From positions 1-64,000 of the forward strand of contig CAZFGR010000002.1 of assembly GCA_964518475.1 (NCBI GenBank): a stretch of 64,000 nucleotides of DNA, written 5' to 3'. Positions 1 to 64,000 of this stretch are shown piece after piece. A model generated the notes under the pieces. That model ran no database searches and was not told the DNA's origin. It worked only from the letters and a program-made list of their open reading frames with translations. Source of the DNA: an uncultured Nitrososphaerota archaeon (GTDB taxonomy: Archaea; Asgardarchaeota; Njordarchaeia; Njordarchaeales; Njordarchaeaceae). Both the position numbers and the translations under genes were made by a program. Numbering within the stretch: position 1 is the first letter of the stretch; the number at the start of each line of letters is the position of its first letter.

Positions 1-2
1 TA

Positions 3-158
3 CAATGTGATATAATCGTTACAGCACCTGATCTAGCTAAGATTCTTAGATCTCAGGGGGCCTTTGCAAAAGAAATAGTAGAGGTAACGAACTACCTCAA
101 TAAGCAAGAGTTAAAAGAAAAACTAAAAGAGGCCATTGAAAGGGTTCTATCTAGTTAA
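3..158 (+). CDS. 3' end of a probable PTS EIIB component (UlaB/galactitol-ascorbate type), 5'-truncated by the window edge
   Basis: Manual translation of frame 3: QCDIIVTAPDLAKILRSQGAFAKEIVEVTNYLNKQELKEKLKEAIERVLSS*. This matches the DIIV..DLA...IV.V.NY...EL.EKL pattern of EIIB C-termini. HPr and EI genes are in the window. The phosphorylated Cys would lie upstream of the window. Confidence 0.65.
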   Translation, partial: QCDIIVTAPDLAKILRSQGAFAKEIVEVTNYLNKQELKEKLKEAIERVLSS

Positions 159-1037
159 ATCTTTGAGTATTCCAGCAATTTCTCCTTTTAGACTCTCTAT
201 TTCTTCTGTATTTAGAGATCTTAATGGTTTATTTACAATATTTTTTATCTGTAGCCCCCTAGTGCTTAGAGCTACTTTATACGAGGCTACGTATGGATAT
301 TTACCGAGAATTTCTTTCAATTTTAGTATTTTCTTGTAGATTTGATGTGCCTCAACAATTTTCTTTGATTGTAATAATTTGTACATTTGCACGAATAGTT
401 CTGGAACTATATTTGAGAGAGCTGATACAACACCTCTACAACCTATTATTAGTCCAGGAAGAGATAAAGTGTCCGAACCCATGAAAACCATAAAATTCTC
501 TATACTTAAGTATTTTAACGTATTTTTAAGATCACCACTACTATCTTTAATTCCTACTACATTGGACGATTTCCCAATAATTCTCCTTACTAATTCTGCT
601 CCGATGTTTATCCCTGTTCTTGAGGGAATGTTATATATAAAGAATGGAATATCGTGTAGGGATGAAACTTGTATGTAGTAATCTACTAAGGCCTCTTTGT
701 CATAAGGGTAGTATATTGGTGGAAAAGTCGCTACTGCATCGACGCCTAGATCTGCTGCATATGAGATTAGATCCATTACCTCCCTGATCCTAGCACTACC
801 TGCGTGAAAAATTGTGAAGGCTTTAGTACCAGCGAATTCTAATGTTTTTTCAAGTAGTTTTTTTCTAGTATCCAAGTTGAGTATTATACCCTCACCCATC
901 GTGCCACTTACAAAAAATCCATTTACTTCATGTTTTGTTTGGAAATGTATTAATTCCTCTAAAGCATCCACATCTAATTTATCTTGATCAGCTAGAGGTG
1001 TTACTATGGCTGTTATAACTCCCTTAAACTCAACCAT
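147..1037 (-). CDS. DHDPS/N-acetylneuraminate lyase family class I aldolase
   Basis: GVITAIVTP, GTMGEG, YNIP, Schiff-base GIKDSSG. Likely start is the ATG at 1037 (MVEFKG). Confidence 0.9.
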   Translation of the reverse strand: MVEFKGVITAIVTPLADQDKLDVDALEELIHFQTKHEVNGFFVSGTMGEGIILNLDTRKKLLEKTLEFAGTKAFTIFHAGSARIREVMDLISYAADLGVDAVATFPPIYYPYDKEALVDYYIQVSSLHDIPFFIYNIPSRTGINIGAELVRRIIGKSSNVVGIKDSSGDLKNTLKYLSIENFMVFMGSDTLSLPGLIIGCRGVVSALSNIVPELFVQMYKLLQSKKIVEAHQIYKKILKLKEILGKYPYVASYKVALSTRGLQIKNIVNKPLRSLNTEEIESLKGEIAGILKDLTR

Positions 1038-1782
1038 GTTTCTCCCTCTTCTTTTCAATGAATTCTAATCCCTTTCTCAACAATTCAACAATTTCATTTA
1101 TTATAACTTCCAGCATTTTTTCTCCTTTTTCTCTAGTTGCGACTGTCGGGTCCCCGATTACTCCGATATCTGTTAACTCATCCCACTTCTGAGGATAGAA
1201 TTCAAATATTTTCTTATCGGGGTAGCACGCTTTTGCTTTTGCCATGTCTACTAGGTCTGGTTTAATGTATAACATTAGGGATGTTTCTATTTCTTCTGCG
1301 TGGAAATAGTTTTTGTGCCACTGCTTAGAATCGCAAAATTCTCTAATCTTGGATAACCCTGAGGATGCAAAGTAGAAGACGTTGAGATCATAATTATCTT
1401 TCAGATATCTAGCTGTCTTTTTAATTACGGTCGCGTTTCCTATGTGGAAGCTTATGAATGCAAAATTTTTTGCCCCATGCTTATGTAAACTAAGACATAT
1501 ATCAACCAAAAATCTAAAAAGAGAATCCTCGGAAACGGTTAAAGATCCCGGAAAATTAATTAGTGACCAGACCTGGCCATATTTTATCACTGGTAGTACG
1601 ATGCCTCCTATTTTTTTAGCCACTTCTTCAGCAATTCGTTCGACTATGAAATTATCAGTACCTAGCGGTAGATGCGGTCCATGAGCTTCAATTGCTCCTA
1701 AGGGAATTATAACCACTTTGGCTTTTTCAAGGGCTTCCTTAGCTTCTACCCATGTCATCTCCTCAAGTCTTATTTTTTCCAT
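1030..1782 (-). CDS. Creatininase (creatinine amidohydrolase) family protein
   Basis: EAHGPHLPLGTD, FHIGN and HAEEIETS metal-binding motifs. ORF track start is 1794; MEKIRLEEMTW at 1782 is more likely. Confidence 0.9.
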   Translation of the reverse strand: MEKIRLEEMTWVEAKEALEKAKVVIIPLGAIEAHGPHLPLGTDNFIVERIAEEVAKKIGGIVLPVIKYGQVWSLINFPGSLTVSEDSLFRFLVDICLSLHKHGAKNFAFISFHIGNATVIKKTARYLKDNYDLNVFYFASSGLSKIREFCDSKQWHKNYFHAEEIETSLMLYIKPDLVDMAKAKACYPDKKIFEFYPQKWDELTDIGVIGDPTVATREKGEKMLEVIINEIVELLRKGLEFIEKKREKHG

Positions 1783-1787
1783 ATTCG

Positions 1788-2708
1788 TCACCAAGATAAG
1801 AACTGTTTAGGATTCTCAACAAATATTCGATCTATCATCTCCTGAGAAAATCCTTCCTCTTTTAATCTTTGAACATACTTGGTTGGTATATAGTCCAGCC
1901 CAGGGCCTCCGCCGTAGGATTTATAGTAAGAACGTCTAGCAGTATCACCAGAAATCATTATTTGATCGAGAAAACCTGCATTAATTAGCTTCTTAATCAT
2001 ATTTATTCTGGCCTCCTCTGGTCCATATTTTATTTTTCCGGTACAGTCATAGACTATGTATGCACCCTTCTCAAGTATTTTTCTTTGATACCAGAAATCT
2101 AAGTTATGATCCATATGATAGAACGCTACCTTTCCTAAATCGACTCCCTCTTCTAGTAGTATAACTATTTGTTCATGCGCCATTGTTCCAAGTGTCGTAT
2201 GGGAGACTATTGGAATTCCTAATTCAACATGTACTTTAGCGGCAGCTCGCATAGTTTTTTCCTCTACTTTCATTATGTAGTTGTAGCTTGTTCCTATTTT
2301 AAGCAACCCTGCTCTAGCATTAGTTCCATCCATGCCTTTTAATATATCCCCTTTGAGTAACTCTATAATAGAATCCATGCTAGCTTCATATACCCAAGGT
2401 TCATAGTAACTACCTAAGTTAAAACCCGTGACAGCGATAATATTTACTTCGGGGACTTTTTTCCCTATCTCAATTAGAGCCTTAGCGCTTCTTCCGTAAT
2501 CGATTGTTGTTGCATCAACAATTGTTTTTCCACCAGCTTTGAGGAAAAGTTTTAGTTCATTTGCGTTTTTTTCAATATCATCAAGTAAAAGATCAGGATC
2601 TTCCTTTATCTTCCATAGAGGTGGATGCGTGTATAAATGTTCATGAACCAAAGTGAATCCTATTTCATTGGGTGATATGTCGCGGAAAATAGTTCTGATT
2701 TTCGCCAT
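1788..2708 (-). CDS. Phosphotriesterase-family (Php/PTE-like lactonase) metallohydrolase
   Basis: TLVHEH, GGKTIVDAT, LLKIG (carbamylated Lys), SHT, YHMD, SGD. Confidence 0.9.
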   Translation of the reverse strand: MAKIRTIFRDISPNEIGFTLVHEHLYTHPPLWKIKEDPDLLLDDIEKNANELKLFLKAGGKTIVDATTIDYGRSAKALIEIGKKVPEVNIIAVTGFNLGSYYEPWVYEASMDSIIELLKGDILKGMDGTNARAGLLKIGTSYNYIMKVEEKTMRAAAKVHVELGIPIVSHTTLGTMAHEQIVILLEEGVDLGKVAFYHMDHNLDFWYQRKILEKGAYIVYDCTGKIKYGPEEARINMIKKLINAGFLDQIMISGDTARRSYYKSYGGGPGLDYIPTKYVQRLKEEGFSQEMIDRIFVENPKQFLSW

Positions 2709-2899
2709 TTTTATCACCAGTAACTATTAAAATGTTCTATAATCCACAATTCTTGCGCCAGGAAATACAATATTAGTCGTGCGACTATGAGGCATAAATC
2801 TTTTTCCCAAATATCTTTCGTATTATCATTCTTAAAAAATAATAAATACACTTTCTTAGAAATAGTTACCATAAACACTTTTTCAAATATGCGTTCTCA

Positions 2900-3793
2900 T
2901 TAAACAAATAAGAACTTGTTCCTTATTTTTCCTATTCTCTCAATGAATATTTCAACGACATCTCCATGCTTGAGTAACTTGGGCTTGGGTCGCCAGAAAT
3001 AACCCACACCAGCGGGGGTTCCAGTAGCTATTATATCGCCTGGCTCAAAAGTCATGCCTTTGCTAAGGATATGAATAATATCTGGAATCTTAAATATCAT
3101 TTTCAAAGTAGAAGAATCCTGACGAACCTCATCATTAACCTTAGTAATTATTCTTAATTCATGAGGATTCTGAATCTCGTCAGATGTCACTATCCATGGA
3201 CCTATGGGTGCGAATTTATCAAGACTCTTTCCTCTCGTCCATTGACCGTCTCTACGCTGAATATCGCGGGCCGTTACGTCATTAAACACTAAGTATCCAA
3301 AGACATAATTCATAGCCTCTTCTTTCGGAATTCTTTTTCCTTTGGTCCCAATGACAATAGCTAGCTCTCCCTCGTAATCCACTTGCTTTGTATAATCAGA
3401 AGGCACTTCAATATCCTCGAATGGATCAGCTATAGATGTTCTAGGCTTCATAAAAATAACTGGTTCTTGAGGAATAGTGCCACCGATTTCTTCTACATGA
3501 TCAAAGTAGTTGCATCCGAGACAAACTATTTTTGGTGGATTTTTTAGTGGAGCTAATAATTGTACATGACTTATCTCTATCCCCTTTTCCATAGATCTCT
3601 CTAATAAAGTATACTGATCCCTTATTTGGGGAAGATGATTCTCTTTAATGAACTCCTCGATAGTTTCTGGAAGCTCAATTCCTAATAATCTTGATACTAG
3701 ATCAGCCTCCAACACTCTATTCTGGATAACAAAGCCATAAGACTCAATACCATCATATAAAAAACGAGCAATCTTCAAAAGAAATCCCTCCAA
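2900..3793 (-). CDS. Fumarylacetoacetate hydrolase family protein
   Basis: CLGCNYFDH, DYEGELA, NDVTARD, GKSLD, GDIIATGTPAGVG. Confidence 0.92.
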   Translation of the reverse strand: MEGFLLKIARFLYDGIESYGFVIQNRVLEADLVSRLLGIELPETIEEFIKENHLPQIRDQYTLLERSMEKGIEISHVQLLAPLKNPPKIVCLGCNYFDHVEEIGGTIPQEPVIFMKPRTSIADPFEDIEVPSDYTKQVDYEGELAIVIGTKGKRIPKEEAMNYVFGYLVFNDVTARDIQRRDGQWTRGKSLDKFAPIGPWIVTSDEIQNPHELRIITKVNDEVRQDSSTLKMIFKIPDIIHILSKGMTFEPGDIIATGTPAGVGYFWRPKPKLLKHGDVVEIFIERIGKIRNKFLFV

Positions 3794-3822
3794 AAATTAT
3801 TAATAGTGTAGAAAGAGGAAGC

Positions 3823-4569
3823 CTATAAGTGCTTAATTCTATACTTATACTTCTCTATATACTTCTTATTATACTCGTCTCCACCCGGTACGTTCGCACT
3901 CAACCAAACTGGAGGCTCGATTCCTTCCTCCACAAGCATTTTGGCGGCTTCAACCATTATAGAATGGAGAATCGCTGAGTTAATAATTGTAGAAACGGGT
4001 GCAACCTTGGTTTTTATTCCTTCAACTTCTAGTAAAGCATCTCCTGGGGGAACATGATTATCTATAACTACATCCGCAACTTCGTATAGTCTCTTACCGG
4101 AGGGATGTCTTGAGGGGAACTTGCTCGAGAATTCTATGGAAGTAACCGCAACAACTTTTGATCCCCTTTCTCTAGCCCCCATAGCCATTTCAATTGGCAA
4201 AGAATTCCGACCAGAATTAGAAACTATGATTAATACGTCACCATTTCCGATGTCGTAATAATCTAGAAGAATCTTTGCATAGCCCTGTAATCTCTCAACC
4301 CCAGTACTCTTCATCGCACCTCCATAAACTGAAGATCCTATATCGAGGATAGCGTTTATAGGTACGAGACCACCGGCTCTGTAGAATACCTCTATTGCCA
4401 AGACTTGGGAGTGGCCTGTGCCATAGACGTGAACCAATTTATCATTTTTGAGAGCTTCTTTAACAAGTTCGGCTGCTTTGAGAATATTCTCTTTCTCAGC
4501 TTCCCTAACTTTATTTAATAATGAGATAACCCCATCAAAATACTTGTCAATTAACAAATTAATCACCAT
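3823..4569 (-). CDS. SIS-domain phosphosugar-binding/isomerase protein (UPF0309-like)
   Basis: GTGHS, FYRAGGL, SNSGRN, DVVIDN..P.GDA, S.N.PGGD motifs. Confidence 0.85.
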   Translation of the reverse strand: MVINLLIDKYFDGVISLLNKVREAEKENILKAAELVKEALKNDKLVHVYGTGHSQVLAIEVFYRAGGLVPINAILDIGSSVYGGAMKSTGVERLQGYAKILLDYYDIGNGDVLIIVSNSGRNSLPIEMAMGARERGSKVVAVTSIEFSSKFPSRHPSGKRLYEVADVVIDNHVPPGDALLEVEGIKTKVAPVSTIINSAILHSIMVEAAKMLVEEGIEPPVWLSANVPGGDEYNKKYIEKYKYRIKHL

Positions 4570-4648
4570 AACATTTTTACATGAAAGATATCGTTACTCT
4601 ATCTCTTTTAAAGCTTTTACTAATATATTGTAGATCTCGTCGGGTGTT

Positions 4649-5134
4649 TTGGCATCTCTAATTATTTACGATATTTATAAGGAAAGAAGAATGCTTCGAG
4701 ATCTTCGAAATAATCGAACCGAGTATACTGCGTTAATAGCTGAGGCTTTAAGAGAAGCACGCATACCTGATAAAGCAGGTCTTAGTAAAGAAGATGCGGA
4801 AAAACTTGTGTCCTCGCTAAAGCAGCTCCCCCAAATCGATATTGTTAAAAAGACGATAACTGCATTAAACATTTATGCCAGCTACTTAGAGGAGCATCCA
4901 GAGGTTCTTAAAGACACAAAAACCGTGCGGGAAAAGATAATAATTCCCATTATGAGAAATTTCTTATACATATTCGCAATCGCTGACAGCGAACTTTATG
5001 ACTTAGTTGAGAAAACTCAGGAATACTATGTAAAGAGAGGGTTTAAGCAAAAAGTCTTTATTCCAAAATTATTAGAGGCTGTAATTGATAAAGCCCTAAG
5101 TAGGCACCATTCAAGCCCCAATCTTGAGCCTTAA
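4649..5134 (+). CDS. Hypothetical helical protein, first gene of the HPr unit
   Basis: 161-aa ORF (alternative ATG at 4691), divergent from the SIS gene and directly upstream of HPr. No motif recognised. Confidence 0.6.
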   Translation: MASLIIYDIYKERRMLRDLRNNRTEYTALIAEALREARIPDKAGLSKEDAEKLVSSLKQLPQIDIVKKTITALNIYASYLEEHPEVLKDTKTVREKIIIPIMRNFLYIFAIADSELYDLVEKTQEYYVKRGFKQKVFIPKLLEAVIDKALSRHHSSPNLEP

Positions 5135-5168
5135 CAAGTCATTATTTTTCCATAAGGAGGTTAGGAGT

Positions 5169-5450
5169 ATGAATGATGAAAAAATTGCTGAGGCGAGAGT
5201 AAAAGTACTTAACAAAGTCGGTTTACATGCTCGTCCAGCTGTAGAGTTTGTTAAGACTGCTAAGAAATTCAAATCAAAAATTACTGTCTGTAAGGATGGG
5301 GAATGCGGTGATGCAAAAACCTTGTTACAAGTACTAGCTCTCGATGTTCAATGTGGCGATGAGATCCTAATAAGAGCTGAGGGGGAGGACGCTAAGGAAG
5401 CTATTAATGCTCTAGTAACCCTAATAGAGAATAAGTTCGGTGAGGAGTAG
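5169..5450 (+). CDS. ptsH: PTS phosphocarrier HPr
   Basis: NKVGLHARPA with active-site His; DAKT region; AEGEDAKEAINAL. AGGAGG/AGGAG SD precedes the ATG at 5169. Confidence 0.93.
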   Translation: MNDEKIAEARVKVLNKVGLHARPAVEFVKTAKKFKSKITVCKDGECGDAKTLLQVLALDVQCGDEILIRAEGEDAKEAINALVTLIENKFGEE

Positions 5451-5465
5451 AAGGTGAACTAAGTA

Positions 5466-6695
5466 ATGACGAAAAGTATCTCTTTTATTGACGAGAAAAG
5501 AGAGGAAATACTTACAGTCCTTAAAGATCTCATAAAGGCCCGTACCGAGAATCCTCCGGGAGATACTAGTGAAGGAATAAAAGTAATAGGAAAAGTTCTT
5601 GAGAAGTATGGCATAGATTACAGAATTGTTGAACCATCTTCTGGAAAAATGAATCTAATTGCTGAGCTAGGCGATGGGGAACCTGTTCTTATCTTAAATG
5701 GTCACGTAGACGTTGTCCCAGCTGGTGATGGATGGAGTGTAGATCCATTCTCTGGTATTGTAGAAGGAGATAAAATATATGGTCGCGGAAGCTCTGATAT
5801 GAAAAGTGGTGTAATAGCTCTTCTCTACGCTTTTCTGGCCCATAGAGATATCAGAAATGGAAAACTAGTTCTAACAATCGTCGCTGATGAAGAAACGGGA
5901 GGACGAGAAGGTACGAAATATCTCCTAGAGAATAAACTAGTTCACGGTGACGCATGCCTAATCGCAGAGCCCTCTGGAAGATTAGGGCCCCACGTCTACG
6001 ACATAGTGGCGGGAGAAAAGGGCGCTCTATGGTTAAAAGTACGAACGAGCGGGAAAGCGGCCCACGGTAGTCTTCCTATGTTAGGGGATAACGCTATTAA
6101 GAAAATGGCTAAAATAGTCACAGAGCTTCCAATGCTGATACCTATCAAATCTGGAATTCCCGAGAACGCAAAAACCTTAATCGAACATGGTAAAGAGGCA
6201 TTAAAAAGTGCTCATCCAGAAGCTCCCAAAGCTCTAGATCACTTGACAATTAATGTAGGAACAATAAAAGGTGGAAAGAAAACAAATATAGTGGCTGATG
6301 ATTGCGAAATTACCCTCGATATTCGAGTCCCAATAAGTTTAAGCACCGATACAGCCCTCAGAGAAGTAGAGAAAATAATCAGGCAAAATCTTTGCAATGA
6401 TGTTGATTTAGAGGTTATCGATAGGATCGAACCTTCTTATACTCCTGCTAATCATTCCTTCACCAAGATAGTTAGGGAAGTCGCTAAGAAGTACCTTGGG
6501 TATGAACCATTAACAATTTGCATGGCAGCTACGTCTGATGCGAGAATATTCAGGCACCATAATATACCAACAATAAACTTCGGTCCAGGTTATCTAGAGA
6601 AAGCTCATACTAAGGATGAATTCGTGTACCTCAATGATGTGTTCCTATTCGCTAAAATCTATGTTGAAATAATAGAGAGATTCCTAAAACATTAA
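5466..6695 (+). CDS. M20 family (ArgE/DapE-like) metalloamidohydrolase
   Basis: NGHVDVVP, GRGSSDMKSG, DEETGG, EP, GKAAHGS, AHTKDE. Confidence 0.92.
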   Translation: MTKSISFIDEKREEILTVLKDLIKARTENPPGDTSEGIKVIGKVLEKYGIDYRIVEPSSGKMNLIAELGDGEPVLILNGHVDVVPAGDGWSVDPFSGIVEGDKIYGRGSSDMKSGVIALLYAFLAHRDIRNGKLVLTIVADEETGGREGTKYLLENKLVHGDACLIAEPSGRLGPHVYDIVAGEKGALWLKVRTSGKAAHGSLPMLGDNAIKKMAKIVTELPMLIPIKSGIPENAKTLIEHGKEALKSAHPEAPKALDHLTINVGTIKGGKKTNIVADDCEITLDIRVPISLSTDTALREVEKIIRQNLCNDVDLEVIDRIEPSYTPANHSFTKIVREVAKKYLGYEPLTICMAATSDARIFRHHNIPTINFGPGYLEKAHTKDEFVYLNDVFLFAKIYVEIIERFLKH

Positions 6696-6913
6696 GCAAT
6701 AAGTTAGCGCAAAACCCCTTATTAAACGTTTTTTATCCTAGCTGATTCTAAAGATATCGATCTCAGATAAGGAGCCTGTATTACAATTCGATATTTCCCA
6801 AAAAGTTATTGCTGAGTGGGTTAAAGTCTTACATTTTTAAAAGTTCTCAGTTAATAGTACATTATCTTGAAAAATAAGAGAAATATAAACAATTAACTTT
6901 GAGGAGGATATGA

Positions 6914-7057
6914 ATGAAGGTACAATGTGCTTATTGTGGAAAAGAACTTGATGAGAAAAATGCTATTAAGTTAAAAATTAGGGGAGAAGTGAAATTCTTC
7001 TGCAACGAAGATCATTTAGAGAGATATCTTGGAAAGAAGCTTGGGCCTTCGTGCTAG
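6914..7057 (+). CDS. Small TRASH/YHS-like metal-binding protein (47 aa)
   Basis: Manual translation MKVQCAYCGKELDEKNAIKLKIRGEVKFFCNEDHLERYLGKKLGPSC*. CxxC...FCxxxH pattern; GAGGAGG SD upstream. Below the ORF track length cutoff. Confidence 0.8.
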   Translation: MKVQCAYCGKELDEKNAIKLKIRGEVKFFCNEDHLERYLGKKLGPSC

Positions 7058-7161
7058 TCATCTATAACCTTTCTCTCTTCTTTAATTTTTGTTTCTGAGA
7101 AATATTCTCGGCCTAAATAGTTACGTAATTCTCGGGCTTACTCATTAGTTTCTTGTTCGTA

Positions 7162-7935
7162 TTATTTCTGGCAGTTTGGGCAAAAGAATGTTCTTCTATT
7201 ATTTGGTTCCTGTCTATAGTATCTTATTTTCTCTCCACAAACTGGGCAAGGTTTTCCCGATTTATTATAAACGAAGAGTATAGGTCCTATCCTCTCGCCA
7301 CGAAGCCTTCTTTGGAGAAATTCCTCAGAGAGCTCCTTAGCTATACGTACTATATTCCTTATTTCTTCATATGATAGATCCTTCACTAGTCTCTCTGGAT
7401 GAACTCTTGCTCGAAACAAGATCTCGTTTCTGAGGATGTTTCCTATTCCAGCAATCACTCCTTGATCCAGTAAAACATCTCCTATTTTCCGATTCTTGTG
7501 TTTCAGAATAAGCTTCACCGCTCTACTAAAGTTCCAGTCTTTTCTTAGAGGATCTTCTCCAAGACTATTCTTAAGCTCCTCTATGATCCTGTGTTTATAG
7601 TTTATCTCAATAATAGGCGCGTTGTAGACCACAACCTTCTTATCACTAAAATATAGTGCGAGCCTAACTAATCTCTCTGGCTTAGCCAGCGGCTCATTAA
7701 TACCGTAGATATGTATTGTCCCATACAGCATTAGGTGTACCCTAATGGCAAAAGAATCGAAGAATAATAAAATGTTCTTTCCCCAAGCATCAGTAGCCTC
7801 TAATCTCTTCCCAGTAATATATTGAGGATCCACCAAGACCCTTTTACTCCTAACAAGGATATTCTCGAGAACCTTTGCACCGACTTCTTGATAGATTCTC
7901 AAAGCCTTATAGTGTGCACTAGGTCCTTCAGTCAC
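7162..7935 (-). CDS. Fpg/Nei family DNA glycosylase/AP lyase
   Basis: N-terminal (M)TEGP, GKNILL, HL..YG, H2TH motif LLDQGVIAGIGNILRNEILF, C-terminal zinc finger CPVC...R...CPNCQ. Confidence 0.9.
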   Translation of the reverse strand: MTEGPSAHYKALRIYQEVGAKVLENILVRSKRVLVDPQYITGKRLEATDAWGKNILLFFDSFAIRVHLMLYGTIHIYGINEPLAKPERLVRLALYFSDKKVVVYNAPIIEINYKHRIIEELKNSLGEDPLRKDWNFSRAVKLILKHKNRKIGDVLLDQGVIAGIGNILRNEILFRARVHPERLVKDLSYEEIRNIVRIAKELSEEFLQRRLRGERIGPILFVYNKSGKPCPVCGEKIRYYRQEPNNRRTFFCPNCQK

Positions 7936-8134
7936 AGCCCATTGCCTCTTTAAATAGTTCGATAATTTAGGAAAGGTAAGTTATTTTGTTAGAACATCTT
8001 TTTAATGCTTTATAAATCCTTGTTAGAACCACGGATTCTAGATCATTTGAAACAGAGATTTTATCAAACAAACGAAGAATCTTTGAAGTAAAACCCGACC
8101 TATTATTATTCCACCCAAATCATAATCCGGCTGG

Positions 8135-8662
8135 TTAGGTAATTGATTGAAGCTCCCTTGTTATTGTTTCCAGAATTCGCGATTTTATTTCTGCATACTT
8201 CATAGAGGCCTTTAATGCTTCTTGTCGAGCCTTATCTAATTCCTTCAACAACTCTATAATACTAGATAGATCTATCCTCTTCAAGAGATCTAATAATTTT
8301 TCCATCTTTTTTAACCATTCGCGAACCTCTTTTCTAATGATTCTCGCAATATCATCTTCTGGAATAACTTTTTCATAGAAACCGAGTGTGTGCAGCCGAC
8401 TATTGAAATAGAAATACATTTTAGTAAGCGTGTCATAACCTAGAATTTCAAGCACACGACTAAATATCGGAACTCCTTCCCTAACACTCCTAGCCACGTC
8501 ATGCGGTATCTTCATAGCTATTAACGCCGCTTTTCTAAAATTCTCGATAGCACTCCAGGCTTTTTCAGCTGCATCGTAAAAATCTCCTGTTTCTAAAAGC
8601 TCTAGTGCTTTTGAGTAATCATCCCATCCTCTTCTAATGAATTCATCGTATGACTCACTCAC
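8135..8662 (-). CDS. PaREP1/HEPN-like protein with C-terminal coiled coil
   Basis: ALELLETGDFYDAAEKAWSA and LHTLGFYE match the PaREP1 pattern. Confidence 0.7.
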   Translation of the reverse strand: MSESYDEFIRRGWDDYSKALELLETGDFYDAAEKAWSAIENFRKAALIAMKIPHDVARSVREGVPIFSRVLEILGYDTLTKMYFYFNSRLHTLGFYEKVIPEDDIARIIRKEVREWLKKMEKLLDLLKRIDLSSIIELLKELDKARQEALKASMKYAEIKSRILETITRELQSIT

Positions 8663-9035
8663 AGCTCTTCCCTACTTCTAGGATTTTTCTCTAGTTTCTC
8701 ACATAGAAAAATGGCTTTTTTGCGTTATTAAATATTCTTCTAAAATAGCTCAACCTCTTTTTCTTACCTCTCAATATGATTATATTCTAAGACAGACATC
8801 AACGATTAAGGTGTAATAGTTGCTTTCCAGTTTGATTTGACTTATGATCTTATTATTTTGTTTAAGTTAGGAGAAAAGGAATCGCACTAATTAGGCATTA
8901 TTTGATGAGCTATAGAAAACTGTAGTAGTGTTATAATTTCCTATAACTATTAATTATATGCTTTTATAAGAGAACGTTTAAAAAGACCCTATTCCCTAGT
9001 TTTATGATTGAAAATTCCACAAAGGTGTTTAATAA

Positions 9036-10424
9036 ATGAAAATCAAGCCCCTACTAATCATCGGGTTATTCGCCCTAATGATAATTGCCTCAGCCCACAC
9101 AAGTGGTGTGAAGGCACAGGAATATAACGTGATCAATGAAACTCGTGATCTCGGCTGGATAACGCTGGCTACGAGTAGTAATTATACTGAAGTAGAGATC
9201 GAAAACACTCTCCAAAACACTACACCTTTCATGAATATGAACTATAGTTCTACATATAGGTTCGGATTATACAATGAATGGAATATTACAACGTCCTGTG
9301 GTGCTAGCTTACCAGTAAACCTTACAGTTATTATGCCCAAAAACGCTACTCCAGGAGAAAATGTGACAATAACCATAAGTATCGAGAGCTTACTTGGATA
9401 CGTCTTCTTCTCACTCGTAGGTTATCACTACTTAGAAACCGAGATAGAATTTGAGAATGAGATAGGATTCAAGGGTGAGAACGCTACTACAGAATACATT
9501 CGTAACGCCTTCTATTTCGCTCTAGAGCTTCTAAGCCAATATAACCAGTCCTGGCAACTTCCACTAGAGACTCCTATTGGATACTTTGAGCAGATTTTCA
9601 AGAATGTGTCAATGCACCTGGGTGACTTCTCGCTTGAACTAGAGATGGCTTACGAGCATGAAAGTAAGAATGAAACAGAGGTAAGTACTGAGCTTGAGGT
9701 ATCTGTTAGTGCATACTTACTCTTCGATGTCACAATAATAGCGAATACCACTGTAATCGGTACCGTAAATATTACTGGTACTGCTATAGATTCACCACAG
9801 ACTTACATATTAGAGTGGAACAGTGAAGGCGAGAAAACGATTGCTGTCCCAGTTAGTCCGAATGCTGGCCCCAACTCTACGATAGAACCATCAATTGGTC
9901 TAGAGTATGTTGTTCACCAATTCGAGATAATCTACAGCAACATTAGCTTAGCACTAGAGATAAATGAGTTAGAATTCGAGCAAGAAATCGAGCAAAAACT
10001 AGACGAGAATATGAAAAACACAACATTAGCGAAGAACTATTCTATGCTCTATGACAATCTAAAGACTATGTTAACAAGTATGCTAACTGAGCTAGTCATG
10101 GAGAACGCGTTTGGTTTCTGGAACGTGCCATACAATGTAACCGAGACAAAGCCCATTGAAAGAGAACATGAAAGAGAACATGAGGGAGAAATGGGATTAC
10201 TTGGTAGCTCAAGCAGCAACACTATCGAGAGCAAGAGCCCCTACACCGAGGCCCTACTACTATTCACTACCACTACAATATCAGTGATTACCAAGCCTCA
10301 AGGCTTTACGCTAGAGAGGATTACCGAGTTCCTATTCACGACGACTGGATTATTCGTGATAGCTAGTGTGATCGCGTCACTAGTTATTATCGGGTACATA
10401 GCTACTAGAAAAAACACTGGTTAA
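9036..10424 (+). CDS. Secreted, C-terminally membrane-anchored glycoprotein
   Basis: N-terminal signal peptide, about 19 N-x-S/T sequons counted by eye, C-terminal TM helix followed by RK, short EREH repeat. Confidence 0.8.
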   Translation: MKIKPLLIIGLFALMIIASAHTSGVKAQEYNVINETRDLGWITLATSSNYTEVEIENTLQNTTPFMNMNYSSTYRFGLYNEWNITTSCGASLPVNLTVIMPKNATPGENVTITISIESLLGYVFFSLVGYHYLETEIEFENEIGFKGENATTEYIRNAFYFALELLSQYNQSWQLPLETPIGYFEQIFKNVSMHLGDFSLELEMAYEHESKNETEVSTELEVSVSAYLLFDVTIIANTTVIGTVNITGTAIDSPQTYILEWNSEGEKTIAVPVSPNAGPNSTIEPSIGLEYVVHQFEIIYSNISLALEINELEFEQEIEQKLDENMKNTTLAKNYSMLYDNLKTMLTSMLTELVMENAFGFWNVPYNVTETKPIEREHEREHEGEMGLLGSSSSNTIESKSPYTEALLLFTTTTISVITKPQGFTLERITEFLFTTTGLFVIASVIASLVIIGYIATRKNTG

Positions 10425-10547
10425 AACTTTTTCTACTCCTTTTTTATTATTTTTCCCCTTTTCTCATTTTGAATAGAGATGACATTTCACTTAACTCCTA
10501 GAGACAAAAGAAATTGTGTTGAAGACATTGAATAACCTTGTCACTCG

Positions 10548-11330
10548 GTGTCTTGCTTGGATATTGACGAAAAGGCCTTCGAAAGAGTCTTTAAGGCTTT
10601 AAGTCATCCAAAGAGACGCGAGATTATCCGAATAATAGCTAAAAAAGGTGCTGTGAGCTATAAAGAATTGGCTAAACTAGAGCCCAAACCCGGAGTTCTG
10701 TATCATCACCTGAAACTATTGAAAGGATTGGTTTACCAAGACGAGAATAAACTCTATAGATTAACGAATAGCGGGTACAAAGCATTGGAATTAATGGAGA
10801 CCTTCTTTATAGAGCCTAAAGAGAGTTTTCCTCATAATATCTTGACCCCGAGAGGTTTTTTGGAAAGACTTGAGGGACGTAACTATTATCTCTTATTTCT
10901 TCTACTATACGCGTTATCTTATATTGTGTGGTTCTTTGATCCACGTTATACCCTGATTTTTCTTCTCGTAGTTCCTTTTGAAGCATCAGTTCTTGTTTCT
11001 TCAATTATCCCAGTAATAAGCTGGTTAGCCTCTACTCTAGTACTCTCCATAATAACCAGACTCGTCTTTCAAAGATTTGTGAATATACCTGACCTCGCCC
11101 TTAAGACCCTCCCCACATATCTACTCCTAAATATTCTTGGCCTCTTAATGGGATCTATCACTAATAAACTAGCCTTAGAAATCCTTTACATCGTTTTCGA
11201 AGCCTACGCCTTACTCCTGATCATCTCAGCAGTCAGTGTAGTCGCTAGAATAAGCCTAAGAAAATCCGCCTTGGTCGTTATACCCCTTCACTACGCTAGT
11301 TTAATAATTTACTTATTCCTAATTATATGA
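10548..11330 (+). CDS. ArsR-type winged HTH fused to a multi-pass membrane domain
   Basis: FKALSHPKRREII...LYHHLKLL...YRLT, followed by about 5 hydrophobic helices. Confidence 0.8.
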   Translation: MSCLDIDEKAFERVFKALSHPKRREIIRIIAKKGAVSYKELAKLEPKPGVLYHHLKLLKGLVYQDENKLYRLTNSGYKALELMETFFIEPKESFPHNILTPRGFLERLEGRNYYLLFLLLYALSYIVWFFDPRYTLIFLLVVPFEASVLVSSIIPVISWLASTLVLSIITRLVFQRFVNIPDLALKTLPTYLLLNILGLLMGSITNKLALEILYIVFEAYALLLIISAVSVVARISLRKSALVVIPLHYASLIIYLFLII

Positions 11331-11466
11331 AGGAAAATGAAGCAACCCCCTGTAACCATCTTTAAAGGAATGAGTAGAGATAGGTATTAAAAGAATAAAG
11401 CTTATCCAACAAATTTTCTAGCTCACTTAATTAGAGGCTAGTTTTTTCCTGAGTAAGAATTAGAAT

Positions 11467-12108
11467 TTATAGAGGTGCCTCTTTTAAGATCTCGGTCTCT
11501 TCTTGGGAGAGACCCGTGATATTTCTGAAAAGTATCTCGACTAGATCATCATATGTCTTTACTATGTCAATGAGGTTTTTCAGAGTTCTTGATTCGCCGA
11601 GGGCTGATTTGAAGCCTTCTCCAAGGGAGTCTCTTAGGGATAGTAAGTTGAGCGATAGAATACTTAGGCCTTCAGCGCTTAGGGCTACTGTTAGGTTACT
11701 CATCTCTTTTAGAAGATTCAAGAATGGAATCCATTGGAGAAAAATCTCTAGCTCCAGAGGATCACTTATTCTTTTGCCCGCGAATGCTTTGGGTGAATTA
11801 AAAACGAATCTTATCTCAGCATTTATCGCTTCGGACGGTGCTGGGTAGCGACGAAGAACATATTTGCCAGCCACCAATGATTTATCTTTAATGTACGTGA
11901 AAAAGATTACCTTCGATGCATGAAACGCTAACAAATCAAAATCCACGATACAAGCCTTAGTCTCGGAGTATAGAGGATTATAGGGATTCAGAGAAGCGGA
12001 AATAACATACTTCTGTTCCTCTCCCAAATCCCTCCTTGTCGATGTTCTTATCAATTGTGAATCACTATAGATAATTAAATACCTTTTATAATTCATTATT
12101 ACTAACAC
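11467..12108 (-). CDS. Hypothetical protein, possibly a 5'-degraded remnant
   Basis: 213-aa ORF with a weak start and no recognised motif. Confidence 0.45.
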   Translation of the reverse strand: MLVIMNYKRYLIIYSDSQLIRTSTRRDLGEEQKYVISASLNPYNPLYSETKACIVDFDLLAFHASKVIFFTYIKDKSLVAGKYVLRRYPAPSEAINAEIRFVFNSPKAFAGKRISDPLELEIFLQWIPFLNLLKEMSNLTVALSAEGLSILSLNLLSLRDSLGEGFKSALGESRTLKNLIDIVKTYDDLVEILFRNITGLSQEETEILKEAPL

Positions 12109-12636
12109 CTAAGAAGTGAAAATATAGTAACGATATAATCTAAAAAATAATAAGTTGCGTAGAATATTAAAAGGTATGTTCTCAAAAAATGGATAATCGG
12201 TAAGGAGGTAACATTTATTCAGGATAACTTTAACAAATCGATAACACTAGTAGAGAAGGCTGATTTTGTTGATACTTTACCCATTCTTACGCATTGTAGA
12301 AAACTTTAAGGAGAGCTTGAAGATTATACCAAGATGCTCTGATGCGAATTTGCGTTTTTCAGTTCAAGTACTGGTTTTGTATTGAGAATTATCGCATCTA
12401 TTGTGAATATTAGAGTGGGTATTCTCATTTTATCACCTATTTGAGAAGAAATATAAAGCTGAGCCGAGCCGGCGAAAAAGGAGTTTTGTATTGTTTATAG
12501 AAGCTAAAGCATTATACTTTTTCATGAATGCTATCCGATAAAAAATCTTTTAAATAGAAAATATTTTGAGAGAAGTATTAACTCGTCGTGTTTACCCTTT
12601 TGCTGGGAATGTTAAAAGATACGGTACCGTTGAGGT

Positions 12637-14697
12637 ATGTGTATGATCTGGCTTATCTTGGGTCTTGGGGCTAGTTTATCAGCAATATTCATCGCTTTTT
12701 TCCTAGCATTTTATGTCATTAAACAAGATCCAGGGACAGGAAGGATTTTAGAAATCGCGAACGCTATACAAGAGGGTGCTAGAGCTTTTCTCAAGGTTCA
12801 GAACCTCTACCTAGGACTGTTCGTCGTTGTTATGGCTGCTGTTTTAGCAGTGTTTATCCATCCTAACGTGGCTATAGCTTACGTTATCGGAGCCATTTGT
12901 TCTATGATTGCGGGAGTAATAGGAATGGAGACAGCGGTGAGAGCGAACGTAAGAACGACCAACTTGGCTAAGAAGAAGGGTCTCTTGAGTGCCTACAGAA
13001 TCGCTTATTTCGGCGGTAGCGTCATGGGATTCATGGTAGTGGGGATCGCTTTAGCTGGAATAACAATGCTCTACGCTATCTATAATAGCTTTGAGGTATT
13101 ACTAGGCTTTAGCTTTGGAGCAAGTGCTGTAGCCTTATTCACGAAGGCGGGTGGGGGTATCTATACGAAAACAGCTGATATCGCTGCTGATCTCGTAGGA
13201 AAGGTTGAGCTTGGATTACCGGAAGATGATCCCAGAAATCCAGCTGTTATAGCGGATAATGTGGGAGATAACGTAGGCGATGTGGCGGGAATGGCTTCTG
13301 ATCTATACGATTCTTATGTAGCTAGTATTATCGCAGCAATGGTTATTGGTTTCGAGATGTACATCTTTGGAAAACTCACTGTTGAGTACATCTTTTTACC
13401 CATTGTAATAGCTGGAGCGGGCATATTAGCATCCATTATAGCTCTTGTGATAGCTAATCTGATAAGATCAAATAATCCAGGACTCATAATGAACTTAATA
13501 ACTCTCATCGCTGTTGGTAGCTATATTGTGCTATTATACCTGATAATAAACTGGCTCGGAGTATCCATCGCCGCATTCTACGCAACTATCGCTGGTTTAC
13601 TAGCTGGAGCAATAATGGGACTAGCAACTGATTACTACACATCAATAGATAGGGGTCCTGTTAGGAAAATAGCGGAGGCTTCGGTAACTGGGACAGCAAT
13701 TAATATTCTTATGGGCTTTTCCTACGGAACACTCAGCATTATTCCCGGTATTATTGGTGTGTCAGCGGCCATGCTTGTCGCGTGGTATGTCTCCCTGTAC
13801 TTTGGTCTTTACCCAATCTATGGAATTGCTATCGCGGCTATAGGAATGTTGGGAATTGTGGGAACTATCGTATCCGCAGATGCTTATGGACCAATAGCAG
13901 ATAACGCAAAGGGTATTGCTGAACAAGCTGGTCTTGAGGAGGATGTCATAAGGATTCTTGATAGGCTAGACGCTGTTGGGAACACTACCAAGGCTATTAC
14001 TAAGGGATTCGCCATTGGCGCAGCTGCCTTAACCGTACTCGCCTTATTCGCCGCTTATGCAGAACTTGTAGATATCAAAATACTTCTGGACTCACCAAAT
14101 CCCGTAACAATAATTCCAATAAAGATACTCAATCTTGTTCATCCAAATATCGTGGCTGGATTATTGATAGGAGCAATGATGCCTCCCGTGATCGCTGCTT
14201 TACTAATACTAGCCGTAGCTAAGAATACTGAGGTGATGATTGAGGATATCAGAAAACAGGTTAAGGAGAGACCTGGAATTCTCGAAGGTACCGAAAAACC
14301 CGATTATGCCAGATGTGTTGGTATAGCGGAGAGAGGAGCGTTGAAAGAGCTTCTCCCCTCGGGAATATTGGCGATAATTGCTCCTATACTCACAGGAATT
14401 TTCCTAGGAGTCAGAGCATTAGCCGCTTTCTTAGCTGGAAGTATAATAACTGGATTCATTTATGCTCTCTTTATGGCTAACTCTGGAGGAGCTTGGGACA
14501 ACGCGAAGAAGTTCATCGAGGAAGGTCACTTCGGCGGGAAAGGATCAGAAGCCCACAAAGCTGCTGTAACAGGAGATACCGTAGGAGACCCCTTCAAAGA
14601 TACTGCTGGACCAACATTAAATACGATGATCACCGTGATGTCCTTAGTAGCCTCCACATTCGCACCGTTGATACTTCAATTAGCTCTCTTCCCATAA
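12637..14697 (+). CDS. hppA: Membrane-bound H+-translocating pyrophosphatase, K+-independent type
   Basis: [60 protein letters not shown]. The GNTTKA motif has Lys, which marks K+-independence. Confidence 0.95.
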
Positions 14698-14851
14698 TCT
14701 CCTTATCCCTATTCTCTAATAACTCCATTTTTTTACTCAAAAACAGAAAAAGAGAGGCAATATCCCTTCTCGTTTCTTTTTATATAATGAGAAGTTTGTC
14801 AGCGAAGCTCAGCTTCATCATTGATCAGAGGTGCTTGGGGCTCATCATCCG

Positions 14852-15586
14852 CTACTTCATTAGTTCTTTTACTATTTCTATTATCTCCTCTAGATTACTT
14901 ATTATGTAGTCTGGTTTTAACTCTTTAGGCACTCCTAAACATTCGAAATTGATTTTGTACTCTCTATATACTGGTTCTGGTTTGCTTAATAGGACTCCGA
15001 TCATACCGATTCTTTTCGCTCCATAGATATCTATTTCTAAAACATCACCGACAAAGATTGATTTTTGAGGCTCTGTATTTAGCCTCCTTATCATTTCCCA
15101 ATAAATTATTGGATGTGGTTTCCTATACCCGATTTCACGGGATAAGACTACCGCATCAATGTATTTGATCAATGATTTCTTCTCTAGAAGTCTTCTTACA
15201 AGGAAAAGTGAAGTATTGGATAATACTCCAATTTTCAGACCCATTTCCTTAAGCGTCATGAGAACTTTTTTAGCCTCTGGTTTTAGGTTGTGTAGTTCGG
15301 CATCACTAACCTCTAGCATCGCTTGGTACGCTACCTCGTCGGGAATCTCTATGCCTAATCTCCTAAAACTCTCCTTGATTATTTCCTCAAAAGGAATTTC
15401 ACGCTGGGAACACGTAGATTCTCTCAAACATTCTCCTATAACATCATTCAAGATTTTTGGGAATTCTGGAGGTGTTGAAATATTGTAGTTGAGGAGCTTC
15501 TTTGCAATAATATTAGAGATCATTTTAATGTCCCATTTCGGCCAAGCCAGTACTCCACCGAAGTCAAAAATTATCGAATCAATCAC
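14852..15586 (-). CDS. HAD-superfamily hydrolase
   Basis: FDFGGVL, LSNT, RKPHP, FVGD...DIYGA. Confidence 0.9.
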   Translation of the reverse strand: MIDSIIFDFGGVLAWPKWDIKMISNIIAKKLLNYNISTPPEFPKILNDVIGECLRESTCSQREIPFEEIIKESFRRLGIEIPDEVAYQAMLEVSDAELHNLKPEAKKVLMTLKEMGLKIGVLSNTSLFLVRRLLEKKSLIKYIDAVVLSREIGYRKPHPIIYWEMIRRLNTEPQKSIFVGDVLEIDIYGAKRIGMIGVLLSKPEPVYREYKINFECLGVPKELKPDYIISNLEEIIEIVKELMK

Positions 15587-15609
15587 TTTAGCTCCCCTTA
15601 ATATTAATC

Positions 15610-16473
15610 CTACGCAATTGAATAATGTTCATGCTTCCAGAAGGATAATAACCGGGATATTTGCGCTCTTCGCAGTTTTTCCGGTCTCTTAACCATTTTA
15701 GTAGCTTGATTTGGACAGTTCAGTACACAGGCACCACATCCATAGCATGATAAATAATCAATTTTCGCCTTACCATCGACAATTCGACGAGCCTCGAATT
15801 GGCAGACCTCTACACAGATTCCGCATCCCTGGCATTTATTCGGATCTACATAAGCCACGTAATCCCCTGGATCAAATACGTGCAAACCAACTATTCTCTG
15901 AGCGAGGATAGGAATGCAGGAATGTTTGCAACAATGACATATGACGAATGATGTAAATGATCCACCAGCTATGCAGAATGCATAAACCATTGAGACAAGA
16001 CCACTCTTGTTCAACTGCTTCACAAGTTTCTTGGCTTCGGACTTAGTGATTAATTTATAGTCCTCTGGGAAGAAACTCTTGTAAATTATGGCTCCTGTCT
16101 TTATTGTCATATCTGTTTCTATTGGACAATCGCATGCCTTAGTAGCTACTCTACACCTACAACTACCTACGGAAATAGCTACGTTATCTGGTAACTCATC
16201 AATGTACTTCTCTACTTCCTTGTATGTCATTACTTTTCCATGCTGGCCAAGTCCTAACATTAATGCAGAGTTTAGAAGGATTACTGGGTATATCAGTAAC
16301 CTCCCAATTCTATTCTTGTAGGGACCTTTAAGGATAAGGTAATTAAGTTTAAGATACGGTATTTCGAAGCGTGCATAGAGCATGAGAGCGATTTTTCGCA
16401 AAATGCTTTTTTCAGTAGGCTTAAAATGTAGCAACCCCAAACAAACACCCACACACAAGTTTAATACTCGCAT
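15610..16473 (-). CDS. 2x[4Fe-4S] ferredoxin-domain protein
   Basis: CQGCGICVEVC and CYGCGACVLNCP, plus CRCR and CHCCKHSC clusters. Start uncertain. Confidence 0.85.
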   Translation of the reverse strand: MRVLNLCVGVCLGLLHFKPTEKSILRKIALMLYARFEIPYLKLNYLILKGPYKNRIGRLLIYPVILLNSALMLGLGQHGKVMTYKEVEKYIDELPDNVAISVGSCRCRVATKACDCPIETDMTIKTGAIIYKSFFPEDYKLITKSEAKKLVKQLNKSGLVSMVYAFCIAGGSFTSFVICHCCKHSCIPILAQRIVGLHVFDPGDYVAYVDPNKCQGCGICVEVCQFEARRIVDGKAKIDYLSCYGCGACVLNCPNQATKMVKRPEKLRRAQISRLLSFWKHEHYSIA

Positions 16474-16587
16474 CCGACCATTTATATTGAGTAGGTAGGA
16501 CTTTACGGATTCGTAGTAGTCTTGTTGATAATTTCTATAAATGTTTTACTGCTTTATGCTATATTGTCTAGCTCTTATAAGTTGGTG

Positions 16588-17424
16588 ATGCATGTGCCTA
16601 TAGTATTTGCTGGTATTGCTCCTCATGGAGATGAGATTATTCCCGTTCTCCATAGAGTTATTGATGAGGAAAGTAAGAAACTAATGGATGCGATGATTAA
16701 GTTTGCAGAGGAACTTGTTAGAAGAGATCCCGAGACAATAATAATAGCTACACCCCACAACCTGAGAATAACGCATCACATAGGCGTGATTATGACTTCT
16801 TACGGCGAGGGAGAATTCAGGACTGAGTATGGATCAATCCATATTAGGGTTCCTTGTAACCAAGAACTTGCCAAAGAGATCTATGAGGAGGCAAATAGAG
16901 CAGGCCTCCCTGTTGTTGGGGTTAATTACGGAGTTGCTAGTGGAGACCTCTCCACAATATCTTTGGATTGGGGAGCACTGATTCCGTTATGGTTCATAAA
17001 GGAAGAATATGAGAGATGGAATCGAAAATTGCCACCCATAATAGTTGTGACGCCCTCACGGGAAGTTCCACGTGAAGAATTGGTTAGATTCGGAGAAGTA
17101 ATCGTAGACGTTGTGGAGAGAAGAAATATTAGGGTAGCATTTATTGCTAGTGCGGATCATGCACATACTCATGATCCTCGAGGTCCTTATGGTTTTGATG
17201 AAAATGCAAGAATATTTGATACAAAACTAGTCTCGATAATCCAAGAGAATAAATTAGAGGAACTATTAAAGATTCCTCAAGAAATGATAGAACGGGCCAA
17301 GCCGGATAGCGTATGGCAACTCTTGATCCTCCATGGAGTATTGAAAAAGACCTCGTTAAGACTCCAAACTCTCACGTATGCTTGTCCAACCTATTTTGGA
17401 ATGCTGGTAGCGTATTATCTCTAA
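16588..17424 (+). CDS. LigB/Memo-like (class III extradiol dioxygenase fold) protein
   Basis: APHG, ATPHN, LDWGALIPLWF, IASADHAHTH..GPYG, YFGM. Start at 16588 follows a GGTG SD. Confidence 0.8.
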   Translation: MHVPIVFAGIAPHGDEIIPVLHRVIDEESKKLMDAMIKFAEELVRRDPETIIIATPHNLRITHHIGVIMTSYGEGEFRTEYGSIHIRVPCNQELAKEIYEEANRAGLPVVGVNYGVASGDLSTISLDWGALIPLWFIKEEYERWNRKLPPIIVVTPSREVPREELVRFGEVIVDVVERRNIRVAFIASADHAHTHDPRGPYGFDENARIFDTKLVSIIQENKLEELLKIPQEMIERAKPDSVWQLLILHGVLKKTSLRLQTLTYACPTYFGMLVAYYL

Positions 17425-17452
17425 AGAAAAGTGGAAAAGTGTTTTTTGCCAA

Positions 17453-17947
17453 TTATCTCTTTATTATCCTAATTATTATCCTAATAATGTATAGTGGTAC
17501 CGCGACTAGAAATCCTACTATGCAGATTTCGTAAATGGTTACTGATGGAAGCATATTGAGGAATGGATTAGTTAGAATTGGATATAGAGGCTTCATTTCG
17601 GGGTATAGAAACATATCAAGAATTACATGGCTATATGTGCCTATGAGGGAGGAGACTAAAATTTTTCTAAAACTCGTTGATTGCTCAAGCTTGAAAAGCT
17701 TTACTAGCCATAAGTAGTATCTCCTAAGTGGATAGAGAATTATCGATAAAAACACACCAGCTACTGTTGCTCCAAGGAAGGTGTGAAAGAGTCCATGGTA
17801 AGGTCCCTTATACGTGAATAAGAGATAGTATAGAGGCTCTAAATCGAGAATAACAGAGCCTAGGCAGAGAGCAAAAATGTCTAGGAATGGGAAAAATAAT
17901 AGCCCTATAAGAAGTGCAGGGCCTAGATGAAATGGTGTGAATGGCAT
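17453..17947 (-). CDS. Membrane-bound metal-dependent hydrolase (YdjM/DUF4184-like)
   Basis: MPFTPFH, DLEP, HGLFHT, SHVILD with hydrophobic helices. Confidence 0.8.
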   Translation of the reverse strand: MPFTPFHLGPALLIGLLFFPFLDIFALCLGSVILDLEPLYYLLFTYKGPYHGLFHTFLGATVAGVFLSIILYPLRRYYLWLVKLFKLEQSTSFRKILVSSLIGTYSHVILDMFLYPEMKPLYPILTNPFLNMLPSVTIYEICIVGFLVAVPLYIIRIIIRIIKR

Positions 17948-17960
17948 TTCTTAATCACCT

Positions 17961-18908
17961 CTATATTCCTTCTCTTAGGATTTTTCTCATTCTATCACCT
18001 ATACTGGAATAAATTCTTGACAAGATCTCAAATTCTTTTGGATCATAAAATCTGCATCTTCCCTCTGTGAACTCCTTCGCAACCTCTACACAGAAAGCTG
18101 TTGCTCTCTCTAGCCCAATGATGTAGTTAGCGCTTGTTGCGCAACCAGCTACTGGAATTTGAGTAGTGGTAGCGACCCCCACTACTGGGGAGCTGGTCAT
18201 TAGCCATGGGAGCATTATAGTGTTTATGTGGTAGACATCGACGTTAAAGGGTGTAATATCCTGCATCGTAATTGGAACAATTGCCGCGGGTCGACCCATT
18301 ACTCTTTCGTATATGTTTATTAGATCATCACTAACTTTCAACACTATTCCATCCTTTACCGTTGGGGTAATTGCGAAACCGTCTACCTTAATCACCCTAT
18401 TTGCTTTCGTGGCATCAATGGATAGGATAGCGTCCATAGCTGGATCTACTTCATGTTCTAGAATAGTTAACATATCCACTGGAGAACCTACAAAAGGAGC
18501 TGGTTCATGAGGAATGACCGGTGCTCTCGGACATATATGAGTGGTAACAATTACATCTCCCGATAAACTGTCTCCCCTCATCCGCATTTCCCACAACTTC
18601 AGGGCCGTTGCAAGAGCAATTATCGCCCCATCGGCATCCGAGACTAATCCCTTATACTTCGGTCTCGCCCCGATCCCACCTAACCTACCGATGACTCCTA
18701 GAGTAGGCGCTTTACCTCCAGAGAATTTTCCATTATCTCCAGGAATCATGATCTTTATGAAATCAGTAGTGCCCTTCCTACCCTCTAACGTCTTAAGCTC
18801 TATTTCGAACAATCCTTTAGACTCGAAGAATTTCTTAACCTTGGAACCGTTTATTCTAGAATCATCCAACAAGTCGATGATTTCAAGAACTTGTTTCAAA
18901 CAAGACAA
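17961..18908 (-). CDS. DUF1177 family protein
   Basis: TDF.K..IPG, APTLGVIGRLGGIGARP, GLVSDADGA, THICP, MDAILSIDATK, HINTI, FYD..EF. Confidence 0.8.
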   Translation of the reverse strand: MSCLKQVLEIIDLLDDSRINGSKVKKFFESKGLFEIELKTLEGRKGTTDFIKIMIPGDNGKFSGGKAPTLGVIGRLGGIGARPKYKGLVSDADGAIIALATALKLWEMRMRGDSLSGDVIVTTHICPRAPVIPHEPAPFVGSPVDMLTILEHEVDPAMDAILSIDATKANRVIKVDGFAITPTVKDGIVLKVSDDLINIYERVMGRPAAIVPITMQDITPFNVDVYHINTIMLPWLMTSSPVVGVATTTQIPVAGCATSANYIIGLERATAFCVEVAKEFTEGRCRFYDPKEFEILSRIYSSIGDRMRKILREGI

Positions 18909-19050
18909 AGTAAAGCACCAATACTGACTCCATCTAGTAAATTATTCCATAATATAATATATAATTAATAATAAAAGGATACCTTCGAGTCCCAGAACGA
19001 TGAAAGGCATTTTGATTAAATCCGCTTTAAAGCATCTTCTCTTTTCTGAT

Positions 19051-20202
19051 TTATTCTTTAACTGGTTTGAGAATCTCACTTGTGTGGAGTCGTTGATCAT
19101 GATTAATAGTTATTCCCAACATGCCCTCTTCTAATCCTTTAAGAAACTTTTTGATGTATCTCTTGTCAGCGCCTAGTCTCTTTAGTAAGTTTACTATATC
19201 TTTTTTCCTAATTATCTCGCGATTTGTTGCATATTTGATTATATGCTCTATTGTTGGCAAGTATCTTCCTTTTAGGTCGAGTCCGCTACATCTATAGGTA
19301 TGTAGCTCAAAGAACCCTTCTTTACAAGTCCCGAAAGTCATTCCTAAGCGTCTGGCTTTTTCTGCACAATACTTTGCAAGTTTATACCGGTATTCCCTCG
19401 GTGGTATTAGGTAGCCAGCAGCGTCCAGTTCTCCGCTGAGAATATATAGTTTCAAAAACTCGTCTAGGCATCCAATTCTATCTAGTGCGTACACCATATT
19501 ATCTAAAACCGTTTCTGAGAGTTTTAGTGTGCCATAGATTATGTGACTTGTACCAACTGTTGCTAGAGCTTCTAGTAATTCCTCCAATTCTTCCATATCA
19601 TCATTGACATATGGTATTACAGGCTGTATTCTCCCGATAACTCTGATACCATTCTCCACTAGTTCCTCAATAGCTTCTAGTCTCTTCTCTGGTGGCGGAG
19701 TTTTCCCCTCGAATAATGCAGTAATCCTTCGGTTAAGTGATATAAAGGATACATGCACACATACTAACTTTTTCTCACGAAGTTCTTTTAATAAGTCGAG
19801 ATCTCTAAGAACGAGGTCTGATTTAGTCACGATGAATACAGGGGCTTTGTGTTTAAGAAAGATTTTGAGGGTTTTTCTGGTTATCTCTAGATTCTTCTCG
19901 ATTGGTTGGTACGGATCCGTTGCCGAGCCTAGATCAACTGGTTGGAGATTTCTAGCTCTTTTGAGTCGAGCTAACTCTTTATCGATTCTTTCTGGAGCAT
20001 TTATCCTCGCCATTATTATGCGGTGGTATTCTGGATAAATAGCTCTAGCGAAACAGTAAGTGCACGCGAATTCGCATCCTAAATAGAGATTAGCTACTAA
20101 TCTATGGGGACAGTAACGAAAAACTTCCCATGATCTATCTATGGGGTGAATAATTTTTCTGCTTTGAGTCGCTACAACAATAGTCTTTTCTTGATTATTC
20201 AT
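19051..20202 (-). CDS. Radical SAM protein, SplB/Rv2578c-like family
   Basis: GCEFACTYCFA (CxxxCxxC), SATDPYQPIE, TKSDLVLRDLD. Confidence 0.85.
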   Translation of the reverse strand: MNNQEKTIVVATQSRKIIHPIDRSWEVFRYCPHRLVANLYLGCEFACTYCFARAIYPEYHRIIMARINAPERIDKELARLKRARNLQPVDLGSATDPYQPIEKNLEITRKTLKIFLKHKAPVFIVTKSDLVLRDLDLLKELREKKLVCVHVSFISLNRRITALFEGKTPPPEKRLEAIEELVENGIRVIGRIQPVIPYVNDDMEELEELLEALATVGTSHIIYGTLKLSETVLDNMVYALDRIGCLDEFLKLYILSGELDAAGYLIPPREYRYKLAKYCAEKARRLGMTFGTCKEGFFELHTYRCSGLDLKGRYLPTIEHIIKYATNREIIRKKDIVNLLKRLGADKRYIKKFLKGLEEGMLGITINHDQRLHTSEILKPVKE

Positions 20203-20410
20203 GTTGGCTCCCTATTAATCTTGATCCAAATTTTTTCTGCTGTTAGCTGAAAAAAGATCTGTTTCGTGGAATTTCTGCCTAGATCTGCATGTTGTGATAC
20301 TCTGTTGATTATCCTTTAAAACAGATCTAAAATTGTTTAAACCTGTTTAGGCAATTGATTTAAAAATGTTTAATAACCTCTCTACAAGTTGGGATATTAG
20401 GGTGATAACT

Positions 20411-22141
20411 ATGAAAAAAGTTCTTAAGGGTTCTGGCGTCTACCCAGATATTGGCATTGGGGAAGCTATTGTTTTGAGAAAGTATGAGATAGATGACTTA
20501 GTTAATATGTTGCGGGGAACTAAGGTTTCTCTCGAAGATTTCGAGAGAGCATTGGAGGCTGCTAAGAATGAGATATCAGAACTCATGACTCGATTGGAGA
20601 AGGTTGCTGGCAAGGATGTTCTGGAGCTCATGGAGTTTCAATTAATGATTCTTGAAGAAGACTCATTCACTGGGAGAATACGCGAACTCATAAAAGAAGG
20701 TATTCATCCCGCGGATGCTATCAAGCAGGTAATGGAGGAGGTTAGTGAGATCTTCCGACGTTCAGAGAGCGTATATATGCGGCAGAGAGTTAGTGATATC
20801 CAAGATTTGTGTATTAGATTACTGAAGAAGCTAGCGGGTCTTGAGGAGACTGAAGTCAAGAAGAAAGGAATAATCATTGCTCCAGAACTTCATCCTAGCG
20901 AGGTTCTTTACTTAGCAGATAAAATGGTTGGACTCGTTACTCAATATGGTACTGCTCTTTCCCACTTTGCAATAATAGCAAGAAGTTTAAGAATTCCAAC
21001 AGTGGTGAAGGTGAAAGATGCTTTAAGAGAAATAAGAGACGGTGATGTATTAGTTGTGAATGGGTTAAATGGTACAGTAATTATTAATCCTCCAGAGAAG
21101 GAACTGGAAGAGATCAAGAGAGCTAAAGAAGAATGGAGCAAGCTACTTCATGAAATAATTGAGAAGACAAAAGAACCTGCTATAATGAAGGATGGTGAGA
21201 CAAGAGTATTTGTTGTAGCTAATATTGGTAAAGAAGACGAGGCTGAAACTGCGGCTCATTATGGGGCTGAGGGAATAGGCCTATTTAGAACAGAGTTTTA
21301 CTTCCTTGGAAGAAATGAGCCACCAAGTGAGGATGAGCAGTTTCGAGCATATAAGTTTGTGGCTCAGCGATTATCTCCTCACCTAGTAATAATTAGGACT
21401 CTCGATATAGGCTCTGACAAGCCTATACCCTATATCCCGATGCATCATGAGCCGAATCCAGCGCTTGGTAAGAGAGCTATTAGACTGTATTGGAAAGAAC
21501 TTTGCGAAATAATACGTGCGCAATTCAGAGCAATTCTACGGGCGGCGAACCACGGAAATGTCGGTATTATGTTACCGATGGTTGCTGATGTTACGGAAGT
21601 AATTAAGGCTAGGGAATTCCTCGAAGAGCTGATTAATGAGCTAAAGAAAGAAGGAGTAAGTTTCGGTAATGTGAAATATGGGATAATGGTCGAGATTCCC
21701 TCAGCAGCATTACTTGCTGAAAAGTTCGCGAATTATGTAGATTTCATGAGTATTGGTACTAATGATTTAACTCAATATACACTCGCGATAGATAGAGCTG
21801 GGCTTGAGTGTCCAGAATTCTTTGATCATCTCCATCCAGCTGTTTTAAAACTGATAAAAAACGTTGTCGAAGCAACCAAGAATACTAACGTCGAAGTAAG
21901 TGTTTGTGGAGAAAGCGCTTCTGATATTTACGCTGTCCCTGTATTAATAGGTTTGGGAGTAAGGAAATTAAGTGTAACACCCTCTATGATTCCCATAATA
22001 AAGCACGTCATAAGACAATTATCTCCCGAAGAAGTTGAGAAACTTGCCGAAGAGGCATTAAGAGCATCCACACCACAAGAAGTTAGAGCTATTGTAAAGG
22101 AATTCTACGATAAGAAAGGTTTGAGACTACCAATAATGTAG
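20411..22141 (+). CDS. ptsI: PTS Enzyme I (PEP-protein phosphotransferase)
   Basis: LSHFAIIARS (phospho-His), GIGLFRTEF, RTLDIGSDK, EPNPALG.RAIR, MVEIPSA, SIGTNDLTQY, VCGE. GGTGA SD precedes the ATG at 20411. Confidence 0.95.
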   Translation: MKKVLKGSGVYPDIGIGEAIVLRKYEIDDLVNMLRGTKVSLEDFERALEAAKNEISELMTRLEKVAGKDVLELMEFQLMILEEDSFTGRIRELIKEGIHPADAIKQVMEEVSEIFRRSESVYMRQRVSDIQDLCIRLLKKLAGLEETEVKKKGIIIAPELHPSEVLYLADKMVGLVTQYGTALSHFAIIARSLRIPTVVKVKDALREIRDGDVLVVNGLNGTVIINPPEKELEEIKRAKEEWSKLLHEIIEKTKEPAIMKDGETRVFVVANIGKEDEAETAAHYGAEGIGLFRTEFYFLGRNEPPSEDEQFRAYKFVAQRLSPHLVIIRTLDIGSDKPIPYIPMHHEPNPALGKRAIRLYWKELCEIIRAQFRAILRAANHGNVGIMLPMVADVTEVIKAREFLEELINELKKEGVSFGNVKYGIMVEIPSAALLAEKFANYVDFMSIGTNDLTQYTLAIDRAGLECPEFFDHLHPAVLKLIKNVVEATKNTNVEVSVCGESASDIYAVPVLIGLGVRKLSVTPSMIPIIKHVIRQLSPEEVEKLAEEALRASTPQEVRAIVKEFYDKKGLRLPIM

Positions 22142-22203
22142 ACGTTTTCGTGTCCTAAAAAATCTCTAACCTTCTATTTTATGTTGATTTTTGTTTTAGT
22201 GCT

Positions 22204-22400
22204 CTAGTACTCCCTTAGCACTGTTTCTCTCAGTAATGGATCTGGGATTCGATAGAGGTTATTGCTTTTCTCTATGAGGTCGCACTTTATTTCTGGTAAA
22301 TAGCGAGTTATTTGATTGTTCGCCATTCTTCGACGTATTTTTATTTCCATATAGATCCTTTAGCTTCTTTCCATCTTTTGCTATGAATCTAATATCAAGT
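22204..22400 (-). pseudogene. C-terminal fragment of an archaeal ATPase (wHTH end)
   Basis: Minus strand reads KRWKEAK, then after a frameshift MEIKIRRRMANNQITRYL...LIEKSNNLYRIPDPLLRE. This matches the RW.E.K...I.RYL...IEK...Y.I.DP end of archaeal ATPases; no ATPase domain is present. Confidence 0.5.
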
Positions 22401-22624
22401 CATACCCCTGTAACTAAGTTACACCCTTATAACCTGATGTAAATCAAAAAGTATAAGAATTGCTAATAATGCCTAAAATAACGATATTTCGAATATTTCG
22501 CCAATAATAGTGGAAAAATTTCTAGACTAGTGAACTATGGAAAATTAAAAATAATTCAACCCTTAAGTATCTCTTTGAAAGGTCTTAACCAACTAAGAAG
22601 AGAATAAGGGAGGGGTTCAGTAGT

Positions 22625-24040
22625 ATGTCTTCTCTCGAAAATATAATTCCGAAAGAGTTTTTGACGAACACTATTGATCGGTGGAGGCAGAAAAGAGCTG
22701 AATATGTGGAGTGTAGAGCAGAGCTTAGACGGATCCTTAGGATAGAGATCAGGGACAAGGAAATAAGACAATTTAACAGTGCTATTTCTAGTGGAGTAGC
22801 TGTTAGGGTTCTTCTAGATGGGAAAATTCATTTCTTTTCAATATCTGCGGGAGAAATTGGAAAAGCTGAATTAACTAAGGAAAAACCCCTCTCCAACAGA
22901 TCATGGCTTCAAAAAGCGAAACTAAGAGAGAGGAGACCAATTCAGGATTCCGTAATTGTTGAGGAAAAACAAAAACTAGCCAATATTAGTCATGAGGAAA
23001 AGATAAAGTTTGTAAAAGAAATGCATGAAGAAGCCTTTGGAGACAAAGTCAAGACAGTCTCTACGATTTACTCTGAGGATATTGTTGAGAAATTGATAAT
23101 TACGAGCGAGGGTACGGATGTACATATGCGAATTCCATACGTAATATTGCGACACGAAATAACAGCTGAAAGCAATGGGAGAATAAATGCTTCGAGAGGG
23201 GTCTGGGGTGGAATAGGAGGCTTTGAAATAATGAGTTATAATGACGTTCTAGAAATGACTCAAAGAACCAGAAAGAGTGCCTGCGACGGCGTAGTAGCAA
23301 GAAGATGTCCGTCTGGAAAATTTAGAGTGCTTCTGGACGGTGACCTCAACCACTTACTAGCCCATGAGGCTCTAGGACATGCTGCTGAGGCGGATAGTCT
23401 TCGAACAGGTAGCGTCCTTAAGGGGAAGCTTGGTAAAAAGATTGCTAGTTCTTTAATCAATATTGTTGATGATGGTAGGTTCGAGATCAATGGTGTGAAA
23501 GGTTTCGGCTGGATACCATATGATGACGAAGGCACTCCCACGCAGAGAACATTAATCATTCAGGAAGGCGTTCTAAAATCATATATGAGTGATAGAATCA
23601 CAGCTGCTGAATACAATATTGAGTTGACGGGAAACTCTAGAGCACAGGACTGGACATTACCAAATATAGTCAGGATGAGAAATACGTTTATAGAGTCTAG
23701 CTCCCCAGATAAGGGATATAAGAATGAAGAATTACTAGAGGAGCTGAGGAATGGTTTGTTGTTGAGACGAGGAAGAGGCGGACAAGTAGACCCTACGAGA
23801 GGAGTTTTTACCTTTGGTGTTCAGGAAGCATACCTTGTTAGAAATGGAGAAGTTGTGGAAAGATTATCTAGTACGAGCATATCTGGGAATATCCTTGTCG
23901 TCCTAAAAAACATAGAAGCTATTGGTAGGGAGTTTGATCCTCCTCAAGAATCTGCTGGTTATTGTGGAAAGATAGGATTAGTTCCCGTCGGCGCATCCGG
24001 TCCATGGATCCTGGTTAAAAACCTTACAGTTGGGGGGTAA
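22625..24040 (+). CDS. tldD: TldD family metalloprotease (pair 1)
   Basis: HEALGHAAEAD (HExxxH), YDDEG, RMRNT, CGK near the C-terminus. Confidence 0.92.
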   Translation: MSSLENIIPKEFLTNTIDRWRQKRAEYVECRAELRRILRIEIRDKEIRQFNSAISSGVAVRVLLDGKIHFFSISAGEIGKAELTKEKPLSNRSWLQKAKLRERRPIQDSVIVEEKQKLANISHEEKIKFVKEMHEEAFGDKVKTVSTIYSEDIVEKLIITSEGTDVHMRIPYVILRHEITAESNGRINASRGVWGGIGGFEIMSYNDVLEMTQRTRKSACDGVVARRCPSGKFRVLLDGDLNHLLAHEALGHAAEADSLRTGSVLKGKLGKKIASSLINIVDDGRFEINGVKGFGWIPYDDEGTPTQRTLIIQEGVLKSYMSDRITAAEYNIELTGNSRAQDWTLPNIVRMRNTFIESSSPDKGYKNEELLEELRNGLLLRRGRGGQVDPTRGVFTFGVQEAYLVRNGEVVERLSSTSISGNILVVLKNIEAIGREFDPPQESAGYCGKIGLVPVGASGPWILVKNLTVGG

Positions 24041-24045
24041 GGATC

Positions 24046-25500
24046 ATGGAAGTTAATCTAGAAAGTATAGTAGATAATGCTCTCGAAACAGCTGCTAAGA
24101 TCGGTGCTTATCAATCAGAAATATTCGGTGCTAGAGGAAAACTACTAGTCCTAATGGTTGAGAAGTCTATTCCCTCGGCCATGACGAACTATGTTGGAGG
24201 ATTAGCTGTTCGAGTAGCAACAGAGAAGAATATTGGATTCGCATACACCACAAGCTTCTCTCCAGAAATGATTCAAGAGACTATAAAGTCAGCCCTAGAA
24301 AACGCCAAAGCTAAGGGAGAAGATAAATATTTTAAAGGGTTGCCCCCAGAAACCCCAACCACCGATATAACACCTACATACGATAAATCCACAGCAGAAC
24401 TCTCACTAGACGATGTCATAGACTTTTACGAAGCAGTAAAGAATACTATAGAGGAGAAAAAGAAGAAAATTGCCTTAATAGGCGGAGGAGTAATCGCGGG
24501 AGAAGTAGAAGTTGTTCTTAAGAACTCTTTAGGAGCTGGTAAACAAGGAAAAGCGACCCTAGTCAGTACCTTTCTATACTCACTAGCGACTGATGAAATA
24601 CCCCCAGCAATAATCGATACTTATGAAGCAAGAAACAGTATCAAAGAAATAGACCCTAATAAACTGGGAGAAAAACTCGCTGAAGAGACACTAAAAGCAA
24701 AAAGAGCCAAAGAAATAAACTACTCTGGAAAAGTCCCAGTAATCATCTTGCCAACAGCTCTCTCCTCGTTCCTCTGGGTCTTCTCGGAGGAAATTATTGC
24801 CCCAAATGTTGATAGAGGATCGACACCATTCAAAAGAGAGAAACTTGGTGAAAAAGTTGCTAGCGAAGAAGTGTCGATAATAGACAATCCGAGGGCTCAA
24901 GACTGTCCATGGAGAACTAGCAGAGACGATGAAGGAGTCCCAACTAAGGAGGTAGAGATAATAAGAGATGGCGTGTTAACTTCGCATTTAACAGATTACT
25001 ACTATGCAACAAAGTGGGGAGTAGAACCTACTGGTTCTTGCAGAAGAGTAGGTAGATGGTCGTTTGGATGGGATCCCTTAGTTCCACCAGGAGTTTCCCC
25101 TTGGTGGATAGAGATTAAGAGCAAGAATCAGGATACTCTAGAAAACATAATCAGTGATATTAAAGAGGGTTTCGTCATAAAATCCGTAATGGGTATTCAC
25201 CAATCCGATTTCACAAGTGGCAAATTCGCAGTACCAGCATTCGGTTGGTATATCAGAAATGGAGAAATAGCTCACCCAGTCCATAACTTGATGCTAAGCG
25301 GAACAATTCCAGAGCTCCTTAGAGGAATAAGAGCTATATCAAAGGAAACAGAAAGGACAGAGTATGGAGATCTACCCGCAGTACTTGTAGAGAACCTCGA
25401 TGTTGTAGCGAGCAAGTCCCCACTCCTATATAGAATTGGGCTAAAACTTTTCAATATTCTATTGAGAATTGGAATAGTAAAACATCCTCTCTTTTCCTAA
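24046..25500 (+). CDS. pmbA: TldE/PmbA family protein (pair 1)
   Basis: DDEGVPT, I.DGVL, PTG, SGKFAV. No HExxxH. Coupled to tldD. Confidence 0.88.
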   Translation: MEVNLESIVDNALETAAKIGAYQSEIFGARGKLLVLMVEKSIPSAMTNYVGGLAVRVATEKNIGFAYTTSFSPEMIQETIKSALENAKAKGEDKYFKGLPPETPTTDITPTYDKSTAELSLDDVIDFYEAVKNTIEEKKKKIALIGGGVIAGEVEVVLKNSLGAGKQGKATLVSTFLYSLATDEIPPAIIDTYEARNSIKEIDPNKLGEKLAEETLKAKRAKEINYSGKVPVIILPTALSSFLWVFSEEIIAPNVDRGSTPFKREKLGEKVASEEVSIIDNPRAQDCPWRTSRDDEGVPTKEVEIIRDGVLTSHLTDYYYATKWGVEPTGSCRRVGRWSFGWDPLVPPGVSPWWIEIKSKNQDTLENIISDIKEGFVIKSVMGIHQSDFTSGKFAVPAFGWYIRNGEIAHPVHNLMLSGTIPELLRGIRAISKETERTEYGDLPAVLVENLDVVASKSPLLYRIGLKLFNILLRIGIVKHPLFS

Positions 25501-25515
25501 AATTTTTATGGAGGC

Positions 25516-27396
25516 TTGTACTTGCAGGTTGAAGATCCTTACATATGGATGGAAAATCTTCAAGATCCGCGAGTTCTCGAATTTGTGGAAAAGGAAAATA
25601 AGAAGCTGAGAGAATTCCTAGGAGATCTACCCGACAAACTTTATCCAAGGATATCCAGGTACTACATGACTGAGTACGTTGTGATGGTAAGGGTAAGTGA
25701 TAAGGGATACTTCGGTTTGTTTAGGGAAGGAAATTCTTACAAAATTAAACTTATGACAAAGAAGGGAGAGTGGCGAGAACTTATTGATTCCCAATCCCTT
25801 GGAAAAGACTATATAATCCGGTATTTCTACACGAGTCCTGATGGAGAGATCCTTGCCTATACCTATTCCTATGGCGGTGCTGACGAAGGAGTTACAAAAT
25901 TTGTTAAAGTAGATACCATGGAGACTATTGACGAAATAAAAGGCGTGATAGGAAGTATTGTCTGGCTCAATCACGAGAAATTTTACTACGTTAAAATGTT
26001 TAGGAAAGAGAAAACACCTGATGGCGTTCCACCCCCAGCAACGAGAGTGTTCTTGAGAGAGAACGGTATCGATGAAATGGTTTATGGTCAGGGTCTACCC
26101 CCAGCATACTTCATCGGATTAGCAAAGTCCAATTTTAGTGATCAAGCCCTAGTCACTATTTCTTATGGATGGACTGAGAGCTCGGTTCATAGAGGACCTC
26201 TAAGAGATCCTAGCAAATGGGAGAAGATCTATGAAGGGAAAGGATTCCCGGTTTATCCAATAGAATACGTCAATAACCAGTACCTTGTAATATCATTCGA
26301 AAAGAATATGGGCGTGCTCCTTAGCATCAGTGATAATCAGGAAAAGAAGATTCTCGTAGATGAGTGGGAGTTTCCGCTACAAAACGCTGTCGTTGTTAAC
26401 GATAGGATACTGATACACTATCTAAGACACGCATCCTCAGTCATCAGGGCGTTTGATTTATCGGGGACGTTAATCGATACTGTAATCTCTGATGTCCCTG
26501 GAACAATATCATCACTTCACTCTAATGGTTCTGAAGCAGTTTTTAAGTTCGAGTCCTTCTGGATACCCTACCGTATCTATACCTATAGAGACAAAATCAA
26601 GTTAATAACCTCTAACGAGATCGAAAACGATTATACTGTCGAAGAAGACTTTACAGAATCCCGAGATGGCACCAAGATCCACCTATTCATTGTTAAGAGG
26701 AAAGGTACTGAGATACGAGATGTACTGATATTTGGTTATGGTGGGTTCAGAATAGCAATAACCCCAACATACGTCCCACATGTTCTTCCATTCATCGATG
26801 ATGGGGGAATATACGCTGTAGCCAATATTCGAGGAGGTACAGAGTATGGTGAGGAGTGGCATAGACTCGGCATGAGAGAGAATAAGCAGAACGTATTTGA
26901 CGATTTCATAGCAGCTATCGAGTACTTCAAGAATAAGGGATCACGAGTAATTGCTTCTGGAAGAAGTAATGGAGGTTTATTAGTAGGAGCCGTCTTAACG
27001 CAGAGACCAGAAATTTTAGATGGTGCATTAATAGGATACCCCGTACTCGACATGCTCAGGTTCCACAAATTATATATCGGAAAGGCATGGGTACCAGAAT
27101 ATGGAGACCCCGACAATCCAAGAGATGCCGAATTCCTGAGAAAATACTCACCCTACCACAACATATCCAAGGACAAGAAGTATCCACCCACCCTAGTATA
27201 TACGGGACTACACGACGATAGAGTACACCCCGCCCATGCATTCAAGTTCGTAGCCAAATTGGAGGAAGTAGGAGCACCAGTGTATCTAAGAGTGGAAACA
27301 GCCAGCGGACACGCGGGAGCAACGCCAGAAATTAAGATAAAAGAATACTCAGACTTACTAGCCTTTGTCTATAAGGTTCTGGAAAAGAAAGTATGA
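25516..27396 (+). CDS. Prolyl oligopeptidase (S9A)
   Basis: EDPYIWMENL, GYGGF, GRSNGG (Ser), DDRV (Asp), SGHAG (His). Confidence 0.95.
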   Translation: MYLQVEDPYIWMENLQDPRVLEFVEKENKKLREFLGDLPDKLYPRISRYYMTEYVVMVRVSDKGYFGLFREGNSYKIKLMTKKGEWRELIDSQSLGKDYIIRYFYTSPDGEILAYTYSYGGADEGVTKFVKVDTMETIDEIKGVIGSIVWLNHEKFYYVKMFRKEKTPDGVPPPATRVFLRENGIDEMVYGQGLPPAYFIGLAKSNFSDQALVTISYGWTESSVHRGPLRDPSKWEKIYEGKGFPVYPIEYVNNQYLVISFEKNMGVLLSISDNQEKKILVDEWEFPLQNAVVVNDRILIHYLRHASSVIRAFDLSGTLIDTVISDVPGTISSLHSNGSEAVFKFESFWIPYRIYTYRDKIKLITSNEIENDYTVEEDFTESRDGTKIHLFIVKRKGTEIRDVLIFGYGGFRIAITPTYVPHVLPFIDDGGIYAVANIRGGTEYGEEWHRLGMRENKQNVFDDFIAAIEYFKNKGSRVIASGRSNGGLLVGAVLTQRPEILDGALIGYPVLDMLRFHKLYIGKAWVPEYGDPDNPRDAEFLRKYSPYHNISKDKKYPPTLVYTGLHDDRVHPAHAFKFVAKLEEVGAPVYLRVETASGHAGATPEIKIKEYSDLLAFVYKVLEKKV

Positions 27397-27559
27397 TCTC
27401 ATACTTCTTTCACTCATTTTTATTACGGCAAGTCAGAAGCAGGCAATTACATATCTGTTGCGTTGATTTTTGGTGCCGTAAATCGTTGAGATATTATCTT
27501 GTCCGAGAGCTACCCTATAGTGAAGACTAATAATACCCCTCAAAGAGTTGTTTTCTTGA

Positions 27560-28450
27560 TCAAATTAGTGTCAGGAGAATTCCGATAACTATCAATACTG
27601 TTCCAATGACTTGCCAAGACCCTACCTTCTCCTTCAATAAAATAACCGCTAGGAACAAGGATAGCATTGGTGAGGAGGTCGTTATAGCGGCTGCTGATCC
27701 CGCTCCTATTCTAGCCAGTCCTATATAAAAGAACCAATCTCCAATCCCGATTCCGAAGACACCACCGATCATGCCTATTAAAAGTGTTCTCTTATCTATA
27801 CTAGCCTTCACCTCCTCTTGTCTCAGCCAGAAAATAGGTGATGTCATCACGAAGAGTATAATGAGCTTAATTATCGCTGTCGCTATAGGATCAGTCTCTA
27901 TTAGCATTATCCTAAATAGTATTATTCCAAAGGAGAATGCAAGAGCTGCTCCTATACCCGCTAAGACGCCTATTGAGAAGCTATAACCAGTAGTTATGGC
28001 CACTTCCTGTTTCTTACTAGATAGAAGCCATACACCAGTAACAGCTATTATTGTCCCTAGAAGAAGGTTCATTCTAAGAGGTTCTGCAAGGATAATTGTC
28101 GCTAGAATAGCTACAAAGACTGGATACATGTACGCTAATGGGTAACCAATCGCAACACCTACATTTCTAATTGCGAGAAGATATAAAGTATCTCCCACAA
28201 TATTCATAACAAAAGTCGCCAAAACAAGGTAGAGAAGAGTTTTCACAGTAGTGATAATAATTAGAGCCTCTGAAATCTTTCCATCAAGAAGAGCTATAGT
28301 AGTTAAAACTAGAAATGCTAGGGGTATTCTAATAATGTTGGCGATAAAAGGATTTGTGGCCCTAGACAATGCTTTTCGATAAAAAATGGATGCCAATGCC
28401 CAGCAGAATGCTCCGCAAAAAGTTATTAGAGCCCCGAAAACATCTATCAA
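27560..28450 (-). CDS. EamA/DMT family transporter
   Basis: About ten TM helices in two repeats, with L.EP / LLKEK and G..L.V.G motifs. Confidence 0.88.
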   Translation of the reverse strand: MIDVFGALITFCGAFCWALASIFYRKALSRATNPFIANIIRIPLAFLVLTTIALLDGKISEALIIITTVKTLLYLVLATFVMNIVGDTLYLLAIRNVGVAIGYPLAYMYPVFVAILATIILAEPLRMNLLLGTIIAVTGVWLLSSKKQEVAITTGYSFSIGVLAGIGAALAFSFGIILFRIMLIETDPIATAIIKLIILFVMTSPIFWLRQEEVKASIDKRTLLIGMIGGVFGIGIGDWFFYIGLARIGAGSAAAITTSSPMLSLFLAVILLKEKVGSWQVIGTVLIVIGILLTLI

Positions 28451-28515
28451 TGAGACCCCCGGAGTCTCAACAACTTTCTCGTAGTTATAAATTTTTATCC
28501 TCTCTTAGGCTGAGG

Positions 28516-28550
28516 AATTATAATTATAATTGATAATGATAATTATAATT
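28516..28550. promoter_or_regulatory. AATTATAATT palindrome cluster upstream of vapBC (possible autoregulatory operator)
   Basis: The palindromic 10-mer occurs at 28516, 28522 and 28541, just before the GGTGA SD. Confidence 0.4.
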
Positions 28551-28561
28551 GGTGAGTAAAA

Positions 28562-28798
28562 ATGAATGTATCCACGATAACTATTTCCTCTAGAATAAAA
28601 AAGAGGTTGATGAAACTTAAGGGAAATAAGAGTTGGGACGAGTTCTTCGAGGAAATTATAGAACAGCTAGAGATCCAAAAGCTCGTGGAGGAAGCGAAGA
28701 AGTTTCAGGAGGAGTTTCAATTAAGCGATGATGAAGCAAAGAAAATGCTTAAGTTTTTGCGAAAAAGCAGACATGAATGGAGGTTTAGATATCCATGA
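28562..28798 (+). CDS. vapB: VapB-type antitoxin
   Basis: STITIS..IKKRL.KLKG.KSWDEF; ATGA overlap with the PIN-domain gene. Confidence 0.85.
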   Translation: MNVSTITISSRIKKRLMKLKGNKSWDEFFEEIIEQLEIQKLVEEAKKFQEEFQLSDDEAKKMLKFLRKSRHEWRFRYP

Positions 28799-29190
28799 GA
28801 AAAGAAGTTGTAATAGATACCTCCTACCTAATAATCTTACTGAAACAGAAGAGAATAGATGCTCTAGTCAGAAACTATATTCCATACCTTGTTGATATAT
28901 CCCTGTACGAGTACCTAAGAGGAGAGTATTATATTGGCCGAGACATTAAGAAAGCTAAAGAATACCTAGAGAAGATATTTAACATTATCCACTTAGACAA
29001 CAAAATAATTCTAAAAGCATGTGAAATATGGGGAGATCTAGCCAAGAAAGGAGAACTAATACCTGAACCAGATATCCTCATCGGAGCTGCATGCATAGTC
29101 AACGATCTCCCCTTATTAACCCTAGATTCAGACGACTTCAAGAGATTAGAGGAATATGGACTAAAATTAGAGGAACCCTCAACGATTTGA
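28795..29190 (+). CDS. vapC: VapC PIN-domain ribonuclease toxin
   Basis: IDTSYLI, YEY, D.LIGA, LLTLD.DDF. Confidence 0.9.
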   Translation: MRKEVVIDTSYLIILLKQKRIDALVRNYIPYLVDISLYEYLRGEYYIGRDIKKAKEYLEKIFNIIHLDNKIILKACEIWGDLAKKGELIPEPDILIGAACIVNDLPLLTLDSDDFKRLEEYGLKLEEPSTI

Positions 29191-29555
29191 AAATAATCCT
29201 AACTTGAACAAGAAGGTCTTCCCCTAATCGAGACCTAAAAATCTTTCTCATAAGATTTGAACCATTCGAGAATATATTCCACAATAATATAGATTATTAA
29301 TGTATCCATGTTGATTATTATAGGAGTATCTGATTGATCCCTCTTCCTCTCTTCGCGTCGGTTTCTCCAAAATCTCCCGCCTTCTTAAAGATTCAAAGAC
29401 ATTTTAACGTTTCCTCTAGTTGATTTAGTCTATTTCAAAACCTTATCTATTACCACACCAAGAATCTTAACAAGCTCCTTACCTCATTCTTCTTTTCGCA
29501 AAAACTTTTTATGTGGATCTTTCCTTTTCTTAAACAACATTCCTCTGGTGTTCCT

Positions 29556-30998
29556 ATGGAGGATTTAGCTGAATTAGCTATTGAAACCGCTCTTAAAGCT
29601 GGCGCACATTATGCTGATTTTAGGTTTGTTGAGCAATTCTCCGAGAGAATAATCACACGAAACGCTAAGGTTCGCGACGTCATAATCAGTAGAAGTAAGG
29701 GATTCGGAATTCGTGTAATAGTAGATGGAGCTTGGGGATTCTCTAGCAGTAATAATATTACACCAGACGAAGTAAAGAGGATTGTCCTAGAAGCTATACA
29801 AATAGCTAGAGCTAGCGCTAAAGTAAAGAGAAAGGACGTAGAGCTCGCACCCGTTAAGCCTGTAAAGGATGCTTACAAGACTCCCGTTGTTAAAGATCCT
29901 TTCGAAGTACCTCTTGAAGAAAAACTTGAGTTGTTAACAGAGTGTGATAAGCGTATAATGGAAAATGGAGAGTTGATAAAGGTCGCTACTTCTTCTATGA
30001 CTATTTTCAGGGAGAACAAATTCTTGGCAACGAGTGAAGGTGCTAGAATAAGGCAGGAAATAACCTGGTGCGGCGCAACCACTAGAGCAATAGCTGTGGG
30101 GCATGGAGATACCCAAGACAGATCATTCGATGGTAGAAACTATAGAACTGGAGGCTATGAAGTTATAGAAGCGGAGAATCTCTTAGAAAAAGCTAGTGAG
30201 ATTGGAAAAGAGGCAATAATGCTCCTAACAGCCAAGAGTTGTCCATCAGGAGTTATGGATGTAATAATAGGAGGAAGTCAGCTAGCTCTTCAAATACATG
30301 AGTCCTGTGGGCATCCTTCTGAACTTGACCGGGTACTAGGTTCTGAAGCTAGTTACGCTGGTACCAGCTTTCTAACCCCTGACAAGCTTGGAAAATTTAG
30401 GTACGGAAGCGAAGTCGTTAACATTGTCGCTGATGCCACAGTTCCAGGAGGCTTAGGGACATTTGGATATGACGACGAAGGTGTCCCCGCTCAGAGGGTA
30501 TATCTGGTTAAAGAGGGCATATTCGTAGGATACTTAACGGATAGAGAATATGCTGCTAAACTAGGGCTACCCTCGAGTACTGGTGCTGCTAGAGCTTCTG
30601 GATGGAATAGAATACCCCTTGTCAGAATGACTAATATTAATTTAGAACCGGGCGATTGGGATTTCGAAGAACTCATTCAAGATACTAAAAAGGGATTATT
30701 CGTTGAGACCAATAGGAGCTGGAGTATTGATGATAAGCGATTAAACTTCCAGTTTGGTACCCAGATAGCTTATATTATTGAGAATGGCGAGATGAAGAAG
30801 TTGGTAAAGAACGCTACCTATACTGGTATAACTCCTGAGTTCTGGAGATCATGTGACGCTGTCTGCAACGAGAAGTATTGGAGAATGTGGGGTACTCCAA
30901 ACTGTGGAAAAGGAGAACCTTCGCAAGTTATGTATGTTGGTCACGGAACAGCCCCTGCTAGGTTCAGGAACATTAGAGTAGGTGTTGGGAAATGGTAG
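29556..30998 (+). CDS. tldD: TldD family metalloprotease (pair 2)
   Basis: HESCGHPSELD, YDDEG, RMTN, NCGKGEP. Start at MEDLAE. Confidence 0.92.
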   Translation: MEDLAELAIETALKAGAHYADFRFVEQFSERIITRNAKVRDVIISRSKGFGIRVIVDGAWGFSSSNNITPDEVKRIVLEAIQIARASAKVKRKDVELAPVKPVKDAYKTPVVKDPFEVPLEEKLELLTECDKRIMENGELIKVATSSMTIFRENKFLATSEGARIRQEITWCGATTRAIAVGHGDTQDRSFDGRNYRTGGYEVIEAENLLEKASEIGKEAIMLLTAKSCPSGVMDVIIGGSQLALQIHESCGHPSELDRVLGSEASYAGTSFLTPDKLGKFRYGSEVVNIVADATVPGGLGTFGYDDEGVPAQRVYLVKEGIFVGYLTDREYAAKLGLPSSTGAARASGWNRIPLVRMTNINLEPGDWDFEELIQDTKKGLFVETNRSWSIDDKRLNFQFGTQIAYIIENGEMKKLVKNATYTGITPEFWRSCDAVCNEKYWRMWGTPNCGKGEPSQVMYVGHGTAPARFRNIRVGVGKW

Positions 30999-32365
30999 TG
31001 GATAGGGAAACTCTACTAGATTTTTGTGAAAAAGTGATTAACAAGGCATTAGAAATAGGAGCTACACAGGCCGAAGTCCGCGTCATAAACTTTAGGAGAT
31101 ACTTGACGAGGTTCGCTAACTCTTACATCCACCAAAACACCGGAGAAACAAACTCTTCCATAACCCTTAGATTCGTCCTAGGAAAAAGAATAGGCACAGT
31201 ATCCATTAATGAACTATCCGAGGAAAACATCGATAAATTGGTAAAAACAGGACTTAAAGTCGCTAAAGTACAAGAAGAGAACCCAGAATTCGTAAGCTTG
31301 CCCGAGCCAGAACCCGTACCAGAGTTAAAAGAAATATTTGTAAAGAAAACCTCGGAGTGCTCCGCGGATACCAGAGCCGAACTTGTCAAGGAATTAATAA
31401 CTACTGCTCATAACTTCTCACCTAAAGTCCATAGTGTAGCGGGAGCACTCTCCACTTCCCAAATAGAGATTACTGTCACTAATTCCTTAGGTATTCAAGC
31501 ATATTCTAAAGCAACGCTAGCCTCCGTAAATACAAATATTATAGCCAGAGAAAACGGCGTAGAGGGATTCGGATACGCTGCTTTCTCCTCTCACAATATC
31601 GATGAGATAGATCCGACAAAAATTGGTCTCGAAGCTGCGGAGAGAGCTGTAAATAGTCTCGGGGCTAAGAAAATCGATCTTGGAGAGTACGAAGTGATTC
31701 TTAATCCATATGCTATAGCTACAGCAATGGTTTATGCTGGTATGAACGGTTTCAACGCAAGAGCTGTACAAGATGGCTTAAGCTTTATGCTTGATCTTAG
31801 AGGAAAGAAGGCATTCTTTGAAAACTTAACAATCTGGGATGATGGCTTAGATCTCAGAGGAATTGCCTTCCCATTCGATATGGAGGGAGTCCCTAAGAAA
31901 AAAGTTGTTTTAGTTGAGAAAGGTGTGCCAAAAAATGTTGTCTACGACTCCTATACTGCTCATAAAGAGAGTAAAAAATCTACTGGTCATGCCGCTTCCT
32001 ATGGTCCTATGCCTACCCACGTGTTCATAGCTCCAGGAGATTCTAGTCTTGAGGAAATGATCAGTGAAACCAAAAAAGGCCTACTTGTCACAAGATTTCA
32101 CTATGTAAGAACAGTTCATGCTAGAAAACTCGTGATAACTGGAATGACTAGAGATGGCACCTGGTTAATAGAAAATGGTGAAATAAAAACACCCGTTAAG
32201 AATCTCAGATTCACAGAAAGCCTCCTAAGAACATTCTCACACATCCAATTAATGAGCAAAGAAACCAGAAGAGTCGGCCTAGGCATCCTATACGGATTAG
32301 GGAGCGTAGTCACTCCGTATCTAAAGATTGAGAAATTCCAATTCACCGGAGTAACAGAATACTAA
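30992..32365 (+). CDS. pmbA: TldE/PmbA family protein (pair 2)
   Basis: TRFANS.IHQN, FD.EGVP, STGH, TG.TRDG, NLRF; overlaps tldD. Confidence 0.9.
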   Translation: MVVDRETLLDFCEKVINKALEIGATQAEVRVINFRRYLTRFANSYIHQNTGETNSSITLRFVLGKRIGTVSINELSEENIDKLVKTGLKVAKVQEENPEFVSLPEPEPVPELKEIFVKKTSECSADTRAELVKELITTAHNFSPKVHSVAGALSTSQIEITVTNSLGIQAYSKATLASVNTNIIARENGVEGFGYAAFSSHNIDEIDPTKIGLEAAERAVNSLGAKKIDLGEYEVILNPYAIATAMVYAGMNGFNARAVQDGLSFMLDLRGKKAFFENLTIWDDGLDLRGIAFPFDMEGVPKKKVVLVEKGVPKNVVYDSYTAHKESKKSTGHAASYGPMPTHVFIAPGDSSLEEMISETKKGLLVTRFHYVRTVHARKLVITGMTRDGTWLIENGEIKTPVKNLRFTESLLRTFSHIQLMSKETRRVGLGILYGLGSVVTPYLKIEKFQFTGVTEY

Positions 32366-32631
32366 AAACCTCTTAAACACATTTTTTATAGGACGTAATG
32401 TGAATATTTCTCATAATAAAACACTTTTTTAATAATATCCAACAGGTAATAGAACGTCCCTCGCTTCTTAAAAATCATTTCTCGACATTACTAGTTGAAG
32501 TTCTAGTGGATTAATTAGGTTCTTTCACTAGATTTGATCAAAGATATTGAACGTTCCACGACTATTTTTTTCTAAGAATGCTTGCATATACGACTTTTAC
32601 TAGATTAGAAAATTTTATAAACCAACATGAT

Positions 32632-32647
32632 ACGAACATTCGTTCGT
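32632..32647. promoter_or_regulatory. Palindrome ACGAAC-N4-GTTCGT (putative repressor operator) upstream of the MFS gene
   Basis: Perfect 6-bp inverted repeat between a TATA-like TTTTATAA (about 32613-32620) and the start codon at 32689. Confidence 0.4.
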
Positions 32648-32688
32648 TCATTTTTATTATAATGCTGAGAAACTAAGAAGGGATCCAG

Positions 32689-34188
32689 TTGAGGATTCAG
32701 CTAAAACAATACGAAGCGATCGGACAAAAAGAATTACAACTAGGACTGAAATATCTGAAACTCGATGGTATCTTTAGTCAATCGATGGGTACTCTCATAA
32801 GTAACACATTCCTAGTGGCCTTCCTGCTCATACTAGGAGCAGCCACTTTTCACGTTGGAATGCTGACAGTTTTAGCCTCCTTAGCTAGTCTTTCCCAGTT
32901 AGCATCTATTTACTTAATGAACGTTGCTAAGAGTAGGAAGATTGTTTGTGTAGTGAGTTCGTTTGTTGCAAGATTATTGATTCTTGTTATGGGTATCACT
33001 ATCCTAGTTGGGGGATACATCAGTCTCTTAGGATTCTTCAGTTTCATGATCATGTTCTATACTTTCTCGAGTGTTTCCAATGGAGCGTTTGGTTACTGGA
33101 TGCTAGAACTCGTCCCTATAGGAATTCGTGGGAAATACTTTGCTGAGCGCGCAAGAATAGCACTATTTATTAGCAGCATTATAGGTTTAGTAGTATCCAT
33201 GTACATAAATATCGAGAAAGGAGTAAGTACCTATGGCATCCTATTTCTGGTTGCTGCTTTATTAGGACTAGTTAGCAACTTCTTCTTAACGAAGATTCCA
33301 GAATCAATATATAAACCTCAAGACCCTCCGTCATTAAGGATTTTCAAGGATCTATTTAAGCATAATGATTTGAGAAAACACCTAGCCTCGATGTATTTCA
33401 TAGTATTCTCAATGTACGTGTCAATACCATTTTTCGTCTACTACATGATAACTAGACTCGAAATGAATATAGTACTTGTTTTTCTCATAACAATTAGTGG
33501 GAGTATAGCCTCGGCTTTGGTTCTTCCCAAGTGGGGCGTTTTAATCGACAAATACGGCATAAAATCTGCTCTAAGGTTCTCAGCCTATATTGTCTTTTTA
33601 TCGTTTCTGATATGGCCCTTCACAACTCTCCCGGAGAAATACTTCCTTTCCATCCCCTTAGCATTTATAGCTTACTTATTAATGATTATTGCTCTAGGAG
33701 GATTTAATTTAACTATGGGACTAGTAGCTTATTATCTAGGCAATGATAAAAGATCATCCCATAGAATCGTACTCAACAATATCTTCACAGCGTTAGGATC
33801 TGTAACGGGATCGTTAATAGGATCCGTATTAACCATACCTACGAAATTCCTAGAATTGAGCCTAACATTCACAATCACGTTTAGAGGAAAATTAATGATA
33901 TTTCTCCTAGACTTAAGAGGCCTAGACTTTCTCTTCGTCATATCAGCAATTCTTGGATTCTTCAGTCTCTCCGCTCTACGTAAATATAGGATAGAAATTA
34001 GCAGAGATGAGGAAAAGAGCTTCTTAGAGATGTACATAAGCTTGAAGAGATATTTCCGAAGTCTAATTGATCATCTCTCTTTAGTACCAGGAAAATATAG
34101 GATTGGACATCGAAAAAACAATCTGATAACACTTTTCTTCCCGCTTTATCGAATATTACCGGTTGAAAAAACGAGACAGAGAAAATAG
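32689..34188 (+). CDS. MFS transporter
   Basis: About 12 TM helices; LVP...RGKYF and WG.LIDKYG (motif A-like). Confidence 0.85.
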   Translation: MRIQLKQYEAIGQKELQLGLKYLKLDGIFSQSMGTLISNTFLVAFLLILGAATFHVGMLTVLASLASLSQLASIYLMNVAKSRKIVCVVSSFVARLLILVMGITILVGGYISLLGFFSFMIMFYTFSSVSNGAFGYWMLELVPIGIRGKYFAERARIALFISSIIGLVVSMYINIEKGVSTYGILFLVAALLGLVSNFFLTKIPESIYKPQDPPSLRIFKDLFKHNDLRKHLASMYFIVFSMYVSIPFFVYYMITRLEMNIVLVFLITISGSIASALVLPKWGVLIDKYGIKSALRFSAYIVFLSFLIWPFTTLPEKYFLSIPLAFIAYLLMIIALGGFNLTMGLVAYYLGNDKRSSHRIVLNNIFTALGSVTGSLIGSVLTIPTKFLELSLTFTITFRGKLMIFLLDLRGLDFLFVISAILGFFSLSALRKYRIEISRDEEKSFLEMYISLKRYFRSLIDHLSLVPGKYRIGHRKNNLITLFFPLYRILPVEKTRQRK

Positions 34189-34627
34189 TTTTACAGAGCT
34201 CTCAACTTTTAAACATAGATATAGATGGTAATTAAGCGGACGGGCTAAGTAAGTACCGAATTACTTGAGTATGTTCTAGCTTATTACTTATTAATGAATA
34301 GATCGGAGCCTCTGTTACGGATTATCTTGCCATGAATTGACTAAAGAAGCAGTGCTAAAATATTAGCCTTTATAGGTGTTTAGAAAGAATATATTGAAAG
34401 AGAATATTGGAGAAGTTTCAGGAAAACTATCCTCCCGAACATACCAAAGTTGTTTATTATCGGTAATTCTATGTGCTCCCGCAGTTAATGCTTTCCGTCT
34501 TTATCTTTCTTAATCGTTGAATAAATCCCCATTAGGAATATCCAATATGATAACATGTTCAGAATTAATCTTTATGATCAAAAATTTTAATACTCGATTA
34601 AGGAAATATGCGTTTTCGGGGGTTTTT

Positions 34628-35992
34628 ATGATGCGTGATTTTACTGCTTGTGAGAAGTTTATTTTAAAGAAGATGAGTGAGACTAGGATTCCCGGTTTAA
34701 GCATAGCTGTGGTCGAAGGCGATGATGTAATCTATGCAAGAGGTTTTGGTTTTAAAGATCTAGCTTCTGGTACCCCTACTACGCCTAAAACACTCTATGG
34801 TATCGGATCCGTCACAAAGTCGTTCACAGCATTAGCTATTATGATGCTCGCTGAGGAAGGAAGGCTTGACGTAAATGATTCTATAGAGAAATATGTCCCA
34901 CTAAAGATACGTCCATTTGGTCAAGAAATAAGGATTCACCACCTCTTAACACATACCTCTGGAATCCCAGCACTTGCCTACGCAGAAGCATTTATCAGCA
35001 ACGTACTGGGCCTCGACCATTACTGGCTCCCAGTAGCTAGTCCGGATGACATAATAACTTTCATGAAGGATGCTGAGGAATGGGTTCATGCAAAGCCTGG
35101 AGAAAGATTCTTCTATCTCAACGAAGGCTACGTGTTATTGGGACAAATAATATCAAAGGTTAGTGGAGTTAAGTACGAAGCATTCGTGAAAGAAAGAATA
35201 TTAAAACCACTCAAGATGCATCGAAGCTACTTCTCGAAAAAAGAAGTGGATGAAGACGGGGATTTCGCCACCCCATACATCATAAATAAGGAAGGCAAAC
35301 ACATTGTTTCGAGATTCCCCTTCGGCGTCACCTCGGATGGAGGATTAATAAGCAATGTCTTGGATCTAGCAAATTATATCAGAATGTACCTGAATAGGGG
35401 AGAATTCGATGGAGAGAAACTAGTGAGCAGAGAATCAATAGAGGCAATGGAACAGATCTATATCAAATTCCCATACGAATTATTCGGCGGAGAAGGATAC
35501 GGGTACGGTTGGAGCATAGTACCTAATTTCCACGGATACAAACTCGTGAACCACTCAGGATCCGTGGGAGTACATACTGCTTACGTAGGTTACATCCCAG
35601 ACAAAAAGATTGGCGTAGCAATACTGGCTAACGCAGCTGGTTACCCACTACAGAACATAGGAATGTACGTATTAACACACCTACTAGGCAAAGATCCCGA
35701 ACAACTACCAATGATAAGAAACGACAACATTCTAGAAAAACTACAGGGACTGTACGAAACCTATAAAAGCACATACAAGGTGGAGATCAAGAAGAACGGA
35801 AGCTACTTACTAGCAATACACAAGAACAAATACCAAGAAACAATAGTCCCCCTCATTCCAGAAAAGCTAGATCAAGAAGAAGCAGTCTTTTACATTCTCT
35901 CAAACTGGAGAAAAATCCCAGTAGAATTCATAATAAGAAAAGACAGAATAGAACTAATCTACGAAAGATACAAATTCATCAAAAAGCAATAA
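34628..35992 (+). CDS. Beta-lactamase-fold serine peptidase (Pab87/CubicO-like)
   Basis: GSVTKSF (SxxK), LLTHTSG, YLN, HSG, plus a C-terminal extra domain. Confidence 0.9.
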   Translation: MMRDFTACEKFILKKMSETRIPGLSIAVVEGDDVIYARGFGFKDLASGTPTTPKTLYGIGSVTKSFTALAIMMLAEEGRLDVNDSIEKYVPLKIRPFGQEIRIHHLLTHTSGIPALAYAEAFISNVLGLDHYWLPVASPDDIITFMKDAEEWVHAKPGERFFYLNEGYVLLGQIISKVSGVKYEAFVKERILKPLKMHRSYFSKKEVDEDGDFATPYIINKEGKHIVSRFPFGVTSDGGLISNVLDLANYIRMYLNRGEFDGEKLVSRESIEAMEQIYIKFPYELFGGEGYGYGWSIVPNFHGYKLVNHSGSVGVHTAYVGYIPDKKIGVAILANAAGYPLQNIGMYVLTHLLGKDPEQLPMIRNDNILEKLQGLYETYKSTYKVEIKKNGSYLLAIHKNKYQETIVPLIPEKLDQEEAVFYILSNWRKIPVEFIIRKDRIELIYERYKFIKKQ

Positions 35993-36246
35993 AGAAAAAC
36001 TCCCTACAAATCACATTTCTCTCTTCTTGATTTAGCCGTGCAAACTCTCTAGAGTTATTCTAGAGATACTCTGTATACTATGTATGTCAATTTTTATATA
36101 CCTCTTTCATTTTATTTCTTTTTTAAAAATAACTGCAAAATATAACCATATACCTATTGATGTTGATGAAATAATTGCGATTATTAGCTTCCGATGCGAA
36201 CATACCCCTATGAACCAATCATAGACTATCAGCATGGTGAACCTAT

Positions 36247-37482
36247 TTGACCATGCTGAGATTGTGGAGATTTGCTATTAAGGATTTAAAGAGAAAAGCT
36301 AGTATAGCTATTATCATTCTCTTCTTGATACCTTCTTGGTCTATTCTTGCTAATGTTTCACAACTTTTCGTTGAGACACCAGATGAAAAATACATCTGGG
36401 AACTACAATGGCCCGCTGATATTGAAGCAGGTATGAAGAATGCGAGTGAAACTCCAATTCTCTTAAAAAAACTTAAGGAGATTGAGGGCATTAAATGGTA
36501 TGTTTATCCAAGTGAGATAGATCTCTGGAATTGGTTATCTTATGAAGAACGCAACTATAGCCTATGTGTACATTGGTGCAATGTTGATGATCCTACTTTC
36601 CCTTCTCCCGAATTCTTAATTGAGGGGCGTTTCTTTAGGTCTAACTACGAGAGAACCGTGATAATTGAGAATATTGGGCTACAACTTCTCAAGGATCTAG
36701 GGCTTTACAAAGGACTGGGGGAGAATAGAACAATCATATGTTTGCGAGCATTTAACCTAATAGAAAACGTAACCGTAGTATTTAACCTAACGTTAATAGG
36801 AGTAATAGCTAATCCAGCAACGATAGGAGAAGAAGAACTCCATCTCCGACTCTCCAACACAATTAATATATTCCTTCCATTAGGTACTTACTTAGACTTT
36901 TTTAACAAGACCTTCCTCGGAGGTAGGTATTGGGCGGCAGACTTCAGACCCGGAAACATGGATTGGGAATGGTATTTCTTTCCGACAGCGTGGATTAAGG
37001 TCAAGAAGGGTTATGATGTGGAAGAGGTTGCGGAAAATATTCGCCGATCCATTCCGGGAGTAATCGTTAGGGCAAGAACTAAATCCGAAAAATCTAGAAT
37101 TAAGTGGCTCCTATATAGGCTTGGCGTTGCGCTTATTATTAGTTATGCTCTGTTAGGATCCATTATTATTCTGGATATGTACATAAACCAGTCACAAATA
37201 TCAATGCTCAAAGTTCTTGGTTGGCAACAATCTCATATGGTCAAATGGTTCATGCTTAAGTATCTGACAATAGGTATACTTGATACTTTCCTTGTCCTGA
37301 TCTTCCCAGGTCTGACGATAGGTTTGTTACTTGGTTTCTCCTTTACTTGGTATTCACTATATATTTATCTCGTCCACTTACCATATTACCTGGCTTTCAT
37401 GATTCTCGCATCTCTACTACTAGGGCTCCCAGCGATGATAATGGGTTACAGGATCAGCGCTGAGAGCGCGATCAGGAGCTGA
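36247..37482 (+). CDS. ABC transporter permease (MacB/FtsX-like)
   Basis: N-terminal TM, extracytoplasmic EGRFF domain, I.MLKVLGW, three C-terminal TM helices. Confidence 0.8.
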   Translation: MTMLRLWRFAIKDLKRKASIAIIILFLIPSWSILANVSQLFVETPDEKYIWELQWPADIEAGMKNASETPILLKKLKEIEGIKWYVYPSEIDLWNWLSYEERNYSLCVHWCNVDDPTFPSPEFLIEGRFFRSNYERTVIIENIGLQLLKDLGLYKGLGENRTIICLRAFNLIENVTVVFNLTLIGVIANPATIGEEELHLRLSNTINIFLPLGTYLDFFNKTFLGGRYWAADFRPGNMDWEWYFFPTAWIKVKKGYDVEEVAENIRRSIPGVIVRARTKSEKSRIKWLLYRLGVALIISYALLGSIIILDMYINQSQISMLKVLGWQQSHMVKWFMLKYLTIGILDTFLVLIFPGLTIGLLLGFSFTWYSLYIYLVHLPYYLAFMILASLLLGLPAMIMGYRISAESAIRS

Positions 37483-37487
37483 AGAAA

Positions 37488-38462
37488 ATGAGGTTAGTGA
37501 TAAAATACGTTGTAAAGAGTATAATTAATAGGAAAAAGCTACTAATCTTCTCTCTAGTTGTACTGTTCATGTTCCTGTATCCCCTATACACTTACGAAAG
37601 AATATTCAACAATAATTACTTTATTGTTTACTCAAAGAAGGAGTTGATAAGTAATGAAGAGAGGTGTAAGTTAGAGAATATTCCTGGAGTTTATAGCGTG
37701 GTAGCTTTTCTCAGCAATTTTTCAGAGGTGGATAATAAGAGCGCCATTATTATTAAGACAGATAAGAGAGCGGCAACTTTTATTCTCCGGAAATATCTTG
37801 TTAGGGGGCGTCTTCCTAGAGATTATGGTGAGTTATTGGTTGTGGAGAATCACCAGTTGGATATGGGGAAGACCATTACTCTTAATGGTTCAGAGTATCT
37901 AATTGTTGGTGTAGTAGCAGAGGATTTAGCTGGAAGGGTTATTTTCGGGGGCTGGAATGTAGACATTATTTTGATCCAAGTGATCAGTTACTTGGAGTAT
38001 TGTAATACGTTGATGATCTGGATAGATCCTTTTGCAAATACGACTCGTATAGGAAAAACTATTTACTCAACCATACAAACGGACATAACTGTGATCCCAA
38101 TGACTGATTGGCGACGGAAAGAGTTAATCCTTGAAGTACTATTCATTACTATCCTCTCAACGGCATTACCGTATCTTTTCCTATACTCTTTAAGAAAAGA
38201 GTGTGCTGTCTTATTTATGTTTGGTTGGACATTTGCTCCAATTCTCGGAGTTGTTGTCCTCCGATATATCATTGTCTTTACTATTGGATACGTCTTGTCT
38301 CTTATCTCGCTGTATGGGATTATAGAGCTCTTGTTAAGGAACCACTTGTTTTTTACAGGTTTCTTGCTTGTTCCTTTCGTTGCTTTGTTAACGAATATTG
38401 TTGCTATTTGTTTCTTCCTAGGAATCTTCTCTAAGAAGTTTGTGGAGGGATTGGTGGAGTGA
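37488..38462 (+). CDS. ABC transporter permease (MacB/FtsX-like)
   Basis: GRLP, IVGV, RKE.AVL...GW with TM helices. Confidence 0.75.
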   Translation: MRLVIKYVVKSIINRKKLLIFSLVVLFMFLYPLYTYERIFNNNYFIVYSKKELISNEERCKLENIPGVYSVVAFLSNFSEVDNKSAIIIKTDKRAATFILRKYLVRGRLPRDYGELLVVENHQLDMGKTITLNGSEYLIVGVVAEDLAGRVIFGGWNVDIILIQVISYLEYCNTLMIWIDPFANTTRIGKTIYSTIQTDITVIPMTDWRRKELILEVLFITILSTALPYLFLYSLRKECAVLFMFGWTFAPILGVVVLRYIIVFTIGYVLSLISLYGIIELLLRNHLFFTGFLLVPFVALLTNIVAICFFLGIFSKKFVEGLVE

Positions 38463-39154
38463 CCGAGATAATAGCGAAAAACGTTTGTAAAATCTATGAG
38501 ATGGGGGATAAAAAGATCTATGCTGTTAAGGATGTTTCCCTCAGGGTTAAGCAGGGAGAATTTGTAGCGATTTTTGGTCCATCAGGTAGTGGGAAAACTA
38601 CTTTGCTGATGCTTTTAGCTGTTATAATAAAACCTACTAGTGGCGAGATTTTCTATGATAATTTAGATATTACTAAGTTATCTGAGAGCGAAGCTGCCAA
38701 GTGGAGATACGAGAATATCGGTTTTATTCCTCAGAAAATAAATCTTATAGAATTCCTAAATGTGCTAGATAACGTCTTAGCGCCTACTTATCCCTATGTT
38801 AAAGACTTCGAGAAGGCAAAAGAGAGGGCGCTTGAGCTTATTAATAGAGTTGGACTTGGTCATAGGATAAAGCATAAGCCAGCACAACTTAGCGTTGGTG
38901 AACAGCAGAGAGTAGCTATAGCTAGAGCTTTGATTAATAATCCAAAAGTAGTGCTCGCGGATGAGCCAACAGCTCATCTAGATACGGAGACTGGGAAGAG
39001 AATAGTTATGCTGATGAAGGAGTTGCGTGACGAGTACAACGTAACCTTTATAGTAAGTACTCATGACCCAGAAATAGCCAAAATAGCGGATAGAATAATA
39101 GAGATTAGGGATGGTAAAATTACTGGTCAAAAAGTACTTAGTGCAAAAAGCTAA
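38459..39154 (+). CDS. ABC ATP-binding protein (LolD/MacB-like)
   Basis: GPSGSGKT, LSVGEQQRVAIARAL, DEPT, THD. Confidence 0.95.
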   Translation: MTEIIAKNVCKIYEMGDKKIYAVKDVSLRVKQGEFVAIFGPSGSGKTTLLMLLAVIIKPTSGEIFYDNLDITKLSESEAAKWRYENIGFIPQKINLIEFLNVLDNVLAPTYPYVKDFEKAKERALELINRVGLGHRIKHKPAQLSVGEQQRVAIARALINNPKVVLADEPTAHLDTETGKRIVMLMKELRDEYNVTFIVSTHDPEIAKIADRIIEIRDGKITGQKVLSAKS

Positions 39155-39195
39155 TTATTTTTAAATTTTTTATTTTCTCTAATTTACAATGGTTT

Positions 39196-40500
39196 ATGAG
39201 AGTGCATGTGGTTTTCTATTATTCTCGCGATAACAAGTATTCTCTCAACGCCGTCATAGCCGCTGTAGATGCTGAAAAAGTTACGGAGAATATTCACATT
39301 ATCAGGGATAAAACCGAGCTCATTAATGTTGTTTATAAGCTTTCTAGTAGGGGAGATTTAGTAGTCACGTGTTTAAGCTTCATGACTACGCAGCTTCCCG
39401 AGATAATTTCGCTGGTTTCTACTCTTAGAAAAATAGGTAGAGAGAACATCTTGTTAGTTGCTGGTGGGCCTCATGCAACGGGTGATCCCGCTGGTACTCT
39501 TCTTAAGCTAGGTTTTGATGTTGCTTTTGTGGGTGAGGCGGAGAAGAGTTTTCCAGAATTTATAAGACACATTACTAGTGGGGAAGATTATAGAGATGTT
39601 CCGGGGATTGTCTATAGGGAAAAGGATGAGTTATTCTTCACGGGTTCGCCCCCAAGAGTGGTCCTTGATCACTATCCTCCATTTCCATTCTGGAGAAACT
39701 TGCTGGGGCCCATAGAGATTACTCGTGGTTGTCCATGGCTCTGCACTTATTGCCAAGTACCATATTTCCACGGTGTCGTTCCGAGGCATAGGAGCATAGA
39801 TAACATAATGTATTACGTGAAAGCTCTTCTAGAGAGCGGCGCTAGAGATGTAAGATTCATCACCCCCAACGCTTTTTCTTATGGTAGTAATGGTAGAGGA
39901 CCAGTAATATCAAAACTTAATGAACTCGTAGAGAATCTCTACAAACTCGCAAAGCTTTATAGAGGAAGAATATATCTCGGAAGTTTCCCGAGCGAAGTCA
40001 GACCAGAATTTGTGACAGAGGAAACACTACGTACTATCAAGGATAAAGTAGCTAATAAGATCCTAATAATTGGTGCTCAGAGTGGAAGCGAGAAAGTGTT
40101 AAAACTGATTAGGAGAGGTCATGATATAAATTGTGTACTAAGAGCAGTAGAACTTTGCAGAAAATACGGTTTCATTCCTCATGTGGACTTCATTTTTGGC
40201 CTACCAGGTGAGGACAGGGGGGACTTAATGGATAGTTTAAGACTGGCGAAGAAATTGGTTGAAATGGGAGCTAGAATCCATGCTCACACATTTATGCCAT
40301 TGCCAGGAACTCCTCTTGAAGATGCTCCACCTGGCAAAATACCAGAGTGGCTTAAGAAAGAGTTGTCAAGAATGACTGGTCGTGGAAAACTATATGGTAA
40401 CTGGGTAAAGCAGGAAAAAATAGCATGGATGATTCATAATTACATTAAGAGAGGGATCATCCTTGGAAAAAAAGGCTGGAAGCTCCTAAGAAATGCTTAA
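39196..40500 (+). CDS. B12-binding radical SAM protein (MJ1487-like)
   Basis: SFMTTQ, AGGPHATG, GEAE, EITRGCPWLCTYCQ, PSEVRPE, HTFMPLPGTP. Confidence 0.88.
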   Translation: MRVHVVFYYSRDNKYSLNAVIAAVDAEKVTENIHIIRDKTELINVVYKLSSRGDLVVTCLSFMTTQLPEIISLVSTLRKIGRENILLVAGGPHATGDPAGTLLKLGFDVAFVGEAEKSFPEFIRHITSGEDYRDVPGIVYREKDELFFTGSPPRVVLDHYPPFPFWRNLLGPIEITRGCPWLCTYCQVPYFHGVVPRHRSIDNIMYYVKALLESGARDVRFITPNAFSYGSNGRGPVISKLNELVENLYKLAKLYRGRIYLGSFPSEVRPEFVTEETLRTIKDKVANKILIIGAQSGSEKVLKLIRRGHDINCVLRAVELCRKYGFIPHVDFIFGLPGEDRGDLMDSLRLAKKLVEMGARIHAHTFMPLPGTPLEDAPPGKIPEWLKKELSRMTGRGKLYGNWVKQEKIAWMIHNYIKRGIILGKKGWKLLRNA

Positions 40501-40605
40501 CTACTTCTTTTTATAAATTCGAGAAGGAATAGAATTTCCTGAACATGTTTATTAAGGCATGCTCACGAGATTTATTCTTTAGACTGCTATACTTGGTGTT
40601 TCATT

Positions 40606-40959
40606 TTGAGGTTTAGGAGGAAGAGGTATAGGTTATGGATTGCTAATCCATGGGTAGAACATCAGATTAAGAGAAAGATCTTTAGAGATGCGGAAAAGTA
40701 TCTCCGGTATAAAGAAGGAGTTAGAGGAAAGCTTAAACCGATAGGAGCGAACTTTTATCTCGAAGTAGAAGAAGTCGGTGATGAAAGATTCGAAATGCCC
40801 TATGCAGAAGTTTGCTTCAAAGAATTGTACGATGATGTTGCAGTAGCCTTCTACATGGTTAAGGTGTACTTTCACTTAGATGGCGAGTTTGTCTATGTGT
40901 CAGAGGCGAAGAAAGGGAGCAAAGACATGTGCGATGCGTGTAAGGAGGGGCAAGAATAA
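40606..40959 (+). CDS. Hypothetical protein with C-terminal CxxC
   Basis: 117-aa ORF with a GGTG SD-like motif upstream; ends MCDACKEGQE. Confidence 0.55.
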   Translation: MRFRRKRYRLWIANPWVEHQIKRKIFRDAEKYLRYKEGVRGKLKPIGANFYLEVEEVGDERFEMPYAEVCFKELYDDVAVAFYMVKVYFHLDGEFVYVSEAKKGSKDMCDACKEGQE

Positions 40960-41121
40960 CAATGCTTACTAGAAATGATGAATTCATCTTGGAAATTTTG
41001 CTAGTCTTTTCATGGTGTATCCACACTTATTTGATCTAGTTTAGTCATAATTTTAAAAGCTTCCCTTAGTACTATTCTTGATTATAGTGCATCCTTAACT
41101 AGTATGTTAAGACATTAATTA

Positions 41122-41178
41122 GACGATGATGAGCCCCCTTGGGAGCTGAGGAGTGATGATCTCAGGCGGTGCTGAGAA
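41122..41178 (+). ncRNA. Archaeal C/D-box 2'-O-methylation guide sRNA
   Basis: C box ATGATGA 41126-32, 13-nt guide, D' CTGA 41146-49, C' GTGATGA 41153-59, 12-nt guide, D CTGA 41172-75. Canonical spacing; a GC-rich island in AT-rich intergenic DNA. Confidence 0.88.
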
Positions 41179-41482
41179 TTCTGGATCGGTGATTATGTTC
41201 TTCTGATTCTACTAATATCTATATATTCGCTTCGGATGCGATTGGCTCAGAAATTAGCGATAAAATCGGTTATGTCCAGTAGTACTGTATCATCACTTTC
41301 CAACTTGAGAACTTCCAGAAGTATACGCTACTCAAAGAGTTTTAAGTTCTGATTCTCTAGCAAACATGGTATCTTTACAGACTCGTTTATGAAAACCAGA
41401 AGGAGGAAGGAAGCTATAGAGATTAGAAAGTTTCCTCTGGCGTCGATCCAAGAGTATTAATCTTATCAATGAGTTGATTGGA

Positions 41483-43045
41483 TTACTCGAACTCTATTGT
41501 TGCGGGTGGTTTATGAGTGATGTCGTAAACTACTCTATTTACCCCCTCAATCTCATTCGTGATCCTTCTAGCAACGTGCTCTAGAAAGTCCCATGGAAGC
41601 CTAGCAAACTCCGCTGTCATAGCGTCTTCGCTTTTAACAGCTCTAATAGCTACTATGTACTCATAGGATCTAGCATCTCCCTTCACTCCAACAGCCTTAG
41701 AATCGAGAACTACTGGAAATATCTGCCACAGATCATCATAGACTCCCCATTTCTTCGCCTCTTCCTCGACGATCTTATGTGCCTTTTTAGCAATCTCCAA
41801 TTTCTCCTTTGTTACCTCTCCAAGAATCCTCACCAATAATCCTGGGCCGGGGAACGGGTGACGGCCCCAAACATCCTTAGGAATTCCAAGAATTCTCGCT
41901 ATCTCTCTAACTTCGTCTTTATAGAAATCGGCTAGGGGCTCCAACTTTTTAAGGGCGGATATTCTCGGCATCACCACATTATGATGACTCTTAATCTTGT
42001 CCGTTGTTTTACCAGTTGCTCCGCTCTCAACCCTATCTGGATAAATAGTTCCCTGCGCTAAAAATTCAAACTTGCCAAACTTTTTCTCGAGCTCTTTAGC
42101 GGTTTCCTCAAGCGCTTCTGCATAGATACGGGAAAAAATCTTTCTTTTCTCCTCAGGATGCGCCACACCGATAAGATTTCTGAGAAATCTTTGCGAAGCG
42201 TCTACGTAGTGAACATTTTTAAATCCGAGACGTTTAAGCATGCTCAAAACCCACTCGGCTTCTCCTTCACGCATGAATCCCGTATTTATGAAGACTAGAT
42301 GAAGATTATCCCCTATAGCCTTGTGAATAAGCTTAGCAGCCACGGTAGAATCGACACCACCACTAGCAGCTAATAAAACACGAGAATTACCCACTATGCG
42401 TCTTATCTCCTCTATCTTCCTCTCAACAATATCCTTCATTACCCAGTTTCTTCTGAAACCGCATATATCTAGGAAATTATCTAGAATCTTTAACCCAAAC
42501 TCCGTATGCTTAACCTCAGGATGAAACTGAACCCCAAAGACTAGTTTGTCCAAGGATTCGTAAGCAGCTATGGGACAGTTCTCAGTTTTACCAATCACTT
42601 TAAAGCCTTTAGGCAGACCGGTGACAAGGTCTCCATGACTCATCCAGACCCTTACTCTCTTGGGCAAACCCCTAAGTAAAAGACTATCGCTTATAACCTC
42701 TAAGACTGCTGGACCATATTCCCTCTTCTCACTCTTCTCGACACGACCTCCGAATAAGTGAGCTAGCAATTGATGACCATAGCATATCCCTAGTATGGGA
42801 ATACTGTGTTCAACTAAGTAATTCAAGATATCGCTATCTAACCTAGGAGCATTATCCTCGTGAATACTTCTAGGACCTCCTGATAGTATTATCCCTCGAA
42901 TATCACCTTTCTCAAAGAGGGTTTCACTAATAGAATCCCAAGGAACTATCTCGGCTAAGACTTTAAGCTCCCTTACCCGTCTACAGATGAGATGAGTATA
43001 CTGTGAACCAAAATCCACTATCAAAAGTTTTTCTAAAAGAACCAT
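41483..43045 (-). CDS. guaA: GMP synthase, fused GATase plus ATP-pyrophosphatase
   Basis: DFGSQY, GICYGHQ, QFHPEV, SGGVDS, IKSHHNV, RHPFPGPGL, KPPATIEFE. Confidence 0.96.
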   Translation of the reverse strand: MVLLEKLLIVDFGSQYTHLICRRVRELKVLAEIVPWDSISETLFEKGDIRGIILSGGPRSIHEDNAPRLDSDILNYLVEHSIPILGICYGHQLLAHLFGGRVEKSEKREYGPAVLEVISDSLLLRGLPKRVRVWMSHGDLVTGLPKGFKVIGKTENCPIAAYESLDKLVFGVQFHPEVKHTEFGLKILDNFLDICGFRRNWVMKDIVERKIEEIRRIVGNSRVLLAASGGVDSTVAAKLIHKAIGDNLHLVFINTGFMREGEAEWVLSMLKRLGFKNVHYVDASQRFLRNLIGVAHPEEKRKIFSRIYAEALEETAKELEKKFGKFEFLAQGTIYPDRVESGATGKTTDKIKSHHNVVMPRISALKKLEPLADFYKDEVREIARILGIPKDVWGRHPFPGPGLLVRILGEVTKEKLEIAKKAHKIVEEEAKKWGVYDDLWQIFPVVLDSKAVGVKGDARSYEYIVAIRAVKSEDAMTAEFARLPWDFLEHVARRITNEIEGVNRVVYDITHKPPATIEFE

Positions 43046-43141
43046 CTAAATCACTCCAAAACTCGGAGATTCCGTAACCCTAACCAGTTAACATACTCAT
43101 TTACTAATTCTATGCAGTTGAAATACCACTAATAAATTTTT

Positions 43142-43232
43142 TTAACACAAAATTGTTAAAAGAAACAGATTGCTTAACAAATACGTGTTAAAAAATTATT
43201 TTATTGGGTATTATTTTTCATAAGTATGTTAA
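43142..43232. promoter_or_regulatory. Repeated TTAACA-N6-TGTTAA operators in the divergent guaA/pur promoter
   Basis: Perfect copies at 43142-43159 and 43174-43191; degenerate copy TTTTCA-N6-TGTTAA at 43215-43232. Confidence 0.65.
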
Positions 43233-43257
43233 AAAGGAGTTGTTTTGGGTTTATCTC

Positions 43258-44007
43258 ATGAAAGTTCTCGCGCATAAAGTGAGGAAGTTAGAGCTTATTT
43301 ATGAGGGGAAAGCTAAGAGATTATATGCAACTGATGATCCCGAGAAAATTTTGATAGAGTTTAAGGATGATTTAACAGCTTTTAACGGCAAGAAACACGA
43401 TATTTTACAATCTAAGGGAATACTTAATGCGGCAATTACTAGCAAACTTTTCCAACTCCTAGAGAAAAAAGGTATCAGAACACATTTTATAGAGCAGGTT
43501 GATCCTAGAACAATTCTCGCCGAGAAACTCGATATGATTCCTCTAGAAGTTGTTTGTAGAAATATTGCTTATGGTAGTATCGTTAAACGTGTCCCCCTAT
43601 TCCAGCCAAAAGAAAAACTTAACACCCCCATCATCGAATTCTTCTTAAAAAATGATGCTTTAGGAGACCCCTTCCTTTCCGAAGAGCATATCCTCGCTCT
43701 CGGTATCTTGAAAGAGGAGGAATTAGCGGAGATAAAGAGAATAACAAGGAAGATAAATGATATTCTGAAAAGTTTTCTCAGTCAAGTAGGGATTATTTTA
43801 GTAGATTTTAAGGTTGAGTACGGGAAAAATTCTGAAAAAGAACTTGTTCTCGGTGACGAACTTACAGGAGACACCATGAGACTTTGGGATGCTAAAACAG
43901 GAGCGATTCTAGACAAGGATCTTTACCGCCAAGGAAAGCCACTCACGGAGGTTCTTCGAGCATATCAAGAATGTTATCGCAGGATAGTTCTAGGGGAGGT
44001 GTCCTAG
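43258..44007 (+). CDS. purC: SAICAR synthetase
   Basis: YEGKAK, FKDDLTAFNG, PLEVVCRN, LVDFKVEYG, D.MRLWD, DKD.YR. Confidence 0.95.
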   Translation: MKVLAHKVRKLELIYEGKAKRLYATDDPEKILIEFKDDLTAFNGKKHDILQSKGILNAAITSKLFQLLEKKGIRTHFIEQVDPRTILAEKLDMIPLEVVCRNIAYGSIVKRVPLFQPKEKLNTPIIEFFLKNDALGDPFLSEEHILALGILKEEELAEIKRITRKINDILKSFLSQVGIILVDFKVEYGKNSEKELVLGDELTGDTMRLWDAKTGAILDKDLYRQGKPLTEVLRAYQECYRRIVLGEVS

Positions 44008-44009
44008 AT

Positions 44010-44276
44010 ATGCCTATTTATAAAGTAGAGGTGCTGATCACGAATAAACCTCTGGCAAAGGATCCAGAGGGGGAAACAATACACAGAGACTTGTTATTGA
44101 GGTCGGGTTTTTCCTGTGTTAAGAAGGTTAGAGTAGGCAAGCTCTTGATGATGGATATCGAGGCCGGTAGTGAGGAAGAGGCTAAAGAAAAAGCTTTCAA
44201 GGCATGCAACGATCTCCGCATCTATAACCCAGTAGCCCACACGTATAGGATAGAGATAAGGGGCGTTGAACAATGA
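44010..44276 (+). CDS. purS: FGAM synthase subunit PurS
   Basis: KP...DPEG, VRVGK, NPV; GGAGG SD; directly before purQ. Confidence 0.9.
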   Translation: MPIYKVEVLITNKPLAKDPEGETIHRDLLLRSGFSCVKKVRVGKLLMMDIEAGSEEEAKEKAFKACNDLRIYNPVAHTYRIEIRGVEQ

Positions 44277-44989
44277 ATTTACGCGTAGCAGTCCTAAAAT
44301 TCCCTGGATCAAACTGCGACCTAGACGTTGTCCACGTGCTCAGAAATGTTATCGGTATTCACGCCGAGCTAGTTTGGCATAAAGAATTTACCTCCAATGA
44401 TTGGGATGCCGTTATTCTACCTGGTGGGTTTTCTTATGGGGATTACTTAAGAGCAGGGATAATCGCTGCTCATAGTCCAGCAATGAAACATGTAAAGGAG
44501 ATGGCTAAGGAAGGAAAACCCGTTTTAGGAATATGTAATGGTTTTCAGATACTGGTAGAAGCTGGACTGTTACCAGGTTCTCTTCTCCCTAACAATACGC
44601 TCACTTTCATATGTAAATGGGTCAATATCCGCACCGAAACAAATAGAACCGCCTTTACTCGAAAGATTAAGCCTGGGACAGTTCTCAAGATCCCGATAGC
44701 TCATAAGGAAGGAAGGTACTATATTGATGAGAAGGAGTTGCGAGAGCTTGAAGAGAATGACCAGATAGTATTCCGATACTGTGATGAGAACGGTAATCTC
44801 TCCGAGGATGCGAATCCGAACGGTTCTATAGGGAATATTGCGGGTGTAACAAACCTCGAAGGAAACGTCGTTGGTTTGATGCCTCATCCAGAAAGAGCTT
44901 CTGAGAAAATACTTAGTCCGTACGGAACAGAGGATGGGAAATTACTCTTTCTCTCAATGGTAGAGACCCTCAGGAGGGGTGCTTTATGA
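44273..44989 (+). CDS. purQ: FGAM synthase glutaminase subunit
   Basis: FPGSNCD, PGGFSYGDYLRAG, GICNGFQ, MPHPER. Confidence 0.96.
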   Translation: MNLRVAVLKFPGSNCDLDVVHVLRNVIGIHAELVWHKEFTSNDWDAVILPGGFSYGDYLRAGIIAAHSPAMKHVKEMAKEGKPVLGICNGFQILVEAGLLPGSLLPNNTLTFICKWVNIRTETNRTAFTRKIKPGTVLKIPIAHKEGRYYIDEKELRELEENDQIVFRYCDENGNLSEDANPNGSIGNIAGVTNLEGNVVGLMPHPERASEKILSPYGTEDGKLLFLSMVETLRRGAL

Positions 44990-47196
44990 TCCCAGAATAT
45001 GTCAGCTTGACAGAGGAGGAAGTAAGGCTTATCAGGGAGAAACTTGGTAGGGAACCTAATCTCGTGGAATGGGGAATGTTTGATGTTATGTGGAGCGAGC
45101 ATATCTCTTACAAATCCTCGAAACCTCTCATAAAACTATTACCGACAAAAGCTGATTACGTTATAGTAGGCCCTGGCCAAGACGCTGGCGTGATCGATAT
45201 TGGTGATGGATACGCAATAGTTCTCAAGATAGAGTCTCATAACCACCCATCCGCTATTGATCCATATAACGGTGCAGCTACTGGGGTTGGTGGAATCATC
45301 AGGGATATACTGGCCATGGGTGGGAAACCAATAGCTCTTCTAGACTCTCTCAGGTTCGGTCCTCCAACAGATCCTCACTGTGTATGGCTTCTGAAAAATG
45401 TTGTTCGTGGGATAGCTGATTATGGAAACTGTATAGGTGTACCCACGGTAGCGGGAGAAGTAGAGTTTGATGAGAGTTTTAGAGTGAACTGTCTCGTAAA
45501 TGTTGGTTGTGTAGGTTTAGCGAGAAAAGATCATATAATCCCGAGTAGGTTCATTGATGAGGGAGACTTAATAATAGTGGTTGGTGGATCAACTGGAAGA
45601 GATGGAATAAGAGGAGCTAGTTTTGCATCAAAAACGCTCGGACCAGAATCTGAAAGCGATAGACCAGCTGTTCAGGTAGGAGATCCATTCACAGAAAAAC
45701 TGCTTATAGATGCGATGGTGGAGGCTATTGAGAAGGGATATATCAAGGCAGCAAAGGATCTTGGTGGAGGAGGACTAACATGCGCAGTAACCGAGATGGC
45801 CGCTGATGGTGATAAAGGTGTCGAGATCGAGATCTCTAATCTCCATCTCAGAGAGGAAGGTATGACTCCCTATGAAATAATGCTTAGTGAGTCCCAGGAA
45901 AGGATGCTTATCTCTATTCATCCAAAGAACCTTGAGAATGTGAAAAGGATCTTTGAGAAATACGATTTACCCTACGCTATTCTGGGTAAAGTAACGAATA
46001 CGGGAAGAGTAATTGTGAAGTTTCATGGTGAAGTCGTGGCTGATCTCCCAGCAAAACTAGTGGCAAAAGCGCCAGTTATTGAGAGAAAAGCTAGAAAACC
46101 AGAATATATAGATGAGTTGAGGAAGATAGAAAAACCGGAACAACCAGATGATCTATCAGATACTATTCTCCGACTCCTCTCGTCTCCCAATATAGCTTCT
46201 AAGGCCTGGGTATACACGCAATACGATCACGAAGTAGGTGTTAGAACCGTAGTTAAGCCGGGTCAAGGAGATGCTGCGGTTTTGAGGATTCATGAAATTG
46301 AAAAAGCTGTAGGAATTACAATAGATGGTAATTCTAAACATACTTATCTTGATCCATATAATGGAGCCGCTGGCTCTCTAGCTGAGGCTTGTAGAAACTT
46401 GGTTGCTGTTGGGGCTAAGCCTTTAGCATTTGTGGATGAAGCCAATTTTGGAAATCCTGAAAAACCAGAAATCTTCTGGCAATTCTCTCAAGCATTCCAT
46501 GGCTTATCCATGATGGCTAAGGGACTAAACATTCCCTGCGTAGGAGGAAAAGTAAGCTTCTATAACGAGGACGAGACCACGGGAACCAGTGTTAAACCCA
46601 CCATGGTAATCGCAGCTGTTGGAATAATCGAAACCTATAACTGGATAAGAACAATGGATCTTAAAGAGCCGGGAAATCTCATAGGAATTGTTGGAGTAAC
46701 AAAGGGAGATATGGGTGGCTCTGAGTATTACTATTGGATACACAAGATTGTTGGTGGGGAACCGCCTAAAGCTGATCCGTATCTAGAGAAGTCCTCGATG
46801 AACTTCGTTCTAGAAGGCATTAAGAGAGGATATATTGTATCTGCCCACGATATCTCGCATGGAGGATTCGCTACAGCGATCTGCGAAATGGCTGTAAAAG
46901 GAAATAAGGGAGTTATCATAGACTTAGAAAAGATTCCTCACGAGAAAGGATTGAGACTCGATGAAATATTGTTCTCCGAGAGCTATGCAAGATTCCTTGT
47001 AGAGATTAGACGAGATTCTGTCAAAGATCTCATTAAACTAGCTCGTGAAAAATCCGCCATCTTTGGATTAATAGGTAGAGTCACAAGTGAAAAGAATGTA
47101 GTAATGCATTACGGAGAGAAAAAGATCGTTCTAAACCTAAGAGATGCTAGAGACTCTCTAGAGAATGGTTTAAAGAAGCATCTGAGAGGTGTTTAG
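44986..47196 (+). CDS. purL: FGAM synthase synthetase subunit
   Basis: WSEH.SYKSS, ESHNHPS, GAATGVGGIIRD, SESQERM, QYDH.V. Confidence 0.97.
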   Translation: MIPEYVSLTEEEVRLIREKLGREPNLVEWGMFDVMWSEHISYKSSKPLIKLLPTKADYVIVGPGQDAGVIDIGDGYAIVLKIESHNHPSAIDPYNGAATGVGGIIRDILAMGGKPIALLDSLRFGPPTDPHCVWLLKNVVRGIADYGNCIGVPTVAGEVEFDESFRVNCLVNVGCVGLARKDHIIPSRFIDEGDLIIVVGGSTGRDGIRGASFASKTLGPESESDRPAVQVGDPFTEKLLIDAMVEAIEKGYIKAAKDLGGGGLTCAVTEMAADGDKGVEIEISNLHLREEGMTPYEIMLSESQERMLISIHPKNLENVKRIFEKYDLPYAILGKVTNTGRVIVKFHGEVVADLPAKLVAKAPVIERKARKPEYIDELRKIEKPEQPDDLSDTILRLLSSPNIASKAWVYTQYDHEVGVRTVVKPGQGDAAVLRIHEIEKAVGITIDGNSKHTYLDPYNGAAGSLAEACRNLVAVGAKPLAFVDEANFGNPEKPEIFWQFSQAFHGLSMMAKGLNIPCVGGKVSFYNEDETTGTSVKPTMVIAAVGIIETYNWIRTMDLKEPGNLIGIVGVTKGDMGGSEYYYWIHKIVGGEPPKADPYLEKSSMNFVLEGIKRGYIVSAHDISHGGFATAICEMAVKGNKGVIIDLEKIPHEKGLRLDEILFSESYARFLVEIRRDSVKDLIKLAREKSAIFGLIGRVTSEKNVVMHYGEKKIVLNLRDARDSLENGLKKHLRGV

Positions 47197-47198
47197 TC

Positions 47199-48611
47199 TT
47201 GCTCAAGGAGAAATGTGGAGTCATAGCTATTTTTGACCATTCTGGTAAGAATGTTGCTAAGGATCTCTACGAGGGATTAATTGCGCTTCAGCATAGAGGA
47301 CAAGAGAGTGCTGGGGTCGCAACCTCTAACGGGGAATCTATAGCCTTTGTTAAAGGCCTAGGACTGGTGACAGAAGCTATCAAGATTTACCAATTGGATT
47401 ATCTGAATGGTTTTGCAGGAATAGGTCACGTTCGTTACAGCACAACTGGTGAAATCTCTATTAGGGATACTCAACCGCTAATATATTATATTAATGAAGA
47501 AATATATTTTGCTATAGCGTTTAATGGAACAATTTCTAATTATTACAAACTTAAAAAGAAGCTATCCAAGAATGGTTTTGAGTTCTATACCGATACAGAT
47601 ACAGAAGTTCTAGCCGCACTAATTTCGTATTATTGGCGTGAGACTAGGGATTTCTTCGAAGCCTTGAAAGAGTCAGTGAAGAGTATTGAGGGAGCTTATT
47701 CATTAGTATTGCTGACTAATAATGGTGAATTATACGCTATGCGTGATCCTCTCGGTTTTAAACCACTGGTTCTTGGAGAGAAAAACGAGAGATTAATTAT
47801 AGCTTCTGAAAGCGCGGCTGTAGAGAGTATTAAGGGTCGTTTTCTCAGAGATGTTGAGCCGGGAGAGATCATAAGCATCTCCGACGGTACTGTTACAAGG
47901 AAAGTTGTTATAAGAAGAGACAAGAGAGCCCATTGCATGTTCGAGTATGTTTATTTTTCCCGCCCAGACTCCGTTATCAATGGTCGATTGGTATATGATG
48001 TCAGGTTTAAACTCGGAGAAACTTTGGCCAGACTCTACCCAGTTGACGCTGATATAATAGTTCCCGTACCAGACACCGGAGTAATAGCTGCTCTAGGATA
48101 CTCAAAAGTTTCCGGTATCCCCGTGGCGATGGGGCTTATCAGGAATCCGTACGTGGGTAGGACATTCATAAAGCCGAAGCAGAATCTACGAGAGCTATCT
48201 GTGCAGTTAAAGCTAGGGGCCGTTAAAGATGTTGTCGCTGGAAAAAGCATTGTTTTGATCGATGATAGTATTGTACGGGGAACCACTATTAAATGGATTA
48301 TAAAGTTGTTAAGAAGTGCTGGGGCTCGGGAAATCCATGTAAGGATTACGTGTCCTCCAATAAGATACCCCTGCTACATGGGTATAGATTTCCCTATGAG
48401 GAGGGAACTCATCGCCGCTAATCATAGTGTAGATGAGATTAGAGAAATTATTGGTGCTGATTCTCTTGGTTACATGACTATTGAAGGGCTTGTCAAAGCT
48501 ATTGGGTTAGGTGAGAATAGGTTATGTCTAGCCTGTCTCACTGGGAAGTACCCTATTAAGGGGATCCAAATCCCCATTCTAGAAAAAGTTTTTGGGAGGG
48601 AACAGATATGA
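47199..48611 (+). CDS. purF: Amidophosphoribosyltransferase, catalytically intact
   Basis: Short propeptide then CG, QHRGQ, GHVRYST, NG, DDSIVRGTT, Fe-S Cys including CLAC. Confidence 0.95.
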   Translation: MLKEKCGVIAIFDHSGKNVAKDLYEGLIALQHRGQESAGVATSNGESIAFVKGLGLVTEAIKIYQLDYLNGFAGIGHVRYSTTGEISIRDTQPLIYYINEEIYFAIAFNGTISNYYKLKKKLSKNGFEFYTDTDTEVLAALISYYWRETRDFFEALKESVKSIEGAYSLVLLTNNGELYAMRDPLGFKPLVLGEKNERLIIASESAAVESIKGRFLRDVEPGEIISISDGTVTRKVVIRRDKRAHCMFEYVYFSRPDSVINGRLVYDVRFKLGETLARLYPVDADIIVPVPDTGVIAALGYSKVSGIPVAMGLIRNPYVGRTFIKPKQNLRELSVQLKLGAVKDVVAGKSIVLIDDSIVRGTTIKWIIKLLRSAGAREIHVRITCPPIRYPCYMGIDFPMRRELIAANHSVDEIREIIGADSLGYMTIEGLVKAIGLGENRLCLACLTGKYPIKGIQIPILEKVFGREQI

Positions 48612-49921
48612 GCGGTTTGATAGGTATTTTCGCCTTCGACGAATTATGGAACGTGTCCCGTATACTTTATTATGGCCTACTCGGCCTACAACATAGGGGA
48701 CAAGAAAACGCTGGAATAGCCACCTCGAATGGAGAGACTATCCAAGTATTTAAGGGAGAAGGATTAGTTGAGCAAGTATTTCGCGAAAAGATCCTTATGG
48801 AACTGCGTGGATGGTACGGTATTGGAGCTGTCAGTGCTGATCCTAACGATAAACAACCAGTAATGGTAAGTGATGATTCCAAGCAAGTAGCTCTTGTATT
48901 TTCCGGAAAAATATTGAATAAACAAGAACTAGCGGCGAAGTATAATGTTAATACAGAGCTTATTGATGCTGATTTCGTAGCTACATGTCTACTTAAAGAG
49001 TATAGTGAGACCAGAGATTTCTACGAGGCTGGATTGAACCTAGTTAAAAATCTGAGAGGAATAAGCAATATCATCGCGATTAATAATGCGGGCGAGATGA
49101 TAGTTTATAGGGATGAATTCGGCCTGAAGCCTCTCGTAGTAGGTAGTTTTGGGTTTGATTACGGAGCTTTCGCATCCGAGAGCTGTGCCATAGACGTTAT
49201 TGGTGCTGACCTGAAAGGTGATGTTCATCCTGGGGAATTCTATTACCTCAACCAATACACTGTAGAAAGAAAACAAGTTAAGGAGCCTCGTCCAAAGTAT
49301 TGTGCTTACGAATATGTATACTTAGCGAGACCCGATTCAAGGATAAACGGTGTTTGGATCTATGATGTCCGGAGAAAAATTGGTGAGATTCTTGCTGAGA
49401 AGTATAGAGTAGATGCTGATGTGGTTGTGGGGATTCCAGATACAGCTATACCATTCTCGATGGCGTATGCCAATAAGACGAATACCCCTGTTGAACTCGG
49501 TTTTATATCAACTGGTAGGAAGATTAGGACGGCTATAAAGCCTAACCAATTCGAGAGATTAATCGGTGTACAATTGAAGCTTAATCCTATAAAACCAGTT
49601 TTCAGGAATAAGAGAGTTCTGATTATAGATGATAGCGTTGTTAGGGGCACGACTACAAAGAATACTGTTTCACTTCTAAGGAATAGGATAGGTGCGAAGG
49701 AAGTTCATATCCGGGTCGGAAGCCCTAGGATAGTGAGCGGATGTCCCTACGGGGTAGAGATTCCACCAGAGGATGAGTTAATAGCTGCTCATTTGAGTGA
49801 AGAAGAAGTAGCTACTGTGGTTGGTGCTGATTCTTTCTGCTGGATAACGAATGATGATTTGGTTAAGGCAATTGGTTTGAGAAAAGAGAATATCTGTTTG
49901 AAATGTTTTGGAGGTGAATAA
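48608..49921 (+). CDS. PurF paralogue lacking glutaminase residues
   Basis: QHRGQ, RPDS, DDSVVRGTT and CLKC are retained. The N-terminal Cys is replaced by Ser, and GHVRYST and NG are lost. Confidence 0.88.
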   Translation: MSGLIGIFAFDELWNVSRILYYGLLGLQHRGQENAGIATSNGETIQVFKGEGLVEQVFREKILMELRGWYGIGAVSADPNDKQPVMVSDDSKQVALVFSGKILNKQELAAKYNVNTELIDADFVATCLLKEYSETRDFYEAGLNLVKNLRGISNIIAINNAGEMIVYRDEFGLKPLVVGSFGFDYGAFASESCAIDVIGADLKGDVHPGEFYYLNQYTVERKQVKEPRPKYCAYEYVYLARPDSRINGVWIYDVRRKIGEILAEKYRVDADVVVGIPDTAIPFSMAYANKTNTPVELGFISTGRKIRTAIKPNQFERLIGVQLKLNPIKPVFRNKRVLIIDDSVVRGTTTKNTVSLLRNRIGAKEVHIRVGSPRIVSGCPYGVEIPPEDELIAAHLSEEEVATVVGADSFCWITNDDLVKAIGLRKENICLKCFGGE

Positions 49922-49924
49922 GTC

Positions 49925-51400
49925 GTGAAAGTCTTGATCGTGGGTGGAGGATCTCGAGAACATGCCATAACGGATGCATTTTATAGAAGCACTCATGATC
50001 CAAGGATCTACGCAATCTCCAGCAACGCCAATCCAGGAATCCTAAGAATATGTAAAGAAACTGGAGGAGAACTAATAAAAGGAAAAATAACAGACCCTGT
50101 ATTCGTTGCTGACACCGCAGAAAGAATAGGTGCTGATCTAGTCTTTATCGGTCCCGAAGAGCCCTTATTCCATGGAGTACCAGACAAACTAGAAAATCGG
50201 GGGATACCAGTTATCGGTTTAAATAGTAAGGCTAGTGAGATAGAGAAGTCCAAAGCCTTTATGAGACAATTAATGTGGAAGTACAAGATCCCCGGAAGAC
50301 TAAGATTTAAGGCCTTCAAATCCATCGAAGATGCACTCGCATATATAGAGGAGTATGCTGAAAGCGTAGCTATTAAACCAGCTAGACAAGCTGGTGGAAA
50401 AGGAGTTAAGGTAATAGCGGATATCCAAGCCTATCTCCGAAAAGTCAAGGAGGAGATAAAGAAGAAACATACGGAGAGAATATTTTCCAGTATAATGGCT
50501 AAGTACAGGGATATAGAGGATAAAATCCTAATAGAGGAGAAAGTGGAGGGGCCAGAGTATACAATACAATGCATAACAGATGGTGAAACAGTCCTAGCAT
50601 TCCCACCAGTTCAGGATAATAAGCACGCCTTTGAGATGGAGATGGGGCCCGAGACTGGTGGAATGGGTTCTATTTCTGGTCGCGGAAACATGCTCCCATT
50701 CCTGACTAAGGAGGAGTATAGGGAATCTATAAAGATAATAGAGAGTGTCGTTAAGGCTCTTAGGAAAGAGATTGGTCAGGAGTTTAGAGGCGTGATCTCT
50801 GGGCAAATGATGCTTACAATGGTGTGGGGGCCAACAATAATAGAGTTCTATGCGCGTTTCGGAGATCCTGAGGGCGTGAATGTTCTCCCATTACTAGAAA
50901 CTGATATGATTGATATCTGTGAAGCTATTCTGAGTAAGAAGCTCCACAAAATCAAACTACGGTTTAGGGATAGGGCGACAGTGGTTAAGGCGATAGCTCC
51001 TAGAGGGTATCCAAATAGGAGAGATCTAGCTAGGAATCATCCATTGATTGTTGATGAGGATAAAATAGGGAAGCTTGGTGGACGAGTCTTTTATGGTTCC
51101 GTAGATCTTGTCAATGGTAAAATGCTGACTGGTGGATCTAGGGCTGTGGAAATTTATGCTGAGGGCGAATCTATCGAAGAGGCTGCTGAAATAGCTGAGA
51201 AGTGCGTAGCTTTCGTGCGAACCGAGGATGGTTGGGGATTATTCCACCGAAGCGATATCGGATCCCCCTTCTCTCTTAGGAGAATGATTGAATTGGCCGA
51301 ACTTGTTCGTTCTGTTTACACTTATCGTAAATCTCGTGGCATTCTCGGCAAATATATTGATTGGATTCCCGGTCGTGGAAAAATTGTTTATGAATTCTAG
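49925..51400 (+). CDS. purD: Phosphoribosylamine-glycine ligase
   Basis: GGGSREHA, NPG, IGPEEPL, E.SK, GGKGV, GPETGGMG, RFGDPE. Confidence 0.95.
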   Translation: MKVLIVGGGSREHAITDAFYRSTHDPRIYAISSNANPGILRICKETGGELIKGKITDPVFVADTAERIGADLVFIGPEEPLFHGVPDKLENRGIPVIGLNSKASEIEKSKAFMRQLMWKYKIPGRLRFKAFKSIEDALAYIEEYAESVAIKPARQAGGKGVKVIADIQAYLRKVKEEIKKKHTERIFSSIMAKYRDIEDKILIEEKVEGPEYTIQCITDGETVLAFPPVQDNKHAFEMEMGPETGGMGSISGRGNMLPFLTKEEYRESIKIIESVVKALRKEIGQEFRGVISGQMMLTMVWGPTIIEFYARFGDPEGVNVLPLLETDMIDICEAILSKKLHKIKLRFRDRATVVKAIAPRGYPNRRDLARNHPLIVDEDKIGKLGGRVFYGSVDLVNGKMLTGGSRAVEIYAEGESIEEAAEIAEKCVAFVRTEDGWGLFHRSDIGSPFSLRRMIELAELVRSVYTYRKSRGILGKYIDWIPGRGKIVYEF

Positions 51401-51410
51401 GTGGTGGATT

Positions 51411-52811
51411 ATGAAGAAGAGAGATTTTATCGGCACCCCCCTATTTAGTAATGCTGTTAAAATGTTGTTGCTGGGTGCTGGTGAGCTTGGTAAGGAAATA
51501 GTTATCGAGGCTCAGAGATTAGGTATTGAGACAATAACTGTAGATAGATATGATAATCCACCAGCTGCTCAAGTCGCTCATAGACACTATACTGTTAACA
51601 TGATGGATGGTAGAGCATTGAAAGCAATAGTTTACAGGGAGAAACCAGATGTGATTGTTCCAGAGATAGAAGCTATAAACACTGACACTCTAGTAGAGCT
51701 TGAGGAAGAAGGATTCATGGTAATACCTAATGCTAGAGCAACAAAGGTAACAATGGATAGGATACTTCTAAGAAAACTAGCGGCTGAACAAGCAAAGGTT
51801 CCAACCTCTAAATACGCATTCGCCACCAATCTCGATGAGCTATATGATGCATGCGAAAAAGTCGGTTACCCATGTCTAGTAAAATCGAGAATGAGCTCTG
51901 GTGGACTTGGCTCAAGTATTGTTTTCTCTGATAAGGATATTCCTAAAGCCTATGAAAAATCCGTTAAGGAAGCTAGGGGTCGCGGAGACGAGGTTATCGT
52001 TGAAAGTATCGTTGATTATGATTTCGAAGTAACAGAGCTTACCCTAGCTCACCTAGACGAGGATGGAAAAGTCAAGATAAGCTTCTGTAAACCAGTTGCC
52101 CACGTTAGAAGCGGTACTCACTACCACGTTAGTTGGCAACCATTCCTAGAGCCAGATCCCGAAAATCCCGAGTATACACTTCCAATCCATGGTTATGGTA
52201 GTGATTTACACCTAAGCGAGGATCCGCCGAAGCATGAGCTCTTGTGGAAATCCTCTTGGAATGGGAAGAGAATACCAATTGAGGTTGCTGAGGAAATCGA
52301 GAGGCAGATCTATGATGTCGCTGGCAAAGTTGTTAAAGAACTATTAAAAACAAGCAATGGAGATCTTCGAGGATTAGGCATCTTTGGATGCGAACTATTC
52401 GTTAAGATAGGAGATATAGAAAGTGGTGAGAAACCAATCGTGTACTTTAACGAGATATCTCCGAGACCCCATGATACGGGAATGGTAACCCTAGTTACTC
52501 AAGACTTATCAGAGATGGCTCTTCACGTTAGAGCTATCCTGGGACTACCAATCCCGAGAATCCATCTACACACACCAGGAGCCTCTCACGTCGTACTCGC
52601 CAAGAAAGCTGGTTACTGGGCTCCTGGATATTCTAGAGTATGGGATGCCTTGAGGATACCAGGAGTTCATTTAAGACTGTTTGGTAAACCAGTAACCTAC
52701 TATGAGCGCAGAATGGGTGTTGTTTTAGCCATTGGTAAGAACACGATCGAGGCGAGAGAAAAAGCTATGATAGCCGCACATACCCTAGAAGAAGGGATTA
52801 TCTATGAGTAA
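51411..52811 (+). CDS. purT: Formate-dependent GAR transformylase
   Basis: [52 protein letters not shown] at 51411 after a GGTGG SD. Confidence 0.92.
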
Positions 52812-53235
52812 AAGAGATCCATTAGTAGCTGTAATTATGGGTAGTGAAAACGACAGACCGATAGCTGAGAAGGTCGTTAAGATCCTTGAAAAGTACGGAG
52901 TCCCGTACGATGTTAAGGTATTGTCCGCTCATAGAAATCCTAAAGAGCTGGAAGAGTATATCTCCTCTTCTAATGCCCATATTTTTATTGGTATTGCTGG
53001 ACTAGCGGCTCATTTGCCCGGGTTCATAGCTAGTAGGACTAAGAGACCAGTGATTGGTGTTCCAGTAAATGTCAAGCTTGGTGGTCTGGATGCTTTATTA
53101 TCTATTGTTCAAATGCCTAAAGGAGTGCCCGTAGCTACTGTTGGGATTGATAATGGAGAGAACGCGGCTTACTTAGCCCTAAGGATTCTCGCTCTTTACA
53201 ATCCAGATATAAGGAAGAAACTGGAGGAGGGATAA
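52804..53235 (+). CDS. purE: N5-CAIR mutase / AIR carboxylase
   Basis: [32 protein letters not shown]. Confidence 0.95.
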
Positions 53236-54284
53236 TGGGAGAGGATCAAGGCTGGACCTACGCTAAAGCTGGAGTGGATATTGATAAGGTATCTATCCTC
53301 CAGCGCCACGCTTTTAGAGTAATCGAGGATCTTTTCAAGAAACTTGGTGTTCCGGTACACGGGTTAAGGGGTAGATTCACAACATTTGTTGAAGCCAATG
53401 GTTTAAGGATCGCTATGCATGTTGATGGAGTTGGCACAAAGGTATTAGTTGCTCAACTCGTTAATAGTTATTGGCAAGTCGGTCAAGACGTCGTGGCTAT
53501 GAATGTTAATGATTTGATAGCGGGTGGAGCTGATCCATTCGCGATAGTTGATTATTTGGCGATGGAGAAACCCGATGAAGAGGTTTTTAAAGGCGTTATG
53601 GAGGGGTTATCACGTGCGTGTGAAGAGGCTAAAGTTATTTTGATGGGGGGCGAAACAGCTATAATGCCGGATATTATAAAAGGCGCCGTTCCTGGGAAAG
53701 GGTTTGATCTAGTGGCTACTGGATTAGGTCTTGTGAAATGGGATACGGAAACTGGTTCTCCAGGAGATGTTCTGGTTGGTTTTGAGAGCAATGGTATTCA
53801 TTCTAACGGATTATCCCTTGCTAGAAAAGTTCTTTTATCCAAGTATAGTGTCCATGATCCATTCCCGTACGATCCAGAAAGAACAATTGGGGAAGAATTA
53901 TTGAGGCCTACGAGAATATACGTTAATCTATGTAGGGAGTTATGGAGAAGAGGAATCGTTAAGAACTTCGCCCATATTACTGGTGGAGCTTTTAGGAAAA
54001 TCAAGAGAGTTCTTAGAGAAGATTCTGGAGTACTTATTGATGTGCCAGAACCACCGGCTATTTTCAAACTTATTAAGGAGGAGGGACATATAGCTTGGGA
54101 GGAGATGTATAAAACATTTAACATGGGCGTTGGCATGGTCGCGGTAACTATAAGCGATTATGTGGAAGAAATTATCTCTGTCGCGAAGAAATTCGGTATA
54201 AATGCTTTTCTCCTAGGTAAGGTTGTTAGTGAGGAAGGAGTAAGGATAAGAATTCCAAGAGTTGGAGAGGTGAGAATCCAATGA
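53235..54284 (+). CDS. purM: AIR synthetase
   Basis: YAKAGVD, DGVGTK, AMNVND, GGETA, S.GIHSNG, HITGG, TFNMGVG. Confidence 0.95.
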   Translation: MGEDQGWTYAKAGVDIDKVSILQRHAFRVIEDLFKKLGVPVHGLRGRFTTFVEANGLRIAMHVDGVGTKVLVAQLVNSYWQVGQDVVAMNVNDLIAGGADPFAIVDYLAMEKPDEEVFKGVMEGLSRACEEAKVILMGGETAIMPDIIKGAVPGKGFDLVATGLGLVKWDTETGSPGDVLVGFESNGIHSNGLSLARKVLLSKYSVHDPFPYDPERTIGEELLRPTRIYVNLCRELWRRGIVKNFAHITGGAFRKIKRVLREDSGVLIDVPEPPAIFKLIKEEGHIAWEEMYKTFNMGVGMVAVTISDYVEEIISVAKKFGINAFLLGKVVSEEGVRIRIPRVGEVRIQ

Positions 54285-55291
54285 GTGAAATAGAGACCAT
54301 AGCTACATTGGCTAGTCACTCAGCTTTGCAAATCCTTAAGGGGGCTAAGGATGAAGGTTTCAAAACACTAGCTATTTCACTTAAGAAGCGATTAAAGGTT
54401 TATCAGAGATTCCGCCACTTTATAGATGATATCATCGTTGTGGAGGACTTTAAAGAACTTGTTAATAAGGATATTCAGGAAGACTTGTTAAGGAGAAAAA
54501 CAATTCTAATACCCCATGGAAGCTTTGTGGAGTATCTAGGGATAGAGAACATCGAGAAGTTAGAAGTTCCAGTGTTTGGTAACAAGAAACTTATGATATG
54601 GGAATACGATGCTTGGAGAAAACTTGAGTTACTGGAGAAGAGCGGTATTAAGACTCCAAAACTCTTCAAGAAAGTTCAAGAGATTGATAGACCAGTAATA
54701 GTGAAGTTTCCTGGTGCTAAGGGTGGGCGGGGATACTTCATAGCTAGGAATGCTGAGGAGTTCAGAAAAAAGATTAAGGAAAGAAACCTCGATCCCGCAC
54801 AATTAATCATTCAAGAATACGTCTTTGGAACACCTATGTATTTTCATTATTTTTACTCACCATTATTGAATAGACTTGAATTACTGGGAGCCGATATTAG
54901 GTATGAGAGTGAGGTGGATGGAATTAAGAGATACCCATACCCCGTCGAGAACTATACATTCACGGTCGTCGGGAATATCCCTCTCGTTTTGAGGGAGTCA
55001 TTACTTGAACAAGTTTTTGATTATGGGGAAAAATTTGTTGAAACAACGAAGAAGTTCCTGCCTCCTGGTGCAATTGGGCCTTTCTGTTTAGAAGCTATTT
55101 GTAGAAGTGATTTAGAGATTGTTGTTTTTGAGTTTTCTGGCCGCATTGTTGCTGGCACTAATCTCTATATCCACGGATCTCCGTATAGTTGGTTATATTT
55201 TGATGAGCCTATGAGTAGTGGGAGGCGTATTGCTCGAGAAATAAGAATGGCTCTTGAAATGGATGCTCTCGATAAAATTGTTGTGAGGTGA
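54281..55291 (+). CDS. purP: Formate-dependent FAICAR synthetase (ATP-grasp)
   Basis: [48 protein letters not shown]. Confidence 0.9.
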
Positions 55292-56403
55292 TTTTTATGA
55301 TAAATGTGGATGAGATGAGAAGAATCATTAGGAATGAGTATGATTGGAGCAATATCCATATTGGTGTCCTAGGGAGTCACTCCGCTTTGGATGTGCTAGA
55401 TGGAGCCAAGGATGAAGGATTCAAAACAGTTGTTATATGCCAGAAAGGGAGAGAAAAACCCTATTTAAGATTCAAAAGATTATGCGACGAAGTGATAATC
55501 CTTGATAAGTTCCGTGATATGGTTCGCGAGGATATTCAGGATAGGTTAAGAGAGCTTAACACAATATTTGTCCCTAATAGGAGTTTCTCGGTATACGTAG
55601 GGTATGAAAATATAGAAAATGCATTTAGGGTTCCTATATTTGGTTCTCGCCACTTATTAAGAGCTGAGGAGAGGACTGGTGAACTGAACTATTATAAGAT
55701 CCTAGATGCTGCTGGTATAAGAAGACCACGAACATTCAAGGATCCATCAGAGATTGATAGACCAGTAATAGTTAAGGCCATGGCCACTGGTAGTGTTGAG
55801 AGGGCGTTTTTCGTCGCCGTGAGTCCCGAGGATTTCTGGTCAAAAGTTGAGAAGCTTGCTAAGCAAGGATTATTGACGAAGAAAGAGCTCGAGAAAGCTT
55901 CTATAGAGGAACTAGTTATCGGAGTTGATTTCAATTTTAATTATTTCCACTCAATTGTTCGTGGAGAAATAGAGTTTCATGGAATAGATAGGAGGTTGCA
56001 GACCAATATTCATGGTTTAGTAAGGTTACCAGCAAGTATCCAGCTAGAGCTAAGCAATATCACTATCAGAAACGTTGAAATAGGTCATATGCTAGCAACG
56101 ATCAGGGAGTCCCAGTTAGTAAAAGTTTTTGACATGGGTGAGAGTTTCGTCAAGACACTCTCCAAAATGTACCCACCAGGAATCATAGGACCCTTCACAT
56201 TACAAACAATAGTGACCGAGAACTTAGAGTTCGTAGTCGTGGATGTAGCTTTCCGAATAGGTGGGGGGACAAATGTGTGGGCTGGAATAGGGAGCCAGTA
56301 CAGCAAGTTTTACTTCGGCCAACCCATAAGCATTGGTAGAAGAATAGCAATAGAGATCAGAGAAGCAATCGAACAAGACATGCTCGATAAGATAGTTACA
56401 TAA
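55288..56403 (+). CDS. Second PurP-like ATP-grasp paralogue
   Basis: GSHSALDV.DGAKDEGF, PNRSF, ER.FF, RES, RIGGGTN, GRRIA.E. Confidence 0.88.
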   Translation: MIFMINVDEMRRIIRNEYDWSNIHIGVLGSHSALDVLDGAKDEGFKTVVICQKGREKPYLRFKRLCDEVIILDKFRDMVREDIQDRLRELNTIFVPNRSFSVYVGYENIENAFRVPIFGSRHLLRAEERTGELNYYKILDAAGIRRPRTFKDPSEIDRPVIVKAMATGSVERAFFVAVSPEDFWSKVEKLAKQGLLTKKELEKASIEELVIGVDFNFNYFHSIVRGEIEFHGIDRRLQTNIHGLVRLPASIQLELSNITIRNVEIGHMLATIRESQLVKVFDMGESFVKTLSKMYPPGIIGPFTLQTIVTENLEFVVVDVAFRIGGGTNVWAGIGSQYSKFYFGQPISIGRRIAIEIREAIEQDMLDKIVT

Positions 56404-56533
56404 CCTCCTAATTCTACTAATATTCTCTGAGAAAAAATCATAAGATAATTAGAGACAATCTATCTCTAGTTTCTAATAAAACTCTTTTTAATTATTGTAA
56501 TCCCTCTAAGAATTTAGGAATAAAGGTTCATAG

Positions 56534-56974
56534 GTGTGTAATAAAGTGGAGATAGTAGAATCTAGGCCGGGAATTATAAAACTTTCGGATAATACGACAC
56601 TAACGCTTAAAATAACAATAATTGATGCTCGCGAAGTTGGATTTTCGCCTTTCGGGGGAGTACATATAGCTGTAAAGGCTGTAGGAGGCATAAGTACTAA
56701 GAACGTGCCTCATGAATTACGGGAAAAAGTCTCAGATAAACCATTAGCTACTTCGCAAATACCTAAGGATGGCTGGGAATTGATTGATATTAGAGAGCAG
56801 GAAGAGGCTTGCGAAAAAGTAAAAATTGATACATCTAGGGGTAAGTTTCTGGTTAATGTTCGGGCGGAAGCTACCATGGCTGCTCGTAATATGCAATATA
56901 AAAACGAGTTTAACGAGCCCATTTACATGCTGAGTTGGGTCTATAAGGTTTCTTGGAGACCGGTGAGAGAGTGA
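56534..56974 (+). CDS. Hypothetical beta-rich protein
   Basis: 146-aa ORF; TGATG overlap with the next gene. Confidence 0.65.
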   Translation: MCNKVEIVESRPGIIKLSDNTTLTLKITIIDAREVGFSPFGGVHIAVKAVGGISTKNVPHELREKVSDKPLATSQIPKDGWELIDIREQEEACEKVKIDTSRGKFLVNVRAEATMAARNMQYKNEFNEPIYMLSWVYKVSWRPVRE

Positions 56975-57549
56975 TGTGGGAGTATTCCCAAATTACAGAC
57001 TATGGAAAAATAAGGGACAGCACAGTTTTGACGATTTATTATCCGATACAGGAACTACCCAGACTAACCACACAAACTTTAAGAAAAATTCTAGAAGAAG
57101 CTGACGAGTTGCTGAAGAGAAAGGAGTATATCCAGGCTTGTGAAAAATACTATAAAGTAATGGAGGAAGTCATAAAAAAGCTGACAGAATTGTATAAGGA
57201 GAAATCACGATTACTAACCAACTTTATTAATTATGTAAGAAAACGTGGAAATTGGAATACTTTTATCTTACAACGTGCTGCTGAGGAATTAAGAAGAATA
57301 CTTAATGAGGAATTAGGAGGAGGCATCGGTGACAAGATCTATGAAGCTTGGGAAGCAGCTCTTAGATTACACAGAGATTGCTTCCATGAGCAAATCCTAG
57401 GTGATACCGTAATAAAAGAGAAGAGAGATATTATAACCGAGACATTCAATCTAATAGCAAGAGAACTTGAGAAGTTAGATATTCACTACATAAAATTAGA
57501 AGAAGACTCAACAGGATTCGAAACTCCCCTAAATAGCGCACACACATAG
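56974..57549 (+). CDS. PaREP1 family protein
   Basis: LEEADELL....YIQACEKYYK..EE..K, W....L..A, W.AAL.LH...FHE. Confidence 0.8.
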   Translation: MWEYSQITDYGKIRDSTVLTIYYPIQELPRLTTQTLRKILEEADELLKRKEYIQACEKYYKVMEEVIKKLTELYKEKSRLLTNFINYVRKRGNWNTFILQRAAEELRRILNEELGGGIGDKIYEAWEAALRLHRDCFHEQILGDTVIKEKRDIITETFNLIARELEKLDIHYIKLEEDSTGFETPLNSAHT

Positions 57550-57681
57550 ATACGTACGTACGAGAAACGATTAAAGCTCAGCCACGTATAAGAAAATAAC
57601 CAACATCCAGTAATCGTTCCAGTAAGTAGAAGCTCTTACTCTTTTATAATTGAGGGAGAGATCTGTTCCCTAGTCTCTTTT

Positions 57682-57930
57682 CTATATTGTCATCCCTTCT
57701 CTCTTAATAGTTCTAATGAACTGTGTTTTTTCTGCCTCAAAAATCGTTCTCCGAGATGTAGATCATTGTTACGGGAAAAACTCTAGATATATCTTATCTG
57801 CAACCTTCTCGGCGAAATCCTTAACTTCTTTGGGATCTTCTTGATACATAACCGCGACATCGACATCATTATCTGGTCTATACTCCTCAGCGCAACAGAA
57901 CTAAAACTTTTAGATAATTAGATAATTCGA
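57682..57930 (-). pseudogene. Frameshifted minimal nucleotidyltransferase (MNT) remnant
   Basis: Minus-strand fragments FSSVA / EEYRPDNDVDVAV...ADKIYLE / HSFIRTIKREGMTI* match GS..RG...DSDVD and F.R.I..EG. Confidence 0.6.
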
Positions 57931-58129
57931 AAGATGCGTGCGTATTATGATATAAAAACTCAAATTCTTAGAGAGTTGTTTCGAATTTTCTACTTTTTCT
58001 AATCTAGTTCTCACAAGCTAACGTCTCTCTCGCGGCTTTGTGGTAGAGTAGCTTTATAGGTACTATACTCGTATTACCTGCGACTATCCAGAAAAGAGCG
58101 TCCTAGTGAAAATATATTGACTTTATGAG

Positions 58130-59002
58130 TTCATAATTATTAGGGTTACTTATAAACTAGCTAAAAAAACTTACCAGCCCGAGGAGGCATATCATAATCT
58201 CTAAGATAGCTGTTCTGACATAAGGAATTCCCAGCAATTAAAGCTATGAACGAGCATTAGACGATTTCAAAAATTCAACATGCATAAAAGAGGCAGTCTA
58301 AGAAGAGTGTAAACTCTCCCTCCATGACTAAATGAAAGAAGAGTCCATTAGGCATGGTAATCCCACTGATAAGGCTCTTTCTTTACAAACTGGCGAGAAT
58401 GAAGACTTGCGGGAAATTATTAGTGATTGCGAATGGAACTAGTATTGGACTTGAGGAAGCATCAAGCTACTACTTAGAGAGATGGGAAAGAGAATGAGAA
58501 TGCTCGCTATTAGCTGTTCTGCACGCTCCGAAGGTCGACGTCTTCTTCGATGCTGTCGCTACTCTCTATTGTATTTCTCTGAGATCAAAGCCTTCACAAA
58601 CTACTTCCTCAAAACCCTGGTGAATGCAGGATCTTCTGGAGAATTCACGGATAAAAAACCTGATGCAACCGACGCTATAGAAGCCATAAAGATATAGCTT
58701 AGTTCACATCCCCCACTTAGGCTTGAATAACAACTTACAAGACCTTCTGGAACTCGTTTGACAATGTCAGAAATCTTGTAAAGTCCGTTTTATCTTTTTA
58801 AAGTCATGATTAAGAAAATAATATACAGTAGGTCGGTTTGGTTGGTAATGTTAAGAGTCTCATGGAGGCTGTCTTCTCCTCTCTAAAGGCTATGGTCGGA
58901 GACATGATCTATAGTAAGTCTTGGAAAGCGAGAATCTGCGACGTCTTCATCGTAATCCTAGCCTATAACGAGGCCAGAATAATAGCGCTAAGTCCCAATT
59001 AA
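58130..59002 (+). mobile_element. Decayed IS5/IS4-like DDE transposase
   Basis: Fragments LLVIANGTSIGLEEASSYYLER (degenerate D.TG...S.YY..R) and KSLMEAVFSSLKAMVGD.I.SKS..AR......ILAYN, separated by stops and frameshifts. The 5' boundary is approximate. Confidence 0.65.
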
Positions 59003-59088
59003 TGGCTTAAGAGGAGTCTAGAAGGCTGAACGGGACAAGGGGCCAAAAAGATAAATTTGAAACAAAGCCTAGTAGATCCTAAGAGACA

Positions 59089-59190
59089 AGAATCTGCGAC
59101 ACTTTCGTCGCAACTCTAGGTTATGGCGTGGCTGGGATGATTATGTCGAATCTCAATTAGTGGCTAAAAATGATCTAGAAAGCCGAGGCA
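59089..59190 (+). repeat. Diverged second copy of the transposase 3' end
   Basis: AGAATCTGCGAC...CAATTAGTGGCT...TCTAGAA parallels 58931-59030 (AGAATCTGCGAC...CAATTAATGGCT...TCTAGAA). Confidence 0.65.
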
Positions 59191-59303
59191 ACACCTTTAA
59201 TCTTTATATAAGTAGTGATTAATGAGAGTTTGGAAATCGATAAGGATAAATAATATAAGATTAGAATATATATTCCTAAAGATCACTATGAATTCCTTTA
59301 TAA

Positions 59304-59340
59304 TCAACAGTAATCACCCCTCAGGGGTGATTACTGTTGA
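59304..59340. repeat. Perfect 37-bp palindrome covering the SD and TTG start of the downstream gene
   Basis: TCAACAGTAATCACCCCT-C-AGGGGTGATTACTGTTGA, 18-bp arms with a 1-nt centre. Confidence 0.9.
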
Positions 59341-61577
59341 AAAACTTCGCGAAAATTTTTCTTCTTTGCTTTCTAGTCCTCTCAATAATCTCTATTAATG
59401 CCGTTTATGCTACTATTCTAAGTATAGTTGCCAGTGAAGAATATTCATCACTTGTAGATAATTCGACTTTTGATGATGGACTTTCTGGGTGGACGCTTGT
59501 TAAGGGATCCGGAGGGCCTACGAGTGGGGGATTAGATAGTGGTAACGTTTGTCTCTATGTCTCGCCTAGTTATGATGCTAGTAGTGGTAAATGGGTATTC
59601 GAGATGAAGGCTCCAATATCCTCTAGCGAGTTACCGTTTATGGAGTGGCTGAAGAGTCCTTATCGTGGTGTTTCTTTTTCGTATTGGTTTAGGCTTGTTA
59701 ATGATGTGAGCGAGTATGTGAGTGCGTATGCGTATATTGAATATTCCTACACTTCTAGCATTGGTGGTTGTCCATTCGCCGCTATTTGGGATGGGGAGAA
59801 GTACGTTCTCGTCAACAACATTCTTCCTAATGCCCGTAGTTATGAGAATATGACTATGGTGGAGGATTACTTATTTATTGATCCCTTATTGATCGAGGAT
59901 ACCGTCAAACTCAAAATTTTAGAGTTCCAGCGAGAGATGAGCTATATAGACAGTATTAGTTTATTCTCATTCGATTACCCCTCCCACTATAAAGTTGCAC
60001 AGTTGGATAATGGTTCTCCAGTCCTATGGCATCCAGAAATCATAAAAATACCATCAATAGTGATTAACTCTAATGGGTCTATAGTCACTGACAAGATTAT
60101 CTGGGAGGATTACCTACCCTATATTGGACAAAAAGATGACTACATAATTTTAGAATTTTCGAACATCTCAAAGGCCTACGACCTACTCTTAATAAAGGCC
60201 GATGATACGATAATAAAACTCTCACTAGAAGTATATGTTCTTATTAATGACACTTGGAGCTTTATAGGCAGGATCATTCCAAGGGAAATATACTCTTGGT
60301 ACGCCATTGACCTAGACCAATACGAGATTCCTTACAATGATAGCTTGAAGATGAAGATAAGGTTCACAGCCGAGCACAAGATTGACTTCATTGCCCTAAC
60401 AATGAAGGCACCAGATCGAGTAAAACTACGGAAGCTTAAATTGTTTAGAGCCGTTCATAATAGGCTTGGGAATAGTAAATACACTGTGAAATCAGATGAT
60501 AATAGGTATATAATAATACTCCCGGGTGACGAATTATACTTGATCTTTAAGGACGGGGAAAAACTCAAGCGCAATTATAAGAGAGGATACCTCCTCAAGG
60601 TCAGGGGATGGTATAGGACATTAAGCGACGAAGAATTCGCAAGGTATAAGGATAGAATAAAGAACATGGATCCAACAGTAACAATCTCATCAGAAGAAAT
60701 TAAAGTAAAGGAATCAAACACTTGGGTACAAGTCCCAGTCTACTACGGTGACTTCCCAGATACATTAGAATCAGTCTACTTCAAAATCAGACTAGAATCA
60801 CCAGTACAATTCAACGCGTATATAGACTGCGCATTCGCCCACTTCGCCATGCAGATATCAAGCAGCAATGAAGCAGGATCAGCAAAAATCGTAGCAATCG
60901 TGACACGGGTAAATGTGCAGAAGAATACAAAGCACAATATAACAGATATATACTTATGCTTCGCATTAATAGTATACTCCTCAGATGGCAAAGGAATTTA
61001 TACGGCAAAAATGTCCGTGGAAAGAACAGATTCTGACAGTGTTGGTGATGTGAGAGAATTAATTAGTTTTGAGGGAGTCAGCGATATTATCGGATATGAT
61101 AATGCAAAAGAAAATGCTACGCATGTGGCAGAATATAATGAAATAAGAATGAAAGAGACTCAAGCTATTTCCCAAGGACTAGCTGTAATTGGACTTCTCT
61201 TAACAGTATTGGGGATAATAACTGGAGAAGGAGCAATAATCTTTGGCATTGGTAGTCTTGTAATTAGTACAACTAGCGTGTGCCGCGCATTTCTTATTAA
61301 CAATACAGATTTAATAGATAATAATGATGGGGATAGGATCATTCACACCCAGTTGCCTACAACAATTAGTGCGAATCCTAATGAAGGACGCGTAACAACT
61401 AAGGGAGCGTTGAGCGCTCCAGTTCACTGGATAACGATACTAGACTATGGAGAAAATAAATTATATGTGCGGGGTTATATCGAGTTTGGAACAATAATCG
61501 ATACTTCTGATGTTATTTATATAGGACCACCTTACTTTGAATTGACAGTATCTCTGACAATCTTAGCTAAATTATAA
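59337..61577 (+). CDS. Large secreted protein: jelly-roll-like domain, GGCP..WDG domain, hydrophobic hairpin
   Basis: Signal peptide; NSTFDDGLSGW; GGCPFAAIWDG..Y.L.NNILP; Gly-rich hydrophobic segment at about aa 613-648. Confidence 0.8.
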   Translation: MKNFAKIFLLCFLVLSIISINAVYATILSIVASEEYSSLVDNSTFDDGLSGWTLVKGSGGPTSGGLDSGNVCLYVSPSYDASSGKWVFEMKAPISSSELPFMEWLKSPYRGVSFSYWFRLVNDVSEYVSAYAYIEYSYTSSIGGCPFAAIWDGEKYVLVNNILPNARSYENMTMVEDYLFIDPLLIEDTVKLKILEFQREMSYIDSISLFSFDYPSHYKVAQLDNGSPVLWHPEIIKIPSIVINSNGSIVTDKIIWEDYLPYIGQKDDYIILEFSNISKAYDLLLIKADDTIIKLSLEVYVLINDTWSFIGRIIPREIYSWYAIDLDQYEIPYNDSLKMKIRFTAEHKIDFIALTMKAPDRVKLRKLKLFRAVHNRLGNSKYTVKSDDNRYIIILPGDELYLIFKDGEKLKRNYKRGYLLKVRGWYRTLSDEEFARYKDRIKNMDPTVTISSEEIKVKESNTWVQVPVYYGDFPDTLESVYFKIRLESPVQFNAYIDCAFAHFAMQISSSNEAGSAKIVAIVTRVNVQKNTKHNITDIYLCFALIVYSSDGKGIYTAKMSVERTDSDSVGDVRELISFEGVSDIIGYDNAKENATHVAEYNEIRMKETQAISQGLAVIGLLLTVLGIITGEGAIIFGIGSLVISTTSVCRAFLINNTDLIDNNDGDRIIHTQLPTTISANPNEGRVTTKGALSAPVHWITILDYGENKLYVRGYIEFGTIIDTSDVIYIGPPYFELTVSLTILAKL

Positions 61578-61595
61578 AAGCGAGGATGGTTAAGA

Positions 61596-63254
61596 ATGCT
61601 TACCAAGCGATTAGTCTTTACTTTATGTTTACTGTTTATAACTGCTTCTCTACTCCGCCCTTATTACATTGTTCTCGGATCTCTTGGAGAATTATCTTAT
61701 GTGAAAATCACAGATTACTCACCAATTAATGCAACCATTAAGTGGTTGAGACGGGATCTAGGAAGAGATTTAGAATCTCCTCCATTGGTTTGTGATGTTA
61801 ACAATGATGGGTCACAAGAAGTCATCGTTGCTGGAAGAACTGTAGATAATAAGTGTAATGTATGGGCATTCGATCTTGAGACTGGATCCATTGTATGGCA
61901 TACTATACTTCCGGAAATTCCAATCCTTCCAGCTTTATCTACTAGTGATTTAAATGGTGACGGATTTCTAGACATACTTGTTCGAACTGAGAACAAGATC
62001 TTTATTTTAAATGGAAGCGATGGAAGCGTAGAGTTCACTTTAAGTACCACTGCTTATTCCGTCGCTCCCTTCATAGATATTAATAACGACGGATTTAGAG
62101 AAATCGTTGTTGCTGAGACACACAGACTAGTCGTCTTTAGTGGTCTGGATGGTTCCGTTTTATGGAGTTTTAGACTTGATGGTCGCTTTGGTGCGTTTGC
62201 CTTCGCTGACGTTGATGGTAATGGTTTGTGGGAGATTATTGTTGCTTATGACTCTAATGGATCGCATCCCTTCACTCTTCCCGATACTCTTCTCGTTTTT
62301 TCTTCTGATGGGAGGTTGTTGAGGGGTATTAATCTTGGGCTTAAGGGTGGGGATTATATTATTTCTGAGCCCCTTATAGTTGATGTTAATGGGGATGGGT
62401 TGCTCGATGTTGTTTTATCATCGATTTACAATTGTCTCGCGGTTGATCTCTTCTCCGGGAGGGTGTTGTGGAGGCTTAACTATCTAGACTGCCTAGACGA
62501 GGTTTCAAGGACTTACGTTACGTGGACCTTCGGCGTTTTCCCATCTATCGGCGATATCAACTCTGATGGAGAGTTAGAAATCTTAATAGCCTCTAGATTT
62601 CTAATGTTTATTATTAGTTCTGACGGTGAGCTTTCATACTATGCAATGCTTCCCGAGTCTAATTTCTTATACGAGGGCTTTGGCGCTATCGGCGACGTCG
62701 ACGGCGATAACCGATGCGAGATAGTGATCGGAGGAATTACCACAATCTGGATATTTGACTGGGATGATAAGAGATTTTACTCTATCCCTATTGGCTGGGA
62801 ACAAAATGCTAAACCAGCGACACTGGTGGATATTGATGGGGACTCCGACGTGGACATATTAGTGGCTGGCCAAGATAGACTTTACGCTTTCGACTTATTA
62901 AGTAGTGGCTTTAGAATAGATTTTCCATTCCCCTCTATTAATGGTTCCTACATTGGCAACTATATGTTAATTGACCCCGACCTAGATGGATTATCCACAT
63001 ATTCTGAGAAACTCGTTGGTACTGATCCATATTCTTATGACAGTGACGGTGACGGATATAATGATGGATATGAAGTAGCGAATAACATGAATCCACTAAA
63101 ATTTGACGAGAGACCCCCCTCGCCTCCTCCTAAATCACCTATAAGTCTTTATCTCCAGATTGCTACAATAGTTGGGGTTTCTACCATCGGATTAATAGTA
63201 GTGATAGCATATATTAGATCAAAAAAGAAGTTAAGTAAACATTTGATGAGTTAG
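61596..63254 (+). CDS. Membrane-anchored FG-GAP/VCBS-like beta-propeller protein with TSP3-like Ca-binding repeats
   Basis: Eight DxN/DxDG..E/D-I/V repeats, D.D.DGL...E...GTDP...DSDGDG, Pro-rich linker, C-terminal TM and basic tail, N-terminal signal. Confidence 0.85.
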   Translation: MLTKRLVFTLCLLFITASLLRPYYIVLGSLGELSYVKITDYSPINATIKWLRRDLGRDLESPPLVCDVNNDGSQEVIVAGRTVDNKCNVWAFDLETGSIVWHTILPEIPILPALSTSDLNGDGFLDILVRTENKIFILNGSDGSVEFTLSTTAYSVAPFIDINNDGFREIVVAETHRLVVFSGLDGSVLWSFRLDGRFGAFAFADVDGNGLWEIIVAYDSNGSHPFTLPDTLLVFSSDGRLLRGINLGLKGGDYIISEPLIVDVNGDGLLDVVLSSIYNCLAVDLFSGRVLWRLNYLDCLDEVSRTYVTWTFGVFPSIGDINSDGELEILIASRFLMFIISSDGELSYYAMLPESNFLYEGFGAIGDVDGDNRCEIVIGGITTIWIFDWDDKRFYSIPIGWEQNAKPATLVDIDGDSDVDILVAGQDRLYAFDLLSSGFRIDFPFPSINGSYIGNYMLIDPDLDGLSTYSEKLVGTDPYSYDSDGDGYNDGYEVANNMNPLKFDERPPSPPPKSPISLYLQIATIVGVSTIGLIVVIAYIRSKKKLSKHLMS

Positions 63255-63352
63255 CCTATTCACCACATAATAGAAAAATCACTTTGATAATCTTCTTTCT
63301 TTTTATGCCATATTTTAGTCTCTTAATTGAAGAATTTTTACGCAGAGATGCA

Positions 63353-64000
63353 CTACTCGTAATATCCGATTAGTTGTGAGAGTATTTTTGAGTATCTAAA
63401 CCCTATGACTGGTAGTTTTTTCTTTCTTGCTGTCTCGATTGCTAGTATCTGGTAATATATTGTAGCGATTATTGCTATGTTGAACTCATCCATTTGTGGT
63501 AGCTCTACTACTCTGCCACTCCACCTTGTCTCGGTATCATTCGTTAGTATTACTGGTTTGGCCTTGATACTGTTTAGTGCTTCTGATAATGCTCTCATCT
63601 TTGAAATACTCTCGCCTTTAAAAGCGTTTAGAAAAACTATATCGCCTTGATCTATGGAGATCATCCCATAATGCGAGAATTCCTCGGCCTCGAATGGTAT
63701 AGAGTGAAGCCAGGCAGCCTCTCTCAATTTTGCACCTCCGAAGAGTGCGGATACGAATCCTGGCCCTGCACCAACTAGGTAAGCATAAGATTTCTTCACT
63801 AGCATTTCTGCATCTTTACTAGCTTGCGCGAGGAGAGTACGCATATTTGATTCTATCCATTTAATCAATGACTCAGCACTACCGATTCTTACTCCGCCTA
63901 GTTCTCTAGTTAACATGTTTAGGGAGAGCATAGCTGTCGTACTTGTAGCTGATGGAGGACCAAAAGGCTTAGTTACTTGAGTTTCTATACATAGATCCAA
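63353..64000 (-). CDS. SIS-domain protein (GlmS/FrlB/AgaS-like), 5'-truncated by the window edge
   Basis: GAGP...A..G..KLREA, EEFSH, second-SIS-domain pattern. Confidence 0.8.
   Translation of the reverse strand: MDLCIETQVTKPFGPPSATSTTAMLSLNMLTRELGGVRIGSAESLIKWIESNMRTLLAQASKDAEMLVKKSYAYLVGAGPGFVSALFGGAKLREAAWLHSIPFEAEEFSHYGMISIDQGDIVFLNAFKGESISKMRALSEALNSIKAKPVILTNDTETRWSGRVVELPQMDEFNIAIIATIYYQILAIETARKKKLPVIGFRYSKILSQLIGYYE

Follow-up and report, generated by a model that had tools for sequence, protein, structure and literature searches.

The first 64,000 nucleotides of a contig from an Asgard archaeal genome raise the question of whether this organism has a complete bacterial-type phosphotransferase system (PTS), and what the catabolic genes beside it would do with the phosphorylated substrate. 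This stretch, here called the window, starts at the end of contig C2 (107.7 kb, even composition) of a metagenome-assembled genome (MAG) that consists of 121 contigs and is 91% complete, with a contamination estimate of 5.8%. The genome is that of a Njordarchaeales archaeon, and the host is a heat-vent Asgard of the Njord group. The initial annotation had named an EIIB tail, HPr, Enzyme I (EI) and genes of the DHDPS, creatininase, PTE, FAH and SIS families; all were confirmed in place, mostly by Pfam or NCBIfam matches, and are given below with the other relevant features.

3 to 158, plus strand: C-terminal 51 codons of EIIB, Lac/Cel/Ula-type fold; the Cys-bearing N-terminal half lies beyond the contig end
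147 to 1058, minus strand: DHDPS/NAL-family class I pyruvate aldolase, proposed 2-keto-3-deoxy-phospho-aldonate aldolase (PF00701, 216 bits)
1030 to 1794, minus strand: creatininase-family metal hydrolase (PF02633, 232 bits), overlapping the genes on either side
1788 to 2717, minus strand: PTE-family phospho-sugar lactonase of the Lmo2620 type, predicted activity (PTE family, 202 bits)
2900 to 3793, minus strand: FAH-family protein of hydrolase, decarboxylase or hydratase type (PF01557 FAA_hydrolase, 261 bits)
3823 to 4569, minus strand: SIS_2/UPF0309 protein of the NagS family, proposed phospho-sugar-acid dehydratase (PF13580, 153 bits; PRK02947, 329 bits)
4649 to 5134, plus strand: small protein of the lineage-specific unk161 family, predicted four-helix bundle
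5124 or 5169 to 5450, plus strand: HPr (PF00381 PTS-HPr, 98 bits), with the GLHARP His motif
5466 to 6695, plus strand: M20 ArgE/DapE-family deacylase (TIGR01910, 306 bits), 16 bp downstream of HPr
20366 or 20411 to 22141, plus strand: EI, PEP-protein phosphotransferase (TIGR01417, 535 bits; cut-off, 342)
Contig C23, 1056 to 1514, minus strand: EIIA_2, profile match in the same genome
Contig C23, 2 to 139, minus strand: first 46 codons of EIIC-GAT, profile match in the same genome

Scored alone, the open-ended frame at 3 to 158 matched UlaBC only weakly (E = 0.0035, NCBIfam). In sequence, however, it is almost identical to the C-terminal half of a 100-amino-acid IIB protein on C73, a co-binned strain-variant contig that aligns to C2:1-2826 at 93% and to C23:1-141 at 91% and also carries the whole EIIC gene. 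The initial annotation had proposed a search upstream of the window and a PTS_IIB profile for the tail; upstream genes were recovered on C23 and C73, and the full-length C73 protein matched PF02302 (PTS_IIB, 45 bits) and has the VCGLGTG cysteine motif. In a sister species (G004), EIIC and the Cys-bearing EIIB are both complete, the IIB is 80% identical to the tail, and EIIC, IIB, DHDPS, creatininase and PTE genes all lie on one contig. The EII genes of the window genome straddle an assembly break: reverse-complemented C23 supplies EIIA, a gene for a small protein of unknown family and the EIIC start, followed by a gap of about 1.4 kb and the EIIB tail on C2. We infer the unassembled EIIC and EIIB N terminus of the window genome itself from the 93% variant on C73 and from G004. 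After the break come the convergent aldolase, creatininase, PTE, FAH and SIS genes and then a divergent operon of small protein, HPr and M20 deacylase, with EI 15 kb off.

EI carries the LSH phospho-His motif and the CGE cysteine, and the genome as a whole encodes a single copy each of EI, HPr and EIIA. The sole EII permease genes are GAT-type EIIC/EIIB (the copy at the break and its C73 variant); no DhaK and no Glc/Fru-type EIIC were found in the genome. These proteins, with every phospho-site present, would form a complete single-permease PTS of the bacterial type (EI, HPr, EIIA, EIIB and an EIIC of the ascorbate/galactitol, or GAT, superfamily) capable of phosphotransfer. The components and motifs therefore bear out the claim of such a system in a nonhalophilic archaeon, physically joined to a catabolic module. 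EI scored above the cut-off in six of seven genus members. In trees that were unrooted and contained no haloarchaeal EI, the Njord EIs formed their own clade (19 rows, SH-aLRT 99), with at most about 43% identity to bacterial EIs among the matches listed. EIIC grouped with the EIICs of bacterial PTE operons (SH-aLRT 95).

The archaeal rarity of the system had also been stressed, and the nonhalophilic host stands, but the trait is not unique among nonhalophilic archaea, since its nearest archaeal relatives, PTS clusters of Thermofilaceae-like Thermoproteota, share it. These nonhalophilic clusters have the order SIS_2-HPr-EI with a two-domain SIS gene nearby, and T. pendens has been described as an archaeal PTS exception (PMC2797409). 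Identity to the Njord proteins was 53 to 58% for HPr and 51 to 53% for SIS_2 but only 32 to 38% for EI, and the two EI clades were neighbors in the unrooted tree (SH-aLRT 91). The linkage of SIS_2 to EI and HPr recurs in a Njord relative (G040). Thermofilaceae-like loci differ by lacking DHDPS, creatininase and small-protein-family genes; in the five such genomes searched, PTE was not found with the Njord query, and EIIC-GAT occurred in two. The fructose PTS of Haloferax volcanii, a bacterial-type EI/HPr/EII phosphorelay acquired from bacteria (Pickl et al. 2012, cited in PMC7997004), is alike as a phosphorelay in an archaeon. Its EII family and substrate differ, as does the route downstream, which runs through fructose-1-P kinase and a class II aldolase.

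The initial annotation regarded the system as the best candidate for an undescribed one, and this did not hold. Among the best 80 PTE loci, 60, mostly from Bacillota including Listeria, had EIIA-IIB-IIC, PTE, creatininase and SIS in one operon, a core that ranks among the commonest PTE-family contexts in Bacillota; the creatininase gene went with PTE in 74. This core is of an already-known kind, with SIS_2, the PTE lactonase and the creatininase-family hydrolase beside EIIA-IIB-IIC and a KDGP aldolase as an optional member. Six protein families of the Bacillota operon, which comprises a PRD-regulator, EIIA-IIB-IIC(GAT), PTE (Lmo2620, 3PNZ), the creatininase-family protein, in some cases the PF07071 KDGP aldolase, and SIS_2, are shared with the Njord locus. 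The operon also occurs in Geobacillus, Paenibacillus, Neobacillus and Enterococcus, and its Listeria copy is presumably lmo2646-lmo2652. Njord PTE was 41 to 50% identical to its counterparts and EIIA/IIB were 40 to 47% identical; the EIICs fell in the same clade, and the phosphate-site residues of the lactonase were kept. In contrast, the Njord order is EIIC-IIB with convergent catabolic genes rather than IIB-EIIC, a PRD/Mga-type activator is missing, a DHDPS-type aldolase stands in place of PF07071, and PTE falls in an archaeon-rich clade separate from that of the Bacillota operon. FAH, M20 and two small-protein copies are extra, with HPr nearby. Judged by its sequences, the locus appears to be the archaeal counterpart of a Bacillota operon that is widespread but physiologically unsolved, in agreement with the earlier statement that creatininase and PTE-like genes go with ascorbate-family PTS in some Firmicutes, with no physiological substrate known.

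The best solved relative of the PTE protein was 3PNZ (Lmo2620, 267 bits); the metal ligands were invariant in the alignment, and K228, K230, R261 and Y264, at positions corresponding to the distal phosphate site in 3PNZ, were conserved. The SIS protein matched NagS (9EOL; SCO4393, the Streptomyces GlcNAc-6P dehydratase of the same family) at 174 bits, with H53, S54, R64, E94, D179 and N228 conserved; this apparent retention of the dehydratase catalytic residues is new. We propose that a sugar-acid lactone would be imported and phosphorylated via PEP, EI, HPr, EIIA and EIIB, after which the PTE protein, as its family suggests, would open the phospho-lactone ring; Lmo2620-type enzymes have known activity in vitro. 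The NagS-like protein and the creatininase-family hydrolase, the latter putatively acting on an amide or ring of a phosphorylated intermediate, would then convert the phospho-aldonate to a 2-keto-3-deoxy-phospho-aldonate. Finally, the DHDPS-type aldolase would release pyruvate and a phospho-aldehyde, e.g., glyceraldehyde-3-P (GAP), a step suggested by non-orthologous displacement by PF07071 and Eda aldolases elsewhere. Three unrelated pyruvate aldolases fill this module in different lineages, which is also new: PF07071 in 17 loci, Eda (PF01081) in 5, and DHDPS in the window locus and G004. Likewise new is the FGGY kinase that replaces the PTS in most PTS-less loci (8 of 12). A complete Njord PTS feeding a route from lactone through phospho-acid to pyruvate is, taken as a whole, the reading that we consider probable.

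Hydrolysis of a phosphorylated lactone with subsequent aldol cleavage, as first suggested, remains the best reading, whereas the isomerization placed between them is replaced by dehydration as the more likely step. NagS dehydrates a phospho-sugar and also binds 6-phosphogluconate, true NagS activity was found only in Streptomycetaceae, and Clostridium and Paenibacillus homologues were inactive on GlcNAc-6P (PMC12680351); the substrate of the Njord protein must therefore differ from GlcNAc-6P. The logic of sugar acid, 2-keto-3-deoxy-(6-phospho)gluconate and aldolase cleavage is shared with two known pathways. Salmonella couples D-glucosaminate uptake to a PTS (DgaABCD), the DgaE ammonia-lyase and the DgaF KDGP aldolase, whose family is PF07071; the Pseudoalteromonas GlcNAc1A pathway uses OngB/OngC/KdgK (PMC9537276). 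Both differ in having a Man-type PTS or SSS transporter, PLP lyases and D-aminoacylase, with no lactonase step described. The extent of the module, given as 3 to 22141, held for the PTS and catabolic genes but not throughout: about 14 kb (6.7 to 20.4 kb) contains unrelated genes (Fpg/Nei, PaREP1, H+-PPase, HAD, ferredoxin, LigB, DUF1177 and radical SAM). FAH is a doubtful member, being missing from the G004 locus and present in 1 of the 80 related loci. The M20 protein may serve the pathway as an N-deacylase; loci of Hungatella/Lachnospiraceae likewise have M20 genes behind PTE-creatininase-FGGY.

The unk161 family had no Pfam or NCBIfam matches and only 17 representatives in 1.8 billion proteins. 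Among 400 Asgard genomes it was found in all seven genus members and G040, and it lies within the PTS loci of the window genome (G000, two copies), G004, G005 and G040. The predicted fold (pLDDT 91) matched generic helical bundles only, and in the copy at 4649 to 5134 the N-terminal membrane helix seen in its homologues is largely missing.

A narrower unit of PTS, PTE, creatininase and SIS alone, with the DHDPS-type, FAH and M20 genes as chance neighbors in biosynthetic or peptide roles and the phospho-product leaving otherwise, e.g., to pentose phosphates as in the ascorbate Ula pathway, is unlikely but deserves weight. It would suit the 48 of 68 PTS-type bacterial loci without an aldolase within 10 kb, the absence of FAH in G004 and the DapE-like nature of M20. 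A biosynthetic role of the DHDPS-type protein is possible given its YNIPSRTG motif, a DapA-like feature, and its score of 194 bits with the dapA model TIGR00674, 12 under the cut-off of 206; between G000 and G004 its identity is only 60%, against 80 to 86% for the neighboring genes. Lmo2620 reportedly acts in vitro on pentonolactone-5-phosphates (Xiang et al. 2012), C5 lactones that would speak for the narrower unit, and with such substrates the 2-keto-3-deoxy product would yield glycolaldehyde-P, not GAP, which counts against our proposal. Against the narrower unit, the DHDPS gene overlaps the creatininase gene and keeps its position in G004, DapB was not found in the 91%-complete genome, and two further unrelated pyruvate aldolases have been recruited to the module. 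The UlaD, UlaE and UlaF families were also not found in the locus, nor was a UlaG-type metallo-beta-lactamase lactonase, which makes ascorbate (Ula/Sga-like) utilization improbable as well, even though EIIC is in the GAT superfamily, the weak match of the IIB tail was to ascorbate IIBC, and ascorbate is itself a lactone; the lactonase is PTE-type, and EIIC clusters with those of PTE operons.

A phosphorelay for regulation, as in PTS-Ntr, would fit the distance of EI from the EII genes and a Thr in HPr at what we take to be the regulatory Ser46 site. We give this little credence: both the variant contig and the sister species encode an EIIC membrane protein at full length together with its cognate IIB, catabolic genes surround the locus, and other EII or DhaK targets were not found in the genome. 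Bacterial contamination as the source of the PTS genes, whether by mis-binning or by chimeric assembly, is hardly credible, even with the contamination estimate and fragmentation of the MAG, a co-binned variant contig, the chiefly bacterial distribution of PTS and a published survey with no PTS proteins in Asgard MAGs (PMC7997004). The genes lie on a long contig of even composition, and EI recurs in six of seven MAGs of the genus that were assembled independently, as well as in NCBI records of Njordarchaeales, in one of which EI and the small protein are ten accession numbers apart. In addition, the separate EI clade, the lineage-specific small proteins interleaved in the PTS operons and an archaeal PaREP1 gene between HPr and EI all point to an archaeal origin of the DNA.

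Overall, the observation made in the initial annotation is confirmed and its interpretation partly supported. In this Njord-group Asgard, the locus would represent a complete PTS within archaea that had been reported to have none.

Open reading frame listing, together with Pfam and NCBIfam scans of the window, recovered all of the genes named in the initial annotation, in the following arrangement.

147-4569, reverse strand: five packed genes for a DHDPS-family aldolase, a creatininase-family hydrolase, a PTE-family hydrolase, a FAH-family protein, and an SIS_2 protein
4649-6695, forward strand, divergent from the five-gene set: a 161-aa protein without a family match, HPr (true start at 5169), and an M20 deacylase of the ArgE/DapE type
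20411-22141, forward strand: Enzyme I (EI; TIGR01417, 535 bits against a cutoff of 342), with the LSH phosphohistidine and CGE cysteine motifs

The creatininase-family gene overlaps the neighboring genes on both sides. The EI domains PF05524, PF00391, and PF02896 are on record for the identical protein cluster, while HPr matched PF00381 with 98 bits and kept the GLHARP His-15 motif. Where bacterial HPr carries the regulatory Ser-46 (KS), this HPr (5169-5450) reads AKT. The genes between 6.7 and 20.4 kb (Fpg/Nei, PaREP1/HEPN, an HTH protein, an H+-pyrophosphatase, HAD, ferredoxin, LigB, DUF1177, and radical SAM) are unrelated to the system; thus, although 3-22141 had been described as one system and its named genes are real, the functional unit consists of two pieces and not of one 22-kb block. 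A scan of positions 1-7200 for bacterial promoters and terminators gave only chance-level signal, and a tRNA search of the window found none. The DUF1177 protein (411 bits) and the adjoining radical SAM enzyme, which together occupy 17961-20202 on the reverse strand, immediately precede EI and are transcribed away from it, and just after EI there are two tandem gene pairs of TldD/PmbA-type metalloproteases (22625-25500 and 29511-32365, forward strand) with an S9-type peptidase (25516-27396) between them. Farther along, the frame of PurT, the formate-dependent GAR transformylase (51288-52811, forward strand), is 507 aa long, and models of about 390 positions match it in two separate stretches, which suggests either that about 100 aa are inserted or that the start is wrongly placed.

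The window begins at base 1 of its contig (C2, 107.7 kb), one of 121 in a metagenome-assembled genome (MAG) with a completeness estimate of 91% and 5.8% contamination, and the permease genes EIIA and EIIC and the Cys-bearing part of EIIB had been anticipated beyond that point. A genome-wide search located EIIA_2 on a second contig (C23:1056-1514, reverse strand; 137 bits, GIAFPH motif), the end of which cuts an EIIC-GAT gene after its first 46 codons. The remainder was found on a third contig of the same MAG, C73 (4.5 kb; 4457 bp), and in the sister species G004. C73 carries a whole EIIC-GAT (430 aa, 249 bits) and a PTS_IIB (45 bits, VCGLGTG) and aligns to C2:1-2826 at 93% and to C23:1-141 at 91% identity; since it matches the ends of both contigs, it is a closely related, co-binned variant that links them. 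As judged from these matches, the MAG combines two closely related populations, and the EIIC-IIB genes are the exact point of the assembly break. The IIB proteins of C73 and G004 are 100 aa long with the VCGLGTG Cys motif, and the 51-codon tail in the window corresponds to their C-terminal half, so that the assembled EIIC and IIB of the strain itself are limited to the EIIC start and the IIB tail, with the whole genes coming from C73 and G004. A single contig of G004 carries EIIC-IIB followed by DHDPS-creatininase-PTE on the opposite strand, which independently confirms the gene arrangement. The genome has one EI, one HPr, and one EIIA, its EIIC genes are confined to the GAT-type locus, and neither DhaK (Dak1) nor a Glc/Fru-type EIIC was found in the whole-genome search. 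The general proteins therefore serve one permease, and the alternative that EI and HPr serve a DHA kinase or another EII was ruled out by the same absences. With EI, HPr, EIIA, EIIB, and EIIC all identified, PEP-dependent phosphotransfer and phosphorylation of the substrate are predicted.

A chimeric or bacterial contig, which would have explained the system away, is very unlikely. EI scored above the family cutoff in 6 of the 7 genus members, base composition is even along the window, and the EI relatives in databases are named "Candidatus Njordarchaeia archaeon" and "Candidatus Njordarchaeales archaeon." In one Candidatus Njordarchaeales MAG, the accession numbers of EI and of the 161-aa protein homologue differ by ten, and 20,707 bp is given as the longest contig for both clusters; this suggests that the two lie on one contig, and their proximity mirrors the spacing in the window. 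EI above the cutoff occurred in 15 of 400 sampled Asgard genomes, from the same genus and four other families, and in 15 of 401 sampled genomes of Thermoproteota. In EI trees, the Njordarchaeales (Njord) sequences formed one clade of 19 (SH-aLRT, 99) with G040, a genome of another Asgard family, inside it, while the remaining Asgard EIs branched apart among bacterial sequences. In the unrooted tree, the neighbor of the Njord clade (support, 91) was a clade of 12 Thermoproteota EIs, several of them from single-contig genomes. The deep branching order is provisional, because the trees came from quick searches without mixture models, were unrooted, and had long branches. The best bacterial matches were about 40 to 43% identical and belonged to thermophilic Clostridia, Thermoanaerobacterales, Caldicellulosiruptor, Synergistota, and Caldisericum. 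Within the one GTDB genus, EI identity was just 55 to 74%, and between this MAG and G004 the PTE and EIIC proteins are 86% identical, yet their EIs fell in separate subclades. The subclades and the nesting of G040 suggest that PTS parts may have been exchanged among Njord-group archaea. Two same-genus relatives contain extra GAT-type EIICs (G004:C210, G005:C13, and G005:C169) that show no BLAST match (E, 1e-3) to the PTE-linked EIIC, so at least two GAT-family PTSs exist within the genus. A Bathyarchaeota MAG (G400) has, at one locus, a PTE-creatininase pair with a two-domain SIS, an Eda aldolase, and two 2-hydroxyacid dehydrogenases and, on a separate contig, a very bacterial-like EI (700 bits) adjoining HPr and an M20 gene.

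To place the catabolic genes, the best 80 PTE loci (one genome per species) were taken via an alignment of PTE homologues, and their neighbors were typed by BLASTP. A creatininase gene adjoined PTE in 74 of the 80 loci, a GAT-type EIIC was present in 68, a co-directional EIIA-IIB-EIIC-PTE-creatininase-SIS string was whole in 60, and a PRD/Mga-type activator with IIB and IIA domains was present in 59. The hosts were mostly Bacillota (Listeria, Geobacillus, Paenibacillus, Neobacillus, Enterococcus, and Thermoanaerobacteraceae), and the Paenibacillus loci carried HPr-EI in addition. All six families are likewise co-located in the archaeon, across C23 and C2, and on one G004 contig (C148). By this comparison, the catabolic module is a known type of bacterial operon without a known substrate. 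However, the bacterial operon runs in one direction with its PRD/Mga-type activator, whereas the Njord genes are convergent and divergent, no PRD protein occurs among the locus genes scanned, and the archaeal version also departs in aldolase type, in gene order, and by an added lineage-specific protein. The closest solved relative of the window PTE is 3PNZ, a Listeria "phosphotriesterase family protein" (267 bits). The metal ligands of the binuclear site (H25, H27, K140, H173, H201, and D258) are invariant in the PTE alignment, and K228, K230, R261, and Y264 align to K242, K244, R275, and Y278 of 3PNZ, which reportedly form its distal phosphate-binding site. This Listeria enzyme reportedly hydrolyzes phosphorylated pentonolactones in vitro, a result attributed to Xiang et al. 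in 2012. Having both the metal ligands and the phosphate site of an Lmo2620-type lactonase (cog1735), the window PTE is predicted to hydrolyze a phospho-aldonolactone. For the function of the Listeria operon, the open literature gave transcriptomic mentions only.

The position of the aldolase in the module is filled by different families. Seventeen operons, from Listeria, Geobacillus, Neobacillus, and other hosts, have a PF07071 "KDGP aldolase" gene between creatininase and SIS, an Eda-type KDPG aldolase occurs in the Bathyarchaeota locus with PTE-creatininase and the two-domain SIS and in four more loci, and a DHDPS-type aldolase takes the module position in the two Njord genomes. The occurrence of three unrelated pyruvate aldolases in the same module argues for a 2-keto-3-deoxy-(phospho)aldonate as the end product. 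An FGGY sugar kinase was found in 8 of the 12 PTE loci without a PTS, so phosphorylation is needed whatever the entry route of the substrate; one of these PTS-less FGGY loci also has an enolase-superfamily dehydratase. The initial annotation had assigned an isomerization step to the SIS protein, for which "isomerase" is probably the wrong word. NagS, the one characterized UPF0309 member, acts as a GlcNAc-6-P 2,3-dehydratase, and its active site binds 6-phosphogluconate; distant NagS homologues were inactive on GlcNAc-6P (PMC12680351). The window SIS protein, also of UPF0309, keeps H53, S54, R64, E94, D179, and N228 of NagS, with Thr for S91 (alignment to 9EOL), and the kept residues point to a probable dehydratase that would supply the dehydration step, while the inactivity of distant homologues leaves its orthology to NagS doubtful. 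In Thermofilaceae-like genomes, EI and HPr adjoin an SIS_2 that is 51 to 53% identical to that of the window, with a two-domain SIS nearby. In G040, the genes for SIS_2, EIIA, EI, HPr, EIIC, IIB, and the small protein form a row that continues with a HAD hydrolase and a two-domain SIS. Among the partners of these archaeal PTS sets, the NagS-like SIS_2 is therefore the one that recurs most constantly. A search of five Thermofilaceae-like genomes with the window PTE as the query did not find PTE. Overall, a predicted pathway of phosphorylation, lactone opening, dehydration, and aldol cleavage is supported by the three nonhomologous aldolases, the alternation of PTS and FGGY kinase, and the NagS-type dehydratase.

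Two other assignments were considered for these genes. The DHDPS-type protein scored 194.3 with TIGR00674 (dapA), under the equivalog cutoff of 206.15, and DapB was not found in the 91%-complete genome, where the best dapB match reached 42.6 bits against a cutoff of 122; a DapA role in lysine biosynthesis was rejected on these grounds and survives only within a rival explanation. The ascorbate (Ula/Sga) pathway was also rejected, as the UlaG, UlaD, UlaE, and UlaF families were absent from the locus genes in the Pfam and NCBIfam scan. For the substrate of the predicted pathway, we consider an N-acyl-aminoaldonate or its lactone rather unlikely, and a plain aldonolactone is somewhat more likely. 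Several suggestive hints bear on the N-acylated compound: the creatininase family comprises amide and ring hydrolases (NCBIfam matches), the M20 deacylase directly follows HPr, and M20 comes after PTE-creatininase-FGGY in Hungatella-type loci, where a GntR/UTRA regulator, a monosaccharide-type ABC transporter, and a D-serine-dehydratase-like PLP enzyme are encoded as well. A further suggestive hint is the two-domain SIS that Bathyarchaeota, G040, and Thermofilaceae-like genomes carry together with either the module or the PTS; related two-domain SIS enzymes are amino-sugar deaminases. The proven analogue of such a route is the pathway for GlcNAc1A, a product of oxidative chitin cleavage from which deacetylation and deamination give KDG, which is then phosphorylated and passed on to an aldolase (PMC9537276).

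The 161-aa protein belongs to a small family (unk161), of which a profile search of 1.8 billion representatives returned just 17 proteins; among the 400 phylum genomes, it was confined to all seven genus members and G040. A 180-aa paralogue sits between EIIA and EIIC on C23 and is 27% identical to the window protein in a five-sequence alignment (31% over a 96-residue local match). Copies lie within PTS loci in this MAG (two), G004, G005, and G040, with that of G005 following EIIC, HPr, and an FGGY kinase, and further copies, including one on contig C7 of this MAG, lie among unrelated genes. The homologues open with a hydrophobic helix, but an in-frame TAG shortens the window copy N-terminally (4631-4651), so that it mostly lacks the helix that a 79%-identical homologue (P0122) and the paralogues keep; it may be a truncated or leaderless variant. 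The fold, predicted with confidence (pLDDT, 91), is a helical bundle with only generic matches, and Foldseek found nothing in the PDB at an E value of ≤0.001. An HPt-like phosphotransfer role was considered and appears unlikely: the CheA P1/HPt domains gave Z scores of 6.5 to 7.4, within the chance range for helical bundles, and in the 17-sequence alignment a Pro occupies the sole invariant column and His is conserved in none. Our guess is that the protein is a scaffold or regulator of the archaeal PTS.

A more specific proposal, which we regard as unlikely, is that the Njord lineage has a PTS-coupled, Entner-Doudoroff-like route for an oxidized amino sugar. The substrate would be an N-acetyl-hexosaminic acid or its lactone from oxidative breakdown of chitin or cell walls; the lactone would be opened, the NagS-like SIS would dehydrate the N-acyl-aminoaldonate-6-P, and the creatininase-family or M20 amidase would free the acyl-amine to give KDPG for the aldolase. 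The lineage-specific, membrane-anchored four-helix protein would be a new accessory component of the archaeal PTS.

Both the PTS and the operon type are of known kinds, and the EI genes had already been named as such by NCBI automatic annotation; relative to the literature searched, it is the host lineage that is new. An Asgard transporter survey reported not a single PTS protein (PMC7997004), and the first description of Njordarchaeota, which inferred fermenters of peptides and amino acids with incomplete glycolysis, did not mention a PTS (bioRxiv 10.1101/2021.04.02.438162). Across the genomes sampled, most members of the Njord genus have a complete PTS together with a dedicated catabolic module, and EI occurs in other lineages as well; these lineages therefore probably import a carbohydrate derivative through group translocation, and this alters their metabolic reconstruction. 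The comparison also yields a concrete, testable pathway for the orphan operon of Listeria, Enterococcus, Geobacillus, and Paenibacillus; the structure of its lactonase has been solved, but no physiological substrate is known. If true, the oxidized-amino-sugar route would also give this orphan Listeria/Bacillus operon a substrate.
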